From: Phyllobates terribilis
Lineage: Eukaryota
Assembly (NCBI RefSeq): GCF_046119375.1
Contig: NW_027362762.1
Coordinates: 90,768,001-90,832,000 of the forward strand
DNA: 64,000 bases
Direction of reading: 5' to 3'
Shown here: one piece after another, positions 1 to 64,000 of the stretch
Numbering within the stretch: position 1 is the stretch's first letter
Layout: each line of letters opens with the position of its first letter
Notes under the pieces: model-generated
What the model saw: the letters and a program-made list of their open reading frames with translations, nothing else
The model's database searches: none
Told to the model about the DNA's origin: nothing
Program-made: the position numbers and the translations under genes

Positions 1-520
1 TGGTGTTTTTCATTGGTTAAATGACTTTGGGTCACTGATCTCATACCAGTATTTCATACATAGTGATGGACCACATCAAATTAAAGTCACTCCAGCATGG
101 CCCAAAAGGGTTCTGGGCATCAAAGTGGGCAAATAGCCACTTTTCACAGATTTGAATAAGTAACTGGTGTTTTTCAGGGTTAAATGACTTTGGGTCACTG
201 ATCTCATACCAGTATTTCATACATAGTGATGGCCCGCATCAAATTCAGGTCACTCCAGCCTGACCCAAATGGGATCTGGGCATCAAAATGGGCATCAAAA
301 TTGGCAAATAAGCATCAAAATTGGCAAATAGCCAATTTTCAAAGATTTGAATAAGTAACTGGTGTTTTTCATTGGTTAAATGACTGGGCCACTGATCTCA
401 TACCAGTATTTCATACATAGTGATGGACCACATCAAATTCAGGTCACTCCAGCCTGGCCCAAATGGGTTCTGGGCATCAAAGTGGGCAAATAGTCACTTT
501 TCACAGATTTGAATAAGTGT
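1..520. repeat. Left terminal-inverted-repeat array, ~3 copies of a 164-bp unit
   Basis: Unit start TGGTGTTTTTCA recurs at 1, 165 and 360; the second unit is lengthened by internal GCATCAAAATTGGCAAATA duplications. Confidence 0.93.
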
Positions 521-865
521 TACTTATCGGCCACTGATCTCATGAGTGCTGCGTGCAGTATATAGCCAATATGAGCTGTGTGTGCTATAGGGAGAGCGCT
601 ATATGGCCAGCGGGCGTGCTATGTTTGGTATATGGCCAATGTGAGCGCTGGGTGGCAGTATATGGTTAGTGTGAGTGCTGTGTGCGGTATGTTTGTAGTG
701 TGGAGTAAGTGAGGAGTAGCAATGCCACTCATCATTTTTTACACTACTAAGGTAGAGTAAATTACAGCAAAAAAAGTACAACAGTCCAAGGCTTAAGCAA
801 CATTTCTGGTGGAGCAGCAGTTGCAAGATGTGCCTTAATCACTAATATGCACATGTTTTAAACAC

Positions 866-1155
866 ATGAAGAATCTGGAGGAAGTGCAGAGAAGAGCAAC
901 CAGAATGGTGACAGGTCTGCTAACAATGTCCTATGAGGAACGGTTAGAGGATCTAGGAATGCTTAGCTGCAAAAGAGAAGACTAAGAAGAGACTTAATAG
1001 CTGTCTACACATATCTGAAGAGCTGCCACAGTGTAGAGGGATCGTCCTTATTCTCATTCGCACACGAGAAGCAATGGGGATACAGATTAGATATTAGAAG
1101 ACACTGTTTGATAGGGGGTGATCAATCAGTGGAACAGGCGGCCACGAGAGGTGGT
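866..1155 (+). mobile_element. CR1-type LINE fragment (RT C-terminal / 3' region)
   Basis: Decayed reading LEEVQRRATRMVTGL..MSYEERLEDLG…RRLR.DLIAVY.YLK; shares GTGGAACAGG.GGCCACGAGAGGTGG with the insert at 27183-27344. Confidence 0.8.
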
Positions 1156-1493
1156 GAGTAGTGTTGAGGGAGTATACTCGTTGCTCGAGATTTACGAGCA
1201 TACTCGGGCGAGTACCTCTTATCATCGGAGTTCTCGGCGTGTAAGTTTTTCCCGTTCCGTGAACATGATTTGCGACTGTTTGACAGCCGACCCTGATGCT
1301 AAGTCACAAGATAAAGAGCAAACAATTTGCAGACAGTTGGTACTTCAATTAAAAGTAGTGAGATAATGGAGTGTTCCATTGTTCAAGGTGGAATGGGTAT
1401 GACTGAGCTAAATGGTACCTTCCCAACAAAGGCACAGCAAGCTTTTAGAGAAGTCTTTACAGTTATTTCTAACAAAGCAGGAGTTTTTACACT

Positions 1494-4282
1494 GTGAAGA
1501 GAAGGTACGTCTGCATTTTAATATCGATTACAATGGCTTGGAAATATTTCATGACCAAGATCTGGCTGAAGATAACAGTGAAGCTATTCAATAAACACAA
1601 ATCTACCTTACACTTGGATGGATACAGAAAGCCTTCATCTGTTTGGGGGATCATGCCTTCCCACATACTGGATAACAACCTGAAGACTCGAAAGTGGCTT
1701 TACCAATTATGGCATGAAGATCGCAGATGTTTGCACAAAAGAACAGAATCATCGGCAGCATCTTTTACTACAGCTACAGACTGCAACAGTGTGAATGAGG
1801 ATGATCAGCTGTATTGTATATGCAGGCAAAAAAACAATCCAGATGAACCATATGCGCAATGTAGTTCATGTCAAGACTAGTTTCATCCAGCCTGTGTGGG
1901 ATATGTGACCATTGAGGATATAGAAGTTATCTCACCATGGTTTTGTCCATCATGCAAAAAAACCTCACTACAATCAAGGACTATATCTGTTGAATCAGAA
2001 AGTAAAGACATAAAAAGGAATTTATTCCCTAACATTCAGGAAAATACAATTCCAACATTCCAAAATAGTCCAACACAAGAGCATATAAGTGAAGAAGACA
2101 ATGAAGAAAATGCCACATCAGATTACCTGGGTAACAATAACCATCAAACTTTGGACAACAAAAGCCAAACAATTAAGTCTTTGACTGTCCAAAAAATGCT
2201 CCATGTTTACACCAGTACAACAAGGACATCTGACAGTAAAAATGGACTATTTTGTTCTGATTGTCCAGCAGAGTTTTGTTTGACAATTTCTAAAGAGGAA
2301 TGGAGTCAAATAAAGCCAATTAAAAAGTATGGCTATAGAATATTAAAACCTGGCTGGGCAGATATCTTGTGTAGGAAATTTCACAAAGTCAACAATGTTT
2401 GTGTTATAAAATTCATTTATAGCCGAGTAAGATCAATTCAGTCAAGGGAAAAAAATGCATTGTATTGGCATGCCAGAGCAATATGCAAGTTTGCTGGATG
2501 TACAAAGTATTTTTTTTCAATTGATAAAAAACCCAAAAAAGAATGTTATGAAGTTGAGATAAATGTAAATGTTTCTGGATCCATTAAACATGTCAGAAGC
2601 CAATCCTTCCAGAGGCATACACGGCAAAAGGAAAGGAACACTTTAAAAATGGAATTAGGACAGTTGAAACCAAGTCTACTTTATACCAAAAAAGTAGCAA
2701 GCTCTGATGCAGAGGAACTATTCTTTGGCAATTTAAACAATGTGAAAACAAGGAATATAATCCAGAAAATCTCAAGTGAGAAAAATCTTGAGAACAGATT
2801 GAGCAAAGATTTTTTCATGGATTGTCTGCTTGTGCAAAAGTTGCAAACAGAAAGTGTCCAAAACCCAACAGAGCTTAACCAGGCGTACATGCAGTACTTT
2901 GGAGTGTCTCCATTTGTTGTACACATGTACTCAGACGCACAGTTGTATGTACTAAAAGACTTGCAAGGAGCAAAAAAATGTTGCTTGTATTTAGATGCAA
3001 CTGGATCAGTAATTAAAAAAACAGAAAACATATCACATAAAATTCTATATTATGCATTGTGCATATTAGTGCCTGGGAAAGCTAAAATTACATTACCTAT
3101 AGCGGAACTGATGTCATCAGACCAGAGTACTCCAACAATTCAGCATTGGTTATCTTGTCTGTGTCGTGATTTTTTTTATGTTTGCAAACAGAAACTCGTA
3201 CCGCAGAAAGTGGAGCTGGATTTTAGCTGGGCGCTTATCCACGCAGCATTAAATACATTTTGCAATTTTGGTTTAAGTGAGTATTTACAAAAATGCTTTA
3301 CAGCTGCAGAAGGAAAAATGAAATGCAATTTCACTGTTATCCACATATGTTCTGCTCACATGATAAAGCTAGTTAGCATGAAAGCAACCAGACACAATGT
3401 AAGCAAGCAAAAAAAGGAGTTTTTCATACATTTATTTGCTTTGCTGCAATATGCAATCAATATTAATGACCTTAAAAATGTACTTGCACAGATGGTGTAT
3501 GTGTTCCAGGCCAATGTGCAAACAAGGAATTGTAAAAAGTATATGAAAACTAAGAAAAAACATTGAAAACCAAGATCTTAATGATACAGAGGTGATTCCT
3601 GGCATGAGCACTGAGAGCAAAATTCATTTGGATGGAACTGATGGAAACATATAAAAGAGTCACCATTTTCTAAAGTTTTTTTTTAAATTATTGAAGATGC
3701 AAAACGATTGGCCCAAGAGGAGAGTAACCAACAGGTGTGTGGTGATGTCAATGAATTGTTCTGCCCTCCTCTCATATCTGTCTTGGGAGTCATATTGTGC
3801 CAGAATCCCACTGTGGAGCGGACTCATGATAAACTACATAAACAGGGGGCAGCGAGGGACACCAATTCTATAGCCGAAAACTGATTTTGTGTTGTAAAAA
3901 AAGTTGTTTTAAATGATAAATTACACAGGAGGCCGGGTGACTTTCTGCAACAGATGCATACATTTCTAATTGGAAGGATACGGGAAATTGGACTTAATGT
4001 ATTAAAAACAAAGGTGATTACAGAAACCCTTTCAGAAAATGAGAGAATACAATCTGTGACTCCAGAAATGAAGCCAGAACTTGTGTTACAACAAAACACG
4101 CAACTGGAGGAGCCATTTTGTAAAAAAGAAATGTGGTAAAAAAGGAAAGAAAAAAATAGTCCAAAAAAGGCAAAATATTACAACCCCCCGAACACCACAA
4201 AAAAAAGATAATGCAATGAAATCAATTTGTCCACCCTGGGCAGGAAAAGGCAGACTTGGGAGAAGAAAAGTGATTTTAAAAA
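1494..4282 (+). pseudogene. PHD finger + MULE/NOF-type DDE transposase, 5' part, disrupted
   Basis: C4HC3 PHD LYCICRQ…CSSCQD*FHPACVG…WFCPSC (TAG at 1878-1880). D at 2994 (YLDATG), D at 3219 (ELDFSWAL), CSAH at 3348-3359, E at 3876 (TNSIAEN*F). Frameshifts at ~3550-3800; stops at 3882 and 4137. Confidence 0.85.
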
Positions 4283-4291
4283 CAGACAGTA

Positions 4292-5193
4292 ATGTCACAG
4301 ACACAGAAACTCGGGAGAATCTTATTATCGCAAGCCCAAATATTACAAGAGCCACAAACAGACAAAAAACGGAAAAGGAGGGGAGGACGCAAACATAGCA
4401 AACCCCCCAGGCATGACAACTCGCCGAAAGAAATATTTTTAACATCACATAAATCCAATGTTCTGAATTTCTCAAAACAAGTCTTAACTCAGAAACAAGA
4501 TGAAGTTCTTTTACTTGGCTTGAATTTTGTACCAGACAGTAATTTCAACCTTTTCTCCACTCTATTGGATCTGAATAGATTCATACGGAATCTTAATATA
4601 AAAAAACACTTTACAACAGAGGATAATGAGCAACCTGAACTCCCTCAAATTACTGTCAATGAATACAGAGACTTGAATTTCAAGGAACAGATGTCTTTAT
4701 TGCATTTGCAGGATCTTCAGAATCCTTTGGAACCGGCTTCTATTCAAACCTCGATGTCTACTTCATTCAAAACTAGAAATCCTTCTTTTTATCCCTTACA
4801 AACACGGGTGGACTGTATGTGTCCTGGAAGCGATCCAATGGAAAGAGAGCTCAAATCGCTGGCACAGGATGTCAAGCATCATGGTTCCCACCATAACTTA
4901 TCATCTTTACACTATCAAGCATTGCAGGAATTGAGAAATATGCCACATATTGTTATACGTATGGCTGATAAGGGGGGCTTAGTAGTTGTGCTGGACACTG
5001 ACACATATAGATCCCAGGTTGCATCTTTATTGGAGGATTCATCCACATATCGTAAATTAAGGTGTGATCCGATTGTAGATATTAAAAAACAAACCTATGA
5101 AATTGTAAGTGACGGTTATATGTTGGGTGTATTATCTAAAAACCAAAGAGATTACCTTTTGGTAGATTTTCCAATCACCCCTATTATGCATGC
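4292..5193 (+). pseudogene. Penelope-like ORF, N-terminal part
   Basis: NVLNFSKQVLT..QDEVLLLGLNFVP and VIRMADKGGLVVV motifs; rejoins across the LTR element as PIMHA|LPKVHK. Confidence 0.88.
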
Positions 5194-6418
5194 TGTAACG
5201 GGTCTGGGAGGCGGAACCTCTGAGCTACTATACAAGAGGGCGGTCCTTGTAAGGGAGCGGGTGGCGACCAGGCAGGCAGTCACAGTAGGTGACCGGGACA
5301 GTCTCTAGAAGAACGGGCAGGAGGTCACGGCAAGTGACCGGGGCAGTTTCTGGGTGAACGGGCAGATGGTCATGGCAAGTGACCGGGGCAGTCTCTGGGT
5401 GAACGGGCAGATGGTCACGGCAAGTGACCGGGGCAGTCTCTGGGTGAACGGGCAGATGGTCACGGCAAGTGACCGGGGCAGTCTCTGGGTGAACGGGCAG
5501 ATGGTCACAGCAAGTGACCGGGGCAGTCTCTGGGAAAAGGGTTGGTACGACCTGTGGCGGCTGATGGTAGACGTGAGCTCCCAGGTGAGCAGGCGAGAGT
5601 CTCTGGATAAACGGGTGGTCACAGCATGTGACGGCGGAGCCTCCAGGAAGACCAACAGACAGGCGACAGATGAGCGCTCCCAGGTGAGCGGGCAGGAGTC
5701 ACTGGACAGGCAGGTGGTCACAGCACGTGACGGCAGAGCCTCCAGGTAGGCTAGCAGACAGGCAGCAGATGAGCGCTCCCAGGTGAGCGGGCAGGAGTCA
5801 CTGGGCAGGCAGGTGGTCACAGCACGTGACGGCAGAGCCTCCAGGTAGGCTAGCAGGCAGGTAGCAGATGTGCGCTCCCAGGTGAGCGGGCAAGCTGGTC
5901 CATAGACAGACTGACAAGAGTTGGAAGGCAGACCGTCGGACCTCAGGCAAGCAGGCAGGTAGTTGATGTGCGCTCCCAGGTGAGCGGGCAAGCTGGTCCT
6001 TAGACAGACTGACAGGAGTAGTAAGGCAGACCGTCGGACCTCAGGCTAGCAGGCAGGTAGCAGAATATCGGGCAGGAAACAGACAGCAAACTGGCAGGAC
6101 TCTGGCAGGAATCAGGCAGGTAACTGGCAACGGGACCTGAGGGCTGAAGCAGAGTAGAACAGTGCAACAACATTGCTCGGGCACCTCCATTTTGGAGGAG
6201 GTGCCTTATATATGGTGAAGTCCTCCGGCCATTGGCCGGGGACTCCTTAGGACGGCGCGCGTGGCCCCTTTAAGAGGGAGGGAGCGCGCGCCCTAAGCAC
6301 AGTGGCCGGGAAGGAGCGCGCGCTGCCAGCAGAGCGGGAGGAGGACGCCGGGCTCGGAGCAGAGAGGTGAGGGGAACAGCGTCCCTGCCTAGCAGAGGGC
6401 AGGGACGCCGACGCTACA
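5194..6418 (-). repeat. 3' LTR (1225 bp) with internal 45-bp and ~72-bp tandem units
   Basis: Direct repeat of 10634-11903; adjacent to the polypurine tract. Confidence 0.96.
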
Positions 6419-9400
6419 GTACCCCCCCCCTTTAGGCCCCCCCTTTTTTAGGCCAGACAGAAATTTAGCAAGGATGAGAGGGGCATGGATGTTCTCCCGG
6501 GGCTCCCACGTTCTCTCTTCAGGACCAAACCCCCTCCAATCTACTAGAAAAAAGGTCTTCCCTCTTACCCTTTTGGTGGCCAGAATGTTCTCTACCTCAA
6601 ATTCGTTTTCAGCGGAAACCGGAGCAGGAGGCGTGCCTGTAGACTTGGAAAAAGAGTTAAGTACCACAGGTTTGAGGAGAGATACATGGAAGGAGTTAGG
6701 GATCCGCAAGTTGGCCGGGAGTTTCAATTTATAGGCCACCGGGTTGATCTGACTGATGACTTCCAGAGGACCGATGAACCGAGGCCCTAACTTATAGGAA
6801 GGAATCTTGAGCCGGACATACTTGGACGAGAGCCAGACCTTATCCCCTGGACGGAATTGAGGAGGATCCAGACGTTTTTTGTCAGCATGTCTTTTCATAC
6901 GCTCGGATGACAGAAGGAGTGCGGACCGGGTACTCTCCCATGTGGAGGAAAATTTGTTAACAAGAGATTCCGCAGCCGGATTGTCCACCGAGGTAGAGAC
7001 AGGAAACGGGATCCGAGGATGCTGACCGAAGACTACAAAAAACGGGGATTTGGAGGAAGATTCGCTCTCGTGATTGTTGTACGAGAATTCGGCCCATGGC
7101 AGGAGATCCACCCAGTCAGAATGGTGGGCATTAACGAAGTGCCGGAGGTAACTGGTCAGGATCTGATTGATCCGCTCCACTTGACCATTAGACTGTGGGT
7201 GGTAAGCGGAGGAGAAGTCCAGGGTGACGTCTAGCAATTTACAAGTGGCTCTCCAGAAACGAGAAGTGAACTGTACCCCACGATCCGACACGATGTGACG
7301 GGGCAGGCCATGAAGACGGAAGATGTGGCGGATAAAGTCTTTAGCCAGCTCGGGTGCAGGCGGGAGGCCTGGCAAGGGAATGAAGTGAGCCATCTTGGAA
7401 AAGCGGTCAGCGACCACCCAAATGACCGTACAACCTGCAGAGACGGGAAGATCAGTAATGAAGTCCATCGCAATATGCTGCCAGGGGGCAGCAGGTACTG
7501 GCAGAGGAAGAAGGCGACCGGCTGGCAGGTGTCTCGGAACTTTGTTGCGGGCACAGGACACACAGGCAGAAACAAAGTCTATTACATCCTTGCGCAGGTT
7601 AGGCCACCAGTAGTGCCGGGAAATAAGCTGGAGGGTCTTTTTCTGACCGGTGTGGCCAGCTAGTTTAGACGAATGACCCCAGTGTAGGATCTTCTCCCGA
7701 TCAGGTACCGATACGAACGTCTTACCGGGAGGGAGACGATTTAGACTCACGGGAGCCACCTGCATTACTCTGGCGGGATCGATGATATGTTTAGGTTCTT
7801 CCTCAAGATCAGATACCAGAAAGGATCGGGACAAGGCGTCTGCTTTGATGTTTTTGTCAGCCGGACGAAAATGTAGAATAAAATCAAAGCGAGCAAAAAA
7901 CAAGGACCACCAGGCTTGGCGCGGATTAAGTCTCTGGGCATGCTGGAGATAAGCCAAGTTCTTGTGGTCAGTGTAAATTATTACCGGATGAAGAGCCCCC
8001 TTGAGTAGGTAACGCCACTCCTCCAATGCCAGCTTGATGGCCAATAACTCTCGGTCTCCTATGGAATAATTGCGCTCAGAAGAGGAGAAGAGTTTGGAGA
8101 AGAAGCCGCAAGTTACCATCCTCCCGGAAGAAGATTTTTGAGTAAGTACAGCTCCGGCTCCAGAGGAGGAGGCGTCAACCTCCAGAAAGAACTGCTTGTT
8201 GCCGTCCGGACGATGCAGCACCGGGGCGGAAGAGAAAGCCTGTTTTAAGGAAAGAAAGGCCTCCTCTGCTTCGGGCGGCCACTCTTTGGGATTAGTACCC
8301 TTACGGGTGAGCGCGGAAATTGGGGCAGTCCGGGAAGAGAAGTGCGGTATGAAGAGGCGGTAGTAGTTGGCGAAGCCCAGGAACCGCTGAATGGCCTTCA
8401 ACCCCTCCGGTCGGGGCCATTTCTCCATGGCAGACAGTTTCTCTGGATCCATTCGTAGGCCGGTCTGAGAAATAATGTAGCCCAAAAACGGAAGCGAGGT
8501 CTGCTCAAAGATGCACTTCTCATATTTAGCGAAGAGGTGGTTCTGCCTGAGCCTGAGCAGGACCTGACGAACGTCCCTCCGGTGAGTCTGGAGATCCGGA
8601 GAGAAGACCAAGATGTCGTCCAGGTACACCACAACGCAGGAGAAGAGAAGGTCCCGGAAGATGTCATTGACCAACTCTTGAAAGACGGCAGGAGCGTTAC
8701 AGAGACCAAAGGGCATTACCAGATATTCATAGTGGCCGTCCCGGGTGTTGAATGCAGTCTTCCATTCATCCCCTTGACGGATACGGACCAGGTTGTACGC
8801 CCCACGGAGGTCCAGTTTGGTGAAGACTCTAGCCCCCCTCAGGCGATCAAATAATTCTGGAATGAGCGGAAGGGGGTACTTATTCTTCACCGTGATCTGG
8901 TTAAGGCCTCTATAGTCTATACAGGGACGGAGAGAGCCGTCCTTCTTTTTTACGAAGAAGAAGCCTGCTCCCGCCGGGGAGGTAGATTTCCGGATGAATC
9001 CCCTTGCCAAATTCTCCTCAATATATTCGGACATCGACCGGGTCTCAGCTGCGGACAATGGGTAAATACGCCCACGGGGAGGAGTAGTACCGGGTAACAG
9101 GTCGACAGGACAGTCGTGTGGTCTATGAGGGGGTAATGTCTCTGCCTCCTTTTTATTAAAGACATCAGCAAATGACCAATAGGGAATCGGAAGTCCAGGT
9201 AGATTAGTTGGGGTAGGAGAAGGACGGACGGGATGAACAGGAACCAAACAAGTCTTATGACAGTCCTGTCCCCAGCGAAGGACTTCTCCGGTCTGCCAGT
9301 CAAGCACGGGTGCATGTCTCTGGAGCCAAGGTAGACCTAGTAAGAGGGCGTGAGAGAGTCCAGGCAGAACATGAAAAGAGATGCTCTCAGAGTGCAGCAT

Positions 9401-9688
9401 TCCCACCTGCAGAGTTACGGATTCGGTGATGAGTTGGATGGGACGTGGTAAGAGGCCTCCATCCACAGCAGCGACAGATAATGGTACAGCCAGAGGTTTG
9501 GTGGGAATGCGGTATTTTTCTACCAGGGACTGTGAGATAAGATTCCCGGCCGCTCCAGAGTCAAGTTGGGCTAGTTCGAAATAACGGTTCTCCCCGCAGA
9601 TAATAGAGACTGACAGTAGCAGAGATGGAGAGGATTTATTCTTGTCTAGGTTGACCTCTCTGAGCGAACCTAGACACAGGCGTTTCCC
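6389..9688 (-). CDS. pol: pol: protease, RT, RNase H, integrase, chromodomain; expressed by -1 frameshift
   Basis: LDSGAAGNLI, LDLRGAY, YLDD, HHCC plus DDE integrase, FEVENILATK…WRGFGPEERTWEP. The frame is open from the slippery site GGGAAAC (9688-9682). Confidence 0.95.
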   Translation of the reverse strand, partial: GKRLCLGSLREVNLDKNKSSPSLLLSVSIICGENRYFELAQLDSGAAGNLISQSLVEKYRIPTKPLAVPLSVAAVDGGLLPRPIQLITESVTLQVGMLHSESISFHVLPGLSHALLLGLPWLQRHAPVLDWQTGEVLRWGQDCHKTCLVPVHPVRPSPTPTNLPGLPIPYWSFADVFNKKEAETLPPHRPHDCPVDLLPGTTPPRGRIYPLSAAETRSMSEYIEENLARGFIRKSTSPAGAGFFFVKKKDGSLRPCIDYRGLNQITVKNKYPLPLIPELFDRLRGARVFTKLDLRGAYNLVRIRQGDEWKTAFNTRDGHYEYLVMPFGLCNAPAVFQELVNDIFRDLLFSCVVVYLDDILVFSPDLQTHRRDVRQVLLRLRQNHLFAKYEKCIFEQTSLPFLGYIISQTGLRMDPEKLSAMEKWPRPEGLKAIQRFLGFANYYRLFIPHFSSRTAPISALTRKGTNPKEWPPEAEEAFLSLKQAFSSAPVLHRPDGNKQFFLEVDASSSGAGAVLTQKSSSGRMVTCGFFSKLFSSSERNYSIGDRELLAIKLALEEWRYLLKGALHPVIIYTDHKNLAYLQHAQRLNPRQAWWSLFFARFDFILHFRPADKNIKADALSRSFLVSDLEEEPKHIIDPARVMQVAPVSLNRLPPGKTFVSVPDREKILHWGHSSKLAGHTGQKKTLQLISRHYWWPNLRKDVIDFVSACVSCARNKVPRHLPAGRLLPLPVPAAPWQHIAMDFITDLPVSAGCTVIWVVADRFSKMAHFIPLPGLPPAPELAKDFIRHIFRLHGLPRHIVSDRGVQFTSRFWRATCKLLDVTLDFSSAYHPQSNGQVERINQILTSYLRHFVNAHHSDWVDLLPWAEFSYNNHESESSSKSPFFVVFGQHPRIPFPVSTSVDNPAAESLVNKFSSTWESTRSALLLSSERMKRHADKKRLDPPQFRPGDKVWLSSKYVRLKIPSYKLGPRFIGPLEVISQINPVAYKLKLPANLRIPNSFHVSLLKPVVLNSFSKSTGTPPAPVSAENEFEVENILATKRVRGKTFFLVDWRGFGPEERTWEPRENIHAPLILAKFLSGLKKGGPKGGGYCSVGVPALC
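6422..6434 (-). other. Polypurine tract
   Basis: G-run on the minus strand immediately before the 3' LTR. Confidence 0.85.
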
Positions 9689-10620
9689 GACCTCTCCGGG
9701 CAGGTACGGATCCGGTGCTCCTTACTGCCACAGTAGAAGCAGCTCCCTTCGGCACGGCGTAAGTCCTGACGAGTTTTGACCATCTTGATCTGGTCGACCT
9801 GCATAGGCTCAGGAGAGTGTACCTGGGGAGAGACGGATGGAGTGACGGGTTTCTGAAAAGTAGGAGCTAGACGTGGAAACCTCCTCTCACGGGTGACCTC
9901 TTTGGCACGCTCCTGGAACCGTAGGTCAATCCGGGTGGCAAGAGTTATTAGGTCATCGAGAGTGGTAGGAATGTCCCGACCGGCAAGTTTTTCTTTAATA
10001 CGGCCGGACAGACCCTCCCAGAAGACGGATACCGGAGCGTCGTTATCCCAGGCCAGCTCCGAGGCAAGGGTACGGAACCGTATGGCATATTGGCCCACGG
10101 TGAGACTTCACTGACGGAGGCGTAGCAGAGATGATGCGGATGAGGTCTTCCGTCCGGGTTCGTCGAAGACTTTCCGGAAAGCCGTGAGAAAGGCAGGCAA
10201 GTCGGACACCAGGGGGTCTCCTCTCTCCCATAGAGGATTTAGCCAGGCCAGGGCCTCCCCGGTGAGATGGGACATGATGAAGGCAATTTTGGCCCGGTCG
10301 GAGTTAAACTGGTGGGACAATAGTTCAAAGTGCAGGGTGCACTGATTTATGAAGCCCCGAGCCTGGGCGGAGTCGCCTCCGAAGCGAGGAGGTGCACAAA
10401 GCCGGGGTCCGGGGTAGGATACCATGGTATTGGTGGGCAGCGGAGCTGCCGGGTTGCGAGTCATGGCACTGGCGGTGGTTGCTGGTGGAGCAATCAGAGT
10501 GTCCAGGCGAGAATTGACATTCCGCAGGCGACCCAGGATGGACTCCTGTTGGGACCTCTGACGGGACAGTTCATGACAGAGGTCCGAGAGCGAGGCAGCT
10601 TGGGTGCCACCGGGTTCCAT
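9670..10620 (-). pseudogene. gag: gag (PEG10/RTL1-like capsid + CCHC knuckle) with one in-frame TGA
   Basis: PPRFGG…ARGFINQC, KIAFIMSHLTGEALAW, CFYCGSKEHRIRTC. TGA at 10110-10108 in LRQ*SLTVGQY. Confidence 0.92.
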
Positions 10621-10621
10621 G

Positions 10622-10631
10622 GCCCGAGCAA
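10622..10631 (-). other. Non-tRNA primer-binding site (self-priming type)
   Basis: Minus strand TTGCTCGGGC lies 2 nt from the 5' LTR and is complementary to the LTR sequence GCCCGAGCAA (11667-11658). Confidence 0.8.
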
Positions 10632-10633
10632 AC

Positions 10634-11903
10634 TGTAACGGGTCTGGGAGGCGGAACCTCTGAGCTACTATACAAGGGGGCGGTCCTTGTAAGGGAGCGG
10701 GTGGCGACCAGGCAGGCAGTCACAGTAGGTGACCGGGACAGTCTCTAGAAGAACGGGCAGGAGGTCACGGCAAGTGACCGGGGCAGTTTCTGGGTGAACA
10801 GGCAGATGGTCACGGCAAGTGACCGGGGCAGTCTCTGGGTGAACGGGCAGATGGTCACGGCAAGTGACCGGGGCAGTCTCTGGGTGAACGGGCAGATGGT
10901 CACGGCAAGTGACCGGGGCAGTCTCTGGGTGAACGGGCAGATGGTCACAGCAAATGACCGGGGCAGTCTCTGGGTGAACGGGCAGATGGTCACAGCAAGT
11001 GACCGGGGCAGTCTCTGGGAAAAGGGTTGGTACGACCTGTGGCGGCTGATGGTAGACGTGAGCTCCCAGGTGAGCAGGCGAGAGTCTCTGGATAAACGGG
11101 TGGTCACAGCATGTGACGGCGGAGCCTCCAGGAAGACCAACAGACAGGCGACAGATGAGCGCTCCCAGGTGAGCGGGCAGGAGTCACTGGACAGGCAGGT
11201 GGTCACAGCACGTGACGGCAGAGCCTCCAGGTAGGCTAGCAGACAGGCAGCAGATGAGCGCTCCCAGGTGAGCGGGCAGGAGTCACTGGGCAGGCAGGTG
11301 GTCACAGCACGTGACGGCAGAGCCTCCAGGTAGGCTAGCAGGCAGGTAGCAGATGTGCGCTCCCAGGTGAGCGGGCAAGCTGGTCCATAGACAGACTGAC
11401 AAGAGTTGGAAGGCAGACCGTCGGACCTCAGGCAAGCAGGCAGGTAGTTGATGTGCGCTCCCAGGTGAGCGGGCAAGCTGGTCCTTAGACAGACTGACAG
11501 GAGTAGTAAGGCAGACCGTCGGACCTCAGGCTAGCAGGCAGGTAGCAGAATATCGGGCAGGAAACAGACAGCAAACTGGCAGGACTCTGGCAGGAATCAG
11601 GCAGGTAACTGGCAACGGGACCTGAGGGCTGAAGCAGAGTAGAACAGTGCAACAACATTGCTCGGGCACCTCCATTTTGGAGGAGGTGCCTTATATATGG
11701 TGAAGTCCTCCGGCCATTGGCCGGGGACTCCTTAGGACGGCGCGCGTGGCCCCTTTAAGAGGGAGGGAGCGCGCGCCCTAAGCACAGTGGCCGGGAAGGA
11801 GCGCGCGCTGCCAGCAGAGCGGGAGGAGGACGCCGGGCTCGGAGCAGAGAGGTGAGGGGAACAGCGTCCCTGCCTAGCAGAGGGCAGGGACGCCGACGCT
11901 ACA
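10634..11903 (-). repeat. 5' LTR (1270 bp)
   Basis: Near-identical to 5194-6418 but 45 bp longer (one extra tandem unit). Confidence 0.96.
11691..11697 (-). promoter_or_regulatory. LTR TATA box (TATATAA)
   Basis: Starts ~30 nt upstream of the putative self-primer / transcription start at 11667. Confidence 0.65.
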
Positions 11904-11908
11904 CATGC

Positions 11909-13543
11909 ATTGCCCAAAGTACATAAGGGAGTCAGCCCACCCCCTATGAGGCCCATCATCTCGGGCATAGGATCGGTCACTGAACGATTAAGTGAGTGGG
12001 TTGACTCGCTTTTGCAACCATTATCACAACGAACAGCTGGTTTTCTCAAAGATACTGGAGATGTATTGGGACAACTGTCTAATATAGTTTGGAGACAAGA
12101 TTTTGCATGGATTGCTTGTGACGCAACGGCATTATATACCTCAATCCCCCGAGAAATTGCAGTGGAAGCACTCTCATATCATACAGTGATTATACGGAAG
12201 ACCTATGTACATTTATTTTACAAGTGGTCAATTTTCTTATGACATGTAATTATTTTTCTTTTGATGGCCAATATTATTTACAATCTAGAGGCGTGTCAAT
12301 GGGTGCTAAACACTCTCCATCATTAGCCAATCTAGTTATGGCCTATTGGGAGGAAGTTTATCTTTACAGTGCTGATAATCCTTTCACCAAACACCTGGTT
12401 TGGTATGGCAGGTACATAGATGACCTACTGTTCGTTTGGTCGTGCGATGTGTCTGCCATACCCGACTTTGTGCAATATTTAGATGTCAATCATTGCAATC
12501 TGACATTTACGCATAGGGTTGAAATTTCTGCCATTTCATTTCTGGATTTGAATTTGCGGGGCATCCCAGATCGACACATATTGACTAGTACTTACTGTAA
12601 ACCACAGTCTGGAAATACTATTTTGCATGCAAGTAGTAGTCATCCACCCCATACTATCAAAGCATTACCTGTGGGTGAATTTACACGTGTTGCAAGGAAC
12701 TGCCATGATGAAAACACTCTATCTACAGAACGTACACATACATGGTCCAAACTTTCAGAAAGGGGGTATCCTAAATGGACCCTGAATAGAGCCAAACATA
12801 TAATCAAACACAAGAGACACCAAAATTTGGGACCACATATTGTTCACAATAATTCTAATAGACTAGTCCTGTCATTGCAGTATAGCCCTCAGTTTAATAT
12901 AATCAAATCTATTTTTTTCAAACACATATCCATTTTGTATGAGGATGCAACTTTACCTAAAATTTTACAATCCAATTGCTCTGTAGTAGCAAGGAGAGGT
13001 GTCACTATTGGTAACATCGTTTCACCGTCTTTTTTCTCCTCTAATAATTTAAAAAGTAATACTTGGCTAAATTACTCTGGTTTCTATAAGTGCGGCCAAA
13101 ATAGATGTCAGACATGCAAATATACATCAGCTACTAAAGAATTTTTCAATTATAACCACACAGAAACTTTCAAAATCAAAGGACACATAAATTGTAACAG
13201 CACGAATGTGGTTTATATAATTCTATGCAAAATTTGTGATCTTATATATGTTGGTTGCACAACAAGAAATCTTAAAGTTCGCATTTCAGAACATTTAACT
13301 GATATATCTTCTCTTTCTAGTACCAACCGTAATATTTCACATGCCTCTAGGCATTTTATTCAATTTCACCAGAGATCGTGCAGTTCTCTACAGGTCATTG
13401 GTATAGAGAGGGTTAAACCTGCACATCGAGGAGGAGATTCCAGACACCGTTTACTCACCAGAGAAGCATTCTGGATTTACAACCTTGGATCCCGCTTCCC
13501 AGACGGACTCAATGCACGCCGTGAAATCATGTTTCATTATTGA
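11909..13543 (+). pseudogene. Penelope-like RT + Cys-rich linker + GIY-YIG endonuclease, one frameshift near 12180
   Basis: LPKVHK…MRPIISG, GVSMGAKHSPSLANL, YGRYIDD, CGQNRCQTC, NVVYIILCKICDLIYVGCTTRNLKVRISEH. Confidence 0.93.
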
Positions 13544-13774
13544 TTCTACTTCATGTTTCTGTCAGTTTATTTTATCTATTTCATGTAACACTCTATGTTA
13601 AAATGAATTTTAACTCTTTTCTTGTTCTTTCTCTCTATAATGGTTTTATTGCTTTTTCCATTTTATGTGATTGGCTCACACTAATTATGCACCCTATTCA
13701 CACTCTCATGTGACCAAGTATATCGATCTGATTGGTTGTTATTGGATATAATACTATAGTGTGTCATATGCATG

Positions 13775-13820
13775 TCAGCTTTGACAAAGAACACATCTCT
13801 GTGTTCGAAACGCGTTGCGT
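13775..13820 (+). ncRNA. Minimal type I hammerhead-like motif with U3-A8 core variant
   Basis: TTGACAA-A-GAACAC/ATCTCT/GTGTTC-GAAA-CGCGT; palindromic ACGCGT in place of helix III. Confidence 0.6.
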
Positions 13821-14003
13821 TTTTTCCATGTGAGATTCCCCGAAATTTTTAAACTGCGTGGATTTGCTTCAATAAATATTTGCACTTTTGGAAGCTGGTT
13901 TCTTCAACTTTTTTTCATGCAAACACGTGAGGCCACACGTACCCGTGCTTCCTTCCAAAGCCTACAGCAATCAGGTGAGCTGAATCTACTTTCCTCTTTT
14001 TTC

Positions 14004-14362
14004 ATTTTAAAAAATACATGTACAATTGACAATATCCTTTATATTGCCCACTTGGTGATGAAGACAAATAATTGGTTACTGAAAGAACTTTAAGAACTAA
14101 AAACAAGAGATAGGAGTATAAAGTTGCTCATTGATGTTCACAGCTGTTTTCAAAGGAAAGACTTGATAAAGGGAAAGATCACATGGCTACAGCAATTGGA
14201 GCGGTTCCATGGAAGAACTATATGGGACGCGTATGGCAGTGAAGAAGAGTTCATAGTCTGCAGACTCAGCTATCTAAACAGCACAACATCAACATTCACT
14301 TGCACAGAGCCATCTTGCCCCAACCCTTCAATTCTGAGAACTGCAAACAGCATTGAAATTTG
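14004..14362 (+). pseudogene. Continuation of the MULE ORF after the Penelope insertion; cysteine-protease-like segment
   Basis: Removing 4283-14013 gives in-frame RRKVILK|NTCTIDNILYIAHL…WDAYGSEEEF. Ends at splice donor TG|GTAAGT; one TAA at 14091. Confidence 0.75.
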
Positions 14363-14519
14363 GTAAGTAGAGGTGATTTAAAACACAGTTTTGTTGCGGT
14401 ATTTGAAGGAAATCTTTTTAGTTTTCAATGGCACAATTCCTTTTTACTATATAAATTCCAAGTATGTTAAAATTTTGCAAAAAAATAAAAAAATTACAAT
14501 ATTGCTTTTTGGTGTTTGT

Positions 14520-15060
14520 TTTCACCCCTTTAGGCTCTTCGACATATCCATACGTCCAGGATAGCTGGTACTTACTGACCTTGGACGTACAGATACGTCA
14601 TGGAGATTTTGCTTGCACAGAGGATGTGCGCGCTCAATCGCTGCCGGGTATCAGCTGATTCTGACAGCTGACACCCGGCACTTAGTGCCAGGAGTGGAGC
14701 ACACACCGCTCCCAGGATTTTAACCCCCTAAATACTGGTGAAATTGATTTCGATCGCAGCATTTAACATACATGCAGAGAGAGGGGGCCCCGTCTGCTCT
14801 CCAATTGGTGCCCCCGCGATGTCATTGCGAGGAGCCGATCGTTGCTATGGTATGGAAATCGGATGTCATCATGACGACATCCAGGTCACCAGAGCTAGCA
14901 AACCTGCTACATCATGCTCAGAGCATGGTGTAGCAAGTTTGTGTGTCAGTGCAGGGCTGACAGTTTATAAAGCATTGCAATGCTCCTACATCCCTATACT
15001 TTATAAGCAATCAAACTGCAAAAAGTGAAAGTCTCATAGTGGGACAAAGTAAAAAAAAAT
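14520..15060. mobile_element. Non-autonomous piggyBac-like fragment
   Basis: Degenerate TTAACCCCTT-type terminus followed by GACGTACAGATACGTC; recognition only. Confidence 0.45.
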
Positions 15061-15101
15061 TGAAAATAGAAAAAAATATAAAGATAATAAATATATACAT
15101 G

Positions 15102-15103
<2 letters not shown>

Positions 15104-15140
<37 letters not shown>
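15104..15140. repeat. (TA)n microsatellite
   Basis: Direct reading. Confidence 0.95.
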
Positions 15141-15143
<3 letters not shown>

Positions 15144-15218
15144 TCCATAAATTAAATAGTTTTTTGAAAAAAAATGAACAAAAAAAAATAAAATAAAAAA
15201 ATTAACAAAAAAAAAAAA

Positions 15219-15455
15219 GTGGTTAGCACTGCAGCCTTGCAGCGCTGAGTTTCTGGGTTCAAATCCCACCAAGGACAACATCTGCAAGGAGTTTGTATAT
15301 TCTTCCAGTGTTTGTGTGGGTTTCCTCCGGGTTCTCCTGTTTCCTCCCACACTCCATAGACATACTGATAGGGAATCTAGATTGTGAGCCCCAATGGGGA
15401 CAGCGATGATAATGTCTGTAAAGCATTGTGGAATTAATGGCGTTATATGTGAGGA
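15219..15455 (+). mobile_element. tRNA-derived SINE with V-SINE-like core
   Basis: GTGGTTAGCACTG…GGGTTCAAATCCC (B-box-like), then GTGGGTTTCCTCCGGGT.CTCC.GTTTCCTCCCAC. Confidence 0.7.
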
Positions 15456-16142
15456 AAATATATATATATTTACTTAATTTATTTACTGATTATTCCTTCA
15501 TGCATTTTGCCATCTTTCCTTTTGTCTGGTCCTTAAACCTTGCATGGATTCCTCGTACTGTTCTTTTTTATGTTTTTATCTGTTTTTCTATAAATTTTTC
15601 TTTGCATTTATATTAGGTTTTAGTAATTCTTCTCGTGCTAGAGTCTTTATGATCTGATGCATGTGACCTGTATTTACCTGTGGGACTATATCGCTAATAT
15701 CACATTTAAGACATTTACAAGGTGATTTACGCCAGAATTCTGCCATAATAGCTTTCAGAAATTGGGGCCATTGTGCTGGGTTTGAAACTAACTTACTTAA
15801 AATAGTGTATGGATGTAAGTTTTCTTAAAGCATTACTTTAAATCAAATTTATGAACAAAAAAATAAAATCAAGAGTTGAGCATCACAAATTATTCAAGGT
15901 TACACTGCCTGTGCAAAAAAAGTATGTAAGACAAGATTCCAAACAAGAATAAGTTGTATTCAACATTATGCCTTATTGTAGTTTGGTTGTGGATTTGGGT
16001 GACAAATAAAATTGTGGATTCTCCTAGTAACACCCAAATTATTTGTAGAAAAAAAATGAATTTCCTCTTTGACCTCAACATTGATTTATTTGAAATATAA
16101 ATAATAATTTATTGTATATAATTACTTATTCTAATTTCTTAG

Positions 16143-16220
16143 CTGTGAAAAGTTCAGTAATCATCAAGCCACAATTAATGCATGGACGTCGGGTTTTCAA
16201 AATGACTGCAACAGAAAACG
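16143..16220 (+). other. Candidate exon of the MULE gene
   Basis: Pyrimidine tract + AG acceptor, 78 nt, phase 2-2, open frame CEKFSNHQATINAWTSGFQNDCNRK; weak GTTAAT donor. Confidence 0.45.
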
Positions 16221-16726
16221 GTTAATTTTTCCTAAAGTATAAACTAGCATGCTTGATATGAAATAATGTTTCAACATACAGGAGAAATATTTCATAAACT
16301 ATTTCTACACTGAATAGTACACCCCTTAAGGATTCAGTTATTGTAAAATTGGTGATCAGAAATTTCTTCATTTTTTTTCATTTCTGCTTCACAATATTTA
16401 CTTTTTTCCACTTTTATTTTTACAGCATTGATCACCCAATCTTATAGATGGCTGCTTTTTCTACTATACCAACACTAAATATTACCTTTATGTAAATATA
16501 AAGCTGTCCTGTGTTGGATAAAAGTAAAATAGGACCTTTTTAGAGCATGTACAGTATGTAGGTGAAGATTGCAATACCTGAATAACTTACAAATTTACAC
16601 TTGTTTATATTACATTTTTATTTGAAATCCCCTTTTAATATTCCACATAATCATTCCTTTGCAGCCATTAAAAAATTACTTTTTTTTTCATGTATACAAT
16701 AAATAGCTTTATTGATTTTCTAACAG

Positions 16727-16894
16727 AAGCAACAAAGATTCCTGTAAAGGAAAACGAATATGCTTAGGAAAAGAATTTAAGAATGGATCTCCCGGTCTTC
16801 TTTTTGTAAACATTGTTGGTGACCCAACTTGCAAGCTGAAACCTCCTCGGAGTCCAGAAACACTTCCTTCAACCATTACATTTATACAAATAAG
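16727..16894 (+). other. Candidate exon of the MULE gene
   Basis: TTTTCTAACAG acceptor, 168 nt, phase 2-2, open frame SNKDSCKGKRICLGKEFKNGSPGLLFVNIV…PETLPSTITF; AG|GTAAAT donor. Confidence 0.5.
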
Positions 16895-18371
16895 GTAAAT
16901 AATATATAGGTTCTACATTCATGACAACAACAATGACTGCTAATGTGAAAAGTAGCAAGATAAAGATTGGATCCTGTTTGGTTACATCAAGAAAGATTAC
17001 TTTCATACCACATAATTGGATTTAAACTTTTTTTTCCAATTTTAAAAGGTTATACCTTTATTGGCATTTTCAAAAATGTGAAGGTTTAGTACACATAAAC
17101 TATCAATCTGTTGAAATAAAATGCTGTATGGTGCTCACTATGGGTCAAACTATATATTGAGGTCCAGACATTTTTAGATGCATTCAGTGAGATACAATAA
17201 AAAGCCATGCTTTTTTTTAGAGATAAAGTTCTCTTAAATCATTAATTCTGGATGCATCAGATAACAGCAAAATCACATATTGTAAGATGCCATACTGTGT
17301 CCTCCATACAGGTATTACAATATTTAATATTTTTAAAATTACATGTTTTCAAAACCTATGTTTGTCATATGTACAGTGGTATTCTTGGTGGTGCTTGGAT
17401 AAACCTCGAGCATTTCAGTGCTCGAATGTGTTCGGTACTCAATGAGTACAGACAGCTAATAAACATGCAAGGACCGCCAATAAACATGGAGGGATTGGCT
17501 GCCAATACAGTAATGCTGTAGCCATGTTGACTACTGGAATTACTGTGATTGGGTGGCCGCATCACACATGTGATGCTCGGTACGAGCAGTTCAGGGAGAG
17601 TTATGTTGGAGGGAAAGCTTAGATTAGAGCAGGGATATAGCTATTTATTAAATAAATAAAAGAAAAAAAGACAAGGGGTCCCCACCATTTTTGATTACCA
17701 GCTAAGGCAAAGCAGACAGCTGCGGGCTGATTTATTAGCTATCAGCTGTCTCCTTTGCCTTAACTGGCTATCAAAAATGGGGGGAACCCAAAATAGTTTT
17801 TTTCATTTATTTATTAGGCTAAACAAATACATTTAAAAAAAGATTTGGGGTTCCTCCCTGTTTTTGATAACCAGCTAAGGAAAGCAGAAAGCAGAGCGCT
17901 GATATTATTAGGCTGGAAAAGTTCATGGCCATTTGGCCTTTCACAGACTAAAAATACCAGCCCGCAGACACTCCAGAACCAGCATATCACATTAGATGCG
18001 CCAGATCTGGCACCCTATCTCACTTCTTCCTGATGCCCTGGTGCGGTGGTAATGGAGTAATGGTAGTTGGGGTTGATGACAGATGTGATTTGTGAAAGAT
18101 CACAGTTGCTATCAAGCCTATTCATAGTATAATCAATTAATTCATTTGATTAGTTGGAGTAAAACTACAGCATCCCATTCATTGTTCAACATGCATAATG
18201 CTATATATTTGTTTGGCCTGATTTTCAGTAACTAATAGAGTAACAAAGATTTGTACAGAGCTGAACCAATGAAACAGTTAATATGATGCTGTAATGAGAT
18301 GCTATGAGAAAAACCTCGGCACTCAGTATAGTTATTATGGAACCAATATTTTCATTTTAAATGCAGTCCAG

Positions 18372-18412
18372 GAAAACAAACGTTTCGGCCGACATGGCCT
18401 TCATCAGTGCAA
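18372..18412 (-). ncRNA. Minimal type I hammerhead ribozyme motif, canonical core
   Basis: Minus strand GCA-CTGATGA-A-GGCC/ATGTC/GGCC-GAAA-CGTT-TGT; palindromic AACGTT. Confidence 0.75.
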
Positions 18413-18432
18413 TCCGACCCCTGTGAAGATCA

Positions 18433-18630
18433 AGGATGGGAGGGGGAAGAGGCTGGATTCCGTATCTCAAGAGGTGAGGGACAGTTGGACCTGCCATATG
18501 AGGGTGTGGGGCTGGAACGCAGTATCCACCGCTAGTTCATGTGCCTACCCCACACCCTAATCTGGTAGGTGACACAGGTCCAACTGACCCTCACCTCTTG
18601 AGACACGGAGTCCAGCCTCTTACCCATCCT
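18433..18630. repeat. ~200-bp imperfect foldback next to the hammerhead
   Basis: GGCTGGATTCCGTATCTCAAGAGGTGAGGGACAGTTGGACCTG is mirrored by CAGGTCCAACTGACCCTCACCTCTTGAGACACGGAGTCCAGCC. Confidence 0.9.
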
Positions 18631-19329
18631 ATCCCTGATGACGTGAGTGGAGACCAAGACAGTGGATAGCGTGATCCGGAGTTCAGACAAGATAAAGCAG
18701 TAGAAGGTCTGAGTGTTGAGAACAAAGACGGGTCATGTAACAGGACGCCCAATGGTACCGCCATAAGTGAGATAGGTAACAGGCCAAGAAGGAACAGCCG
18801 CTGGCTAGTGATGAGCAAACAAGAACTGTAAAGTTTGAGGTTAGTACCTGATGAACTCGAAAAACACAGATTTCTCATGGAAGTCTGTTGTACAGTTCAG
18901 TTTCGGATGCCGAATAAAGTAGCACAGCCAATCAACAAGCTTTTTGGCTGTGGGCACTTCCAGAGCCATCACAGCCATGCCAATGCCATAGCAATCTTAA
19001 AATGGCTGGGTAGTTCCAAAGACTACAATTCTTTGGACACAGTAATTTTATGTGACACATGCTTGTGTAAGGCGGGGACGGCACACCAGAAGTAGTTGTA
19101 GCTGAAGACCAAGTACCGAGGGATAACTGCCACCGGGAGGTTATGGAAAGCTTACATGCCCTAAAATTTACGGCATGAGAAACTAATCGGCATGAGAAAA
19201 TAATCGCAGATGTGAGCTGTACCTTAGAGTAACATTCAGCCAAGTGCAATGCGATTTTTTATGAGATGGCACTAGCCCCATTACATCACAAGTGGGAGCA
19301 AGCTCTAAGGCTGAAATAAAATAAAATAC

Positions 19330-20179
19330 GCAGTGTAAAATCTTAAAAAAAGCTAGTAAATACGCACCTCATTATCCCCTATGGGATAACGCAAGTGCTG
19401 TGCACATGCTGCCTATTTTTATGCAGCAGAAACGCTTTGTGTAAAAATACGCAGCATGTTCATTATTTCGTCGTTTGCACAGCGTAATCGCCGCCATAGA
19501 CTTGTATTGGAATGCTTAATATACGCATGGCTACATGCCCATGATGAGCATATTGAGCGTTCAATGTGCGGATGGTACCCGGGTCTGGAGGAGAGGAGAC
19601 TTTCCTCCAGGCCCAGGTGCCATTTACCTGTAGTAAAAAAAGAATTAAAATAAAAAAATGAATATTCTCACCTACCGCCAGCGCGATCTCCCGTCCTCAA
19701 ACCTTGTACAGTCTTTTCTGTAGTGGTGAAGGACCTGTGATGACGCGTGACCTGTCACATGAACAGCTGACGTCCTCACAGGTCCTTCACCACTACAGAA
19801 GACTGCACGAGGATCGCGGACGGGAGATCGCACCGGCAGAGGGTGAGAATAATGATTTTTTTAAATTATTTTTTACATTCTATCTTTTACTATTGATGCA
19901 GCATATGCAGCATCAATAGTAAAAGTTGGTCACACTTGTCAAGCACTATGCTTGACAAGTATGACCAACCTGTCAGCACTTGTCAATCACTTTTCCAAGT
20001 GATGCTAGCATCACTTAGAAAAGCGCTTGACATTACGCATGAAAAGTAAACATGAAAGAAAATGCTTGATTTAGGCGGGAAAAACGCATGCAAATTACGC
20101 ATGCGTTTTTCCCGCCAGGGAGATGCAGAAATTGAAGCAGAAAATGTCTGCTTCATTTCTGCAACGTGGGCACATAGCC
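19330..20179. mobile_element. Harbinger/PIF-like MITE, same family as 40162-40974
   Basis: Right terminus CGTGGGCACATAGCC-TTA; shared internal GATGGTACCCGG.TCTGGAGGAGAG segment. Left end uncertain. Confidence 0.65.
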
Positions 20180-21069
20180 TTAGGCTGAGTTTCGGAGGAG
20201 CACCAAGGTGGCAGAAACGGGAGCATTAAGCAGGCTGTCATAGTAAACTGTCAGTGATCGTGTCAGAGATCGCAGATGGAAGCTGGCATTCCATTTAAAT
20301 GCTGATTGTCAGAGATTGACAGAAGTTAAATGGTTAACAGCAGCTGCTGTAGCTCATTACTGGCTGTTAGAAACAGATATTTAATATATTCCATATCTCC
20401 GTGTAGAGAGAGCCCTGCTCCTGACCCCATTCCACATGCCATCATCCCTGCAATCATGTACATGTATGTGATGTTGTGTTACGGGGTTAAATGGAGCTTC
20501 ATTCAAATTATTACATTGGAATAGCAATTTCCAGCTCACACATAAAACGCAGTATGAGCCAGGAAGTCACATGACTCGAAAGACAACCAGAGCCATACTG
20601 AAAACCTGGGGAAGATGTCATTTGGTGAAAAATTAAATAAAAAAAATTAATGGGAGTGTTTCTTTAAGGAAGCTACCAAAATAATATTTATGTCTCTGTA
20701 TAGATTTACAAGGTAAATGCAGTTGGTGTACTTATTGCTGTGCCTCAACATGAAATAGACTTAAAGAAGCCATGTGAATAAACCCTTATGTGAGTTCACA
20801 ATTATTATGTATTTAATAATTATTTTTTTTTAAAAGGTACAACACTGTAGCAGTCACCTACAACACAGGAAATCATGTTCCGCCCAGGTGACGGCGTAAA
20901 ACTTGTGACTCCAAAATTCTTGAAAACTGTTTTAAAACCTGGCGTTACACCCGTATATATTATTTTTGTGAGACAAAATGGCGATAAACTCGATAACTAA
21001 GAAGAAATATTAGTTTGTTAAAATAAAAGTTCTCTGCACATGTGGTTGTTGTTTTATTTACAAAATGAT

Positions 21070-21345
21070 CATAACTTTGTATTTAGATTTGAGAGTCCTC
21101 AGTGGTTGATACCTTTTGATGGCTAACTGAAAAGATGGTAACAAATTGCAGCTTTTTAGACTACACATGTCTCTTCATCAGGCATAGTACAACATAAAAT
21201 CTGAAGAGTCACATATGTATACACAATAGGACACAGAAATAACGCAATGGATGAGACAAGTGTGAAGCAGAACTTTGAGTATAGGAGAAGAGATAAACAG
21301 CCATGGCCGTAAATATTGGAGCAATTCATAGATAAGTGTGAAAGT
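21070..21345 (-). mobile_element. Non-autonomous Penelope-type repeat with degenerate hammerhead; same family as 34390-34790
   Basis: Minus strand ATGC-CTGATGA-AGAGAC…GTCT-AAAAAGCTGCAA (GAAA lost); flanks align to 34520-34770. Confidence 0.75.
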
Positions 21346-21356
21346 TTTATTGTCCT

Positions 21357-21800
21357 GTGATGCCCAGAACCCATTTGGGCCAGACTGGAGTGACCTGAAT
21401 TTGATGTAGGCCATCACTATGTATGAAATATTTGTGTGAGATCAGTGGCCCAAAGTCATTTAAACCCTGAAAAACACCAGTTACTTATTCAAATCTGTGA
21501 AAAGTGGCTATTTGCCCACTTTGATGCCCAGAACCCTTTTGGGCCATGCTGGAGTGACTTTAATTTGATGTGGTCCATCACTATGTATGAAATACTGGTA
21601 TGAGATCAGTGACCCAAAGTCATTTAACCAATGAAAAACACCAGCTACTTATTCAAATCTGTGAAAAGTGGCTGTTTGCCCGCTTTGATGCCCAGAACCC
21701 ATTTGGGCCAGGTTGGAGTGACCTGAATATTATGTGAGCCATCACTATGTATGTAGTGGTGGTGTGAGATTAGTGGCTCAAAGTCATTTAACCCTTTCAG
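21357..21800. repeat. Right terminal-inverted-repeat array (164-bp unit)
   Basis: Reverse complement of the array at 1-520. Confidence 0.93.
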
Positions 21801-22529
21801 TAACGCCCTTCAGTGCCCACTTTGATGCCCATTTTTATGCCAGTTTTATGACATGGAGCTGCTTTTAAGCGTTTTCACATCAGGGCACCTCGCTGCAATA
21901 TATTCTTTCATTTATTTATCTATTTTTTGTAATTAAACCTGTAGAAAACAGCAAAACAGAAATTGCTGAATAAGAAACCAACTCAGCCCCGAATAAAAAA
22001 CCAACTTCAGCATCGTGCCTAACACTCCCTGTATGACATTACATAGCCAGATCTTTAGGAATAATATTTCTAGAGTCAGTTGATGATATGTAAATAAAGG
22101 CGTTGACTGTCATGAGAAATAATGATGAGGATTATATGCAGGGGCGACCCCGCGCGCCAGGGGCTCCTTGCTTTTGGAAAGGGCCTGATTTGGTCTCTGA
22201 GGGTCTCATCTCCGGCCATTTTATCACTCAAGTCTTATGGAGAATGTGGACTCAGTTCACACTAGTTTTGTTGCTTTCTGCCCTTGATTTTGGGCTAGAT
22301 GTGACCTGAGGCTGGGGTGGGTGTTTTTTTTACACCCTGGAACCATTTTTTTCTATTTGGAAAAATTTTACTTCTGAATCAAACGGTCCCCCACAGGGGC
22401 GTGTGATACATAGGCCGACTACTCTGGGGACACTAACGCCCCCATGGCTCATTCTGGGAGCGCAGGGTCTCGATAGCATTTCATGTCCATTCATTACTGT
22501 TATTATTTCTCGTGACTTATTCTTGTCAT

Positions 22530-22790
22530 TTTGGCACCACCCGGCCGCCGAGGGCTCAGCATCCCATTCCCAACCTCCTTCCCTTTGCGCAGCCCAGAGA
22601 AAATGGCGACTAGAGCGGTACGCAGGAGTATATATAGCCTTCGGAGCACGTGGTACACTAGCGGTCACGAGGTACGCTGCTGCTCACGTGGTGCCGTAAC
22701 GTCACTACGCGCTGATCACATGACTGTGATGCCATCAGAGCGCGCCGGTGTTTCTGTAATGCGCTGATCTGTCTCTCCGGTGGATCATGT
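22530..22790 (+). promoter_or_regulatory. CpG-rich housekeeping-type promoter
   Basis: High CpG density, YY1-type AAAATGGCG (22600-22608), CACGTG E-boxes (22647, 22685), directly upstream of the MED17 ATG. Confidence 0.6.
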
Positions 22791-23055
22791 CCGGGGGGCC
22801 GCCGGTGCAGATCAGCATCGAGTCTTCCGCAGAGAAGCAGGTGCAGGAGGTGGGGCTGGATGGCTCCGAGACGTACGTGCAGCCGCTGTCTATGTCGCAG
22901 AACCTGGCTGGTCTGGCGCAGAGAATAGACTTCAGCCAGGACTTTGATGAAGAAGGGATCGGAGATGATTGTGGCTAAATCCAAGTGAGCCGCTCCCTCT
23001 GCCCACCTGGAAACAGCCTGCTCTGAGGACTCTGCGAGGACTGAGGAGCTGAGGG
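22787..23055 (+). pseudogene. MED17: MED17 (Mediator subunit 17) exon 1, frameshifted, premature TAA at 22976-22978
   Basis: [51 protein letters not shown] closely matches the vertebrate MED17 N-terminus as recalled (…[43 protein letters not shown]). No downstream exons recognised. Confidence 0.85.
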
Positions 23056-23219
23056 GTTTTTGGGGCACAGATAAGTAGATGTTTCTGCATGGGGGCTGCG
23101 TGCTGGGGGGCTGCATGGGTAAAGGAGGTTCTATTACTTGCGTAGGTCTGCTTGTATGGGGGTCTGCATGTGTAAGGAGGGGGTGATGTTACTTGCGTTT
23201 GACTGAGTTCTTAGGGTCT

Positions 23220-24700
23220 GCTTGGGGAAGGAGGGGGTGCTGTCACTTTCGTGGGGCTGCGTGCTGTGGTCTGCGTGGGGAAGTAGGGGGTGCTGTCACT
23301 TGCGTGGGGGTGCGTGGGGAATGAGAGGGTGCTGTCACTTGCGTGGGGCTGCGTGCTGGGGGTGCGTGGGGAATGAGAGGGTGCTGTCACTTGCGTGGGG
23401 CTGCGTGCTGGGGGTGCGTGGGGAATGAGAGGGTGCTGTCACTTGCGTGGGGCTGCGTGCTGGGGGTGCGTGGGGAATGAGAGGGTGCTGTCACTTGCGT
23501 GGGGCTGCGTGCTGGGGGTGCGTGGGGAATGAGAGGGTGCTGTCACTTGCGTGGGGCTGCGTGCTGGGGGTGCGTGGGGAATGAGAGGGTGCTGTCACTT
23601 GCGTGGGGCTGCGTGCTGGGGGTGCGTGGGGAATGAGAGGGTGCTGTCACTTGCGTGGGGCTGCGTGCTGGGGGTGCGTGGGGAATGAGAGGGTGCTGTC
23701 ACTTGCATGGGGCTGCGTGCTGGGGGTGCGTGGGGAATGAGAGGGTGCTGTCACTTGCGTGGGGCTGCGTGGGGAATGAGAGGGTGCTGTCACTTGCGTG
23801 GGGCTGCGTGCTGGGGGTGCGTGGGGAATGAGAGGGTGCTGTCACTTGCGTGGGGCTGCGTGGTTACTTGCATGGGGAAGGAGGGGGTGCTGTCACTTGC
23901 GTGGGGCTGCGTGCTGGGGGGTGCGTGGGGAAAAAGGGGGTGATACTTGCATGGGGGTGTGTGGGGAAGGAGGGGGTGATGTTACTTACGTGGGGCTGAG
24001 GGGGTGCTGTCACTTGCGTGGGGGTGCGTGGGGAATGAGGAGGTGCTGTCACTTGCGTGGGGCCGCGTGCTGGGGGTGCGTGGGGAATGAGGGGGTGGTT
24101 ACTTGTGTGGGGAAGGAGGGGGTGCTGTCACTTGCGTGGGGCTGCGTGCTGGGGGGTGCGTGGGGAAAAAGGGGATGATACTTGCATGGGGGAGTGTGGG
24201 GAAGGAGGGGGTGATGTCACTTGCGTGGGGGTGCGTGGGAAATGAGGTGCTGTCACTTTCGTGGGGCTGCGTGCTTGAGGAATGAGGGGGTGGTTACTTG
24301 CGTGGGGAAGGAGGGGGTGCGTGGGGAAGGAGGGGGTGATGTTACTTGCTTGGGGAAGGAGGGGGTGCTGTCACTTGCGTGGGGCTGCGTACTGTGGGGG
24401 TGCGTGGGAAATGAGGGGGTGATGTTACTTGGGGAAGGAGGGGGTGCTGTCACTTGCGTGGGGCTGCGTGCTGGGGGGTGCGTGGGGAAAAAGGGGGTGA
24501 TGTTACTTGCATGGGGGTGTGTGGGGAAGGAGGGGGTGATGTTGTTTGCATGGGGCTGTGTGCTGGGGGTGCGTGGGGAAGAAGGGGGTGATGTTTCTTG
24601 TGTGGGGCTGCGTGCTGGTGGGGAAGCAAGGGGTGCTGTCACTTGCATGCGCTGTGTGCTGGGAGGCTGTGTGAGGAAGGAGGTGTGCTATTATGTGGAG
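23220..24700. repeat. G-rich minisatellite, 52-bp unit, near-perfect core ~23320-23770
   Basis: Unit GAGAGGGTGCTGTCACTTGCGTGGGGCTGCGTGCTGGGGGTGCGTGGGGAAT recurs at 23375, 23427 and onward. Confidence 0.95.
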
Positions 24701-25504
24701 GGTCTGCATGGGGAAGGAATTGATGTTACATGCTGGAGACCTGCGTGGCGAAGGAGGGGGTGCTGTTTGTTTGGTGCTGGGGATCTGCATGGAAAAGGGG
24801 GGTCATATGTGTTTGGGGAAAATGTTATTCGCGTGAGTCTTTGTGGGGAAGAAGGGGGTGCGGTTACTTGCGTGTGGCTGCTTGCTGGGGGGCTGTGTGG
24901 GAAGGAGGTGTGCTATTATGTGGGGACTGCGTGGGCGGGGGTCTGCACGGAAAAGGGCATGATGTTACATGCTGGGGGTCTGCACTGGGAAGGAGGTGGT
25001 TCTGGGGGTCCGCATAGGTAAGGGTGGTGATGTTATTCGCCTGTGGAGGATTACTCGCGTGGGTCTGCGGGGGTGATGTTTTGTGTCACTTGCATTGGGC
25101 TGCATGCAGGGGGGTGTGCGCAGCATGGCTGTGGAGTCGGTGAGCCAAACCTCCAGCTGTGGCTCCTCAATTTCCATGACACCGACTCCGACTCCCTCAT
25201 ACATGGCTCATGTTTAAGTGATAAATTTACTGCAGCACAGATTCATCTCAGCTAAAAGTCTAGACTTTTAGATCAGAAATAGGACAGACATTTATAGGAC
25301 ATTTCATAACTTTCCCAAATTCTTATGAAAAAATATTCGGAGTCGGTATAAAATGGACCGACTCCTAAAACATATAATCCATTGGGTACAGTAGTTCAAT
25401 GCAGTTTGTGGGGAATATTTTTTTTCTGTCACCCATGATAGCACAAGAATGCCCTGTTTTTATCTACTGGGTGGTGCTACGTGAAAGTCGACGTATTAAT
25501 GTAG

Positions 25505-25658
25505 NNNNNNNNNNNNNNNNNNNNNNNNNNNNNNNNNNNNNNNNNNNNNNNNNNNNNNNNNNNNNNNNNNNNNNNNNNNNNNNNNNNNNNNNNNNNNNNN
25601 NNNNNNNNNNNNNNNNNNNNNNNNNNNNNNNNNNNNNNNNNNNNNNNNNNNNNNNNNN
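25505..25658. other. Assembly gap (154 N)
   Basis: Direct reading. Confidence 1.
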
Positions 25659-28600
25659 AAATCCAAGTACAGAGTATGTGCCCTGTGTGAACGGGGTTGG
25701 ACTGAAGACTGGCCCAAAAAATTATACTAGCCATGTATTGAGGAAACAATTTCAGAAGGAACTGCTGATTTTTGCTTCAAATCTTAAAACCCTTATTAGG
25801 TCTGAGGTAGAAAAATCGCTAAAATCGTTTTCCCAGGCAAAAGAAGCATCCCAGACCCATGGAGCAAAAACCCCACCCACCCTTTCAGACTCTGAATCCG
25901 ACGAGGGAATGCTGGATGACTCCACTGACTCTTCCTCTTCGGATAGCGAGGCTGGCACAGGTCATTGTTTTCCCTTGGAAAGTGTGGATAGCTTAGTAAA
26001 AGCAGTCAGGTCCACAATGGGGTTAGTTGACCAGAAGGCAAAAAAATCGGTATAGGATATTATGTTCGGCACCTTGGATCGGAAAAAACAGAGTTTTTCC
26101 GATTAAAGAATAGTTGCAGGGACTTATCAAAATGGAGTGGGATAGGCCGGAGAAAAAGGGTCCCCTTCCATCCTCCTTCAAAAGGAAATATCCCTTTAAT
26201 GAGGAAGATACCGCTTCCTGGAATAAAGCCCCAAAGCTGGATGTTGCGGTGTCCAAAGCTTCTAGAAAATCTCTCCCTTTTGAAGACACAGGGATGCTGA
26301 AGGACCCACTGGACCGGAAGGTAGATACCTTCGTTAAGGGTACTTGGGAGTCCTCAGCAGGGGCATTGAAACCAGCCATAGCAGCAACCTGTACTGCAAG
26401 ATCCTTTATGGTTTGGTTAGACAGTTTAGAGGACCTGGTTAAGAACGAGTCACAGGACTCCATTCTGGCCTCTCTACCAGTATTGAAAGGAGCTGCGGCC
26501 TTCTTATCTGACGCCTCTGCGGATTCCGCCAGATTAGCAGCGAGATCTGCGGCCCTGTCTAATGCCGGCCGTGGAGCAGTCTGGCTGAAATGTTGCCCGG
26601 GGGATATACAGACGAAAGGAAAGCTATGTTCTCTTCCGTGTGAAGGAGATTTTCTTTTTGGTACCTCTCTTGAGACCATTCTGGAGAAAGCAGGTGACAA
26701 CAAAAAAAGGATTTCCTAAATCTTCCTTCTCAACTTTTAAGCAGTCCTTTCGGAGGAAGAAATTTGGCCGCAGAAGGACATCCACAGAACAATCTAGATG
26801 GGAGGATCGTTCCAGGAAAGGGAAAGGGTTTTTGTTCGGCGGGCCCTCCCAGGATAGTCACAAACCCCCAAAATGACACACTATCCCAGGTGGGAGGGAG
26901 GCTCTCTCTCTTCCTTCCACCCTGGGAAAGGATCTCTTCCAGTAAGTGGATCCTCAATTTAATAAAATCAGGATTAAAACTGGAATTTCTGAGGAACCCA
27001 CCAGAGAAATTTATTCCGACTACCTTAAGATGCTCTCTACCCGAACAGCGGGCACTGGAGTAAGAGATTTCAGGTCTCCTGCAAACGAACGTCTTGCTGG
27101 AGGTATCACCACAAGAGGAAAGAAGAGGGTTCTCTTCCCCCTTATTCCTTATAAAGAAGCTGGACAATTCATACAAAATCATAGAATGGTAGAGTTGGAG
27201 GGGACCTCCTGGGTCATCTGGTCCAACCCCCTGCTCAAAGCAGGATTCACTAAACCATCTCAGACAGATGTCTGTCCAGCCTCTGTTTGAAGACGTCCAT
27301 TGAAGGGGAACTCGCCACCTCTCGTGGCCTCCTGTTCCACTCATCCTCAACTTGAAAGGCCTGAACAAATTCCTGAACATTCCATCATTCAAGATGGAAA
27401 CAATAAAATTGACGATAAGCCTTCTATTTCCCAGCTGCTACATGGCAGTGTTGGACCTAAAGGATGCGTATTACCATGTGCCAATCCATCACGACTTTCA
27501 AAAATACCTCAGAGTAACCGTAACTATACAGGGAGTCGTCAAGCACTTCCAGTACAGAGCTCTTCCCTTCGGCCTAGCAGTAGCGCCCCGCATATTCAGA
27601 AAACTTATAGTGGAGGTTAAGGCTCATCTCGGGGAGGAAAACAGATTGATCATTCCGTACCTGGACGACTTCCTAATAGTGGGCAAAACTCACGATCACT
27701 GCCTGGCCAAAGTAGATCAGGTGTGCACCATCTTAAAAAACTTAGGATGGTGTTTAAACCTAGAAAAATCAAAACTGATCCCGCATACAACTCAGATCGT
27801 TTTAGGCCTTACTCTGGATTCAGTTCGACAGGAATGCCGCCTGCCCGAGCAGAAAAGAGAGAAAATAAAAAATGTAGTTTCGACAGCCATAACAAACCCA
27901 GTAATGACTCTCAGGGGGGCCATGTCTTTGCTGGGGTCCCTCACTTCCTGCATCCCAGCAGTATGCTGGGCCCAATTTCATTCAAGAGAATTACAATGGG
28001 ACGTCCTAAAGAACGAAATCGTCCTCAGGGGGCATCTGGAGGGCAGATTAACACTCCCTCACAATGTAATTCAGTCACTGTATTGGTGGTTAAAGACCAA
28101 CACGTTCCGGACAGGCGTCCCCTGGGTTCCCCAAATTACCAGAGTGATTACTACGGATGCCAGCCCCAGGGGGTGAGGGGCGCACCTAGACAACCACCCG
28201 ATACAGGGGACTTGGTCAGAGGAGGAGAGTCTGGTGTCTTCCAACATGTGGGAACTACGAGCAGTAGAGACGGCACTAATCAGCTTCTTACCCCTTCTAC
28301 GAGGACATCACATAAAAATTCTGTCCGACAACCAGGTCACTGTGGCATATGTGAACCACCAGGGGAGAACTTGCTCAAAATCACTAATGCAAGTTGCGCG
28401 GAGGATATTTTCTCTAGTGGAAGGAAAAGTTCTCTCTTTAAAGGCCCTTCATATCAGAGGAGAGGACAACCCGAAGGCAGACTTTCTAAGTCGCAGGCCA
28501 CTATTGCAGGGAGAATGGACTCTAAATCACTCAGTCTTCCGCCAGCTAGTGGCCATGTGGGTGTCTCCAGAGGTCGACCTGTTTGCGACTCGTCAGAACA

Positions 28601-29147
28601 GCAAATTAAAAAAGTTCTGCTCACTGAATCCCACAGAAAATCCTTTAGTAGTAGACGCCTTCCAGTGTAGATGGGATTTCAGTCTGGCCCATGCCTTTAC
28701 CCCAACGTGCCTAATTCCAGCAGTGTTGAGGAAGATCCGGGAGGATCAGGTTCGAGTGGTCCTCATAGCTCCCTTCTGGCCCAAGAGACCATGGTTCTTT
28801 TGGCTGAAGGGCATGTCAATCACGAACCCCTGGATTCTTCCAGAGATTCCCGACCTTCTTGCTCAAGGTCCTATATTCCATCCTCAGGTGAAAGGATTGT
28901 ACTTAGCGGCCTGGAACTTGAGAGGTCATTTCTAGAGGGTCGAGGTTTCTCATCGAATCTAGTTACTACTCTTATAGGTAGTAGGAAACCAATCACTACT
29001 AAAATTTACAGTAGAGTCTGGAAGAGGTTCTTGTCATCTCAGGTATTCTCCCTTTTTATCTTGAAGGTTTCCTGTCCTTGAAGGGCGGATCCCCTCTCTC
29101 GTTGTGCCGTCATGGGTTCCGAAAAAACACATTACCGGTAAGTAATA
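25659..29147 (+). mobile_element. DIRS1-type tyrosine-recombinase retrotransposon, decayed; recombinase largely deleted
   Basis: gag-like WDRPEK…FKRKYPF…PKLDVAV…LKDPLDRK. RT LDLKDAYYH…LPFGL…PYLDD; RNase H TTDAS.RG*GAHL; methyltransferase-like VDLFAT…AFTP…LIAPFWP. Recombinase start KIYSRVWKRF; terminal GGTAAGTAAT. Confidence 0.9.
27183..27344 (-). mobile_element. Short CR1 3'-end insertion inside the DIRS RT
   Basis: TCATAGAATGGTAGAGTTGGA.GGGACC tail; excision restores KKLDNSYKIILNLKGLNKF; flanked by TCAT on both sides. Confidence 0.8.
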
Positions 29148-29359
29148 TACGTGTTTCATAAGAATTTGGGAAAGTTATGAAATGTCCTATTCCTGATCTA
29201 AGGGTCTAGACTTTTAGCTGAGATGAATCTGTGCTACAGTAAATTTATCACTTAAACATGAGCCATGTATGAGGGAGTCGAAGTCGTGGAGTTGGAGTCA
29301 GTGTCATGGAAATTGGGGAGTCTGAGGTTTGGCTTACCGACTCCACAGCCCTGCACATA

Positions 29360-30135
29360 ACGGGCTCTATCCTCTACTCGGACACTGTGCTGCTCGATTG
29401 TAGCCACATTTCCATTGGAGTCAGGCTCGACTTGTATCGAGTCTTCCGAATGATTTCTTTTTTCTGTTTTATTCTAGGTCTTGTGGGTTTTCACCATGCC
29501 ATGCCTCCACAGTACTGCACCTCCCTGCCGATGCCATTCCATCACTGGTCATCTCTTCAACAAGTGCAGTTCTGGTGGCCCAACAATCCGTGGTTCGAGG
29601 GTTTGAGAGTCGGATTTGTCTCCCCTCAAGCAGTTTTCACAGCATTTATTTTCCTGGGTTTTCTTTCCTGGGCTCCAGCTGGTGTTGGCATTCTTACTGA
29701 CCCCCTTGCTGCCTCTTTTCTTCTGTCCTGGCACTATTATTTTCCTCGGCAAACATCCAGATAGAAGACCTAGTTGCCTTCTTTCACCATTACCATTTGG
29801 GGACACAGCGTGGTGTCACAGCTCCTGCACCTTTGTTGGTTAGCAATAGTCGCCCTCCTGGGCATATTTCCATTTTTTCCAGGCACCCTGTCATCTAATT
29901 GGGAGCCCCGCAGGCCGCCTCCTGTGGTCATTTCACCTTTTTAGCTTGGGGGGGGGGATATCTCTCCCTCAGGGAGATCTGGATGGCTCACATGGACATC
30001 ACCGCCCTGACCCTGGTATATCTCAGGTTTATATGATGGAATGCCCTCTAGTGGCTGGGCATATACTCACGCTTTTGTGTCCTCTAATGTGTTCAACAAG
30101 AAAGGAATTTGATGGTAAGTACAGAAATCTAATTT
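29360..30135 (-). mobile_element. Second DIRS-like element, 5' fragment
   Basis: Minus-strand start AAATTAGATTTCTGTACTTACC…GAGGACAC resembles DIRS termini; short Cys-containing ORF KCCENC. Confidence 0.5.
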
Positions 30136-31796
30136 TTTTAACACCAAAGTGATGGAAACTCGGGTACAAAAGGTTTTCGCTTTCATCCTCACTTATCCAA
30201 TGTGGCTTAATTCCACGTATTGATTTGTAAAGTTCATTGTTGTAGACTTGTATGTATAAATATATCTTTCCTCTTTTTGTTAGACTTATTTATATATGTG
30301 TTTTAATAAAACGGTTTGAGAACTACTGGCTGAATTTTTATTTCTATAATTCTAAATCTTGGTGTGATATTAGTGAAGAGTAACTGCAGGTGGATCTGTA
30401 TCGGAGCGTGTTCACACATTGCGATTTGTTGGGGAAGCTATCTGCAGCGAAGTCCTCACATGTAGACCCGGACTAAATCCTTCAGGTCTCGCTGATAATT
30501 TCTTTTGTCTTCAGCGGCAACCTTTAAAAAAAAAAAAAAACTGATACTCGCTTATGCGACTTGGCTTTCCATGTGGCCCCTACAGCCTGATTAGTCATCC
30601 AGGTCATAGATGGGGCAAAACATATATATATATATTTTTTTAAGAGACATAAGTTGCTTTTCGCTGCGGGTCTGATTGATGGTGCCACCACTGTTCCATA
30701 GGACAGAATCTGGCCGAGGTCACAAGGAGGAGAACATAATTTGCAGTAACTCAAATCTAGAGTACATGGATAGGTATACATAATACTGTTAATCAGATGA
30801 AACTGCATCTTCTAACAATCCTATCATGAGTAGAGAGAACTTTTTTTTCACCGCATAACCCCCTTATCACCTATCTTAACTAGCAGAATGCGGCACTTTT
30901 ATCTCTTTCTTGCCGGGGTCACAGTAGCAGAGGACTTTGGATGCAATAGCTAATGACACTCTGCTGCGCGTGAGAACCACGTGTCAGTGCTCCGATCCTC
31001 TCGCATGAGAGTATCACAGCAGAGGAGACTGAGAAAATAATTTCTCCATTGCCTGTCTCGATGTATATTGTACTGCACTCAAATGACATCCAAGTGCAGT
31101 CCGATGTTTTGCATAGACTTGTATGGGTGCGTGCCATCTGAGATACGCTGCCAATTGCAGCATGCAGTGTTTTTTTTTTTTTTTGTTTTTTTTTAATTCC
31201 CCCACCTTTATGCCAACTAGACCTGAGAAAATAAATGCTAGTCAGCACTGCATAGCGTAACATTGGAGCGAATGCAAACCGATAAAACATCGGGTAGCAC
31301 TCAACTGAGTCTGAGCGAGCCCTAGGAATTGAGCAGCAGTGCACGTGGTCAGTCCAACCTCCATTCTTGCCCTATAGGACTCTCAAGCGATTCTCTCTTG
31401 TTTTTTTTCTGGCAGCCACACAGATTGAGTGGAGCAATGGTGAGACGTCCAACCTGCTGCTCCATTCTGTAACTGGGACAATGGGACATTTTTATCCCTG
31501 TCAGTGCAGGTCAGACACCAATCCCCTACAATCATTTGTTGACAGCTCTCTCCTGACTATCACATACAGGAGTGCTTGAGCTGTCAATTAGAGAGCAGAC
31601 GTCAGGCTCCTCTGGCGGCGGCGTCTTATCTTCAGAGATCAAAAGGATCAAATAGTGGAATTCCAACACACTGGATCCTTCTTTCCCTTGACATCAATGA
31701 TCGAGGGAGAGGCGGAAAGCCTCAGTGTACTTCACATTGTTGGCTGATCCTGCCGACTTTAGCTTTGTGTATGGAAGCCTTAGTGTAATCATTATA

Positions 31797-31994
31797 AGGA
31801 CTCAATCAGACGTCCATGCACATCGGTCTGATCTCAGAATTCAGCGCATAGACTAGCTGAGGCTCTCCTAACCAGAGCATGACCGCCTCATAGAAATATA
31901 TGAAGCCATCATGGTCCAGTCAGGAGACCTGCAGCCAGTCCTTGAATTGTGGTCTGAGATCGGACATATATGCATGGACGCCTAAATGAGCCCT
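31797..31994. mobile_element. Small MITE with ~45-bp inverted termini
   Basis: AGGACTCAATCAGACGTCCATGCA… mirrored by …TGCATGGACGCCTAAATGAGCCCT. Confidence 0.7.
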
Positions 31995-32399
31995 AATAGA
32001 CATTTATTATAGTTAATTCTGTAATGAGGCGACTATGAGAAGCTCCTGGAATCACCTCCACTGTAATCATCTCTATGATGAGCCATCTCGATTGGAGTTG
32101 CTTCTTTGAGATTCCCCTTCCAACCAGGGGTGTGCATATAAAACATCGGGTCTCATAACAGAAGTTCTAATTGGGTCCCCGTCCCCCCCCCTTCCCAAAA
32201 AAAAAAAAATTTGATGGGGTTACAGAAGAGCATATCTCACAACTTTGCAGCCCTTACAAAGTAATTTTCCTCCTGTTGAAGCCCCTAGATTGCTCTTTCA
32301 TTGCACCTATAATGTTTTGATGCCAATGAAAGTGCCCCCCCCCCTCAAAACACAGTATGATACCCTCACATTAAATTCCTCCACACTTGTAGTGTGATG

Positions 32400-32790
32400 T
32401 CCCTAATGTACCCCCCACCTCAACTTCACCAGCACAGTATGATGCCCCAACTATGACCCCCACACAGCCCTCCATACAGTATAATGGACCCCAAACCTCT
32501 CCACACAGTATAATGGCCCCAACACAACCATCCACACTGTGTAATGCCCCCCACTAGCCCTCTAAACAATACAATGGCTCCCACACAGCCCTCCACACAT
32601 TATGATGGCCCCACACAAACCTTCACACTGTATAATTGATAGCATTCAGTATGATAGCCCTCCAAACAGTATAATGGTTCATTCGTAGCCCTGCACACGG
32701 TATAATGGCCCCACATAGTTCTCTATATAGTTTAATGGCCCCTACGTTGCCTTCCATACAGGATAATAGTCCTCAGTACGGTATAATGGG
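32400..32790. repeat. Degenerate ~36-bp tandem repeat
   Basis: Recurring CCCCCACACAGCCCTCCA(C/T)ACAGTATAATGG. Confidence 0.75.
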
Positions 32791-33309
32791 CCATACAATG
32801 TATTCATTTAAAAACAAAGAAAACCTCTCCTTCCCCTGCTGCTCCGGTCTCCGTCGCCTGTGTTCTGATTCTCTTCACTGGTCTGCACAGCGGCACGATA
32901 AAATGACGTCATCATCACACCTACTGCGCTGAGACGTCAGAGCTCAGACATGGAGAATGATGGAGGAGGGGGCTTACAGCTTCCCTCTTTCATCATTGTA
33001 TTCAACTGTAATGGCACCCAGGATGCCGAAACAGTTGAACCTGCGATGCCGGGTGAGCCCCCTCCAACTCACGGGCCCCATTGTAGTTGCATGGTCGTCC
33101 CCCATTGGCGGTGTGGCATCCTATATTTTAAATGTCAAACCCAGGGACAGTCATGGAAACTAATATTGCTTAACTATAATGGGGGCTGGTTGGTTTCAAT
33201 TAAGGTGTGCAGCATTTGGCGGATACCCCAATGGAGGCTAAACAGATTCCATTATAAAGAGACACGTATGATGGTTTTGATATCCGTCATGCAACAAATA
33301 CAGTTTGTA

Positions 33310-33810
33310 ACAAAACTGATGGTGGTTCTGGTGCCATATTCCTATATTGATAATGGTACTGGTCTCATATTCCTGTACTGATGGTGGTTGTGGTGACATC
33401 TTCATGTAGTGATGGTTTCTTTGGTGCTGTATTCGTGTGCTATTGATGGCTCTGGTGATATACTCACGTAGTGATGATGGTTCTTGTGCTGTATTCCTCA
33501 CCAAAACCATCATCAGTACATGAATATGAAATGAAAATCATCATCAGTACATAAATACATCACCAGAGCCATCAACAGTACATAAACACGGCACCAGAAC
33601 CATCATCAGTAACTTAGTAAGTCACTAGCACCACCATTAGTAGATAAATGCATCACCAGAACCACCATGAGTTTGTTAATGCATCACCAGAACCTCCATC
33701 ATTGCATGAATACACCACAAGAACCACTGTCCGTAAATAAATACAAAACCAGTACCATCAGTACATGAATAAGTCACCAGAACCACCATCAGTATATCAA
33801 TACATCACCA
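33310..33810. repeat. Head-to-head array of ~35-bp subrepeats
   Basis: GATGGTTCTGGTG-type units up to ~33495, then CACCAGAACCATC-type units. Confidence 0.8.
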
Positions 33811-34008
33811 AGCTTAGTAAAGCAATCAATTGTAATGTCAAGTTAGGCACATATACAGTACATTTCTATCTCGTGAACCTATAACTCCCAGGATGTCCTT
33901 AACAATAGTAAGGAGATGCTGGGAGTTATCAGTCATTATCATAGAGGAATCACAGTACTGTTGAGACATAGCATCAACAAGTAAATATTTACATCCTGGT
34001 ACCTTATA

Positions 34009-34391
34009 CAGTGGGGAAAAAAAGTATTTAGTCAGCCACCAATTGTGCAAGTTCTCCCACTTAAAAAGATGAGAGAGGCCTGTAATTGACATCACAGATA
34101 GACCTCTACTATGAGAGACAAAATGAGAAAACAAATCATGAAAATCACATTGTCTGATTTGGAAAGAATTTTTTTTTTAAATTTTGGTGGAAAATAAGTA
34201 TTTGGTCAATTACAAACAAACAAGATTTCTGGCTCTCACAAACCTGTAACTTCTTCTTTAAGAGGCTCCTCTGTCCTCCACTCATTACCTGTAGTACTGG
34301 CACCTGTTTGAACTTGTTATCAGTATAAAAGACTCCTGTCCGCAACCTCAAACAGTCACACTCCAAACTCCACTATGGTGAAGACCAAAGA
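34009..34391 (+). mobile_element. Tc1/mariner 5' end (TIR to transposase ATG)
   Basis: TA-CAGTGGGGAAAAAAAGTATTTAGTCAGCCACC … ATGGTGAAGACCAAAGAG, then truncated. Confidence 0.85.
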
Positions 34392-34790
34392 GTCACATAT
34401 TTATACACTACAAGACACAGAAATAATGCAATAGCTGAGACAAGTGACGTTATGCAGAACTATCATTATGGGAGAGGGATAAACAGCTGTGGTCATAAAT
34501 AGTGGAATAGTTATTGATGAACTATTCCAATATTTACGGCCACAACTGTTTATCCCTCTCCCATAATGATAGTTCTGCTTTATGTCATTTGTCTCATCTA
34601 TTGCATTATTTCTGTGTCTTGTGTATAAATATGTGACTCTTCAGATTTTGTGTTATATTATGCCTGATGAAGAAACCTGAGTAGTCTTGAAAGCTTGCAA
34701 TCTGTTACCATCTTTTCAGCTAGCCATTAAAAGGTATCAACCACGGAGTACTCTCAAATCTAAATATTTTTCTATCTACTGGCTATGGCT
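34390..34790 (+). mobile_element. Non-autonomous Penelope-type repeat with inverted 5' duplication
   Basis: ~120-bp arms at 34390-34511 and 34518-34639 form a foldback, followed by a hammerhead. Confidence 0.8.
34658..34700 (+). ncRNA. Minimal type I hammerhead ribozyme motif, canonical core
   Basis: TGC-CTGATGA-AGAAACCTGAGTAGTCTT-GAAA-GCTT-GCA; palindromic AAGCTT; helix II imperfect. Confidence 0.7.
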
Positions 34791-37700
34791 AACACATTAC
34801 AAATCTATATATGTTTTTCCTTTATCAAGATCTGCAATACAATTTATTTGTTCATCTCTGCTGCCACCTTGTGGCGTTACTTATAACTATACTATTGACT
34901 CAACTCTCAGATTGAAATATAATATACAAAATAATTAACCTGGAGCTGGATATCGGGTTAAGAAATAATAACTGATGGCCACATAAAAGTATTGCTCCAG
35001 ACCTCACCGCCTATAGAGAGATAATAACCTGACAGATGTGTACAATATACTGACCAAAACGTATGGGGAGAGACGCGTAGAATCATTACAGAGTGAGCAG
35101 AGAACCACAGCCTATCTGACAACACTAGATTGATTCCTTATAAAAGGAGCATACACTACTGGAGAAGTTATGCCACCAAAATTACAGGTAAATATAGGTA
35201 TAATATAAGTATAAATAGGTAAAAAAAACAAAGTAGCTGGGGCAGACCCTCTAGACGTGGAACTGGAGGCAACACCAGCATTAATGGCCTTGGTCTCCCC
35301 TTTAGATGCACAAGGCGGTTCTCAAGATTCTCCATCTGATCCTGAATCTAGTGGTATGGACTTTATCTCAGGAAATAAATTTGTACAAAAATATCTTATT
35401 CATCTCCCCATTAAAGAAGGTTTCAAGTCCCAGGTTTCTGAAGTCAAAGATACAAGCAGAGCAGAAATTAACTACACGTCAGGATCTTGGGCTCCTTGTG
35501 GACAGAATGGACTCCATGGAAACCGAACATGATATTACCAGGCAATACATTTCTAAACTACAGAGCTGTGTTACTACATGCCCTAAAGTTTTGGATGAAA
35601 CAATCAATCACCTTGAAGACTTGGACTATAGAGGTCGGCATAACAATATGAGGGTAAAGGGCATTCTCGAAGCAACGGGCACTGAGGACCTTTATGCTTT
35701 GCTTGAATCTGTATTAAACTCCATCCTGTGACAACCTGCCTCCCACAAAATAAAGCTAGAGAGAGCGCAAAGGGCACTTTGCCCTACGGTAAGAGCTTCC
35801 AAGTTTAACCACGTGATGTGATTTGTTGTGTTCACGATTTCCAACTGAAGGAGTCTATAATGTCACAAGCCAGCACTCTCTGCAGGATTGAATATGAAGG
35901 GACCCCCATACAGATATATCCTGACCTCTCTTGGATTACTCTCCAAAGAAGAAGGCATCTAAAACCGCTCTTTCTTGCCCTGAAAAATAAGGATCTCAAG
36001 TATCGATGGGGTTTTACATCTGCACTCATTGTCATGAAAAATGGGCGCTCCATTGTCCTACGTTCCCTCAAATATCTTCCGGCCTTCTGCTCTGAACTGG
36101 AGATCATGCCTCCTAAATTGGCAGACTAGGACTTGGATCTTCCCACTGCACCATCCTCGCCAGTCTGGCAACGCAAGGGCTTCAGAAGAAGCGGCCCCCC
36201 ATCCAGGGAAATTTCACAGTTAAATCCGACCTGAGTGATCTCGCTTATTATCATGATAATTTTCCATTTGATATTGTTCCCTTGCAGGATGGTTTGATAA
36301 TGTTAACCTTATTTCATTTTATCTCGTATCTCTTTATATTTACCTGATGTATAATTAGGGGGTGAGTGAGGAGTAGCTCATCTTCCCTCTCACTCGTGTT
36401 TTACCTTCATCTTTAGGTACTATCATACTGTGCCTTTTGTCACTATCCCCACATTGTCTCCATTCGTTCACAACTGAAGGATATTACTATTCTCAAAACG
36501 GAAAAAACTTCTGCTTTACAGTAAGCAAAAACATTATAAGGGGAATAAGTCTCACTCCCTTTTGGTAAAACAACTTAGGAAGGACAGCGGGAGGTAATCT
36601 ATATATGCACTTAAAGATAACAAAGGGACAGTTCTGTATGACCCCACCAAAATTGCTAGGATTTTTCATGCTTATCTATACAAATACTACTCTCTTCGTG
36701 ATACTCTCCCTTCTAACCCAGAAGAAAGGAAAGTAATCATTCAAGAATGCCTTAGGAAATATAAACTTCCTTCCCTTCCCACAGAGGCCATAGCTTTCCT
36801 AAATAAAGAAATCACTCAAGAGGAAATAGACAATGTACTCAAATTACTTCCTAACCGTAAATCTCCTGGCCAAGACTGACTGACTCAAAGTGCTCCTAAT
36901 TCCCCATTTAGTTACTCGATTTAATTAACTTCTCACGGGCTCGCCAATACCCCCCAATATGCTACATTCATATATCACCCCCATTCGAATTCTAGGCCCA
37001 TAGCCCTACTTAATGCAGATTTAAATATCTTCACTAAAATTCTAGAGCTGCGTTTGTTGGCTTGGCGTCCTCATCTTGTACATAAAAATCAGGTAGGATT
37101 TATACCTTCAAAAAAAAAAAAGGAAAAATTGCCGGCTCCCAAATAACTGTAATCCAGTATGCACAGAAAACACAATCTGGCCAGTCGTGTGACAAGTAGA
37201 GGAAACATGAAAATTTGATACCGCTCATCGTAAAAATTAGTTGATTTTTATTCCATATAACATGTTACATCCAAGACAGAAAATGGGAAAAAAAAGAAGA
37301 AAGGGGCAGCTCTCCTTGTGCAGGTCAGACAATAAGAGACTAGAGTAGAGCAAGCCTACTGTATGAGTTGTGCGGTTCCAGGCACAATTCTGATAACCGC
37401 AAATAGACACTACAATGGCTGCTACTCAACCCTCTGGATCCAAGACTTGGACCCAGATAGTCAATTGTGAGGTTGAAAAAAATAAAGGGTTTAAAAAGCG
37501 CTGCCAATTCTGGACCAAGGGATGGGTACCAAAATATTGGGTATAAAAACTTCTATTTCTTAATTACCGTATATACTCGAGTATAAGCCGACTTTTTTCA
37601 CCATATTTTTATGCTGAAAAGGCCCCCCTCGGCTTATACTCGGGTATATACTTATATATACTTCTATATACAGTATACATCGGTGGGGTGGGGGGGTTGC

Positions 37701-37980
37701 GATGGCAGAGGAGTGTGCGCAGGCACTAGCCACAGATTACCACGTGTGCCCGCTGCGAAAGAAAATGAATATTCACCCCTCTCCACGCCCATGGGAGTGG
37801 AGAGGGGTGAATATTCATTCTCCTTAATAGCGCAGTGTGAGTCGCAGCTGCCGCATCCTGCTGCGGCTCAGCTATCCTCTGTGCCCGCTATTAGTGAGAA
37901 TGCATATTCATTCTCTTTAGCACACGTGATCACAGAGCCGCTGCAGGAAGCGGCAGCTGCGACTCACACTGCGCTATTAA

Positions 37981-38514
37981 AGAAGCTGTCCAGTACTTTA
38001 TATTACCCCCCCAATGTAGCCCCCCGGGGTCCCTAAGGATTTTTGTAAATACCTTACGTTGCTGTTTCTGCCTGTGAGCGGCGCTATCACTGACCGCTCA
38101 CAGGCATCACGTGACCCCACGCTGACGTCACGACAAGAGAGGCGTGACTCAGCGCTTGGGTCCCCGCGGTGGCTGCTGGGTTGTGGGCAGGGTTACCCCC
38201 ACCAGCGTAACACCCAGCATCCACCGCGCGCTTTCCCAATGAATGGGGAGAGGCAGAGCGCGCGGTGGATGCCGGGTGTGACCCCACCCACAGCCTGGCA
38301 TCCACCGTGGAACGCATAAGACAGGGACCCCCGGCTGCTGCCAGCACTTGTCGTGATGTCAGCGCCGGCTGCAGACGGGGGTCACGTGATGCCTGTGAGC
38401 GGCCAGTGATAGCGCCGCTCACAGGCAGTAACTGCAACGTAAGGTAATTACAGTAAGTCTTAGGGGCCCCGGGGGATACATTGGTGGGGTAATCTAAAGT
38501 ACTGGACAACCCCT
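37981..38514. mobile_element. T2/Kolobok-type MITE, near-complete palindrome, TTAA TSD
   Basis: TTAA-AGAAGCTGTCCAGTAC … GTACTGGACAACCCCT-TTAA with long inverted arms. Confidence 0.8.
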
Positions 38515-38739
38515 TTAAGAATGACTAACTATTCTCTCCTCTCCACGCGCATAGTCACGGCGGGGAGAGGAGTAAATATCCCTGCAGCTCACCTCGGCAT
38601 CTGAGGATGCATGGCAGTGATGTCATGCGCTGCTCAGATGCTGAGGTGAGATGCTGACAGACAGGACGCAGCGCTGGAGCAGAGGGGAGGAAGGTGAGTA
38701 GGGGTGTTTATATTTTTTTGATGTGTGCAGTGATGGCTG

Positions 38740-38960
38740 GCCATGCTTACCGGGATAGGAGGTCATGCTTACCAGGATTGAGATGAAGGGTGTCATGCAT
38801 ACCAGGATTGGGGATGAGGGGGCCATGCATACCATGATTGGGAGGAGGGGTGCCATGCATACCATGATTGGGAGGAGGGGTGCCATGCATACCATGATTG
38901 GGAGGAGGGGTGCCATGCATACCAGGATTGGGGATGAGGGGGCCATGCATACCATGATTG
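38740..38960. repeat. 30-bp tandem repeat, ~7 copies
   Basis: CATGCATACCATGATTGGGAGGAGGGGTGC. Confidence 0.92.
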
Positions 38961-39645
38961 AGATGATTTGTGGTAAAATTAGGGGCCTCGGCTTATACTC
39001 AAGTATATACGGTATTAATAATAAATATAATTTTTTTATACCCAATATTTTGGTACCCATCCCATGGTCCAGAAATGGCAGTGCTTTTTAAACCCTTTAT
39101 TTTTTTCAACCTCTCAACATCCAAGACAGAAGATAGAAAGCAACAAGTTTCAAACATAGTCCAACGTTCTTTGTCAGAGCTTGTTGGAATGAGCAACGTT
39201 CAATGCTCAGGTGAACAAATCAAAAACTTGATGAAGAAAAGAGGGGGAAGGGAAAGAAAAACAATTGTAATGAAATACAAACATGAATACAATTCAGCAA
39301 AACATAAATTCTAAATAAAATTACTTGAAAAAAACTGCAAGAAAAAACACAAGAAAATAGTAATGATGCATGATTTTACTCTGTAAATTCAAACCTTGGT
39401 GAAAGCGAGTGCCAAGGATTTATAACTTACAGGCAGGGAGGAGATAATACAAGAAAGGTAATAGACCTTACAGAGGTAGTAAATAATACGGAGAGCTCAA
39501 CACTATTCCTTAGTTCAGACGCGGAAAAAGCCGTCAATCATCTAGGATGGTCATTTATGTTTGAAACTTTGAACCAATTTGGACTCTTGGGACCATTCGT
39601 TACAGCTCTAAGAAGTCTATACTCCCAACCATCAGCGTCAGTTAA

Positions 39646-41014
39646 AGGGAATTTTCCACGAAAGTTCATTTTTATTAATAGATCTTATATTTATAATAAC
39701 TTTCACAATTGGATGTGTTTAAATGAAATGTTCCTGTGCTGAGATAATCTTATAAATGTGCCCCTGCTGTGTACTGTGTAATGGCTGTGTCTGACCTTAC
39801 AGGAACATGGTCTGATCATACCACAGCTCCTGGGCAGGGGAGGAAGCAAAAGAGAGTATACAGACAGGACAGCAGGGGATCACAGCTGATTCTTTCTGTG
39901 AAGTGAAACAGATCACTGTCTGTTTTTAAACAATGTTTTACTTCAAAGAATCAGCTGTGATCCCCTGCTGTAATGTCTGTATACTCTCTTTTGCTTCCTC
40001 CCCTGCCCAGGAGATGTGGTATGATCAGACCATGTTTCGTACACGGTCAGACACAGCCATTACACAGTACACAGCAGGGGACATTTATAAGATTATCTCA
40101 GAACAGGAACATTTTATTTAAATACATTCAATTGTGGAAGGTATTATTATTCCAAGATATAGGCTGCGTGCCTACGATGCGTTTTTCATGTGTTTCCGCT
40201 GCGGAATTTCCGCAGCGGAAACGCATCAAAAACGCTTGGTAATCCGCACCCCATGGTCCCCAATGGCATTCCTTAATGTCAATGCACATGCTGCGGATTT
40301 TTCCGCAGCGTTTCTGCAGTGCTCATAAATCCGCAGCATGTTCATTAATTTTGCGGAGAATTGCCGCCATTGACTTGCATTGAGACGCATAGAATCCGTG
40401 TCTGTACATTTGTACACGCGGATTATATGCGTTTCAATGTGCAGATGGTACCCGGTTCTGGAGGAGAGAAGACTCTCATCCAGACCTGGGTACCATTGTA
40501 CCTGTAAAAAAAAGAATAAAATAATAAAGTTATACTCACCTGTCCGGCAGCTTCTCTCTGCTTGCCGGCAGCGCTTATCTTCCAGGACCTGAGATGAAGT
40601 CGCGGTCATGTGACCGCAGGCTGTCTCGCGAGAGCCCGGCAACCAGGAAGAAGCCAGGACGAGCGCGACAGCACACGCGGCGGGGCATCGGAGGTAAGTA
40701 TAGCTTTATTTTTTTATGGTCACACTATATAAATCCATGCTGTTTGCATGGATTTATACAGTGTGACCTAGTTGTCAAGCACTTTCCAAGTGATGCTATC
40801 GCCTGGAAAGTGCTGGTCAGACCACATGCGGAAACACATGCGTTAACGCATGTGAATCCGCATGTATTCTGCAGGAAAAACACATGCACAATCTGCATGC
40901 GTTTTTTCTGCCAGGGAGATGCAGAAATGCTGCAGAAATTTTCTGCTTCATTTCTGCATCGTGGGCACATAGCCATATTGATTAAAATTAACTTTTGTTT
41001 GTGGGAAAACCCCT
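39646..41014. mobile_element. T2/Kolobok-type MITE (TTAA TSD) containing a Harbinger-like MITE
   Basis: TTAA-AGGGAATTTTCCAC … GTGGGAAAACCCCT-TTAA; the L1 sequence resumes on both sides. Confidence 0.75.
40162..40974. mobile_element. Harbinger/PIF-like MITE
   Basis: GGCTGCGTGCCTACGATGC … GCATCGTGGGCACATAGCC with 3-bp duplication ATA. Confidence 0.75.
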
Positions 41015-41333
41015 TTAAACTTCCACACGCATTATCTCAACATTTTTCAACGCACAATGGCACCCACCAGGGGTGCCTTCTATCTCCCTTACTCTTTGTT
41101 TTATGCATAGAACCATTAGCTGCAGCCATACGTCTTGACCCAAACATTCATGGAGTGATGGTGAGGGATAGGGAATTTAAACTATCCTTATTTGCGAATG
41201 ATGTTTTAGTGACACTATCAAAATTACATATTACCCTCCACAATTTACTTGCTCTCTTGGGACATTTTGGCCAACTCTCGGGCTATAAAGTTAATATCCT
41301 GAATAGCTCACTAGGTCCGATAAATGAAAACTA

Positions 41334-42273
41334 CACTGCTCAAAAAAAATAAAGGGAACACTCAAATAACACATCCTGGATCTGAATGAATGAAATATTC
41401 TCATTGAATACTTTGTTCTGTACAAAGTAGAATGTGCTGACAACAAAATCACACAAAAATCATCAATGGAAATCAAATTTATTAACAAATCGAGGCCTGG
41501 ATTTGGAGTCACCCCCAAAATTAAAGTGGAAAAACACACTACAGGCTGATCCAACTTTGATGTAATGTCCTTAAAACAAGTCAAAATGAGGCTCAGTATT
41601 GTGTGTGGCCTCCACGTGCCTGTATGAACTCCCTACAATGCCTGGGCATGCTCCTGATGAGGTTGCGGATGTGGGATCTCCTCCCAGACCTGGACTAAAG
41701 CATCCGCCAACTCCTGGACAGTCTGTGGTGCAAAGTGACGTTGGTGGATGGAGCAAGACATGATGTCCCAGATGTGCTCAATCGGATTCAGGTCTGAGGA
41801 ACGGGCAGGCCAGTCCATAGCTTCAATGCCTTCATCTTGCAGGAACTGCTGACACACTCCAGCCACATGAGGTCTTGCATTGTCCTGCATTAGGAGGAAC
41901 CCAAGGCCAACCGCACCAGCATATGGTCTCACAAGGGGTCTGAGGATCTCATCTCGGTACCTAATGGCAGTCAGGCTACCTCTGGCGAGGACATGGAGGT
42001 CTGTGCGACCCTCCAAAGAAATGCAACCCCACACCATTTCTGACCCACTGCCAAACCAGTCATGCTGAAGGATGTTGCAGTCAGCAGATCGCTCTCTACG
42101 GTGTCTCCAGACTCTGTCACATGTGCTCAGTGTAAACCTGCTTTCATCTGTGAAGAGCACAGGGCGCCAGTGGCGACTTTGCCAATCCTGGTGTTCTGTG
42201 GAAAATGCCAAGCATCCTGCATGGTGTTGGGCTGTGAACACAACCCCCATCTGTGGACGTCGGGTCCTCATAC
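41334..42273 (-). mobile_element. Tc1 transposon 3' half with DD34E transposase remnant
   Basis: TA-CACTGCTCAAAAAAA TIR; VLFTDESRF, LMQDNARPH, WPARSSDLNPIEHIWD. Confidence 0.93.
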
Positions 42274-42823
42274 CACATTTATTCATTGAACTTAAACGGT
42301 TATTAGCTACGTAGAATGATCTCCCGTTATCACGTTTCAGAAGAATCTCAGCGGTCAAAATAGCCATACTCCGGAAGCTTCTTTACTTGTTTGAAACTCT
42401 TCTTGTAAGTGTTCAATCATTTATCCTTCAATTTTTTTGGACCCACAAAAGGCATAGGAATAAAAATCAAATTCTACTTGCAAGCAAATTAAGAGGTTGA
42501 CTGGGGGTCCCTGATGTTAAATACTACTGGGCAGCCCACTTACATCATATCCCAGTGTGGTCTAACCTCAGAGTATTTTCTAGGTGGATGGAGGTTGAGA
42601 AGCTTTGGTTAGCTTCAATACACCCTAACGCTTACCTTTGGGGGACCTCTTTCAATAAATTAGATTCACATACTGTATGCTAGGTCCAATAATTTTTACC
42701 AAAGCGATTTGGGATTCATGCTCTAAAAAATTCCCAATTATTTCTGAACATTCTCTTCTGACCTCTTTTCTATTTAACCATGAGTTACCAGATAATTTAA
42801 ATAACAATCAGACCAAACCATGG

Positions 42824-43272
42824 TGTAACTATTCCACTCCTCAGTGCTGAACTGTCTGTGCAGCTTGGTTGTCCAGTCTGGTGCAGGGGCGTGCTGTGTT
42901 TTTATTGACAGCTCGGCCATCCAATCTGAGACTAGGAGGTGCTGGCTGTCCCGAGGTGTTCATTGTCGCAGGTGATTGCTTTGCTACTTAGCTGGACTGT
43001 TAGTCCCAGACGTACATTCAGCTCTGTGTGGTTAGTCTCTCTGTGCCTGTGTTCTGCTGTTTGATCTTTCACTGCCTGACCTTGTTCTGACCATCCATCT
43101 GTTTAACCCCTTTGTTCTGATCCACTATCTTCCTGGTATTTTGACCTCGGACCGTTACCTCACTATGCCTTTGTCTCTTCCCTGTTTTTGGCGTACCCTC
43201 CTGGTGTTTGACCTCGGACTCCTCGATTATCTCAACTCATGGCTTGTGAATGAGAAGTGACTCAGTGTCACA
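42824..43272. mobile_element. Possible solo LTR
   Basis: TGTAAC…TGTCACA ends; no matching TSD. Confidence 0.35.
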
Positions 43273-43402
43273 GGTAACAATAGAAAATGGACTCCAAAAT
43301 GTGTTGTTCAATTTCTATTGAGTACGCCAATACCCCGTATGTGGGAGAAAACTACTGTTTGAGTGCATGACAGGGTGACAGGGTTCGAAAGGGAAGGAGC
43401 AG

Positions 43403-44419
43403 TGTGATAAAACAGCTTATCTTAATAAGCCAGATGTCTAGATTTGTTAAGCCAAGCGAAATACACTATTGTGTTGACTTGTGAAGGTATGTGTATTTCT
43501 GTGGCTGGTCAAGAAGGGCATACTATTATGTGTATAAACCTGAATGTTGGCTTCTCTTGGTTTGGAAACAATAATGTTTGTTAATATGCTAATTGCGATG
43601 TGATTTACAAGAGCTCCCTGCTATACCAACTATGTAAATTGATTAAATGCACAAACAATGAGACCTGAGCCCTGTGGAATAATACCCTCCCTAATCCTTG
43701 ACCTGTGTATGTGTACTTGAAAGGACAACTAAGTATTTTAGGGACATATGCCTCTGTAGCAGGGAGAATTGAAAGAGAGAGAGAATCAAAGATCAGTCAG
43801 ACTCTTCACGTCATCAGCTTGGTAGCATGGCTCCATACAGAGACACAAATTTGGATTCTACATGATTCCAGCCTAAGGATACACGGCCCTGACTGGAAGG
43901 ATACAGATCTGCTTCATTTGACCATCAGAGAACCCATCGATACATTTAGGGAAATCAGGTTGGGCTAATGAGGTCACCTGGCCCCATGGATATGTTGTTT
44001 GGGATTGCCAAGTGGGACCCTCCAGTCGCCTGGTACCCATGGAAACGTTCAGAGAAGCCAGATTGGGACCAGACGGTCATCTGGCCCCATGGAAACTCTC
44101 AGAGAGGCCAGGGTGGGACCGTCAGGTCTCCTGGCCTTGATGGACAGTCAGCTTATGCTTGCCGCTACCTCCTCTCTGTGAGGGTCCGCCAAAAGCAGGG
44201 GGCCACTGGTTGAGGTAGTTGGCCCTGAAAGTCACAGCTGATCTATTCACAGCGGGCCAGCAGAAGCGTGAGACTGTGCAATGTTGTACCATCTTGTGCA
44301 TTAGCTGGGACTGTTCTGTTTATTCTCCATTTGGTGGTTCAAAAAAAATATTGCCACACTGTTTTACACTCTCCCTGTGTTGTTAGTATTATGCCCACGG
44401 ACGACCTCGTGTCTTCACA
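43403..44419. mobile_element. Probable solo LTR (~1 kb)
   Basis: TGTG…CACA ends, flanks AGCAG/AGCAC; interrupts the piggyBac subterminal repeat. Confidence 0.5.
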
Positions 44420-45199
44420 AGCACTTTTTGAACTCAAAAATGTCTGGAATCGACAGCGGACACCATGTCGCGTTTGGAGAGCCCCTAATGTGTTTTATCA
44501 GTGAAAACCCGCCACAAGTGACCCCATTTTGGAAACTAGACCCCTCAAGGAATTTATCTAGGTGTAAGGTGAGCACCTTTAACCCCCATATGCTTCACAG
44601 CACTTTATAACATAGAGCCCTGAAAATCATATTTTTCCCACAAAACTGTTATTTTAACCCCACATTTTTTATGTTCACAAGGGTAATAGGAGAAAATGAA
44701 CAACAAAATTTTTTGTGCAATCTCTCCTGAGCATGCCGATGCCCCATATATGGGGGAAAACTACTGTTTGGGCGCACGGCAGGGCACAGACTTTGATGGA
44801 ATGGTTTGCGGGCGTCGTGTCGTATTTGTAGAGCCCGATGTGCCTAAACAGTGGAAAACCCCCAAAAGTGACCTTATTTTGGGATTGTGAAAAGAAAAGA
44901 AAGGGCGCATGTGTAGACTCACAGGGCTATTTAATTAATTTAAAAAGTGCCAGTACACTCACCTGTGATGGTTGTGTACGTCTACACAACCAAGATTAAG
45001 AGTGTGATTAATGAGGCTCCGGGTCGCCTCTATTTTGGGATTGATCTAGTGTTTACCTGGAATGTGAATTGTATAATGTAGTGGCATACGTGAGTGGCGT
45101 AGAGTGCTTCAGGTTGGCATACATGAGTTGTGTAGAGTGCATCAGGTTGGCATACATGAGTAGTGTAGAGTGGAACAGGTAGGCATTCGTGTTGCTGAT

Positions 45200-45720
45200 G
45201 TGATCAATGACCTGCGGAACTTTGAAAAGTCGGTCAAAGTTGGGGTTATCTCGGGGATGGGGTCATTAGCGTTGTAATGCATAAATTTGTGAATGGCCTC
45301 AAATCGTGTATGGGACATAGCCATGCGGAAAAGTGGAGTGTTGTATAAAACATCAACCCTCCAATATTGCCAAAGTTCTGGCTTCTTCACTAACCCCATG
45401 TGAAGGACAAGGCCTCAAAACATAATTTCTACTGCGTCTACAGGGGTCCAGTTAGAACATGATGAAGTGGGGTTTTGGGCCAAAAACTACTGGGCGTAGA
45501 ATTTGCGTCGGCCACCATGAAGTTTACAAAATTCTCAGAGAAAAAGACTTTGAAAGTCGATTTCTGTGAGGTCGGTAGTGTCAAATTTGATTCCTGATTG
45601 CGCAACAAAATCAGGAATCTGTGTCTCTTAATCTCCGGGGAGTGATGTCCATACGGGGTCAGAAACGGTAGGTGCTTGTTCATTTTCTGTCCTGGGTCGT
45701 CTGTGTGGCGGTTTGGTATC
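45200..45720 (-). pseudogene. piggyBac (PGBD4-like) transposase N-terminal fragment
   Basis: DPVWT…QIPDFVAQSGI…EIDF/KVFFSENFVNFMV, then MGLVKKPELWQYW…YNTPLFRMAMSHTRFEAIHKFMHYN; stops and frameshifts. Confidence 0.85.
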
Positions 45721-48700
45721 AGCCCGCTCCTCGGTCCTCTCCAGCAGCCCGCTCCTCGGTCCTCTCAAGCAGCCCGCTCCTCGGTCCTCTCAAGCAGCCC
45801 GCTCTTCGGTCCTCTCAAGCAGCCCGCTCTTCGGTCCTCTCAAGCAGCCCGCTCTTCGGTCCTCTCAAGCAGCCCGCTCTTCGGTCCTCTCAAGCAGCCC
45901 GCTCCTCGGTCCTCTCAAGCAGCCCGCTCCTCGGTCCTCTCAAGCAGCCCGCTCCTCGGTCCTCTCAAGCAGCCCGCTCTTCGGTCCTCTCAAGCAGCCC
46001 GCTTCTCGGTCCTCTCAAGCAGCCCGCTCCTCGGTCCTCTCCAGGAGCCCGCTCCTCGGTCCTCTCCAGGAGCCCGCTCCTCGGTCCTCTCCAGGAGCCC
46101 TCTCCTCTGTCCTCTCCAGCAGCCCTCTCCTCTGTCCTCACCAGCAGCCCTCTCCTCTGTCCTCACCAGCAGCCCTCTCCTCTGTCCTCACCAGCAGCCC
46201 TCTCCTCGGTCCTCACCAGCAGCCCTCTCCTCGGTCCTCTCCAGCAGCCCTCTCCTCGGTCCACTCCAGCAGCCCTCTCCTCTGTCCTCACCAGCAGCCC
46301 TCTCCTCTGTCCTCACCATCAGCCCTCTCCTCTGTCCTCACCATCAGCCCTCTCCTCTGTCCTCTCCAGCAGCCCTCTCCTCGGTCCTCTCCAGCAGCCC
46401 GCTCCTCGGTCCTCTCCAGCAGCCCTCTCCTCAGTCCTCACCAGCAGCCCTCTCCTCGGTCCTCTCCAGGAGCCCGCTCCTCGGTCCTCTCCAGGAGCCC
46501 TCTCCTCTGTCCTCTCCAGCAGCCCTCTCCTCTGTCCTCTCCAGCAGCCCTCTCCTCTGTCCTCACCATCAGCCCTCTCCTCTGTCCTCACCAGCAGCCC
46601 TCTCCTCTGTCCTCTCCAGCAGCCCGCTCCTCGGTCCTCTCCAGCAGCCCTCTCCTCGGTCCTCTCCAGCAGCCCTCTCCTCGGTCCTCTCCAGCAGCCC
46701 GCTCCTCGGTCCTCTCCAGCAGCCCGCTCCTCGGTCCTCTCCTCAGCCCTCTCCTCGGTCCTCTCCAGCAGCCCTCTCCTCGGTCCTCTCCAGCAGCCCT
46801 CTCCTCGGTCCTCTCCAGCAGCCCTCTCCTCGGTCCTCTCCAGGAGCCTTCTCCTCGGTCCTCTCCAGGAGCCTTCTCCTCGGTCCTCTCCACTCCAGGA
46901 GCCCTCTCCTCTGTCCTCTCCAGCAGCCCTCTCCTCGGTCCCCTCCAGGAGCCCGCTCCTCGGTCCTCTCCAGCAGCCCTCTCCTCGGTCCTCTCCAGCA
47001 GCCAGCTCCTCTCCAGCAGCCCTCTCCTCGGTCCCCTCCAGCAGCCCTCTCCTCGGTCCCCTCCAGGAGCCCTCTCCTCGGTCCCCTCCAGGAGCCCTCT
47101 CCAGCAGTCCTCTCCAGGAGCCCTCTCCTCGGTCCCCTCCAGGAGCCCTCTCCTCGGTCCCCTCCAGGAGCCCTCTCCTCGGTCCTCTCCACTCCAGGAG
47201 CCCTCTCCTCGGTCCCCTCCAGGAGCCCTCTGTTCGGTTCCCTCCAGGAGCCCTCTCCTCGGTCCCCTCCAGGAGCCCTCTCCTCGGTACTCTCCAGCAG
47301 CCCTCTCCTCGGTCCTCTCCAGGAACCCTCTCCTCGGTTCTCTCCACTCCAGGAGCCTTCTCCTCTGTCCTCTCCAGGAGCCCTCTCCTCGGTCCACTCC
47401 AGGAGCCCTCTCCTCGGTCCCCTCCAGCAGCCCGCTCCTCGGTCCCCTCCAGCAGCCCTCTCCTCGGTCCTCTCCAGCAGCCCTCTCCTCGGTCCTCTCC
47501 AGCAGCCCTCTCCTCGGTCCTCTCCAGCAGCCCTCTCCTCGGTCCTCTCCAGCAGCCCTCTCCTCGGTCCTCTCCAGCAGCCCTCTCCTCGGTCCTCTCC
47601 AGGAGCCCTCTCCTCGGTCCTCTCCAGCAGCCCTCTCCTCGGTCCCCTCCAGGAGCCCTCTCCTCGGTCCTCTCCAGGAGCCCTCTCCTCGGTCCTCTCC
47701 AGGAGCCCTCTCCTCGGTCCTCTCCAGGAGCCCTCTCCAGGAACCATCTCCTCGGTTCTCTCCACTCCAGGAGCCCTCTCCTCTGTCCTCTCCAGGAGCT
47801 CTCTCCTCGGTCCCCTCCAGGAGCCCTCTCCTCGGTCCCCTCCAGGAGCCCTCTCCTCGGTCCCCTCCAGGAGCCCTCTCCTCGGTCCCCTCCAGCAGCC
47901 CGCTCCTCGGTCCCCTCCAGCAGCCCTCTCCTCGGTCCTCTCCAGCAGCCCTCTCCTCGGTCCTCTCCAGCAGCCCTCTCCTCGGTCCTCTCCAGCAGCC
48001 CTCTCCTCGGTCCTCTCCAGGAGCCCTCTCCTCGGTCCTCTCCAGCAGCCCTCTCCTCGGTCCCCTCCAGGAACCCTCTCCTCGATCCTCTCCAGGAGCC
48101 CTCTCCTCGGTCCTCTCCAGGAGCCCTCTCCTCGGTCCTCTCCAGGAGCCCTCTCCAGGAGCCCTCTCCTCGGTCCTCTCCAGGAGCCCTCTCCTCGGTC
48201 CTCTCCAGGAGCCCTCTCCTCGGTCCTCTCCACTCCAGAAGCCCTCTCCTCTGTCCTCTCCAGCAGCCCTCTCCTCGGTCCCCTCCAGGAGCCCGCTCCT
48301 CTCCAGCAGCCCGCTCCTCGGTCCTCTTCAGGAGCCCTCTCCTCGGTCCTCTCCACTCCAGGAGCCCTCTCCTCGGTCCTCTCCTGCAGCCCTCTGTTCT
48401 GTTCTCTCCAGCAGCCCTCTCCTCGGTCCTCTCCAGCAGCCCTCTCCTCGGTCCTCTCCAGCAGCCCTCTCCTCGGTCCTCTCCAGGAACCCTCTCCTCG
48501 GTTCTCTCCACTCCAGGAGCCCTCTCCTCTGTCCTCTCCAGGAGCCCTCTCCTCGGTCCACTCCAGGAGCCCTCTCCTCGGTCCCCTCCAGCAGCCCGCT
48601 CCTCGGTCCCCTCCAGCAGCCCTCTCCTCGGTCCTCTCCAGCAGCCCTCTCCTCGGTCCTCTCCTCGGTCCTCTCCAGCAGCCCTCTCCTCGGTCCTCTC

Positions 48701-51700
48701 CAGCAGCCCTCTCCTCGGTCCTCTCCAGCAGCCCTCTCCTCGGTCCTCTCCAGCAGCCCTCTCCTCGGTCCTCTCCAGGAGCCCTCTCCTCGGTCCTCTC
48801 CAGCAGCCCTCTCCTCGGTCCCCTCCAGGAGCCCTCTCCTCGGTCCTCTCCAGGAGCCCTCTCCTCGGTCCTCTCCAGGAGCCCTCTCCTCGGTCCTCTC
48901 CAGGAGCCCTCTCCAGGAACCATCTCCTCGGTTCTCTCCACTCCAGGAGCCCTCTCCTCTGTCCTCTCCAGGAGCTCTCTCCTCGGTCCCCTCCAGGAGC
49001 CCTCTCCTCGGTCCCCTCCAGGAGACCTCTCCTCGGTCCCCTCCAGGAGCCCTCTCCTCGGTCCCCTCCAGCAGCCCGCTCCTCGGTCCCCTCCAGCAGC
49101 CCTCTCCTCGGTCCTCTCCAGCAGCCCTCTCCTCGGTCCTCTCCAGCAGCCCTCTCCTCGGTCCTCTCCAGGAGCCCTCTCCTCGGTCCTCTCCAGCAGC
49201 CCTCTCCTCGGTCCCCTCCAGGAACCCTCTCCTCGGTCCTCTCCAGGAGCCCTCTCCTCGGTCCTCTCCAGGAGCCCTCTCCAGGAGCCCTCTCCTCGGT
49301 CCTCTCCAGGAGCCCTCTCCTCGGTCCTCTCCAGGAGCCCTCTCCTCGGTCCTCTCCACTCCAGGAGCCCTCTCCTCTGTCCTCTCCAGCAGCCCTCTCC
49401 TCGGTCCCCTCCAGGAGCCCGCTCCTCTCCAGCAGCCCGCTCCTCGGTCCTCTTCAGGAGCCCTCTCCTCGGTCCTCTCCACTCCAGGAGCCCTCTCCTC
49501 GGTCCTCTCCTGCAGCCCTCTGTTCTGTTCTCTCCAGCAGCCCTCTCCTCGGTCCTCTCCAGCAGCCCTCTCCTCGGTCCCCTCCAGGAGCCCTCTCCTC
49601 GGTCCCCTCCAGGAGCCCTCTCCTCGGTCCCCTCCAGGAGCCCTTTCCTCGGTCCCCTCCAGGATCCCTCTCCTCGGTCCCCTCCAGCAGCCCTCTCCTC
49701 GGTCCCCTCCAGCAGCCCTCTCCTCGGTCCTCTCCAGCAGCCCTCTTCTCGGTCCCCTCCAGGAGCCCTCTCCTCGGTTCTCTCCAGCAGCCCTCTCCTC
49801 GGTTCTCTCCAGCAGCCCTCTCCTCGGTCCCCTCCAGGAGCCCTCTCCTCGGTCCCCTCCAGGAGCCCTCTACTCGGTCCTCTCCAGGAGCCCTCTCCTC
49901 GGTCCTCTCCACTCCAGGAGCCCTCTCCTCGGTCCCCTCCAGGAGCCCTCTCCTCGGTCCCCTCCAGCAGCCCACTCCCCTCGGTCCCCTCCAGCTGCCC
50001 ACTCCCCTCGGTCCTCTCCAGCAGCCCTCTCCTCGGTCCCCTCCAGGAACCCTCTCCTCGGTCCTCTCCAGCAGCCCTCTCCTCGGTCCTCTCCAGCAGC
50101 CCTCTCCTCGGTCCTCTCCAGCAGCCCTCTCCTCGGTCCTCTCCAGCAGCCCTCTCCTCGGTCCTCTCCACGAGCCCTCTCCTCGGTCCTCTCCACGAGC
50201 CCTCTCCTCGGTCCTCTCCACGAGCCCTCTCTTCAGTTCTCTCCAGCAGCCCGCTCCTCGGTCCTCTCCTGCAGCCCTCTGTTCTGTTCTCTCCAGCAGC
50301 CCTCTCCTCGGTCCTCTCCAGCAGCCCTCTCCTCGGTCCCCTCCAGGAGCCCTCTCCTCGGTCCCCTCCAGGAGCCCTCTCCTCGGTCCCCTCCAGGAGC
50401 CCTTTCCTCGGTCCCCTCCAGGAGCCCTTTCCTCGGTCCCCTCCAGCAGCCCTCTCCTCGGTCCCCTCCAGCAGCCCTCTCCTCGGTCCTCTCCAGCAGC
50501 CCTCTTCTCGGTCCCCTCCAGGAGCCCTCTCCTCGGTTCTCTCCAGCAGCCCTCTCCTCGGTTCTCTCCAGCAGCCCTCTCCTCGGTCCCCTCCAGGAGC
50601 CCTCTCCTCGGTCCCCTCCAGGAGCCCTCTCCTCGGTCCCCTCCAGGAGCCCTCTCCTCGGTCCCCTCCAGGAGCCCTCTACTCGGTCCTCTCCAGGAGC
50701 CCTCTCCTCGGTCCTCTCCACTCCAGGAGCCCTCTCCTCGGTCCCCTCCAGGAGCTCTCTCCTCGGTCCCCTCCAGGAGCCCTCTCCTCGGTCCCCTCCA
50801 GGAGCCCTCTCCTCGGTCCTCTCCAGCAGCCCTCTCCTCGGTCCCCTCCAGCAGCCCTCTCCTCGGTCCCCTCCAGCAGCCCTCTCCTCGGTCCCCTCCA
50901 GAAGCCCACTCCCCTCGGTCCTCTCCAGCAGCCCACTCCCCTCGGTCCACACCAGCAGCCCACTCCGGCAGCCCTGTCCTCGGTCCTCTCCAGGAGCCCT
51001 CTCCTCGGTCCTCTCCAGGAGCCCTCTCCTCGGTCCTCTCCAGGAACCCTCTCCTCGGTCCTCTCCATGAGCCCTCTCCTCGGTCCTCTCCACGAGCCCT
51101 CTCCTCGGTCCTCTCCACGAGCCCTCTCCTCGGTCCTCTCCACGAGCCCTCTCTTCAGTTCTCTCCAGCAGCCCGCTCCTCGGTCCTCTCCTGCAGCCCT
51201 CTGTTCTGTTCTCTCCAGCAGCCCTCTCCTCGGTCCTCTCCAGCAGCCCTCTCCTCGGTCCCCTCCAGGAGCCCTCTCCTCGGTCCCCTCCAGGAGCCCT
51301 CTGCTCGGTCCCCTCCAGGAGCCCTTTCCTCGGTCCCCTCCAGGAGCCCTCTCCTCGGTCCCCTCCAGGAGCCCTCTCCTCGGTCCCCTCCAGCAGCCCT
51401 CTCCTCGGTCCCCTCCAGCAGCCCTCTCCTCGGTCCTCTCCAGCAGCCCTCTTCTCGGTCCCCTCCAGGAGCCCTCTCCTCGGTTCTCTCCAGCAGCCCT
51501 CTCCTCGGTTCTCTCCAGCAGCCCTCTCCTCGGTCCCCTCCAGGAGCCCTCTCCTCGGTCCCCTCCAGGAGCCCTCTCCTCGGTCCTCTCCAGGAGCCCT
51601 CTCCTCGGTCCTCTCCACTCCAGGAGCCCTCTCCTCGGTCCCCTCCAGGAGCCCTCTCCTCGGTCCCCTCCAGGAGCCCTCTCCTCGGTCCTCTAAAGCA

Positions 51701-54700
51701 GCCCTCTCCTCGGTCCCCTCCAGCAGCCCTCTCCTCGGTCCCCACCAGCAGCCCTCTCCTCGGTCCCCTCCAGCAGCCCACTCCCCTCGGTCCTCTCCAG
51801 CAGTCCACTCCCCTCGGTCCTCTCCAGCAGCCCACTCCCCTCGGTCCTCACCAGGAGCCCACTCCGGCAGCCCTGTCCTCGGTCCTCTCCAGGAGCCCTC
51901 TCCTCGGTCCTCTCCAGGAGCCCTCTCCTCGGTCCTCTCCAGGAACCCTCTCCTCGGTCCTCTCCATGAGCCCTCTCCTCGGTCCTCTCCACTCCATGAG
52001 CCCTCTCCTCGGTCCTCTCCAGGAGCCCTCTCCTCGGTCCCCTCCAGGAGCCCTCTCCTCGGTCCTCTCCAGGAGCCCTCTCCTCGGTCCCCTCCAGCAG
52101 CCCACTCCCCTCGGTCCCCTCCAGCAGCCCACTCCCCTCGGTCCTCTCCAGCAGCCCTCTCCTCGGTCCCCTCCAGGAACCCTCTCCTCGGTCCTCTCCA
52201 GCAGCCCTCTCCTCGGTCCTCTCCAGCAGCCCTCTCCTCGGTCCTCTCCACGAGCCCTCTCCTCGGTCCTCTCCTCGGTCCTCTCCACGAGCCCTCTCCT
52301 CGGTCCTCTCCATGAGCCCTCTCCTCGGTCCTCTCCACGAGCCCTCTCTTCAGTTCTCTCCAACAGCCCGCTCCTCGGTCCTCTCCTGCAGCCCTCTGTT
52401 CTGTTCTCTCCAGCAGCCCTCTCCTCGGTCCTCTCCAGCAGCCCTCTCCTCGGTCCCCTCCAGGAGCCCTCTCCTCGGTCCCCTCCAGGAGCCCTCTCCT
52501 CGGTCCCCTCCAGGAGCCCTTTCCTCGGTCCCCTCCAGGAGCCCTCTCCTCGGTCCCCTCCAGCAGCCCTCTCCTCGGTCCCCTCCAGCAGCCCTCTCCT
52601 CGGTCCTCTCCAGCAGCCCTCTTCTCGGTCCCCTCCAGGAGCCCTCTCCTCGGTTCTCTCCAGCAGCCCTCTCCTCGGTTCTCTCCAGCAGCCCTCTCCT
52701 CGGTCCCCTCCAGGAGCCCTCTCCTCGGTCCCCTCCAGGAGCCCTCTCCTCGGTCCCCTCCAGGAGCCCTCTACTCGGTCCTCTCCAGGAGCCCTCTCCT
52801 CGGTCCTCTCCAGGAGCCCTCTCCTCGGTCCCCTCCAGGAGCCCTCTCCTCGGTCCCCTCCAGGAGCCCTCTCCTCGGTCCTCTCCAGCAGCCCTCTCCT
52901 CGGTCCCCTCCAGCAGCCCTCTCCTCGGTCCCCTCCAGCAGCCCTCTCCTCGGTCCCCTCCAGCAGCCCACTCCCCTCGGTCCTCTCCAGCAGTCCACTC
53001 CCCTCGGTCCTCTCCAGCAGCCCACTCCCCTCGGTCCTCACCAGCAGCCCACTCCGGCAGCCCTGTCCTCGGTCCTCTCCAGGAGCCCTCTCCTCGGTCC
53101 TCTCCAGGAGCCCTCTCCTCGGTCCTCTCCAGGAACCCTCTCCTCGGTCCTCTCCAGGAGCCCTCTCCTCGGTCCTCTCCACTCCATGAGCCCTCTCCTC
53201 GGTCCTCTCCAGGAGCCCTCTCCTCGGTCCCCTCCAGGAGCCCTCTCCTCGGTCCCCTCCAGCAGCCCACTCCCCTCGGTCCCCTCCAGCAGCCCACTCC
53301 CCTCCAGCAGCCCACTCCCCTCGGTCCTCTCCAGCAGCCCTCTCCTCGGTCCCCTCCAGGAACCCTCTCCTCGGTCCTCTCCAGCAGCCCTCTCCTCGGT
53401 CCTCTCCAGCAGCCCTCTCCTCGGTCCTCTCCACGAGCCCTCTCCTCGGTCCTCTCCACGAGCCCTCTCCTCGGTCCTCTCCACGAGCCCTCTCCTCGGT
53501 CCTCTCCACGAGCCCTCTCTTCAGTTCTCTCCAGCAGCCCGCTCCTCGGTCCTCTCCTGCAGCCCTCTGTTCTGTTCTCTCCAGCAGCCCTCTGTTCGGT
53601 CCTCTCCACGAGCCCTCTCCTCGGTCCTCTCCAGCAGCCCTCTCCTCGGTACTCTCCATGAGCCCTCTCTTCAGTTCTCTCCATGAGCCCTCTCTTCAGT
53701 TCTCTCCAGCAGCCCTCTCCTCGGTCCTCTCCAGCAGCCCTCTCCTCGGTCCTCTCCTGCAGCCCTCTCCTCGGCCCTCTCCTGCAGCCCTCTCCTCTGT
53801 CCTCTCCAGGAGCTCTCTCCTCGGTCCCCTCCAGGAGCCCTCTCCTCGGTCCCCTCCAGGAGACCTCTCCTCGGTCCCCTCCAGGAGCCCTCTCCTCGGT
53901 CCCCTCCAGCAGCCCGCTCCTCGGTCCCCTCCAGCAGCCCTCTCCTCGGTCCTCTCCAGCAGCCCTCTCCTCGGTCCTCTCCAGCAGCCCTCTCCTCGGT
54001 CCTCTCCAGCAGCCCTCTCCTCGGTCCTCTCCAGGAGCCCTCTCCTCGGTCCTCTCCAGCAGCCCTCTCCTCGGTCCCCTCCAGGAACCCTCTCCTCGGT
54101 CCTCTCCAGGAGCCCTCTCCTCGGTCCTCTCCAGGAGCCCTCTCCTCGGTCCTCTCCAGGAGCCCTCTCCAGGAGCCCTCTCCTCGGTCCTCTCCAGGAG
54201 CCCTCTCCTCGGTCCTCTCCAGGAGCCCTCTCCTCGGTCCTCTCCAGGAGCCCTCTCCTCGGTCCTCTCCACTCCAGGAGCCATCTCCTCTGTCCTCTCC
54301 AGCAGCCCTCTCCTCGGTCCCCTCCAGGAGCCCGCTCCTCTCCAGCAGCCCGCTCCTCGGTCCTCTTCAGGAGCCCTCTCCTCGGTCCTCTCCACTCCAG
54401 GAGCCCTCTCCTCGGTCTTCTCCTGCAGTCCTCTGTTCTGTTCTCTCCAGCAGCCCTCTCCTCGGTCCTCTCCAGCAGCCCTATCCTCGGTCCCCTCCAG
54501 GAGCCCTCTCCTCGGTCCCCTCCAGGAGCCCTCTCCTCGGTCCCCTCCAGGAGCCCTTTCCTCGGTCCCCTCCAGGATCCCTCTCCTCGGTCCCCTCCAG
54601 CAGCCCTCTCCTCGGTCCCCTCCAGCAGCCCTCTCCTCGGTCCTCTCCAGCAGCCCTCTTCTCGGTCCCCTCCAGGAGCCCTCTCCTCGGTTCTCTCCAG

Positions 54701-57700
54701 CAGCCCTCTCCTCGGTTCTCTCCAGCAGCCCTCTCCTCGGTCCCCTCCAGGAGCCCTCTCCTCGGTCCCCTCCAGGAGCCCTCTCCTCGGTCCCCTCCAG
54801 GAGCCCTCTACTCGGTCCTCTCCAGGAGCCCTCTCCTCGGTCCTCTCCACTCCAGGAGCCCTCTCCTCGGTCCCCTCCAGGAGCCCTCTCCTCGGTCCCC
54901 TCCAGCAGCCCACTCCCCTCGGTCCCCTCCAGCTGCCCACTCCCCTCGGTCCTCTCCAGCAGCCCTCTCCTCGGTCCCCTCCAGGAACCCTCTCCTCGGT
55001 CCTCTCCAGCAGCCCTCTCCTCGGTCCTCTCCAGCAGCCCTCTCCTCGGTCCTCTCCAGCAGCCCTCTCCTCGGTCCTCTCCACGAGCCCTCTCCTCGGT
55101 CCTCTCCACGAGCCCTCTCCTCGGTCCTCTCCACGAGCCCTCTCTTCAGTTCTCTCCAGCAGCCCGCTCCTCGGTCCTCTCCTGCAGCCCTCTGTTCTGT
55201 TCTCTCCAGCAGCCCTCTCCTCGGTCCTCTCCAGCAGCCCTCTCCTCGGTCCCCTCCAGGAGCCCTCTCCTCGGTCCCCTCCAGGAGCCCTCTCCTCGGT
55301 CCCCTCCAGGAGCCCTTTCCTCGGTCCCCTCCAGGAGCCCTCTCCTCGGTCCCCTCCAGCAGCCCTCTCCTCGGTCCCCTCCAGCAGCCCTCTCCTCGGT
55401 CCTCTCCAGCAGCCCTCTTCTCGGTCCCCTCCAGGAGCCCTCTCCTCGGTTCTCTCCAGCAGCCCTCTCCTCGGTTCTCTCCAGCAGCCCTCTCCTCGGT
55501 TCTCTCCAGCAGCCCTCTCCTCGGTCCCTTCCAGGAGCCCTCTCCTCGGTCCCCTCCAGGAGCCCTCTCCTCGGTCCCCTCCAGGAGCCCTCTCCTCGGT
55601 CCCCTCCAGGAGCCCTCTACTCGGTCCTCTCCAGGAGCCCTCTCCTCGGTCCTCTCCACTCCAGGAGCCCTCTCCTCGGTCCCCTCCAGGAGCTCTCTCC
55701 TCGGTCCCCTCCAGGAGCCCTCTCCTCGGTCCCCTCCAGGAGCCCTCTCCTCGGTCCTCTCCAGCAGCCCTCTCCTCGGTCCCCTCCAGCAGCCCTCTCC
55801 TCGGTCCCCTCCAGCAGCCCTCTCCTCGGTCCCCTCCAGCAGCCCACTCCCCTCGGTCCTCTCCAGCAGCCCACTCCCCTCGGTCCACACCAGCAGCCCA
55901 CTCCGGCAGCCCTGTCCTCGGTCCTCTCCAGGAGCCCTCTCCTCGGTCCTCTCCAGGAGCCCTCTCCTTGGTCCTCTCCAGGAACCCTCTCCTCGGTCCT
56001 CTCCATGAGCCCTCTCCTCGGTCCTCTCCACGAGCCCTCTCCTCGAGCCCTCTCCTCGGTCCTCTCCACGAGCCCTCTCTTCAGTTCTCTCCAGCAGCAC
56101 GCTCCTCGGTCCTCTCCTGCAGCCCTCTGTTCTGTTCTCTCCAGCAGCCCTCTCCTCGGTCCTCTCGAGCAGCCCTCTCCTCGGTCCCCTCCAGGAGCCC
56201 TCTCCTCGGTCCCCTCCAGGAGCCCTCTCCTCGGTCCCCTCCAGGAGCCCTTTCCTCGGTCCCCTCCAGGAGCCCTCTCCTCGGTCCCCTCCAGCAGCCC
56301 TCTCCTCGGTCCCCTCCAGCAGCCCTCTCCTCGGTCCTCTCCAGCAGCCCTCTTCTCGGTCCCCTCCAGGAGCCCTCTCCTCGGTTCTCTCCAGCAGCCC
56401 TCTCCTCGGTTCTCTCCAGCAGCCCTCTCCTCGGTCCCCTCCAGGAGCCCTCTCCTCGGTCCCCTCCAGGAGCCCTCTCCTCGGTCCCCTCCAGGAGCCC
56501 TCTCCTCGGTCCTCTCCAGGAGCCCTCTCCTCGGTCCTCTCCACTCCAGGAGCCCTCTCCTCGGTCCCCTCCAGGAGCCCTCTCCTCGGTCCCCTCCAGG
56601 AGCCCTCTCCTCGGTCCTCTAAAGCAGCCCTCTCCTCGGTCCCCTCCAGCAGCCCTCTCCTCGGTCCCCTCCAGCAGCCCTCTCCTCGGTCCCCTCCAGC
56701 AGCCCACTCCCCTCGGTCCTCTCCAGCAGTCCACTCCCCTCGGTCCTCTCCAGCAGCCCACTCCCCTCGGTCCTCACCAGCAGCCCACTCCGGCAGCCCT
56801 GTCCTCGGTCCTCTCCAGGAGCCCTCTCCTCGGTCCTCTCCAGGAGCCCTCTCCTCGGTCCTCTCCAGGAACCCTCTCCTCGGTCCTCTCCATGAGCCCT
56901 CTCCTCGGTCCTCTCCAGGAGCCCTCTCCTCGGTCCCCTCCAGGAGCCCTCTCCTCGGTCCCCTCCAGGAGCCCTCTCCTCGGTCCCCTCCAGGAGCCCT
57001 CTCCTCGGTCCCCTCCAGGAGCCCTCTCCTCGGTCCCCTCCAGCAGCCCACTCCCTTCGATCCCCTCCAGCAGCCCACTCCCCTCGGTCCTCTCCAGCAG
57101 CCCTCTCCTCGGTCCCCTCCAGGAACCCTCTCCTCGGTCCTCTCCAGCAGCCCTCTCCTCGGTCCTCTCCAGCAGCCCTCTCCTCGGTCCTCTCCATGAG
57201 CCCTCTCCTCGGTCCTCTCCACGAGCCCTCTCCTCGGTCCTCTCCACGAGCCCTCTCCTCGGTCCTCTCCACGAGCCCTCTCCTCGGTCCTCTCCACGAG
57301 CCCTCTCTTCAGTTCTCTCCAACAGCCCGCTCCTCGGTCCTCTCCTGCAGCCCTCTGTTCTGTTCTCTCCAGCAGCCCTCTCCTCGGTCCTCTCCAGCAG
57401 CCCTCTCCTTGGTCCCCTCCAGGAGCCCTCTCCTCGGTCCCCTCCAGGAGCCCTCTCCTCGGTCCCCTCCAGGAGCCCTTTCCTCGGTCCCCTCCAGGAG
57501 CCCTCTCCTCGGTCCCCTCCAGCAGCCCTCTCCTCAGTCCCCTCCAGCAGCCCTCTCCTCGGTCCTCTCCAGCAGCCCTCTTCTCGGTCCCCTCCAGGAG
57601 CCCTCTCCTCGGTTCTCTCCAGCAGCCCTCTCCTCGGTTCTCTCCAGCAGCCCTCTCCTCGGTCCCCTCCAGGAGCCCTCTCCTCGGTCCCCTCCAGGAG

Positions 57701-60700
57701 CCCTCTCCTCGGTCCCCTCCAGGAGCCCTCTACTCGGTCCTCTCCAGGAGCCCTCTCCTCGGTCCTCTCCACTCCAGGAGCCCTCTCCTCGGTCCCCTCC
57801 AGGAGCCCTCTCCTCGGTCCTCTCCAGCAGCCCTCTCCTCGGTCCCCTCCAGCAGCCCTCTCCTCGGTCCCCTCCAGCAGCCCTCTCCTCGGTCCCCTCC
57901 AGCAGCCCACTCCCCTCGGTCCTCTCCAGCAGTCCACTCCCCTCGGTCCTCTCCAGCAGCCCACTCCCCTCGGTCCTCACCAGCAGCCCACTCCGGCAGC
58001 CCTGTCCTCGGTCCTCTCCAGGAGCCCTCTCCTCGGTCCTCTCCAGGAGCCCTCTCCTCGGTCCTCTCCAGGAACCCTCTCCTCGGTCCTCTCCAGGAGC
58101 CCTCTCCTCTGTCCTCTCCACTCCATGAGCCCTCTCCTCGGTCCTCTCCAGGAGCCCTCTCCTCGGTCCCCTCCAGGAGCCCTCTCCTCGGTCCCCTCCA
58201 GCAGCCCACTCCCCTCGGTCCCCTCCAGCAGCCCACTCCCCTCGGTCCCCTCCAGCAGCCCACTCCCCTCGGTCCTCTCCAGCAGCCCTCTCCTCGGTCC
58301 CCTCCAGGAACCCTCTCCTCGGTCCTCTCCAGCAGCCCTCTCCTCGGTCCTCTCCAGCAGCCCTCTCCTCGGTCCTCTCCACGAGCCCTCTCCTCGGTCC
58401 TCTCCACGAGCCCTCTCCTCGGTCCTCTCCACGAGCCCTCTCCTCGGTCCTCTCCACGAGCCCTCTCTTCAGTTCTCTCCAGCAGCCCGCTCCTCGGTCC
58501 TCTCCTGCAGCCCTCTGTTCTGTTCTCTCCAGCAGCCCTCTGTTCGGTCCTCTCCACGAGCCCTCTCCTCGGTCCTCTCCAGCAGCCCTCTCCTCGGTAC
58601 TCTCCATGAGCCCTCTCTTCAGTTCTCTCCATGAGCCCTCTCTTCAGTTCTCTCCAGCAGCCCTCTCCTCGGTCCTCTCCAGCAGCCCTCTCCTCGGTCC
58701 TCTCCTGCAGCCCTCTCCTCGGTCCTCTCCTGCAGCCCTCTCCTCGGTCCTCTCCTGCAGCCCTCTCCTCGGTCCTCTCCAGCAGCCCTCTCCTCGGTCT
58801 TCTCCAGCAGCCCTCTCCTCGGTCCTCTCCATGAGCCCTCTCTTCGGTTCTCTCCAGCAGCCCTCTCCTCGGTTCTCTCCAGCAGCCCTCTCCTCGGTCC
58901 TCTCCTGCAGCCCTCTGTTCTGTTCTCTCCAGCAGCCCTCTCCTCGGTCCTCTCCTGCAGCCCTCTGTTCTGTTCTCTCCTGCAGCCCTCTCCTCGGTCC
59001 TCTCCAGGAGCCCTCTCCTCGGTCCTCTCCAGGAGCCCTCTCCTCGGTCCTCTCAAGGAACCCTCTCCTCGGTCCTCTCCATGAGCCCTCTCCTCGGTCC
59101 TCTCCACGAGCCCTCTCCTCGGTCCTCTCCACGAGCCCTCTCCTCGGTCCTCTCCACGAGCCCTCTCTTCAGTTCTCTCCAGCAGCCCGCTCCTCGGTCC
59201 TCTCCTGCAGCCCTCTGTTCTGTTCTCTCCAGCAGCCCTCTCCTCGGTCCTCTCGAGCAGCCCTCTCCTCGGTCCCCTCCAGGAGCCCTCTCCTCGGTCC
59301 CCTCCAGGAGCCCTCTCCTCGGTCCCCTCCAGGAGCCCTTTCCTCGGTCCCCTCCAGGAGCCCTCTCCTCGGTCCCCTCCAGCAGCCCTCTCCTCGGTCC
59401 CCTCCAGCAGCCCTCTCCTCGGTCCTCTCCAGCAGCCCTCTTCTCGGTCCCCTCCAGGAGCCCTCTCCTCGGTTCTCTCCAGCAGCCCTCTCCTCGGTTC
59501 TCTCCAGCAGCCCTCTCCTCGGTCCCCTCCAGGAGCCCTCTCCTCGGTCCCCTCCAGGAGCCCTCTCCTCGGTCCCCTCCAGGAGCCCTCTCCTCGGTCC
59601 TCTCCAGGAGCCCTCTCCTCGGTCCTCTCCACTCCAGGAGCCCTCTCCTCGGTCCCCTCCAGGAGCCCTCTCCTCGGTCCCCTCCAGGAGCCCTCTCCTC
59701 GGTCCTCTAAAGCAGCCCTCTCCTCGGTCCCCTCCAGCAGCCCTCTCCTCGGTCCCCTCCAGCAGCCCTCTCCTCGGTCCCCTCCAGCAGCCCACTCCCC
59801 TCGGTCCTCTCCAGCAGTCCACTCCCCTCGGTCCTCTCCAGCAGCCCACTCCCCTCGGTCCTCACCAGCAGCCCACTCCGGCAGCCCTGTCCTCGGTCCT
59901 CTCCAGGAGCCCTCTCCTCGGTCCTCTCCAGGAGCCCTCTCCTCGGTCCTCTCCAGGAACCCTCTCCTCGGTCCTCTCCATGAGCCCTCTCCTCGGTCCT
60001 CTCCAGGAGCCCTCTCCTCGGTCCCCTCCAGGAGCCCTCTCCTCGGTCCCCTCCAGGAGCCCTCTCCTCGGTCCCCTCCAGCAGCCCACTCCCCTCGATC
60101 CCCTCCAGCAGCCCACTCCCCTCGGTCCTCTCCAGCAGCCCTCTCCTCGGTCCCCTCCAGGAACCCTCTCCTCGGTCCTCTCCAGCAGCCCTCTCCTCGG
60201 TCCTCTCCAGCAGCCCTCTCCTCGGTCCTCTCCACGAGCCCTCTCCTCGGTCCTCTCCACGAGCCCTCTCCTCGGTCCTCTCCACGAGCCCTCTCCTCGG
60301 TCCTCTCCACGAGCCCTCTCCTCGGTCCTCTCCACGAGCCCTCTCTTCAGTTCTCTCCAACAGCCCGCTCCTCGGTCCTCTCCTGCAGCCCTCTGTTCTG
60401 TTCTCTCCAGCAGCCCTCTCCTCGGTCCTCTCCAGCAGCCCTCTCCTTGGTCCCCTCCAGGAGCCCTCTCCTCGGTCCCCTCCAGGAGCCCTCTCCTCGG
60501 TCCCCTCCAGGAGCCCTTTCCTCGGTCCCCTCCAGGAGCCCTCTCCTCGGTCCCCTCCAGCAGCCCTCTCCTCGGTCCCCTCCAGCAGCCCTCTCCTCGG
60601 TCCTCTCCAGCAGCCCTCTTCTCGGTCCCCTCCAGGAGCCCTCTCCTCGGTTCTCTCCAGCAGCCCTCTCCTCGGTTCTCTCCAGCAGCCCTCTCCTCGG

Positions 60701-63700
60701 TCCCCTCCAGGAGCCCTCTCCTCGGTCCCCTCCAGGAGCCCTCTCCTCGGTCCCCTCCAGGAGCCCTCTACTCGGTCCTCTCCAGGAGCCCTCTCCTCGG
60801 TCCTCTCCACTCCAGGAGCCCTCTCCTCGGTCCCCTCCAGGAGCCCTCTCCTCGGTCCTCTCCAGCAGCCCTCTCCTCGGTCCCCTCCAGCAGCCCTCTC
60901 CTCGGTCCCCTCCAGCAGCCCTCTCCTCGGTCCCCTCCAGCAGCCCACTCCCCTCGGTCCTCTCCAGCAGTCCACTCCCCTCGGTCCTCTCCAGCAGCCC
61001 ACTCCCCTCGGTCCTCACCAGCAGCCCACTCCGGCAGCCCTGTCCTCGGTCCTCTCCAGGAGCCCTCTCCTCGGTCCTCTCCAGGAGCCCTCTCCTCGGT
61101 CCTCTCCAGGAACCCTCTCCTCGGTCCTCTCCAGGAGCCCTCTCCTCTGTCCTCTCCACTCCATGAGCCCTCTCCTCGGTCCTCTCCAGGAGCCCTCTCC
61201 TCGGTCCCCTCCAGGAGCCCTCTCCTCGGTCCCCTCCAGCAGCCCACTCCCCTCGGTCCCCTCCAGCAGCCCACTCCCCTCGGTCCCCTCCAGCAGCCCA
61301 CTCCCCTCGGTCCTCTCCAGCAGCCCTCTCCTCGGTCCCCTCCAGGAACCCTCTCCTCGGTCCTCTCCAGCAGCCCTCTCCTCGGTCCTCTCCAGCAGCC
61401 CTCTCCTCGGTCCTCTCCACGAGCCCTCTCCTCGGTCCTCTCCACGAGCCCTCTCCTCGGTCCTCTCCACGAGCCCTCTCCTCGGTCCTCTCCACGAGCC
61501 CTCTCTTCAGTTCTCTCCAGCAGCCCGCTCCTCGGTCCTCTCCTGCAGCCCTCTGTTCTGTTCTCTCCAGCAGCCCTCTGTTCGGTCCTCTCCACGAGCC
61601 CTCTCCTCGGTCCTCTCCAGCAGCCCTCTCCTCGGTACTCTCCATGAGCCCTCTCTTCAGTTCTCTCCATGAGCCCTCTCTTCAGTTCTCTCCAGCAGCC
61701 CTCTCCTCGGTCCTCTCCAGCAGCCCTCTCCTCGGTCCTCTCCTGCAGCCCTCTCCTCGGTCCTCTCCTGCAGCCCTCTCCTCGGTCCTCTCCTGCAGCC
61801 CTCTCCTCGGTCCTCTCCAGCAGCCCACTCCTCGGTCTTCTCCAGCAGCCCTCTCCTCGGTCCTCTCCATGAGCCCTCTCTTCGGTTCTCTCCAGCAGCC
61901 CTCTCCTCGGTTCTCTCCAGCAGCCCTCTCCTCGGTCCTCTCCTGCAGCCCTCTGTTCTGTTCTCTCCAGCAGCCCTCTCCTCGGTCCTCTCCTGCAGCC
62001 CTCTGTTCTGTTCTCTCCTGCAGCCCTCTCCTCGGTCCTCTCCAGGAGCCCTCTCCTCGGTCCTCTCCAGGAACCCTCTCCTCGGTCCTCTCCAGGAACC
62101 CTCTCCTCGGTCCTCTCCAGGAACCCTCTCCTCTGTCCTCTCCAGGAACCCTCTCCTCTGTCCTCTCCAGGAGCCCTCTCCTCGGTCCCCTCCAGGAGCC
62201 CTCTCCTCGGTCCCCTCCAGGAGCCCTCTCCTCGGTCCACTCCAGCAGCCCACTCCCCTCGGTCCCCTCCAGCTGCCCACTCCCCTCGGTCCTCTCCAGC
62301 AGCCCTCTCCTCGGTCCCCTCCAGGAACCCTCTCCTCGGTCCTCTCCAGCAGCCCTCTCCTCGGTCCTCTCCAGCAGCCCTCTCCTCGGTCCTCTCCAGC
62401 AGCCCTCTCCTCGGTCCTCTCCAGCAGCCCTCTCCTCGGTCCTCTCCAGCAGCCCTCTCCTCGGTCCTCTCCACGAGCCCTCTCCTCGGTCCTCTCCACG
62501 AGCCCTCTCTTCAGTTCTCTCCAGCAGCCCGCTCCTCGGTCCTCTCCTGCAGCCCTCTGTTCTGTTCTCTCCAGCAGCCCTCTCCTCGGTCCTCTCCACG
62601 AGCCCTCTCCTCGGTCCTCTCCACGAGCCCTCTCCAGCAGCCCTCTCCTCGGTCCTCTCCTGCAGCCCTCTGTTCTGTTCTCTCCAGCAGCCCTCTCCTC
62701 GGTCCTCTCCTGCAGCCCTCTGTTCTGTTCTCTCCAGCAGCCCTCTCCTCGGTCCTCTCCAGCAGCCCTCTCCTCGGTCCTCTCCATGAGCCCTCTCTTC
62801 AGTTCTCTCCAGCAGCTCTCTCCTCGGTTCTCTCCAGCAGCCCTCTCCTCGGTCCTCTCCTGCAGCCCTCTGTTCTGTTCTCTCCAGCAGCCCTCTCCTC
62901 GGTCCTCTCCTGCAGCCCTCTGTTCTGTTCTCTCCAGCAGCCCTCTCCTCGTTCCTCTCCAGCAGCCCTCTCCTCGGTCCTCTCCAGGAACCCTCTCCTC
63001 GGTCCTCTCCAGGAACCCTCTCCTCGGTCCTCTCCAGGAACCCTCTCCACTCCAGGAGCCCTCTCCTCGGTCCCCTCCAGGAGCCCTCTCCTCGGTCCCC
63101 TCCAGGAGCCCTCTCCTCGGTCCCCTCCAGGAGCCCTCTCCTCGGTCCCCTCCAGGAGCCCTCTCCTCGGTCCCCTCCAGCAGCCCACTCCCCTCGGTCC
63201 CTTCCAGCAGCCCACTCCCCTCGGTCCTCTCCAGCAGCCCTCTCCTCGGTCCCCTCCAGGAACCCTCTCCTCGGTCCTCTCCAGCAGCCCTCTCCTCGGT
63301 CCTCTCCAGCAGCCCTCTCCTCGGTCCTCTCCAGCAGCCCTCTCCTCGGTCCTCTCCAGCAGCCCTCTCCTCGGTCCTTTCCAGCAGCCCTCTCCTCGGT
63401 CTTCTCCACGAGCCCTCTCCTCGGTCCTCTCCACGAGCCCTCTCTTCAGTTCTCTCCAGCAGCCCGCTCCTCGGTCCTCTCCTGCAGCCCTCTGTTCTGT
63501 TCTCTCCAGCAGCCCTCTCCTCGGTCCTCTCCACGAGCCCTCTCCTCGGTCCTCTCCAGCAGCCCTCTCCTCGGTCCTCTCCATGAGCCTTCTCTTCAGT
63601 TCTCTCCAGCAGCCCTCTCCTCGGTTCTCTCCAGCAGCCCTCTCCTCGGTCCTCTCCTGCAGCCCTCTGTTCTGTTCTCTCCAGCAGCCCTCTCCTCGGT

Positions 63701-64000
63701 CCTCTCCTGCAGCCCTCTGTTCTGTTCTCTCCTGCAGCCCTCTCCTCGGTCCTCTCCTCGGTCCTCTCCAGGAGCCCTCTCCTCGGTCCTCTCCAGGAAC
63801 CCTCTCCTCGGTCCTCTCCAGGAACCCTCTCCTCGGTCCTCTCCAGGAACCCTCTCCTCGGTCCTCTCCAGGAACCCTCTCCTCTGTCCTCTCCAGGAAC
63901 CCTCTCCTCTGTCCTCTCCAGGAGCCCTCTCCTCGGTCCCCTCCAGGAGCCCTCTCCTCGGTCCCCTCCAGGAGCCCTCTCCTCGGTCCCCTCCAGGAGC
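45720..64000. repeat. Giant minisatellite, 25-bp unit (C/G)AGCCCTCTCCTCGGTC(C/T)CTCCAG-type, roughly 730 units, continues past the window end
   Basis: Direct reading; pyrimidine-rich plus strand; rare-variant markers recur at kb spacings. Confidence 0.99.

What the first reader, a model, noticed from the sequence alone, without database searches (positions are those of the whole stretch)
1..21891. Giant foldback Mutator (NOF/Rehavkus-type) transposon with a PHD chromatin-reader finger in front of its transposase
Seen: inverted 164-bp arrays ~21.6 kb apart, and one reading frame carrying a complete C4HC3 PHD (LYCICRQ…C..C..[W>stop]FHPAC…WFCPSC) upstream of a D-D-CxxH-E transposase. Known: CxxH-containing DDE enzymes with long subrepeated TIRs define the MULE/NOF/Rehavkus group, and LYCIC..W-type PHDs (BPTF/ING class) read H3K4me3. 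Inference: the element may have used histone-mark reading to choose targets. It sits ~700 bp from a CpG-rich MED17 promoter, which fits but does not prove this. Whether this domain architecture is already described in amphibians could not be checked.
Basis: partly seen in the sequence, partly recalled or inferred. Interest (0 to 1): 0.8.

Follow-up and report, generated by a model that had tools for sequence, protein, structure and literature searches.

The report
Dead NOF-type Mutator transposon with PHD finger
This is a broken copy of a frog "jumping gene" of the Mutator/NOF kind whose cutting enzyme carries a histone-reading PHD finger at its front end. The layout is real and is also found intact in other animals, but a PHD finger in such elements is already known, and much of the element's 22-kb size comes from other jumping genes that landed inside it.

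Summary
**Observation: confirmed.**
- Inverted arrays of a 164-bp unit lie at 1-533 and 21355-21846. The best arm pair is 184 nt long and 99% complementary.
- One reading frame (1635-4205) carries a C4HC3 PHD finger at 1815-1955, with a TAG at the cage-tryptophan codon (1878-1880).
- Downstream in the same frame are D (2994), D (3219), CxxH (3348-3359) and E (3876).

**Interpretation: partly supported.**
- Fold search places the transposase in the MULE/IS256 fold. Drosophila NOF is by far the nearest reviewed protein (E 6e-36), and the match runs through the DNA-binding domain, the DDE core and a USP-like cysteine-protease tail.
- The PHD is closest to BPTF, PHF8 and PHF2, all H3K4me3 readers. 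Three of the four cage positions stay aromatic in intact relatives.
- Intact relatives such as P0014 (1076 aa) and P0055 (1112 aa) have the PHD and the transposase in one ORF.
- "Giant" is misleading. A Penelope-like element with a Ty3/gypsy chromovirus nested inside it adds 9.7 kb (4283-14003), and several small high-copy repeats fill the 3' part.
- The copy is dead: at least 9 in-frame stops and a frameshift.
- The proposed right terminus at 21891 is not supported. Contig depth stays at roughly 100 copies up to about 21990-22020.

A PHD finger is already the published hallmark of Rehavkus and of some animal Mutator transposases. Targeting by histone mark is untested. The same scan noted other PHD/foldback Mutator elements elsewhere in this genome.

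The parts
1..533 (-). Left inverted sub-repeat array, about 3.2 units of 164 nt. It is cut by the window start, and the outermost unit and the true terminus lie upstream of the window.
1635..4329 (+). Transposase pseudogene, 5' part: N-terminal helical region, PHD finger, zinc DNA-binding domain (FAR1/WRKY-like position) and DDE core. In-frame stops at 1878, 3564, 3579, 3582, 3612, 3639, 3684, 3882 and 4137, and a frameshift near 4186.
1815..1955 (+). C4HC3 PHD finger of the BPTF/PHF8/PHF2 class. A TAG at 1878-1880 replaces the cage tryptophan.
2994..3878 (+). Catalytic residues: D 2994-2996, D 3219-3221, C 3348-3350, H 3357-3359, E 3876-3878.
4283..14003 (+). Nested Penelope-like retroelement (reverse transcriptase plus GIY-YIG endonuclease) inserted in the transposase tail. 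Its 10-bp target-site duplication ATTTTAAAAA lies at 4273-4282 and 14004-14013.
5194..11903 (-). Ty3/gypsy chromovirus nested in the Penelope-like element. LTRs at 5194-6418 and 10634-11903 are 98.5-98.8% identical. The 5-bp target-site duplication is CATGC. It has gag and a 1025-aa pol ORF ending in a chromodomain.
14004..14360 (+). Transposase tail exon with the USP-like Cys box (NTCTIDN; Cys codon at 14019-14021).
16138..16877 (+). Two further tail exons (16138-16221 and 16740-16877), matching Pogona P0001 residues 824-901.
21080..21335 (.). Very high-copy short repeat inserted just inside the right array. A second copy lies at 34511-34766.
21355..21846 (+). Right inverted sub-repeat array, 3 units of 164 nt.
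21847..22020 (+). Non-array terminal segment. It is still repeated, at roughly 100 times single-copy depth. The unique contig begins at 21991, so the true right end is probably near 21990-22020 rather than 21891.

Best explanation
**What it is (shown).** The stretch is one dead copy of an autonomous cut-and-paste DNA transposon of the Mutator superfamily, NOF-like group.
- Its ends carry inverted subterminal arrays of a 164-bp unit.
- Its single gene encodes, in order: a short helical N-terminus, a BPTF/PHF8-type PHD finger, a zinc DNA-binding domain, a DDE/CxxH RNase-H-like catalytic core, and a spliced USP-like cysteine-protease tail.
- After insertion about 0.8-0.9 kb upstream of the MED17 start codon, a Penelope-like element landed in the tail exon and a Ty3/gypsy chromovirus landed in that element. 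Small high-copy repeats entered the 3' part, and the gene picked up stops, including one at the PHD cage tryptophan.

**How it works (inferred).**
- In intact family members the DNA-binding domain probably recognises the repeated units in the arms.
- The DDE core cuts and pastes.
- The PHD finger probably binds the H3 tail trimethylated at K4. That would tether or activate the transposase at active promoters, much as the RAG2 PHD does for RAG1.
- I put about 0.35 on PHD-dependent H3K4me3 binding that biases integration.
For: - **Arrays:**
- **One frame with PHD and DDE:**
- **Family:** 13 close homologues, including fish proteins named after NOF. A profile search found 7303 cluster representatives at E<=1e-3.
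- **Intact fused ORFs:** P0014, a single 3231-nt ORF, and P0055, identical in two assemblies.
- **Transposase fold:** the model core has pLDDT above 90. The best Swiss-Prot match is NOF P16320 at E 6e-36 over 869 aligned columns, then alpha3, FRS, ZSWIM and IS256 transposases. The best PDB match is the ISCth4 transposase.
- **Tail:** it matches NOF residues 782-1042, DRIP1/C14orf28, and weakly USP folds. Cys-box and His-box motifs are present.
- **PHD:** nearest BPTF (1.3e-10), PHF8 and PHF2, with rmsd about 2 A to PHF2 and PHF8. BPTF cage position Y10 is Y or F, Y23 is Y and W32 is W, while Y17 is N.
- **Nested elements with intact target-site duplications:**
- **Multi-copy state:** 3' backbone contigs have 5-15 times single-copy depth at 98-99% identity. 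The arrays are thousands-fold deep.
Against: - No Pfam MULE or Transposase_mut model matches any member tested. Superfamily placement therefore rests on fold and motifs.
- The termini and target-site duplication are unseen, because the left end is outside the window and the right end is ambiguous.
- No other copy was read, so the link between the arrays and this gene rests on this one locus and on the NOF-FB precedent.
- One cage residue (BPTF Y17) is Asn.
- No binding or insertion-site data exist. A single insertion near a CpG-rich promoter has no statistical weight.
Confidence: 0.8

Rival explanations
1. The PHD finger is not a target-site tether. It could be a regulatory or anti-silencing module: it might allosterically switch the transposase on when bound to active chromatin, or keep the element's own chromatin open, without shaping where it lands.
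For: RAG2's PHD both localises and activates RAG1, as discussed in papers listed. In this superfamily the PHD occurs at either end of the protein, together with Ulp1, OTU or USP-like proteases (PMC2836005). That pattern suggests a general chromatin or SUMO/ubiquitin toolkit rather than one fixed tether.
Against: Nothing here separates tethering from activation. Both predict activity at H3K4me3 chromatin.
Confidence: 0.25
2. The PHD binds something other than H3K4me3, such as unmodified H3, another methyl-lysine or a non-histone partner.
For: The BPTF Y17 cage position is Asn in the vertebrate clade. PHF2's PHD has also been crystallised with a non-histone peptide (7m10).
Against: The 15 best PDB sequence matches are established H3K4me3 readers: BPTF, PHF8, PHF2, KDM7 and SHL/EBS. 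Three cage aromatics are conserved across both N-terminal-PHD clades.
Confidence: 0.15
3. The two arrays are not the ends of the element that carries this gene. They could be independent foldback or satellite repeats that happen to flank it, with the gene's own element having other, shorter ends inside.
For: The array units are thousands-fold deep, against about 10-fold for the backbone. The relative locus L002 shows no inverted repeats around its gene within the 2.3 kb available upstream.
Against: The arms are mirror images in the correct orientation around the gene, and unit 1 (left) pairs with unit 2 (right) at 99%. No alternative inverted repeat brackets the gene. NOF-FB and Rehavkus both have this layout (PMC6446971).
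Confidence: 0.1
4. It is a decayed host gene (a domesticated transposase), not a transposon copy.
For: Relatives are annotated as ordinary genes with isoforms in Pogona and Thunnus. The tail domain has a vertebrate host look-alike, DRIP1/C14orf28.
Against: It is flanked by inverted arrays. It is present at about 5-15 near-identical copies. It is riddled with stops and nested elements.
Confidence: 0.03

Closest known systems
FB-NOF of Drosophila melanogaster (NOF 120.7 kDa protein, P16320)
   Same: It is the best structural match over the DNA-binding domain, the DDE core and the USP-like tail. Its ends are also long inverted repeats built of tandem sub-repeats.
   Different: Only 18% identity. 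The frog clade has an N-terminal PHD finger, and the match to NOF starts after it (NOF residue 106). Whether NOF has a PHD could not be checked. The host here is a vertebrate and the sub-repeat unit is 164 bp.
Rehavkus (Repbase group; MULE sister or outgroup)
   Same: [quoted passage not shown]
   Different: Reported only from arthropods and annelids. The minisatellite is described only before the 3' terminal inverted repeat. The 9-bp target-site duplication could not be tested here. No Rehavkus reference sequence was available for a direct comparison.
Animal Mutator and Ginger1 transposases with C-terminal Ulp1/OTU + PHD (Bao, Kapitonov & Jurka 2010, PMC2836005)
   Same: A DDE transposase fused to a cysteine protease of the ubiquitin/SUMO system and a PHD finger. 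Such C-terminal-PHD members also turn up in this superfamily search (P0028 and 11 others).
   Different: Here the PHD is N-terminal and of the CxC BPTF type, and the protease is USP-like rather than Ulp1 or OTU.
RAG1/RAG2 and RAG-like transposons
   Same: A transposase system that reads H3K4me3 through a PHD finger, which gives a precedent for the proposed mechanism.
   Different: A different transposase superfamily (Transib). The PHD sits on a separate subunit, RAG2.
Chromoviruses (Ty3/gypsy with an integrase chromodomain)
   Same: A mobile element that carries its own histone-mark reader. One is nested in this very locus (chromodomain match).
   Different: A retroelement integrase, with a chromodomain rather than a PHD.

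Membership tests
Mutator-like (MULE) superfamily | RNase-H-like DDE core of the MULE/IS256 type, with a CxxH motif after the second D | tested here: met
   D, D, CxxH and E are invariant or nearly invariant. Fold matches go to FAR1/FRS, ZSWIM, alpha3 and IS256-family transposases, and to the ISCth4 structure.
Mutator-like (MULE) superfamily | Match to curated sequence models (Pfam MULE / Transposase_mut) | tested here: not met
   No such hit for the window ORF or for 8 relatives at E<=0.1. The precomputed Pfam column is empty apart from accessory domains.
Mutator-like (MULE) superfamily | Target-site duplication of 8-11 bp | not testable with these tools
   The left end lies outside the window, and the right end is ambiguous.
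Mutator-like (MULE) superfamily | N-terminal WRKY/FAR1-type zinc DNA-binding domain | tested here: inconclusive
   A four-strand sheet with nearly invariant C350, C378, C383 and H413. It aligns with the N-terminal part of FRS proteins. No domain-level search was run.
NOF / Foldback group | Transposase most similar to Drosophila NOF over its full length | tested here: met
   Foldseek E 6e-36 against 5e-10 for the next hit. The tail also matches NOF 782-1042. Fish homologues are named after NOF by their sources.
NOF / Foldback group | Long inverted ends composed of tandem sub-repeats | tested here: met
Rehavkus | PHD finger in the transposase | tested here: met
   The position is N-terminal in this clade.
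Rehavkus | Minisatellite next to the terminal inverted repeat, and a 9-bp target-site duplication | tested here: inconclusive
   164-bp arrays are present at both ends. The target-site duplication was not readable.
Rehavkus | Clusters with Repbase Rehavkus references in a tree | not testable with these tools
   No Repbase sequences were available.
H3K4me3-reading PHD fingers (BPTF/PHF8/PHF2 class) | C4HC3 zinc ligands and an aromatic cage | tested here: met
   All 8 ligands are present. Cage positions Y10, Y23 and W32 are aromatic in intact relatives, and Y17 is Asn. In the window W32 is a stop.
H3K4me3-reading PHD fingers (BPTF/PHF8/PHF2 class) | Binding to H3K4me3 | not testable with these tools
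   Needs a bench assay.

The most novel reading that the evidence does not exclude
A widespread animal clade of NOF-like Mutator transposons, reaching teleosts, reptiles and frogs, couples an N-terminal H3K4me3-reading PHD finger and a USP-like protease to its transposase. It uses the histone mark to direct or license integration at active promoters. This would be a one-polypeptide counterpart of RAG1/RAG2 and a direct molecular explanation for the promoter preference of Mutator elements. Its protease tail may also have given rise to the vertebrate gene DRIP1/C14orf28.
Probability: 0.3. Interest if true: 0.6.

Novelty: new member of a known kind. Interest (0 to 1): 0.4.

Why it matters
Mutator elements are known for inserting near the 5' ends of genes, and the molecular reason is not settled. 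A family whose transposase carries a BPTF/PHF8-like reader of the promoter mark H3K4me3, and that still has naturally intact members, gives a direct way to test whether a DNA transposon can choose targets by reading a histone mark. For genome annotation, the result shows three things: NOF/Rehavkus-type elements with PHD fingers reach vertebrates; the published host range of arthropods and annelids is too narrow; and this '22-kb giant' is an ordinary-sized element inflated by nested retroelements.

Tried and rejected
- **Pfam on the ORF pieces and 8 relatives:** no MULE model hit.
- **Profile search against PDB sequences:** nothing.
- **The look-up of encoding contigs for the vertebrate NCBI homologues P0001, P0004 and P0005:** not on record. 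For P0008 and P0061 no DNA was served.
- **L002 and L003 (P0055):** no inverted repeats or arrays bracket the gene within the DNA held, so family termini and target-site duplications could not be learnt from relatives.
- **Right-end motif GAGGTGCCCTGATGTG:** it occurs once, at 21876-21891, but that many matches is expected by chance in 60 of 100 shuffles, and depth does not drop there.
- **Third homology search, with the tail alone:** one fragment only, so no sequence-level link to C14orf28. The link rests on fold and features alone.
- **tRNA scan of the element:** none.
- **Yuan & Wessler 2011:** could not be read.
- **Earlier findings searched by sequence:** blank.
- **Domesticated host gene:** considered and rejected, because of copy number, inverted arrays and decay.
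- **Canonical USP assignment for the tail:** Pfam UCH does not match, so I keep 'USP-like fold' only.


Full report
**Observation**

The region begins inside an array of about 164-nt units (1-533). The reverse complement of this array recurs at 21355-21846. There are eleven inverted pairs, and the best is 184 nt long and 99% complementary. Tandem Repeats Finder gives period 164 on the right, and 194 on the left where one unit carries a 30-nt duplication. Aligned unit by unit, the first left unit in the window mirrors the middle right unit. The partner of the outermost right unit, and the true left terminus, therefore lie upstream of the window.

Between the arrays, a single frame (1635-4205) matches intact relatives from their residue 43 onward. 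It contains a C4HC3 PHD finger at 1815-1955 whose cage-tryptophan codon is TAG (1878-1880). With X at the stop it matches Pfam PHD at E 5e-8. Downstream in the same frame are LDATG, ELDFSW, HICSAH and TNSIAEN. These are the D, D, CxxH and E positions that are invariant or nearly invariant in the family alignments.

**Anatomy**

The 21.9 kb is a composite.

- The transposase gene is broken at 4282/4283 by a Penelope-like element, which carries a reverse transcriptase and a GIY-YIG endonuclease. This element is flanked by a perfect 10-bp duplication, ATTTTAAAAA, at 4273-4282 and 14004-14013.
- The Penelope-like element is itself split by a minus-strand Ty3/gypsy chromovirus at 5194-11903. Its LTRs are 98.5-98.8% identical and its 5-bp duplication is CATGC. 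It has gag and a 1025-aa pol ORF ending in a chromodomain.
- The transposase resumes at 14004 with the motif NTCTIDN and continues in two more exons, 16138-16221 and 16740-16877.
- The remaining 3' part holds several very high-copy short repeats, for example at 19424-19607, 19976-20343 and 21080-21335. Two of them have second copies elsewhere in the window.
- The gene carries at least nine in-frame stops and a frameshift near 4186. This copy is dead.

**Copy number and the right end**

I laid Logan contigs of four DNA runs of the same organism on 17400-22900.

- The unique flank is one clean contig starting at 21990-21991, with word depth 4-14.
- Four separate 3' backbone segments are covered by contigs of depth 57-93 with 1-2% differences. 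That is roughly 5-15 near-identical copies.
- The arrays sum to 8,500-19,500.
- The segment 21847-21999 stays at about 400-1,250 at every sampled position (21855, 21905, 21944, 21982), with no drop at 21891.

Its motif is also a match expected by chance in 60 of 100 shuffles. The boundary between repeat and unique sequence is nearer 21990-22020. These are assembler word depths and only approximate. The target-site duplication cannot be read.

**What the protein is**

- The window ORF has 13 clear homologues. The best is from the lizard Pogona (53% identity), and there are teleost proteins that their sources name after the NOF-FB protein.
- An exhaustive profile search found 7303 cluster representatives at E<=1e-3 and 1140 at E<=1e-30. 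This is a very large, mostly unannotated animal family.
- No Pfam transposase model matches, and no PDB sequence matches.
- An AlphaFold model of the intact relative P0014 has pLDDT above 90 through the core.
- Its best reviewed-protein match is Drosophila NOF P16320 (E 6e-36, 869 aligned columns). K. lactis alpha3, Arabidopsis FAR1/FHY3/FRS, ZSWIM proteins and IS256-family transposases follow. The best solved structure is the IS256-family ISCth4 transposase.
- This places the enzyme in the MULE/IS256 fold, with NOF as its nearest characterised relative.
- The tail has a conserved NTC..DN Cys box and, in long members, an NHF...YDG His box. Its model is confident only for the first 130 residues or so. 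It matches DRIP1/C14orf28 (E 3e-8), the C-terminus of NOF (E 5.5e-4) and, weakly, USP and coronavirus PLpro folds. The feature search agrees. I therefore call it a USP-like papain-fold domain whose activity is untested.

**The PHD finger**

- PHD and transposase are fused in intact members. P0014 is a single 3231-nt ORF. P0055 is a single 3339-nt ORF that is identical in two assemblies. P0004, P0007, P0057, P0061 and P0062 (a sea cucumber) have the same N-terminal CxC-type PHD.
- Eleven more distant members, and P0028, carry a PHD at the C-terminus instead. In P0028 it follows a weak Ulp1 match.
- On a FastTree of 122 cores, N-terminal PHDs fall in two clades and C-terminal PHDs in at least four. 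Many predicted proteins are truncated, so absence of a PHD is uninformative.
- The nearest solved PHDs are BPTF, PHF8, PHF2, KDM7, SHL/EBS, DIDO, CFP1 and Spp1. Structural superposition on PHF2 and PHF8 gives about 2 A rmsd.
- In the BPTF alignment, cage residues Y10, Y23 and W32 are aromatic and Y17 is Asn. That BPTF, PHF8 and PHF2 read H3K4me3 is established knowledge and appears in the PDB titles.
- Binding by this PHD is an inference.

**Context**

MED17 exon 1 starts at 22787. The CpG-rich core lies at 22600-22800, with CpG obs/exp 1.18. The element ends 0.8-0.9 kb upstream of the ATG. One insertion cannot test a targeting preference.

**Comparison with what is known**

- Dupeyron et al. 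2019 (PMC6446971) list Rehavkus with a 9-bp target-site duplication, terminal inverted repeats of 26-400 bp, a PHD finger and a minisatellite, with hosts limited to arthropods and annelids.
- Bao et al. 2010 (PMC2836005) align Ulp1+PHD domains of Ginger1 and Mutator transposases.
- MULE-NOF and MULE-MuDR appear as RepeatMasker classes in fish and frog genome papers.
- RAG2's PHD gives a precedent for coupling H3K4me3 to a transposase-derived enzyme.

Within the library I could search, the new points are the vertebrate hosts, the N-terminal position of the PHD and the USP-like tail. I could not check Repbase or Dfam.

The scan has also noted an 11.3-kb Mutator/foldback element with Ulp1+PHD (s1-230063) and a 15-kb foldback Mutator (s1-198898) elsewhere in this frog genome. 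I did not test either.

**Verdict**

- The classification as a NOF/Rehavkus-type Mutator element with a PHD finger in front of the transposase is right.
- 'Giant' is an artefact of nesting.
- The proposed right terminus is unsupported.
- The histone-guided targeting idea is reasonable, has precedent and is testable on intact relatives, but it is untested.
- Overall this is a new member of a known kind and of moderate interest.

Noticed in passing
window 13971-16877; model of P0079:345-788: The transposase's USP-like tail has as its best reviewed structural match the vertebrate protein DRIP1/C14orf28 (E 3e-8 for mouse, 4e-7 for human, about 20% identity over about 290 columns), ahead of the tail of NOF itself. 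The feature search also lists a C14orf28 cluster at 0.95. DRIP1/C14orf28 may be a domesticated transposon tail. A sequence search with the tail alone found no link.
   Followed up: partly
window 5194-11903 (minus strand): The nested Ty3/gypsy chromovirus looks young. Its LTRs are 98.5-98.8% identical and differ by one 45-bp repeat unit, its 5-bp duplication is intact, and it has an uninterrupted 1025-aa pol ORF ending in a chromodomain. The LTRs themselves contain 45-bp and 98-99-bp tandem repeats.
   Followed up: partly
window 19424-19607, 19976-20343, 21080-21263: Short repeats with summed contig depths of 2-7 x 10^5, which is tens of thousands of times single-copy depth. They are among the most abundant sequences of this genome. 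Two have further copies at 40211-40977 and 34388-34766.
   Followed up: no
window 860-1160: The stretch between the left array and the gene reads in translation like the C-terminal end of a CR1-type LINE ORF2 (my own reading, not tested). It may be an inserted or captured fragment.
   Followed up: no
window 23092-23998: A strongly G-skewed 52-bp minisatellite (9 nearly perfect copies and many degenerate ones) begins about 100 bp after MED17 exon 1. An assembly gap of 154 N lies at 25505-25658.
   Followed up: no
P0057, P0052 (NCBI MES9880808.1, MES9883988.1): Two full-length members of this animal transposase family are deposited as proteins of a bacterial metagenome-assembled genome (Sedimenticola sp.). 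This is most likely host-animal DNA binned into the bacterial genome.
   Followed up: no
L002:13100-15600: In the assembly that holds P0055, a degenerate repeat of about 480-500 bp lies 7.5 kb downstream of the gene. No matching inverted copy lies within the 2.3 kb held upstream.
   Followed up: no

Follow-up and report, generated by a model that had tools for sequence, protein, structure and literature searches.

At position 4282 of the window (the whole 64,000-nucleotide stretch of Phyllobates terribilis DNA that was analysed) the reading frame of a DDE transposase is interrupted, which raises the question of whether the gene continues further downstream and, if so, what its 3′ part encodes. 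A preliminary description had proposed that a spliced, cysteine-protease-like tail of the transposase is recovered when a 9.7-kb nested insertion is removed. The presence of this hidden tail was confirmed, and its interpretation was largely supported. Very probably, the region is the 3′ half of the only gene of a transposon, old and now dead, that belonged to the foldback-type Mutator-like elements of the NOF/Rehavkus type and whose protein combined a PHD finger, a DDE/CxxH core and a tail with the ubiquitin-specific protease (USP) fold of the C14orf28/DRIP1 branch, a putative deconjugase in active copies.

Direct reading of the sequence showed that ATTTTAAAAA is present twice (4273-4282 and 14004-14013) as a 10-bp target-site duplication. 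As this sequence lies at both edges of the insertion, removal of 4283-14013 leaves a single copy and joins the frame, such that ...GRRKVILK meets NTCTIDNILYIAHL. The restored frame ...KVILK/NTCTIDN... matches fish, lizard and invertebrate homologs, and homolog P0001, which lacks the insertion, reads ...KKTIILRNTCTIDNLLFIIHM across the same junction. The proposed excision is borne out by the duplication and by these uninterrupted homologs. In the inserted Penelope-like element, the open reading frame at 12224-13543 matched Pfam GIY-YIG (E = 3e-6) and RVT_1 (E = 1e-3), and the one at 4292-5308 resumes after 11904, beyond a gypsy element. The latter has long terminal repeats (LTRs) at 5193-6418 and 10633-11903 that are 98.5% identical (blastn), a 5-bp duplication CATGC at 5188-5192 and 11904-11908 (flank reading), and a pol reading frame of 1025 amino acids (6389-9466, minus strand) identified by eye from its motifs. 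The continuity of the gene was hidden because the Penelope-like element, itself later hit by the gypsy element, had inserted precisely where the transposase meets the Cys box.

Features of the transposon and of the nested insertions, with positions in the window and the evidence for each.
Feature	Position	Strand	Evidence
Left long inverted-repeat arm, tandem units of ~164-194 bp, cut by window start	1-518		blastn, TRF
PHD finger of transposase, in-frame TAG at 1878-1880	1779-1970	+	tblastn of P0004, translation
DDE transposase core	1896-4282	+	tblastn of P0001 52-679 (E = 7e-180)
Nested insertion, Penelope-like element (reverse transcriptase + GIY-YIG), interrupted by gypsy element	4283-14013	+	Pfam matches
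Ty3/gypsy-type LTR retrotransposon inside Penelope-like element	5193-11903	-	blastn of LTRs, flank reading
Tail exon 1, runs on from 4282; Cys box NTCTIDN, D..G.E..F motif, first two finger cysteines	14014-14362	+	Family profile 11-129 (E = 9e-10 and 4e-26); P0001 696-825 (E = 8e-40)
Tail exon 2, 78 nt, phase 2-2; third finger cysteine	16143-16220	+	P0001 827-852; P0036 19-44 (73% identity, E = 3e-8); profile 129-158
Tail exon 3, 168 nt, phase 2-2; fourth finger cysteine (SCKGKR) and palm strands	16727-16894	+	P0036 46-101 (79% identity, E = 1e-22); profile 158-202 (E = 1e-6)
Tail exon 4, located in this analysis; contains the His box ...TYNTGNH, C-terminal part reads ...VTPVYIIFVRQ..., stop at 20998-21000	20837-21000	+	P0036, profile
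Right long inverted-repeat arm, 2.7 copies of a 164-bp unit, downstream of last tail exon	21355-21841		blastn, TRF

A profile of the tail family matched every tail piece in collinear order (E = 9e-10, 4e-26, 0.06 and 1e-6). In tblastn, residues 696-825, 827-852 and 856-902 of P0001 aligned with 13971-14360, 16144-16221 and 16740-16877, respectively, and residue 826 corresponds to the split codon TG/C. Exon 1, with the Cys codon TGT of the NTC box at 14019-14021, ends at the donor TG/GTAAGT (14362/14363). Exon 2 is bordered by the acceptor TTTCTTAG/C at 16143 and the donor ACG/GTTAAT at 16220/16221, and exon 3 by TAACAG/A at 16727 and AAG/GTAAAT at 16894/16895. The exon end and the two phase 2-2 segments suggested from the window sequence were hence found with their splice sites in place and collinear with homologous proteins. 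Further, the exon carrying the His box, which had been missing, was located by means of the frog protein P0036 and the profile. It follows the acceptor TTTTTTTTTAAAAG/G and has its His codon at 20874-20876; P0036 residues 101-114 aligned with 20835-20876 and residues 138-176 with 20881-20997 in a different frame, and profile positions 205-219 and 241-270 were recovered while 220-240 were missing. The exon structure recurs in a distant copy of the family (L003), in which the open reading frame encoding PHD finger, DDE core and NTC box terminates as ...VVLW at TG/GTAAGC, and in which the tail is split into four pieces at the same intron positions. Four sequencing runs that were examined look like DNA and contained no spliced joints. 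The USP-like domain begins in the transposase exon, which holds its first third, and the remainder would be spliced from three small exons.

The copy in the window carries the following lesions: (i) ten in-frame stops, among them eight in the DDE core between 3564 and 4137, including a TGA at 3882 that replaces the W of ENWF, and a TAA at 14091-14093 in tail exon 1 which was absent from the preliminary description; (ii) one frameshift in the core between about 4190 and 4230; (iii) the 9.7-kb insertion; (iv) a 65-nt deletion after the His codon, where, compared to P0036, 4 nt stand in place of 23 codons (W..YDG among them) and the frame is shifted. The His is retained and the Asp box deleted. 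Judged by its sequence, this copy of the transposon is dead and non-functional.

Upstream of the tail, residues 13-80 of P0004 (Pfam PHD at 15-61) aligned with 1809-2024 in tblastn (E = 3e-21), and a Pfam PHD domain was found in P0004, P0054, P0067, P0084 and P0111. The DDE core residues are located at 2994-2996 (D), 3219-3221 (D), 3342-3359 (H.C..H) and 3876-3878 (E); the corresponding D237, D313, H355, C357, H360 and E551 are invariant in alignment A3 of the core. An AlphaFold2 (AF2) model of the core matched best ISCth4 of the IS256 family in Foldseek (E = 9e-4), followed by Hermes, the P element, RAG1 and Transib, and a language-model feature search returned clusters of Mutator-like elements (MULEs) at 0.90-0.92. 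Pfam MULE (PF10551) did not match any member scanned. Both ends of the element were identified as inverted arms of tandem repeats, positions 1-518 being 84-96% identical to 21355-21841 in inverted orientation (blastn; TRF period of the left arm 194, 1.9 copies), and all tail exons are enclosed by them. The left end of the element would lie before position 1, and its right end at about 21841. Rehavkus is taken here to be the RepeatMasker class MULE-NOF; MULE-NOF/Rehavkus transposons generate a 9-bp target-site duplication. A published account of the NOF/Rehavkus group (PMC6446971), confined to insects and annelids and with no mention of a protease, gives its transposase a PHD finger and a DDE core with CxxH, and its elements long inverted ends containing tandem repeats. 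The frog element shares all of these traits and differs from the group as described in being multi-exonic, in occurring in a vertebrate and in bearing a USP-like tail; this likeness refers to the published description. As part of the whole explanation, assignment to foldback-type Mutator-like elements of the NOF/Rehavkus type is very likely and is based on architecture, on that account and on two homologs (P0003 and P0115) whose sources list them as 'protein in NOF-FB transposable element'. The encoded protein is predicted to comprise an N-terminal PHD finger, the DDE/CxxH core and a C-terminal cysteine-isopeptidase domain of 270 residues.

The assignment of this last domain to the USP/C19 peptidases, originally made from two short motifs, was examined in the family as a whole, which comprises 87 relatives at E ≤ 1e-3 among 1.84 billion representatives. 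When the family profile was compared with PDB sequences, all 15 matches were USPs, with USP46 scoring best (E = 1.6e-4), and in the alignment with USP46 the NTC of the tail coincides with the catalytic NTCY box, GHF with GHY, and W.LYD with W.LFD. Sequence identity to solved USPs is 9-14%. The AF2 model, which was made of the fish homolog P0005 (residues 520-810) and not of the window copy, had a pLDDT of 93.5 and a pTM of 0.90. In Foldseek it gave at least 422 PDB matches at E < 1e-3, every listed one a USP (best 2e-10), and the 50 matches listed by VIA-align (Z 12.8-14.4 over 206-250 residues) are all catalytic domains of the USP family, CYLD included. Profile, fold and aligned catalytic boxes thus uphold the assignment at family level, and the predicted structure of P0005 has a papain-like USP fold. 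In addition to the in-frame fusion and the conserved intron positions, the analysis demonstrated for this family the USP fold and the retention of catalytic and zinc-binding residues: Cys is kept in 67 of 70 relatives (96%), His in 40 of 42 (95%) and Asp in 33 of 34 (97%), and the four cysteines of the finger zinc ribbon in 71 of 75, 70 of 73, 36 of 38 and 33 of 35 (at least 94%). The family motif in the DAYGSEEEF region, a candidate counterpart of the USP QQDxxEF box, is D-x-x-G-x-E-x-[ED]-[FYML], and a conserved P-W-G-G motif precedes the Cys box by about ten residues.

Like the canonical USPs (MEROPS C19: USP46, USP12, USP7, USP18, USP30, Ubp8), the tail has a thumb-palm-fingers fold with Cys in an N-T-C box at a helix start, G-H-[FY], W..[FY]-D and a four-cysteine zinc ribbon. 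It differs from them in being short (~270 amino acids), in an extra N-terminal beta hairpin that bears P-W-G-G, in the absence of a canonical Q-Q-D box, and in falling below the Pfam UCH thresholds. No Pfam family, UCH (PF00443/PF13423) included, was detected on the window exons or on P0005:525-800 even at E values up to 5, and Peptidase_C48 was absent from the tail. The canonical USP Cys box reads G-L-x-N-x-G-N-T-C, with the Asn at -5 forming the oxyanion hole. In the tail family this Asn, five residues before Cys, is not conserved, the position being variable (e.g. S/K/T in ...I-x-L-x-N-T-C; alignment A1).

Among the predicted structures of the Atlas, the best match of the tail model was the C14orf28 cluster (TM 0.78/0.69, rmsd 2.7 over 258 residues); the 'Dopamine receptor interacting protein 1 family' cluster reached a TM of 0.59 and UCH clusters 0.57-0.63. 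The C-terminal module would accordingly represent a divergent C14orf28/DRIP1 branch of the USP thumb-palm-fingers fold. C14orf28 is an orphan chordate protein of ~310 amino acids, in which a classification of 2023 recognised a papain-like deubiquitinase domain and, as a second domain, a fingers-like one (PMC10318531, PMC9992864). It is called 'of unknown function', and no activity is shown for it, in PMC10318531. A compact core of USP type containing Cys, His and Asp is common to C14orf28 and the tail; the former is a standalone host gene, whereas the latter is the C-terminus of a transposase within inverted repeats. A mollusc protein named 'C14orf28 homolog' by NCBI (P0019) matched the tail at E = 3.5e-19, and the 87 tail relatives included no vertebrate C14orf28 ortholog. 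A tail of the C14orf28 type on the transposase hints at a common origin of the transposon and the orphan vertebrate gene C14orf28/DRIP1. Literature joining C14orf28 with a transposon, or reporting a C14orf28-type protease on a transposase, was not found.

Such a high retention of Cys, His and Asp across phyla would be unusual for a pure binding scaffold, and sister lineages of the same transposase place Ulp1, a second catalytic type of protease, at the position of the tail (P0112 from an ant, P0113 from Astyanax, and P0117; Pfam Peptidase_C48). Both observations argue against a pseudo-enzyme, i.e., a non-catalytic module of USP fold that binds ubiquitin or ubiquitin-like proteins and anchors the transposase on modified chromatin or on host factors. 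This reading is less probable; it draws on the variable oxyanion position, on the failure of the Pfam UCH models to detect the domain and on the absence of a shown activity for C14orf28. MULEs take up host sequences, Ulp1 included (PMC13317346), and chordates have a standalone C14orf28 family, so that the tail might be a C14orf28-like host gene fragment gained by transduplication, as in Pack-MULEs and the plant Kaonashi Ulp1 capture, and without a role in transposition in most copies. Such an origin is unlikely: the domain continues in frame from the transposase C-terminus within one exon, and copies that are 25-45% identical, from frog, lizard, fish and sea cucumber among others, have the architecture in common and conserve catalytic residues and intron positions. 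Capture, if any, must therefore have been ancient and its product kept by selection.

The term 'reader-transposase-protease polyprotein' used in the preliminary description held with respect to its three modules (PHD finger, DDE core and tail) but not with respect to the polyprotein; the product is a multidomain fusion, and cleavage is unsupported. A true polyprotein, with the tail acting in cis as a processing protease that frees the transposase from the tail or the PHD part, is very unlikely. Apart from the term itself, P-W-G-G ahead of the Cys box would fit such processing since USP-type enzymes cleave after Gly-Gly; however, a search of the protein for a ubiquitin-like domain found none, and in the model the stretch with P-W-G-G is folded into strands (E2-5, E8-13) that pack against the domain.

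Because sister lineages bear Ulp1, a SUMO-protease-type enzyme, in the same place, the tail is proposed to be a deconjugase: in active copies it may be a working enzyme that removes ubiquitin or a ubiquitin-like modifier. Its target would be either the transposase itself or chromatin or host factors at the site selected by the PHD finger, and its effect might be to stabilise the transposase or to counter host silencing. Plant Mutator-like transposons of the Kaonashi/VANDAL type also carry an Ulp1 (C48) protease domain (PMC13317346). The Ulp1 transposons resemble the frog element in having a cysteine protease for ubiquitin-like modifiers C-terminal to a MULE-type transposase, but the adenain-type fold of Ulp1 and the USP fold of the tail belong to different protease clans.

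The window is amphibian-like in character, and the closest protein is P0036 of the frog Anomaloglossus. A transposase-like reading frame on the plus strand encodes a PHD finger followed by a long core. The frame contains nine in-frame stops (1878, 3564, 3579, 3582, 3612, 3639, 3684, 3882, 4137) and one frameshift immediately 5' of PPWAGKG, and it is interrupted by a nested block. The target duplication ATTTTAAAAA, read directly at 4273-4282 and 14004-14013, brackets this Penelope-like block; deleting 4283-14013 therefore restores the pre-insertion sequence. As stated in the preliminary description, the deletion joins the frame as ...RRKVILK-NTCTIDNILYIAHL... The join is real: homologs retrieved with the upstream ORF are uninterrupted at this point. 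The lizard protein P0001 reads ...KKTIILRNTCTIDNLLFIIHM..., and the same holds for the fish proteins P0003 and P0005 and for P0008.

The nesting is two levels deep, the Penelope-like element (10-bp duplication) being split by the gypsy-type element. The LTRs of the latter are 1.2 kb long, contain 45-bp and 99-bp tandem repeats and differ from each other by one 45-bp unit. The segment at 840-1140, located after the left inverted arm and ahead of the gene, resembles by eye the 3' terminus of a CR1-type LINE. An N run occupies 25505-25658. At 38894-39001, tblastn gives a weak hit (E 0.02) with the ENWF region of the transposase family, possibly a short remnant of a further copy.

Features of the transposon copy, of its nested insertions and of its matches to lizard P0001 (window coordinates)
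Feature	Position	Strand	Remarks
Left inverted arm	1-518		164-194-bp tandem units
Transposase-like reading frame	~1779-4282	plus	
Nested block	4283-14013		9731 bp; breaks frame at 4283; Penelope-like element; Pfam GIY-YIG and RVT_1 matches
Ty3/gypsy-type element	5193-11903	minus	6.7 kb; within Penelope-like element; LTRs 98.5% identical; CATGC duplication on both sides
P0001 residues 696-825	13971-14360		tblastn
P0001 residues 827-852	16144-16221		tblastn
P0001 residues 856-902	16740-16877		tblastn
Right inverted arm	21355-21841		164-194-bp tandem units

The segments matched by P0001 are exactly the three that had been proposed as spliced exons of a cysteine-protease-like tail. The split codon falls at the TG|GTAAGT donor, and all donor and acceptor dinucleotides of that proposal are present. 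An in-frame TAA at 14091-14093 had gone unmentioned. Beyond the third segment, P0005 runs on into ...NHFIGF...W.LYDG..., and so does frog P0036, which matches the window at 20835-20876 (RYNTVAVTYNTGNH) and then, in another frame, at 20881-20997 (RPGDGV...IIFVRQ...); between 20876 and 20881, the window has 4 nt in place of 23 P0036 codons. From these matches in two frames the fourth exon was therefore assigned to 20837-21000, which places the His-box exon that had previously not been located. Its His codon is kept, and the W..YDG box is lost to a 65-nt deletion. The family profile aligned to the window in collinear pieces at profile positions 11-40, 43-129, 129-158, 158-202, 205-219 and 241-270.

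Intron conservation was examined on L003 (GCA_029979725.1), a distant copy of the element. Its 1112-aa ORF comprises the PHD finger, the DDE core and the NTC box and ends with ...VVLW at TG|GTAAGC; three pieces at profile positions 126-163, 162-194 and 205-269 follow downstream. The four-part split is identical in L003 and the window despite approximately 30% protein identity, and the exons and splice sites are thus conserved in a second copy. As the window element shows, the genes of vertebrate NOF-type elements are multi-exonic, and annotation can easily overlook their final exons. No sequencing run recorded as RNA contained the stretch. Four small public runs were DNA-like: introns were covered, positions 14362 and 16143 were crossed unspliced, and no 14362^16143 or 16220^16727 joints were present. 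A 180-nt contig from run X2 aligns to the window only from 16729 onwards (16729-16858), 2 nt inside the 5' end of tail exon 3. Its initial 50 nt match nothing in the examined stretch, and the contig could derive from a different copy or represent a spliced molecule. A SINE-like repeat at 15220-15450 reached a depth in the tens of thousands in all four runs; it and a further repeat at approximately 14600-15060 explain most of the word matches that identified the runs.

Pfam searches with every window piece and with the homolog tails returned nothing relevant, a phmmer search of the PDB with a single tail sequence gave no match, and a word-index search limited to the tail region retrieved the query itself only. 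The window exons were each searched separately. An exhaustive search with the intact tail of the fish homolog (P0005:520-810) yielded 87 relatives. In their alignment the catalytic candidates are conserved (Cys in 67 of 70, His in 40 of 42, Asp in 33 of 34), and the four finger cysteines are kept in at least 94% of relatives. A 27-member profile matched 15 PDB sequences, all of them USPs (USP46, E 1.6e-4; also USP12, USP15 and USP2), with N-T-C aligned on the catalytic NTCY, G-H-F on G-H-Y and W.LYD on W.LFD; the similarity is visible with the family profile only, the single-sequence search having failed. The fold was predicted for the intact natural fish homolog, not for the window copy, using AlphaFold2 and the 87-row alignment (pLDDT 93.5, pTM 0.90). 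With Foldseek, E fell below 1e-3 for at least 422 PDB chains (best 2e-10), every listed chain being a USP, and in VIA-align (Z up to 14.4, 236-250 residues aligned) all 50 rows listed were USP-family catalytic domains, CYLD included. Because of the profile, AlphaFold2/Foldseek and VIA-align results, the tail is identified as a USP-fold domain. The initial USP/C19 reading was thereby borne out both by the profile and by the structural check for a papain fold on the fish homolog, which returned only USPs among the listed matches.

In alignment A3 of the transposase core, the D, D, H-x-C-x-x-H and E columns are invariant. The AF2 model of the core (pLDDT 74) matched DDE transposases only, the best being ISCth4 of the IS256 family, followed by Hermes, P element transposase, RAG1 and Transib. 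A feature search with the core gave MULE clusters, although the Pfam MULE model did not match it. The two terminal arms are inverted copies of one another and enclose every tail exon. With its PHD finger, its Mutator-like core and its long ends built of repeats, the element fits the published description of the Rehavkus group (PMC6446971). The source name of two homologs is 'NOF-FB transposable element'.

Searching with a profile of the core retrieved relatives whose core is followed immediately by Pfam Peptidase_C48 (Ulp1), in place of the USP-like domain of the window's family: P0112 (ant), P0113 (Astyanax) and P0117. P0113 has a PHD finger after the Ulp1 domain. An OTU cysteine protease domain is present on some DNA transposons. 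Ulp1 on plant Mutator elements is a known case of a cysteine protease on DNA-transposon proteins (PMC13317346). The USP-type domain adds a third protease type to transposases of this kind; no USP or DUB domain on transposases was found in the literature searched.

The analysis shows the fusion, the predicted splicing pattern, the fold and the residue conservation; the function of the tail is a matter of interpretation. In active copies it would remove ubiquitin or a ubiquitin-like modifier, and the targets may be the transposase itself, or host factors and chromatin close to the site that the PHD finger binds. The main rival explanation is that the tail serves as a non-catalytic binding module. 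On sequence comparison the tail is best regarded as a divergent member of the USP fold: it shares 9-14% identity with solved USPs, scores below the Pfam UCH thresholds and, in the alignment of relatives, lacks the Asn that canonical USPs normally have five residues before the catalytic Cys. The USP-type module lies exactly where sister lineages carry Ulp1, which argues for removal of ubiquitin-family marks as the selected function. The USP-like and Ulp1 forms constitute two natural variants for experimental comparison.

The predicted structure nearest to the tail model was a chordate cluster named 'Chromosome 14 open reading frame 28' (TM 0.78, rmsd 2.7, 258 residues), and clusters carrying Pfam UCH scored lower (TM 0.57-0.63). 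P0019, one of the 87 relatives (E 3.5e-19), bears the NCBI name 'C14orf28 homolog'. This structural match and this source name suggest a link between the tail and C14orf28. A 2023 classification describes C14orf28/DRIP1 as a papain-like deubiquitinase domain that has a second, fingers-like domain (PMC10318531); it has also been paired with USP18 (PMC9992864). The word stem 'transpos' is absent from PMC10318531, and no paper in the searchable literature combines 'C14orf28' with 'transposon'. The tail gives an evolutionary context to this human orphan gene, recognised as protease-like only in 2023. We tentatively propose, with somewhat more doubt than conviction, that chordate C14orf28/DRIP1 is a domesticated tail of NOF/Rehavkus-type transposons and, more generally, that this lineage repeatedly acquired interchangeable proteases for ubiquitin-like modifiers, USP-like in some branches and Ulp1 in others. 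If true, this would point to ubiquitin or SUMO deconjugation as a means by which the transposon counters silencing by the host or turnover of its transposase.

The USP-like domain is also C-terminal in two single-ORF proteins, P0024 (L001:2843-6769; 1308 aa) and P0025 (1313 aa). Taking them as single-ORF proof of the transposase-USP fusion was ruled out because their N-terminal approximately 1000 residues have no detectable similarity to the transposase. They represent a second architecture for the domain, which may be that of a second mobile element. The N-terminal part matched no Pfam family; a feature search with it gave unnamed cnidarian and fungal clusters only, plus a faint ISAzo13-transposase lead (0.78). 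In the RefSeq models P0014, P0106 and P0107 of Melanotaenia boesemani (two loci), the USP-like domain is followed by Pfam PWP3A-B_C (E 1e-19), the C-terminal domain of PWWP3A/B (MUM1), which could be a genuine additional module of these fish elements or reflect a chimeric gene model.
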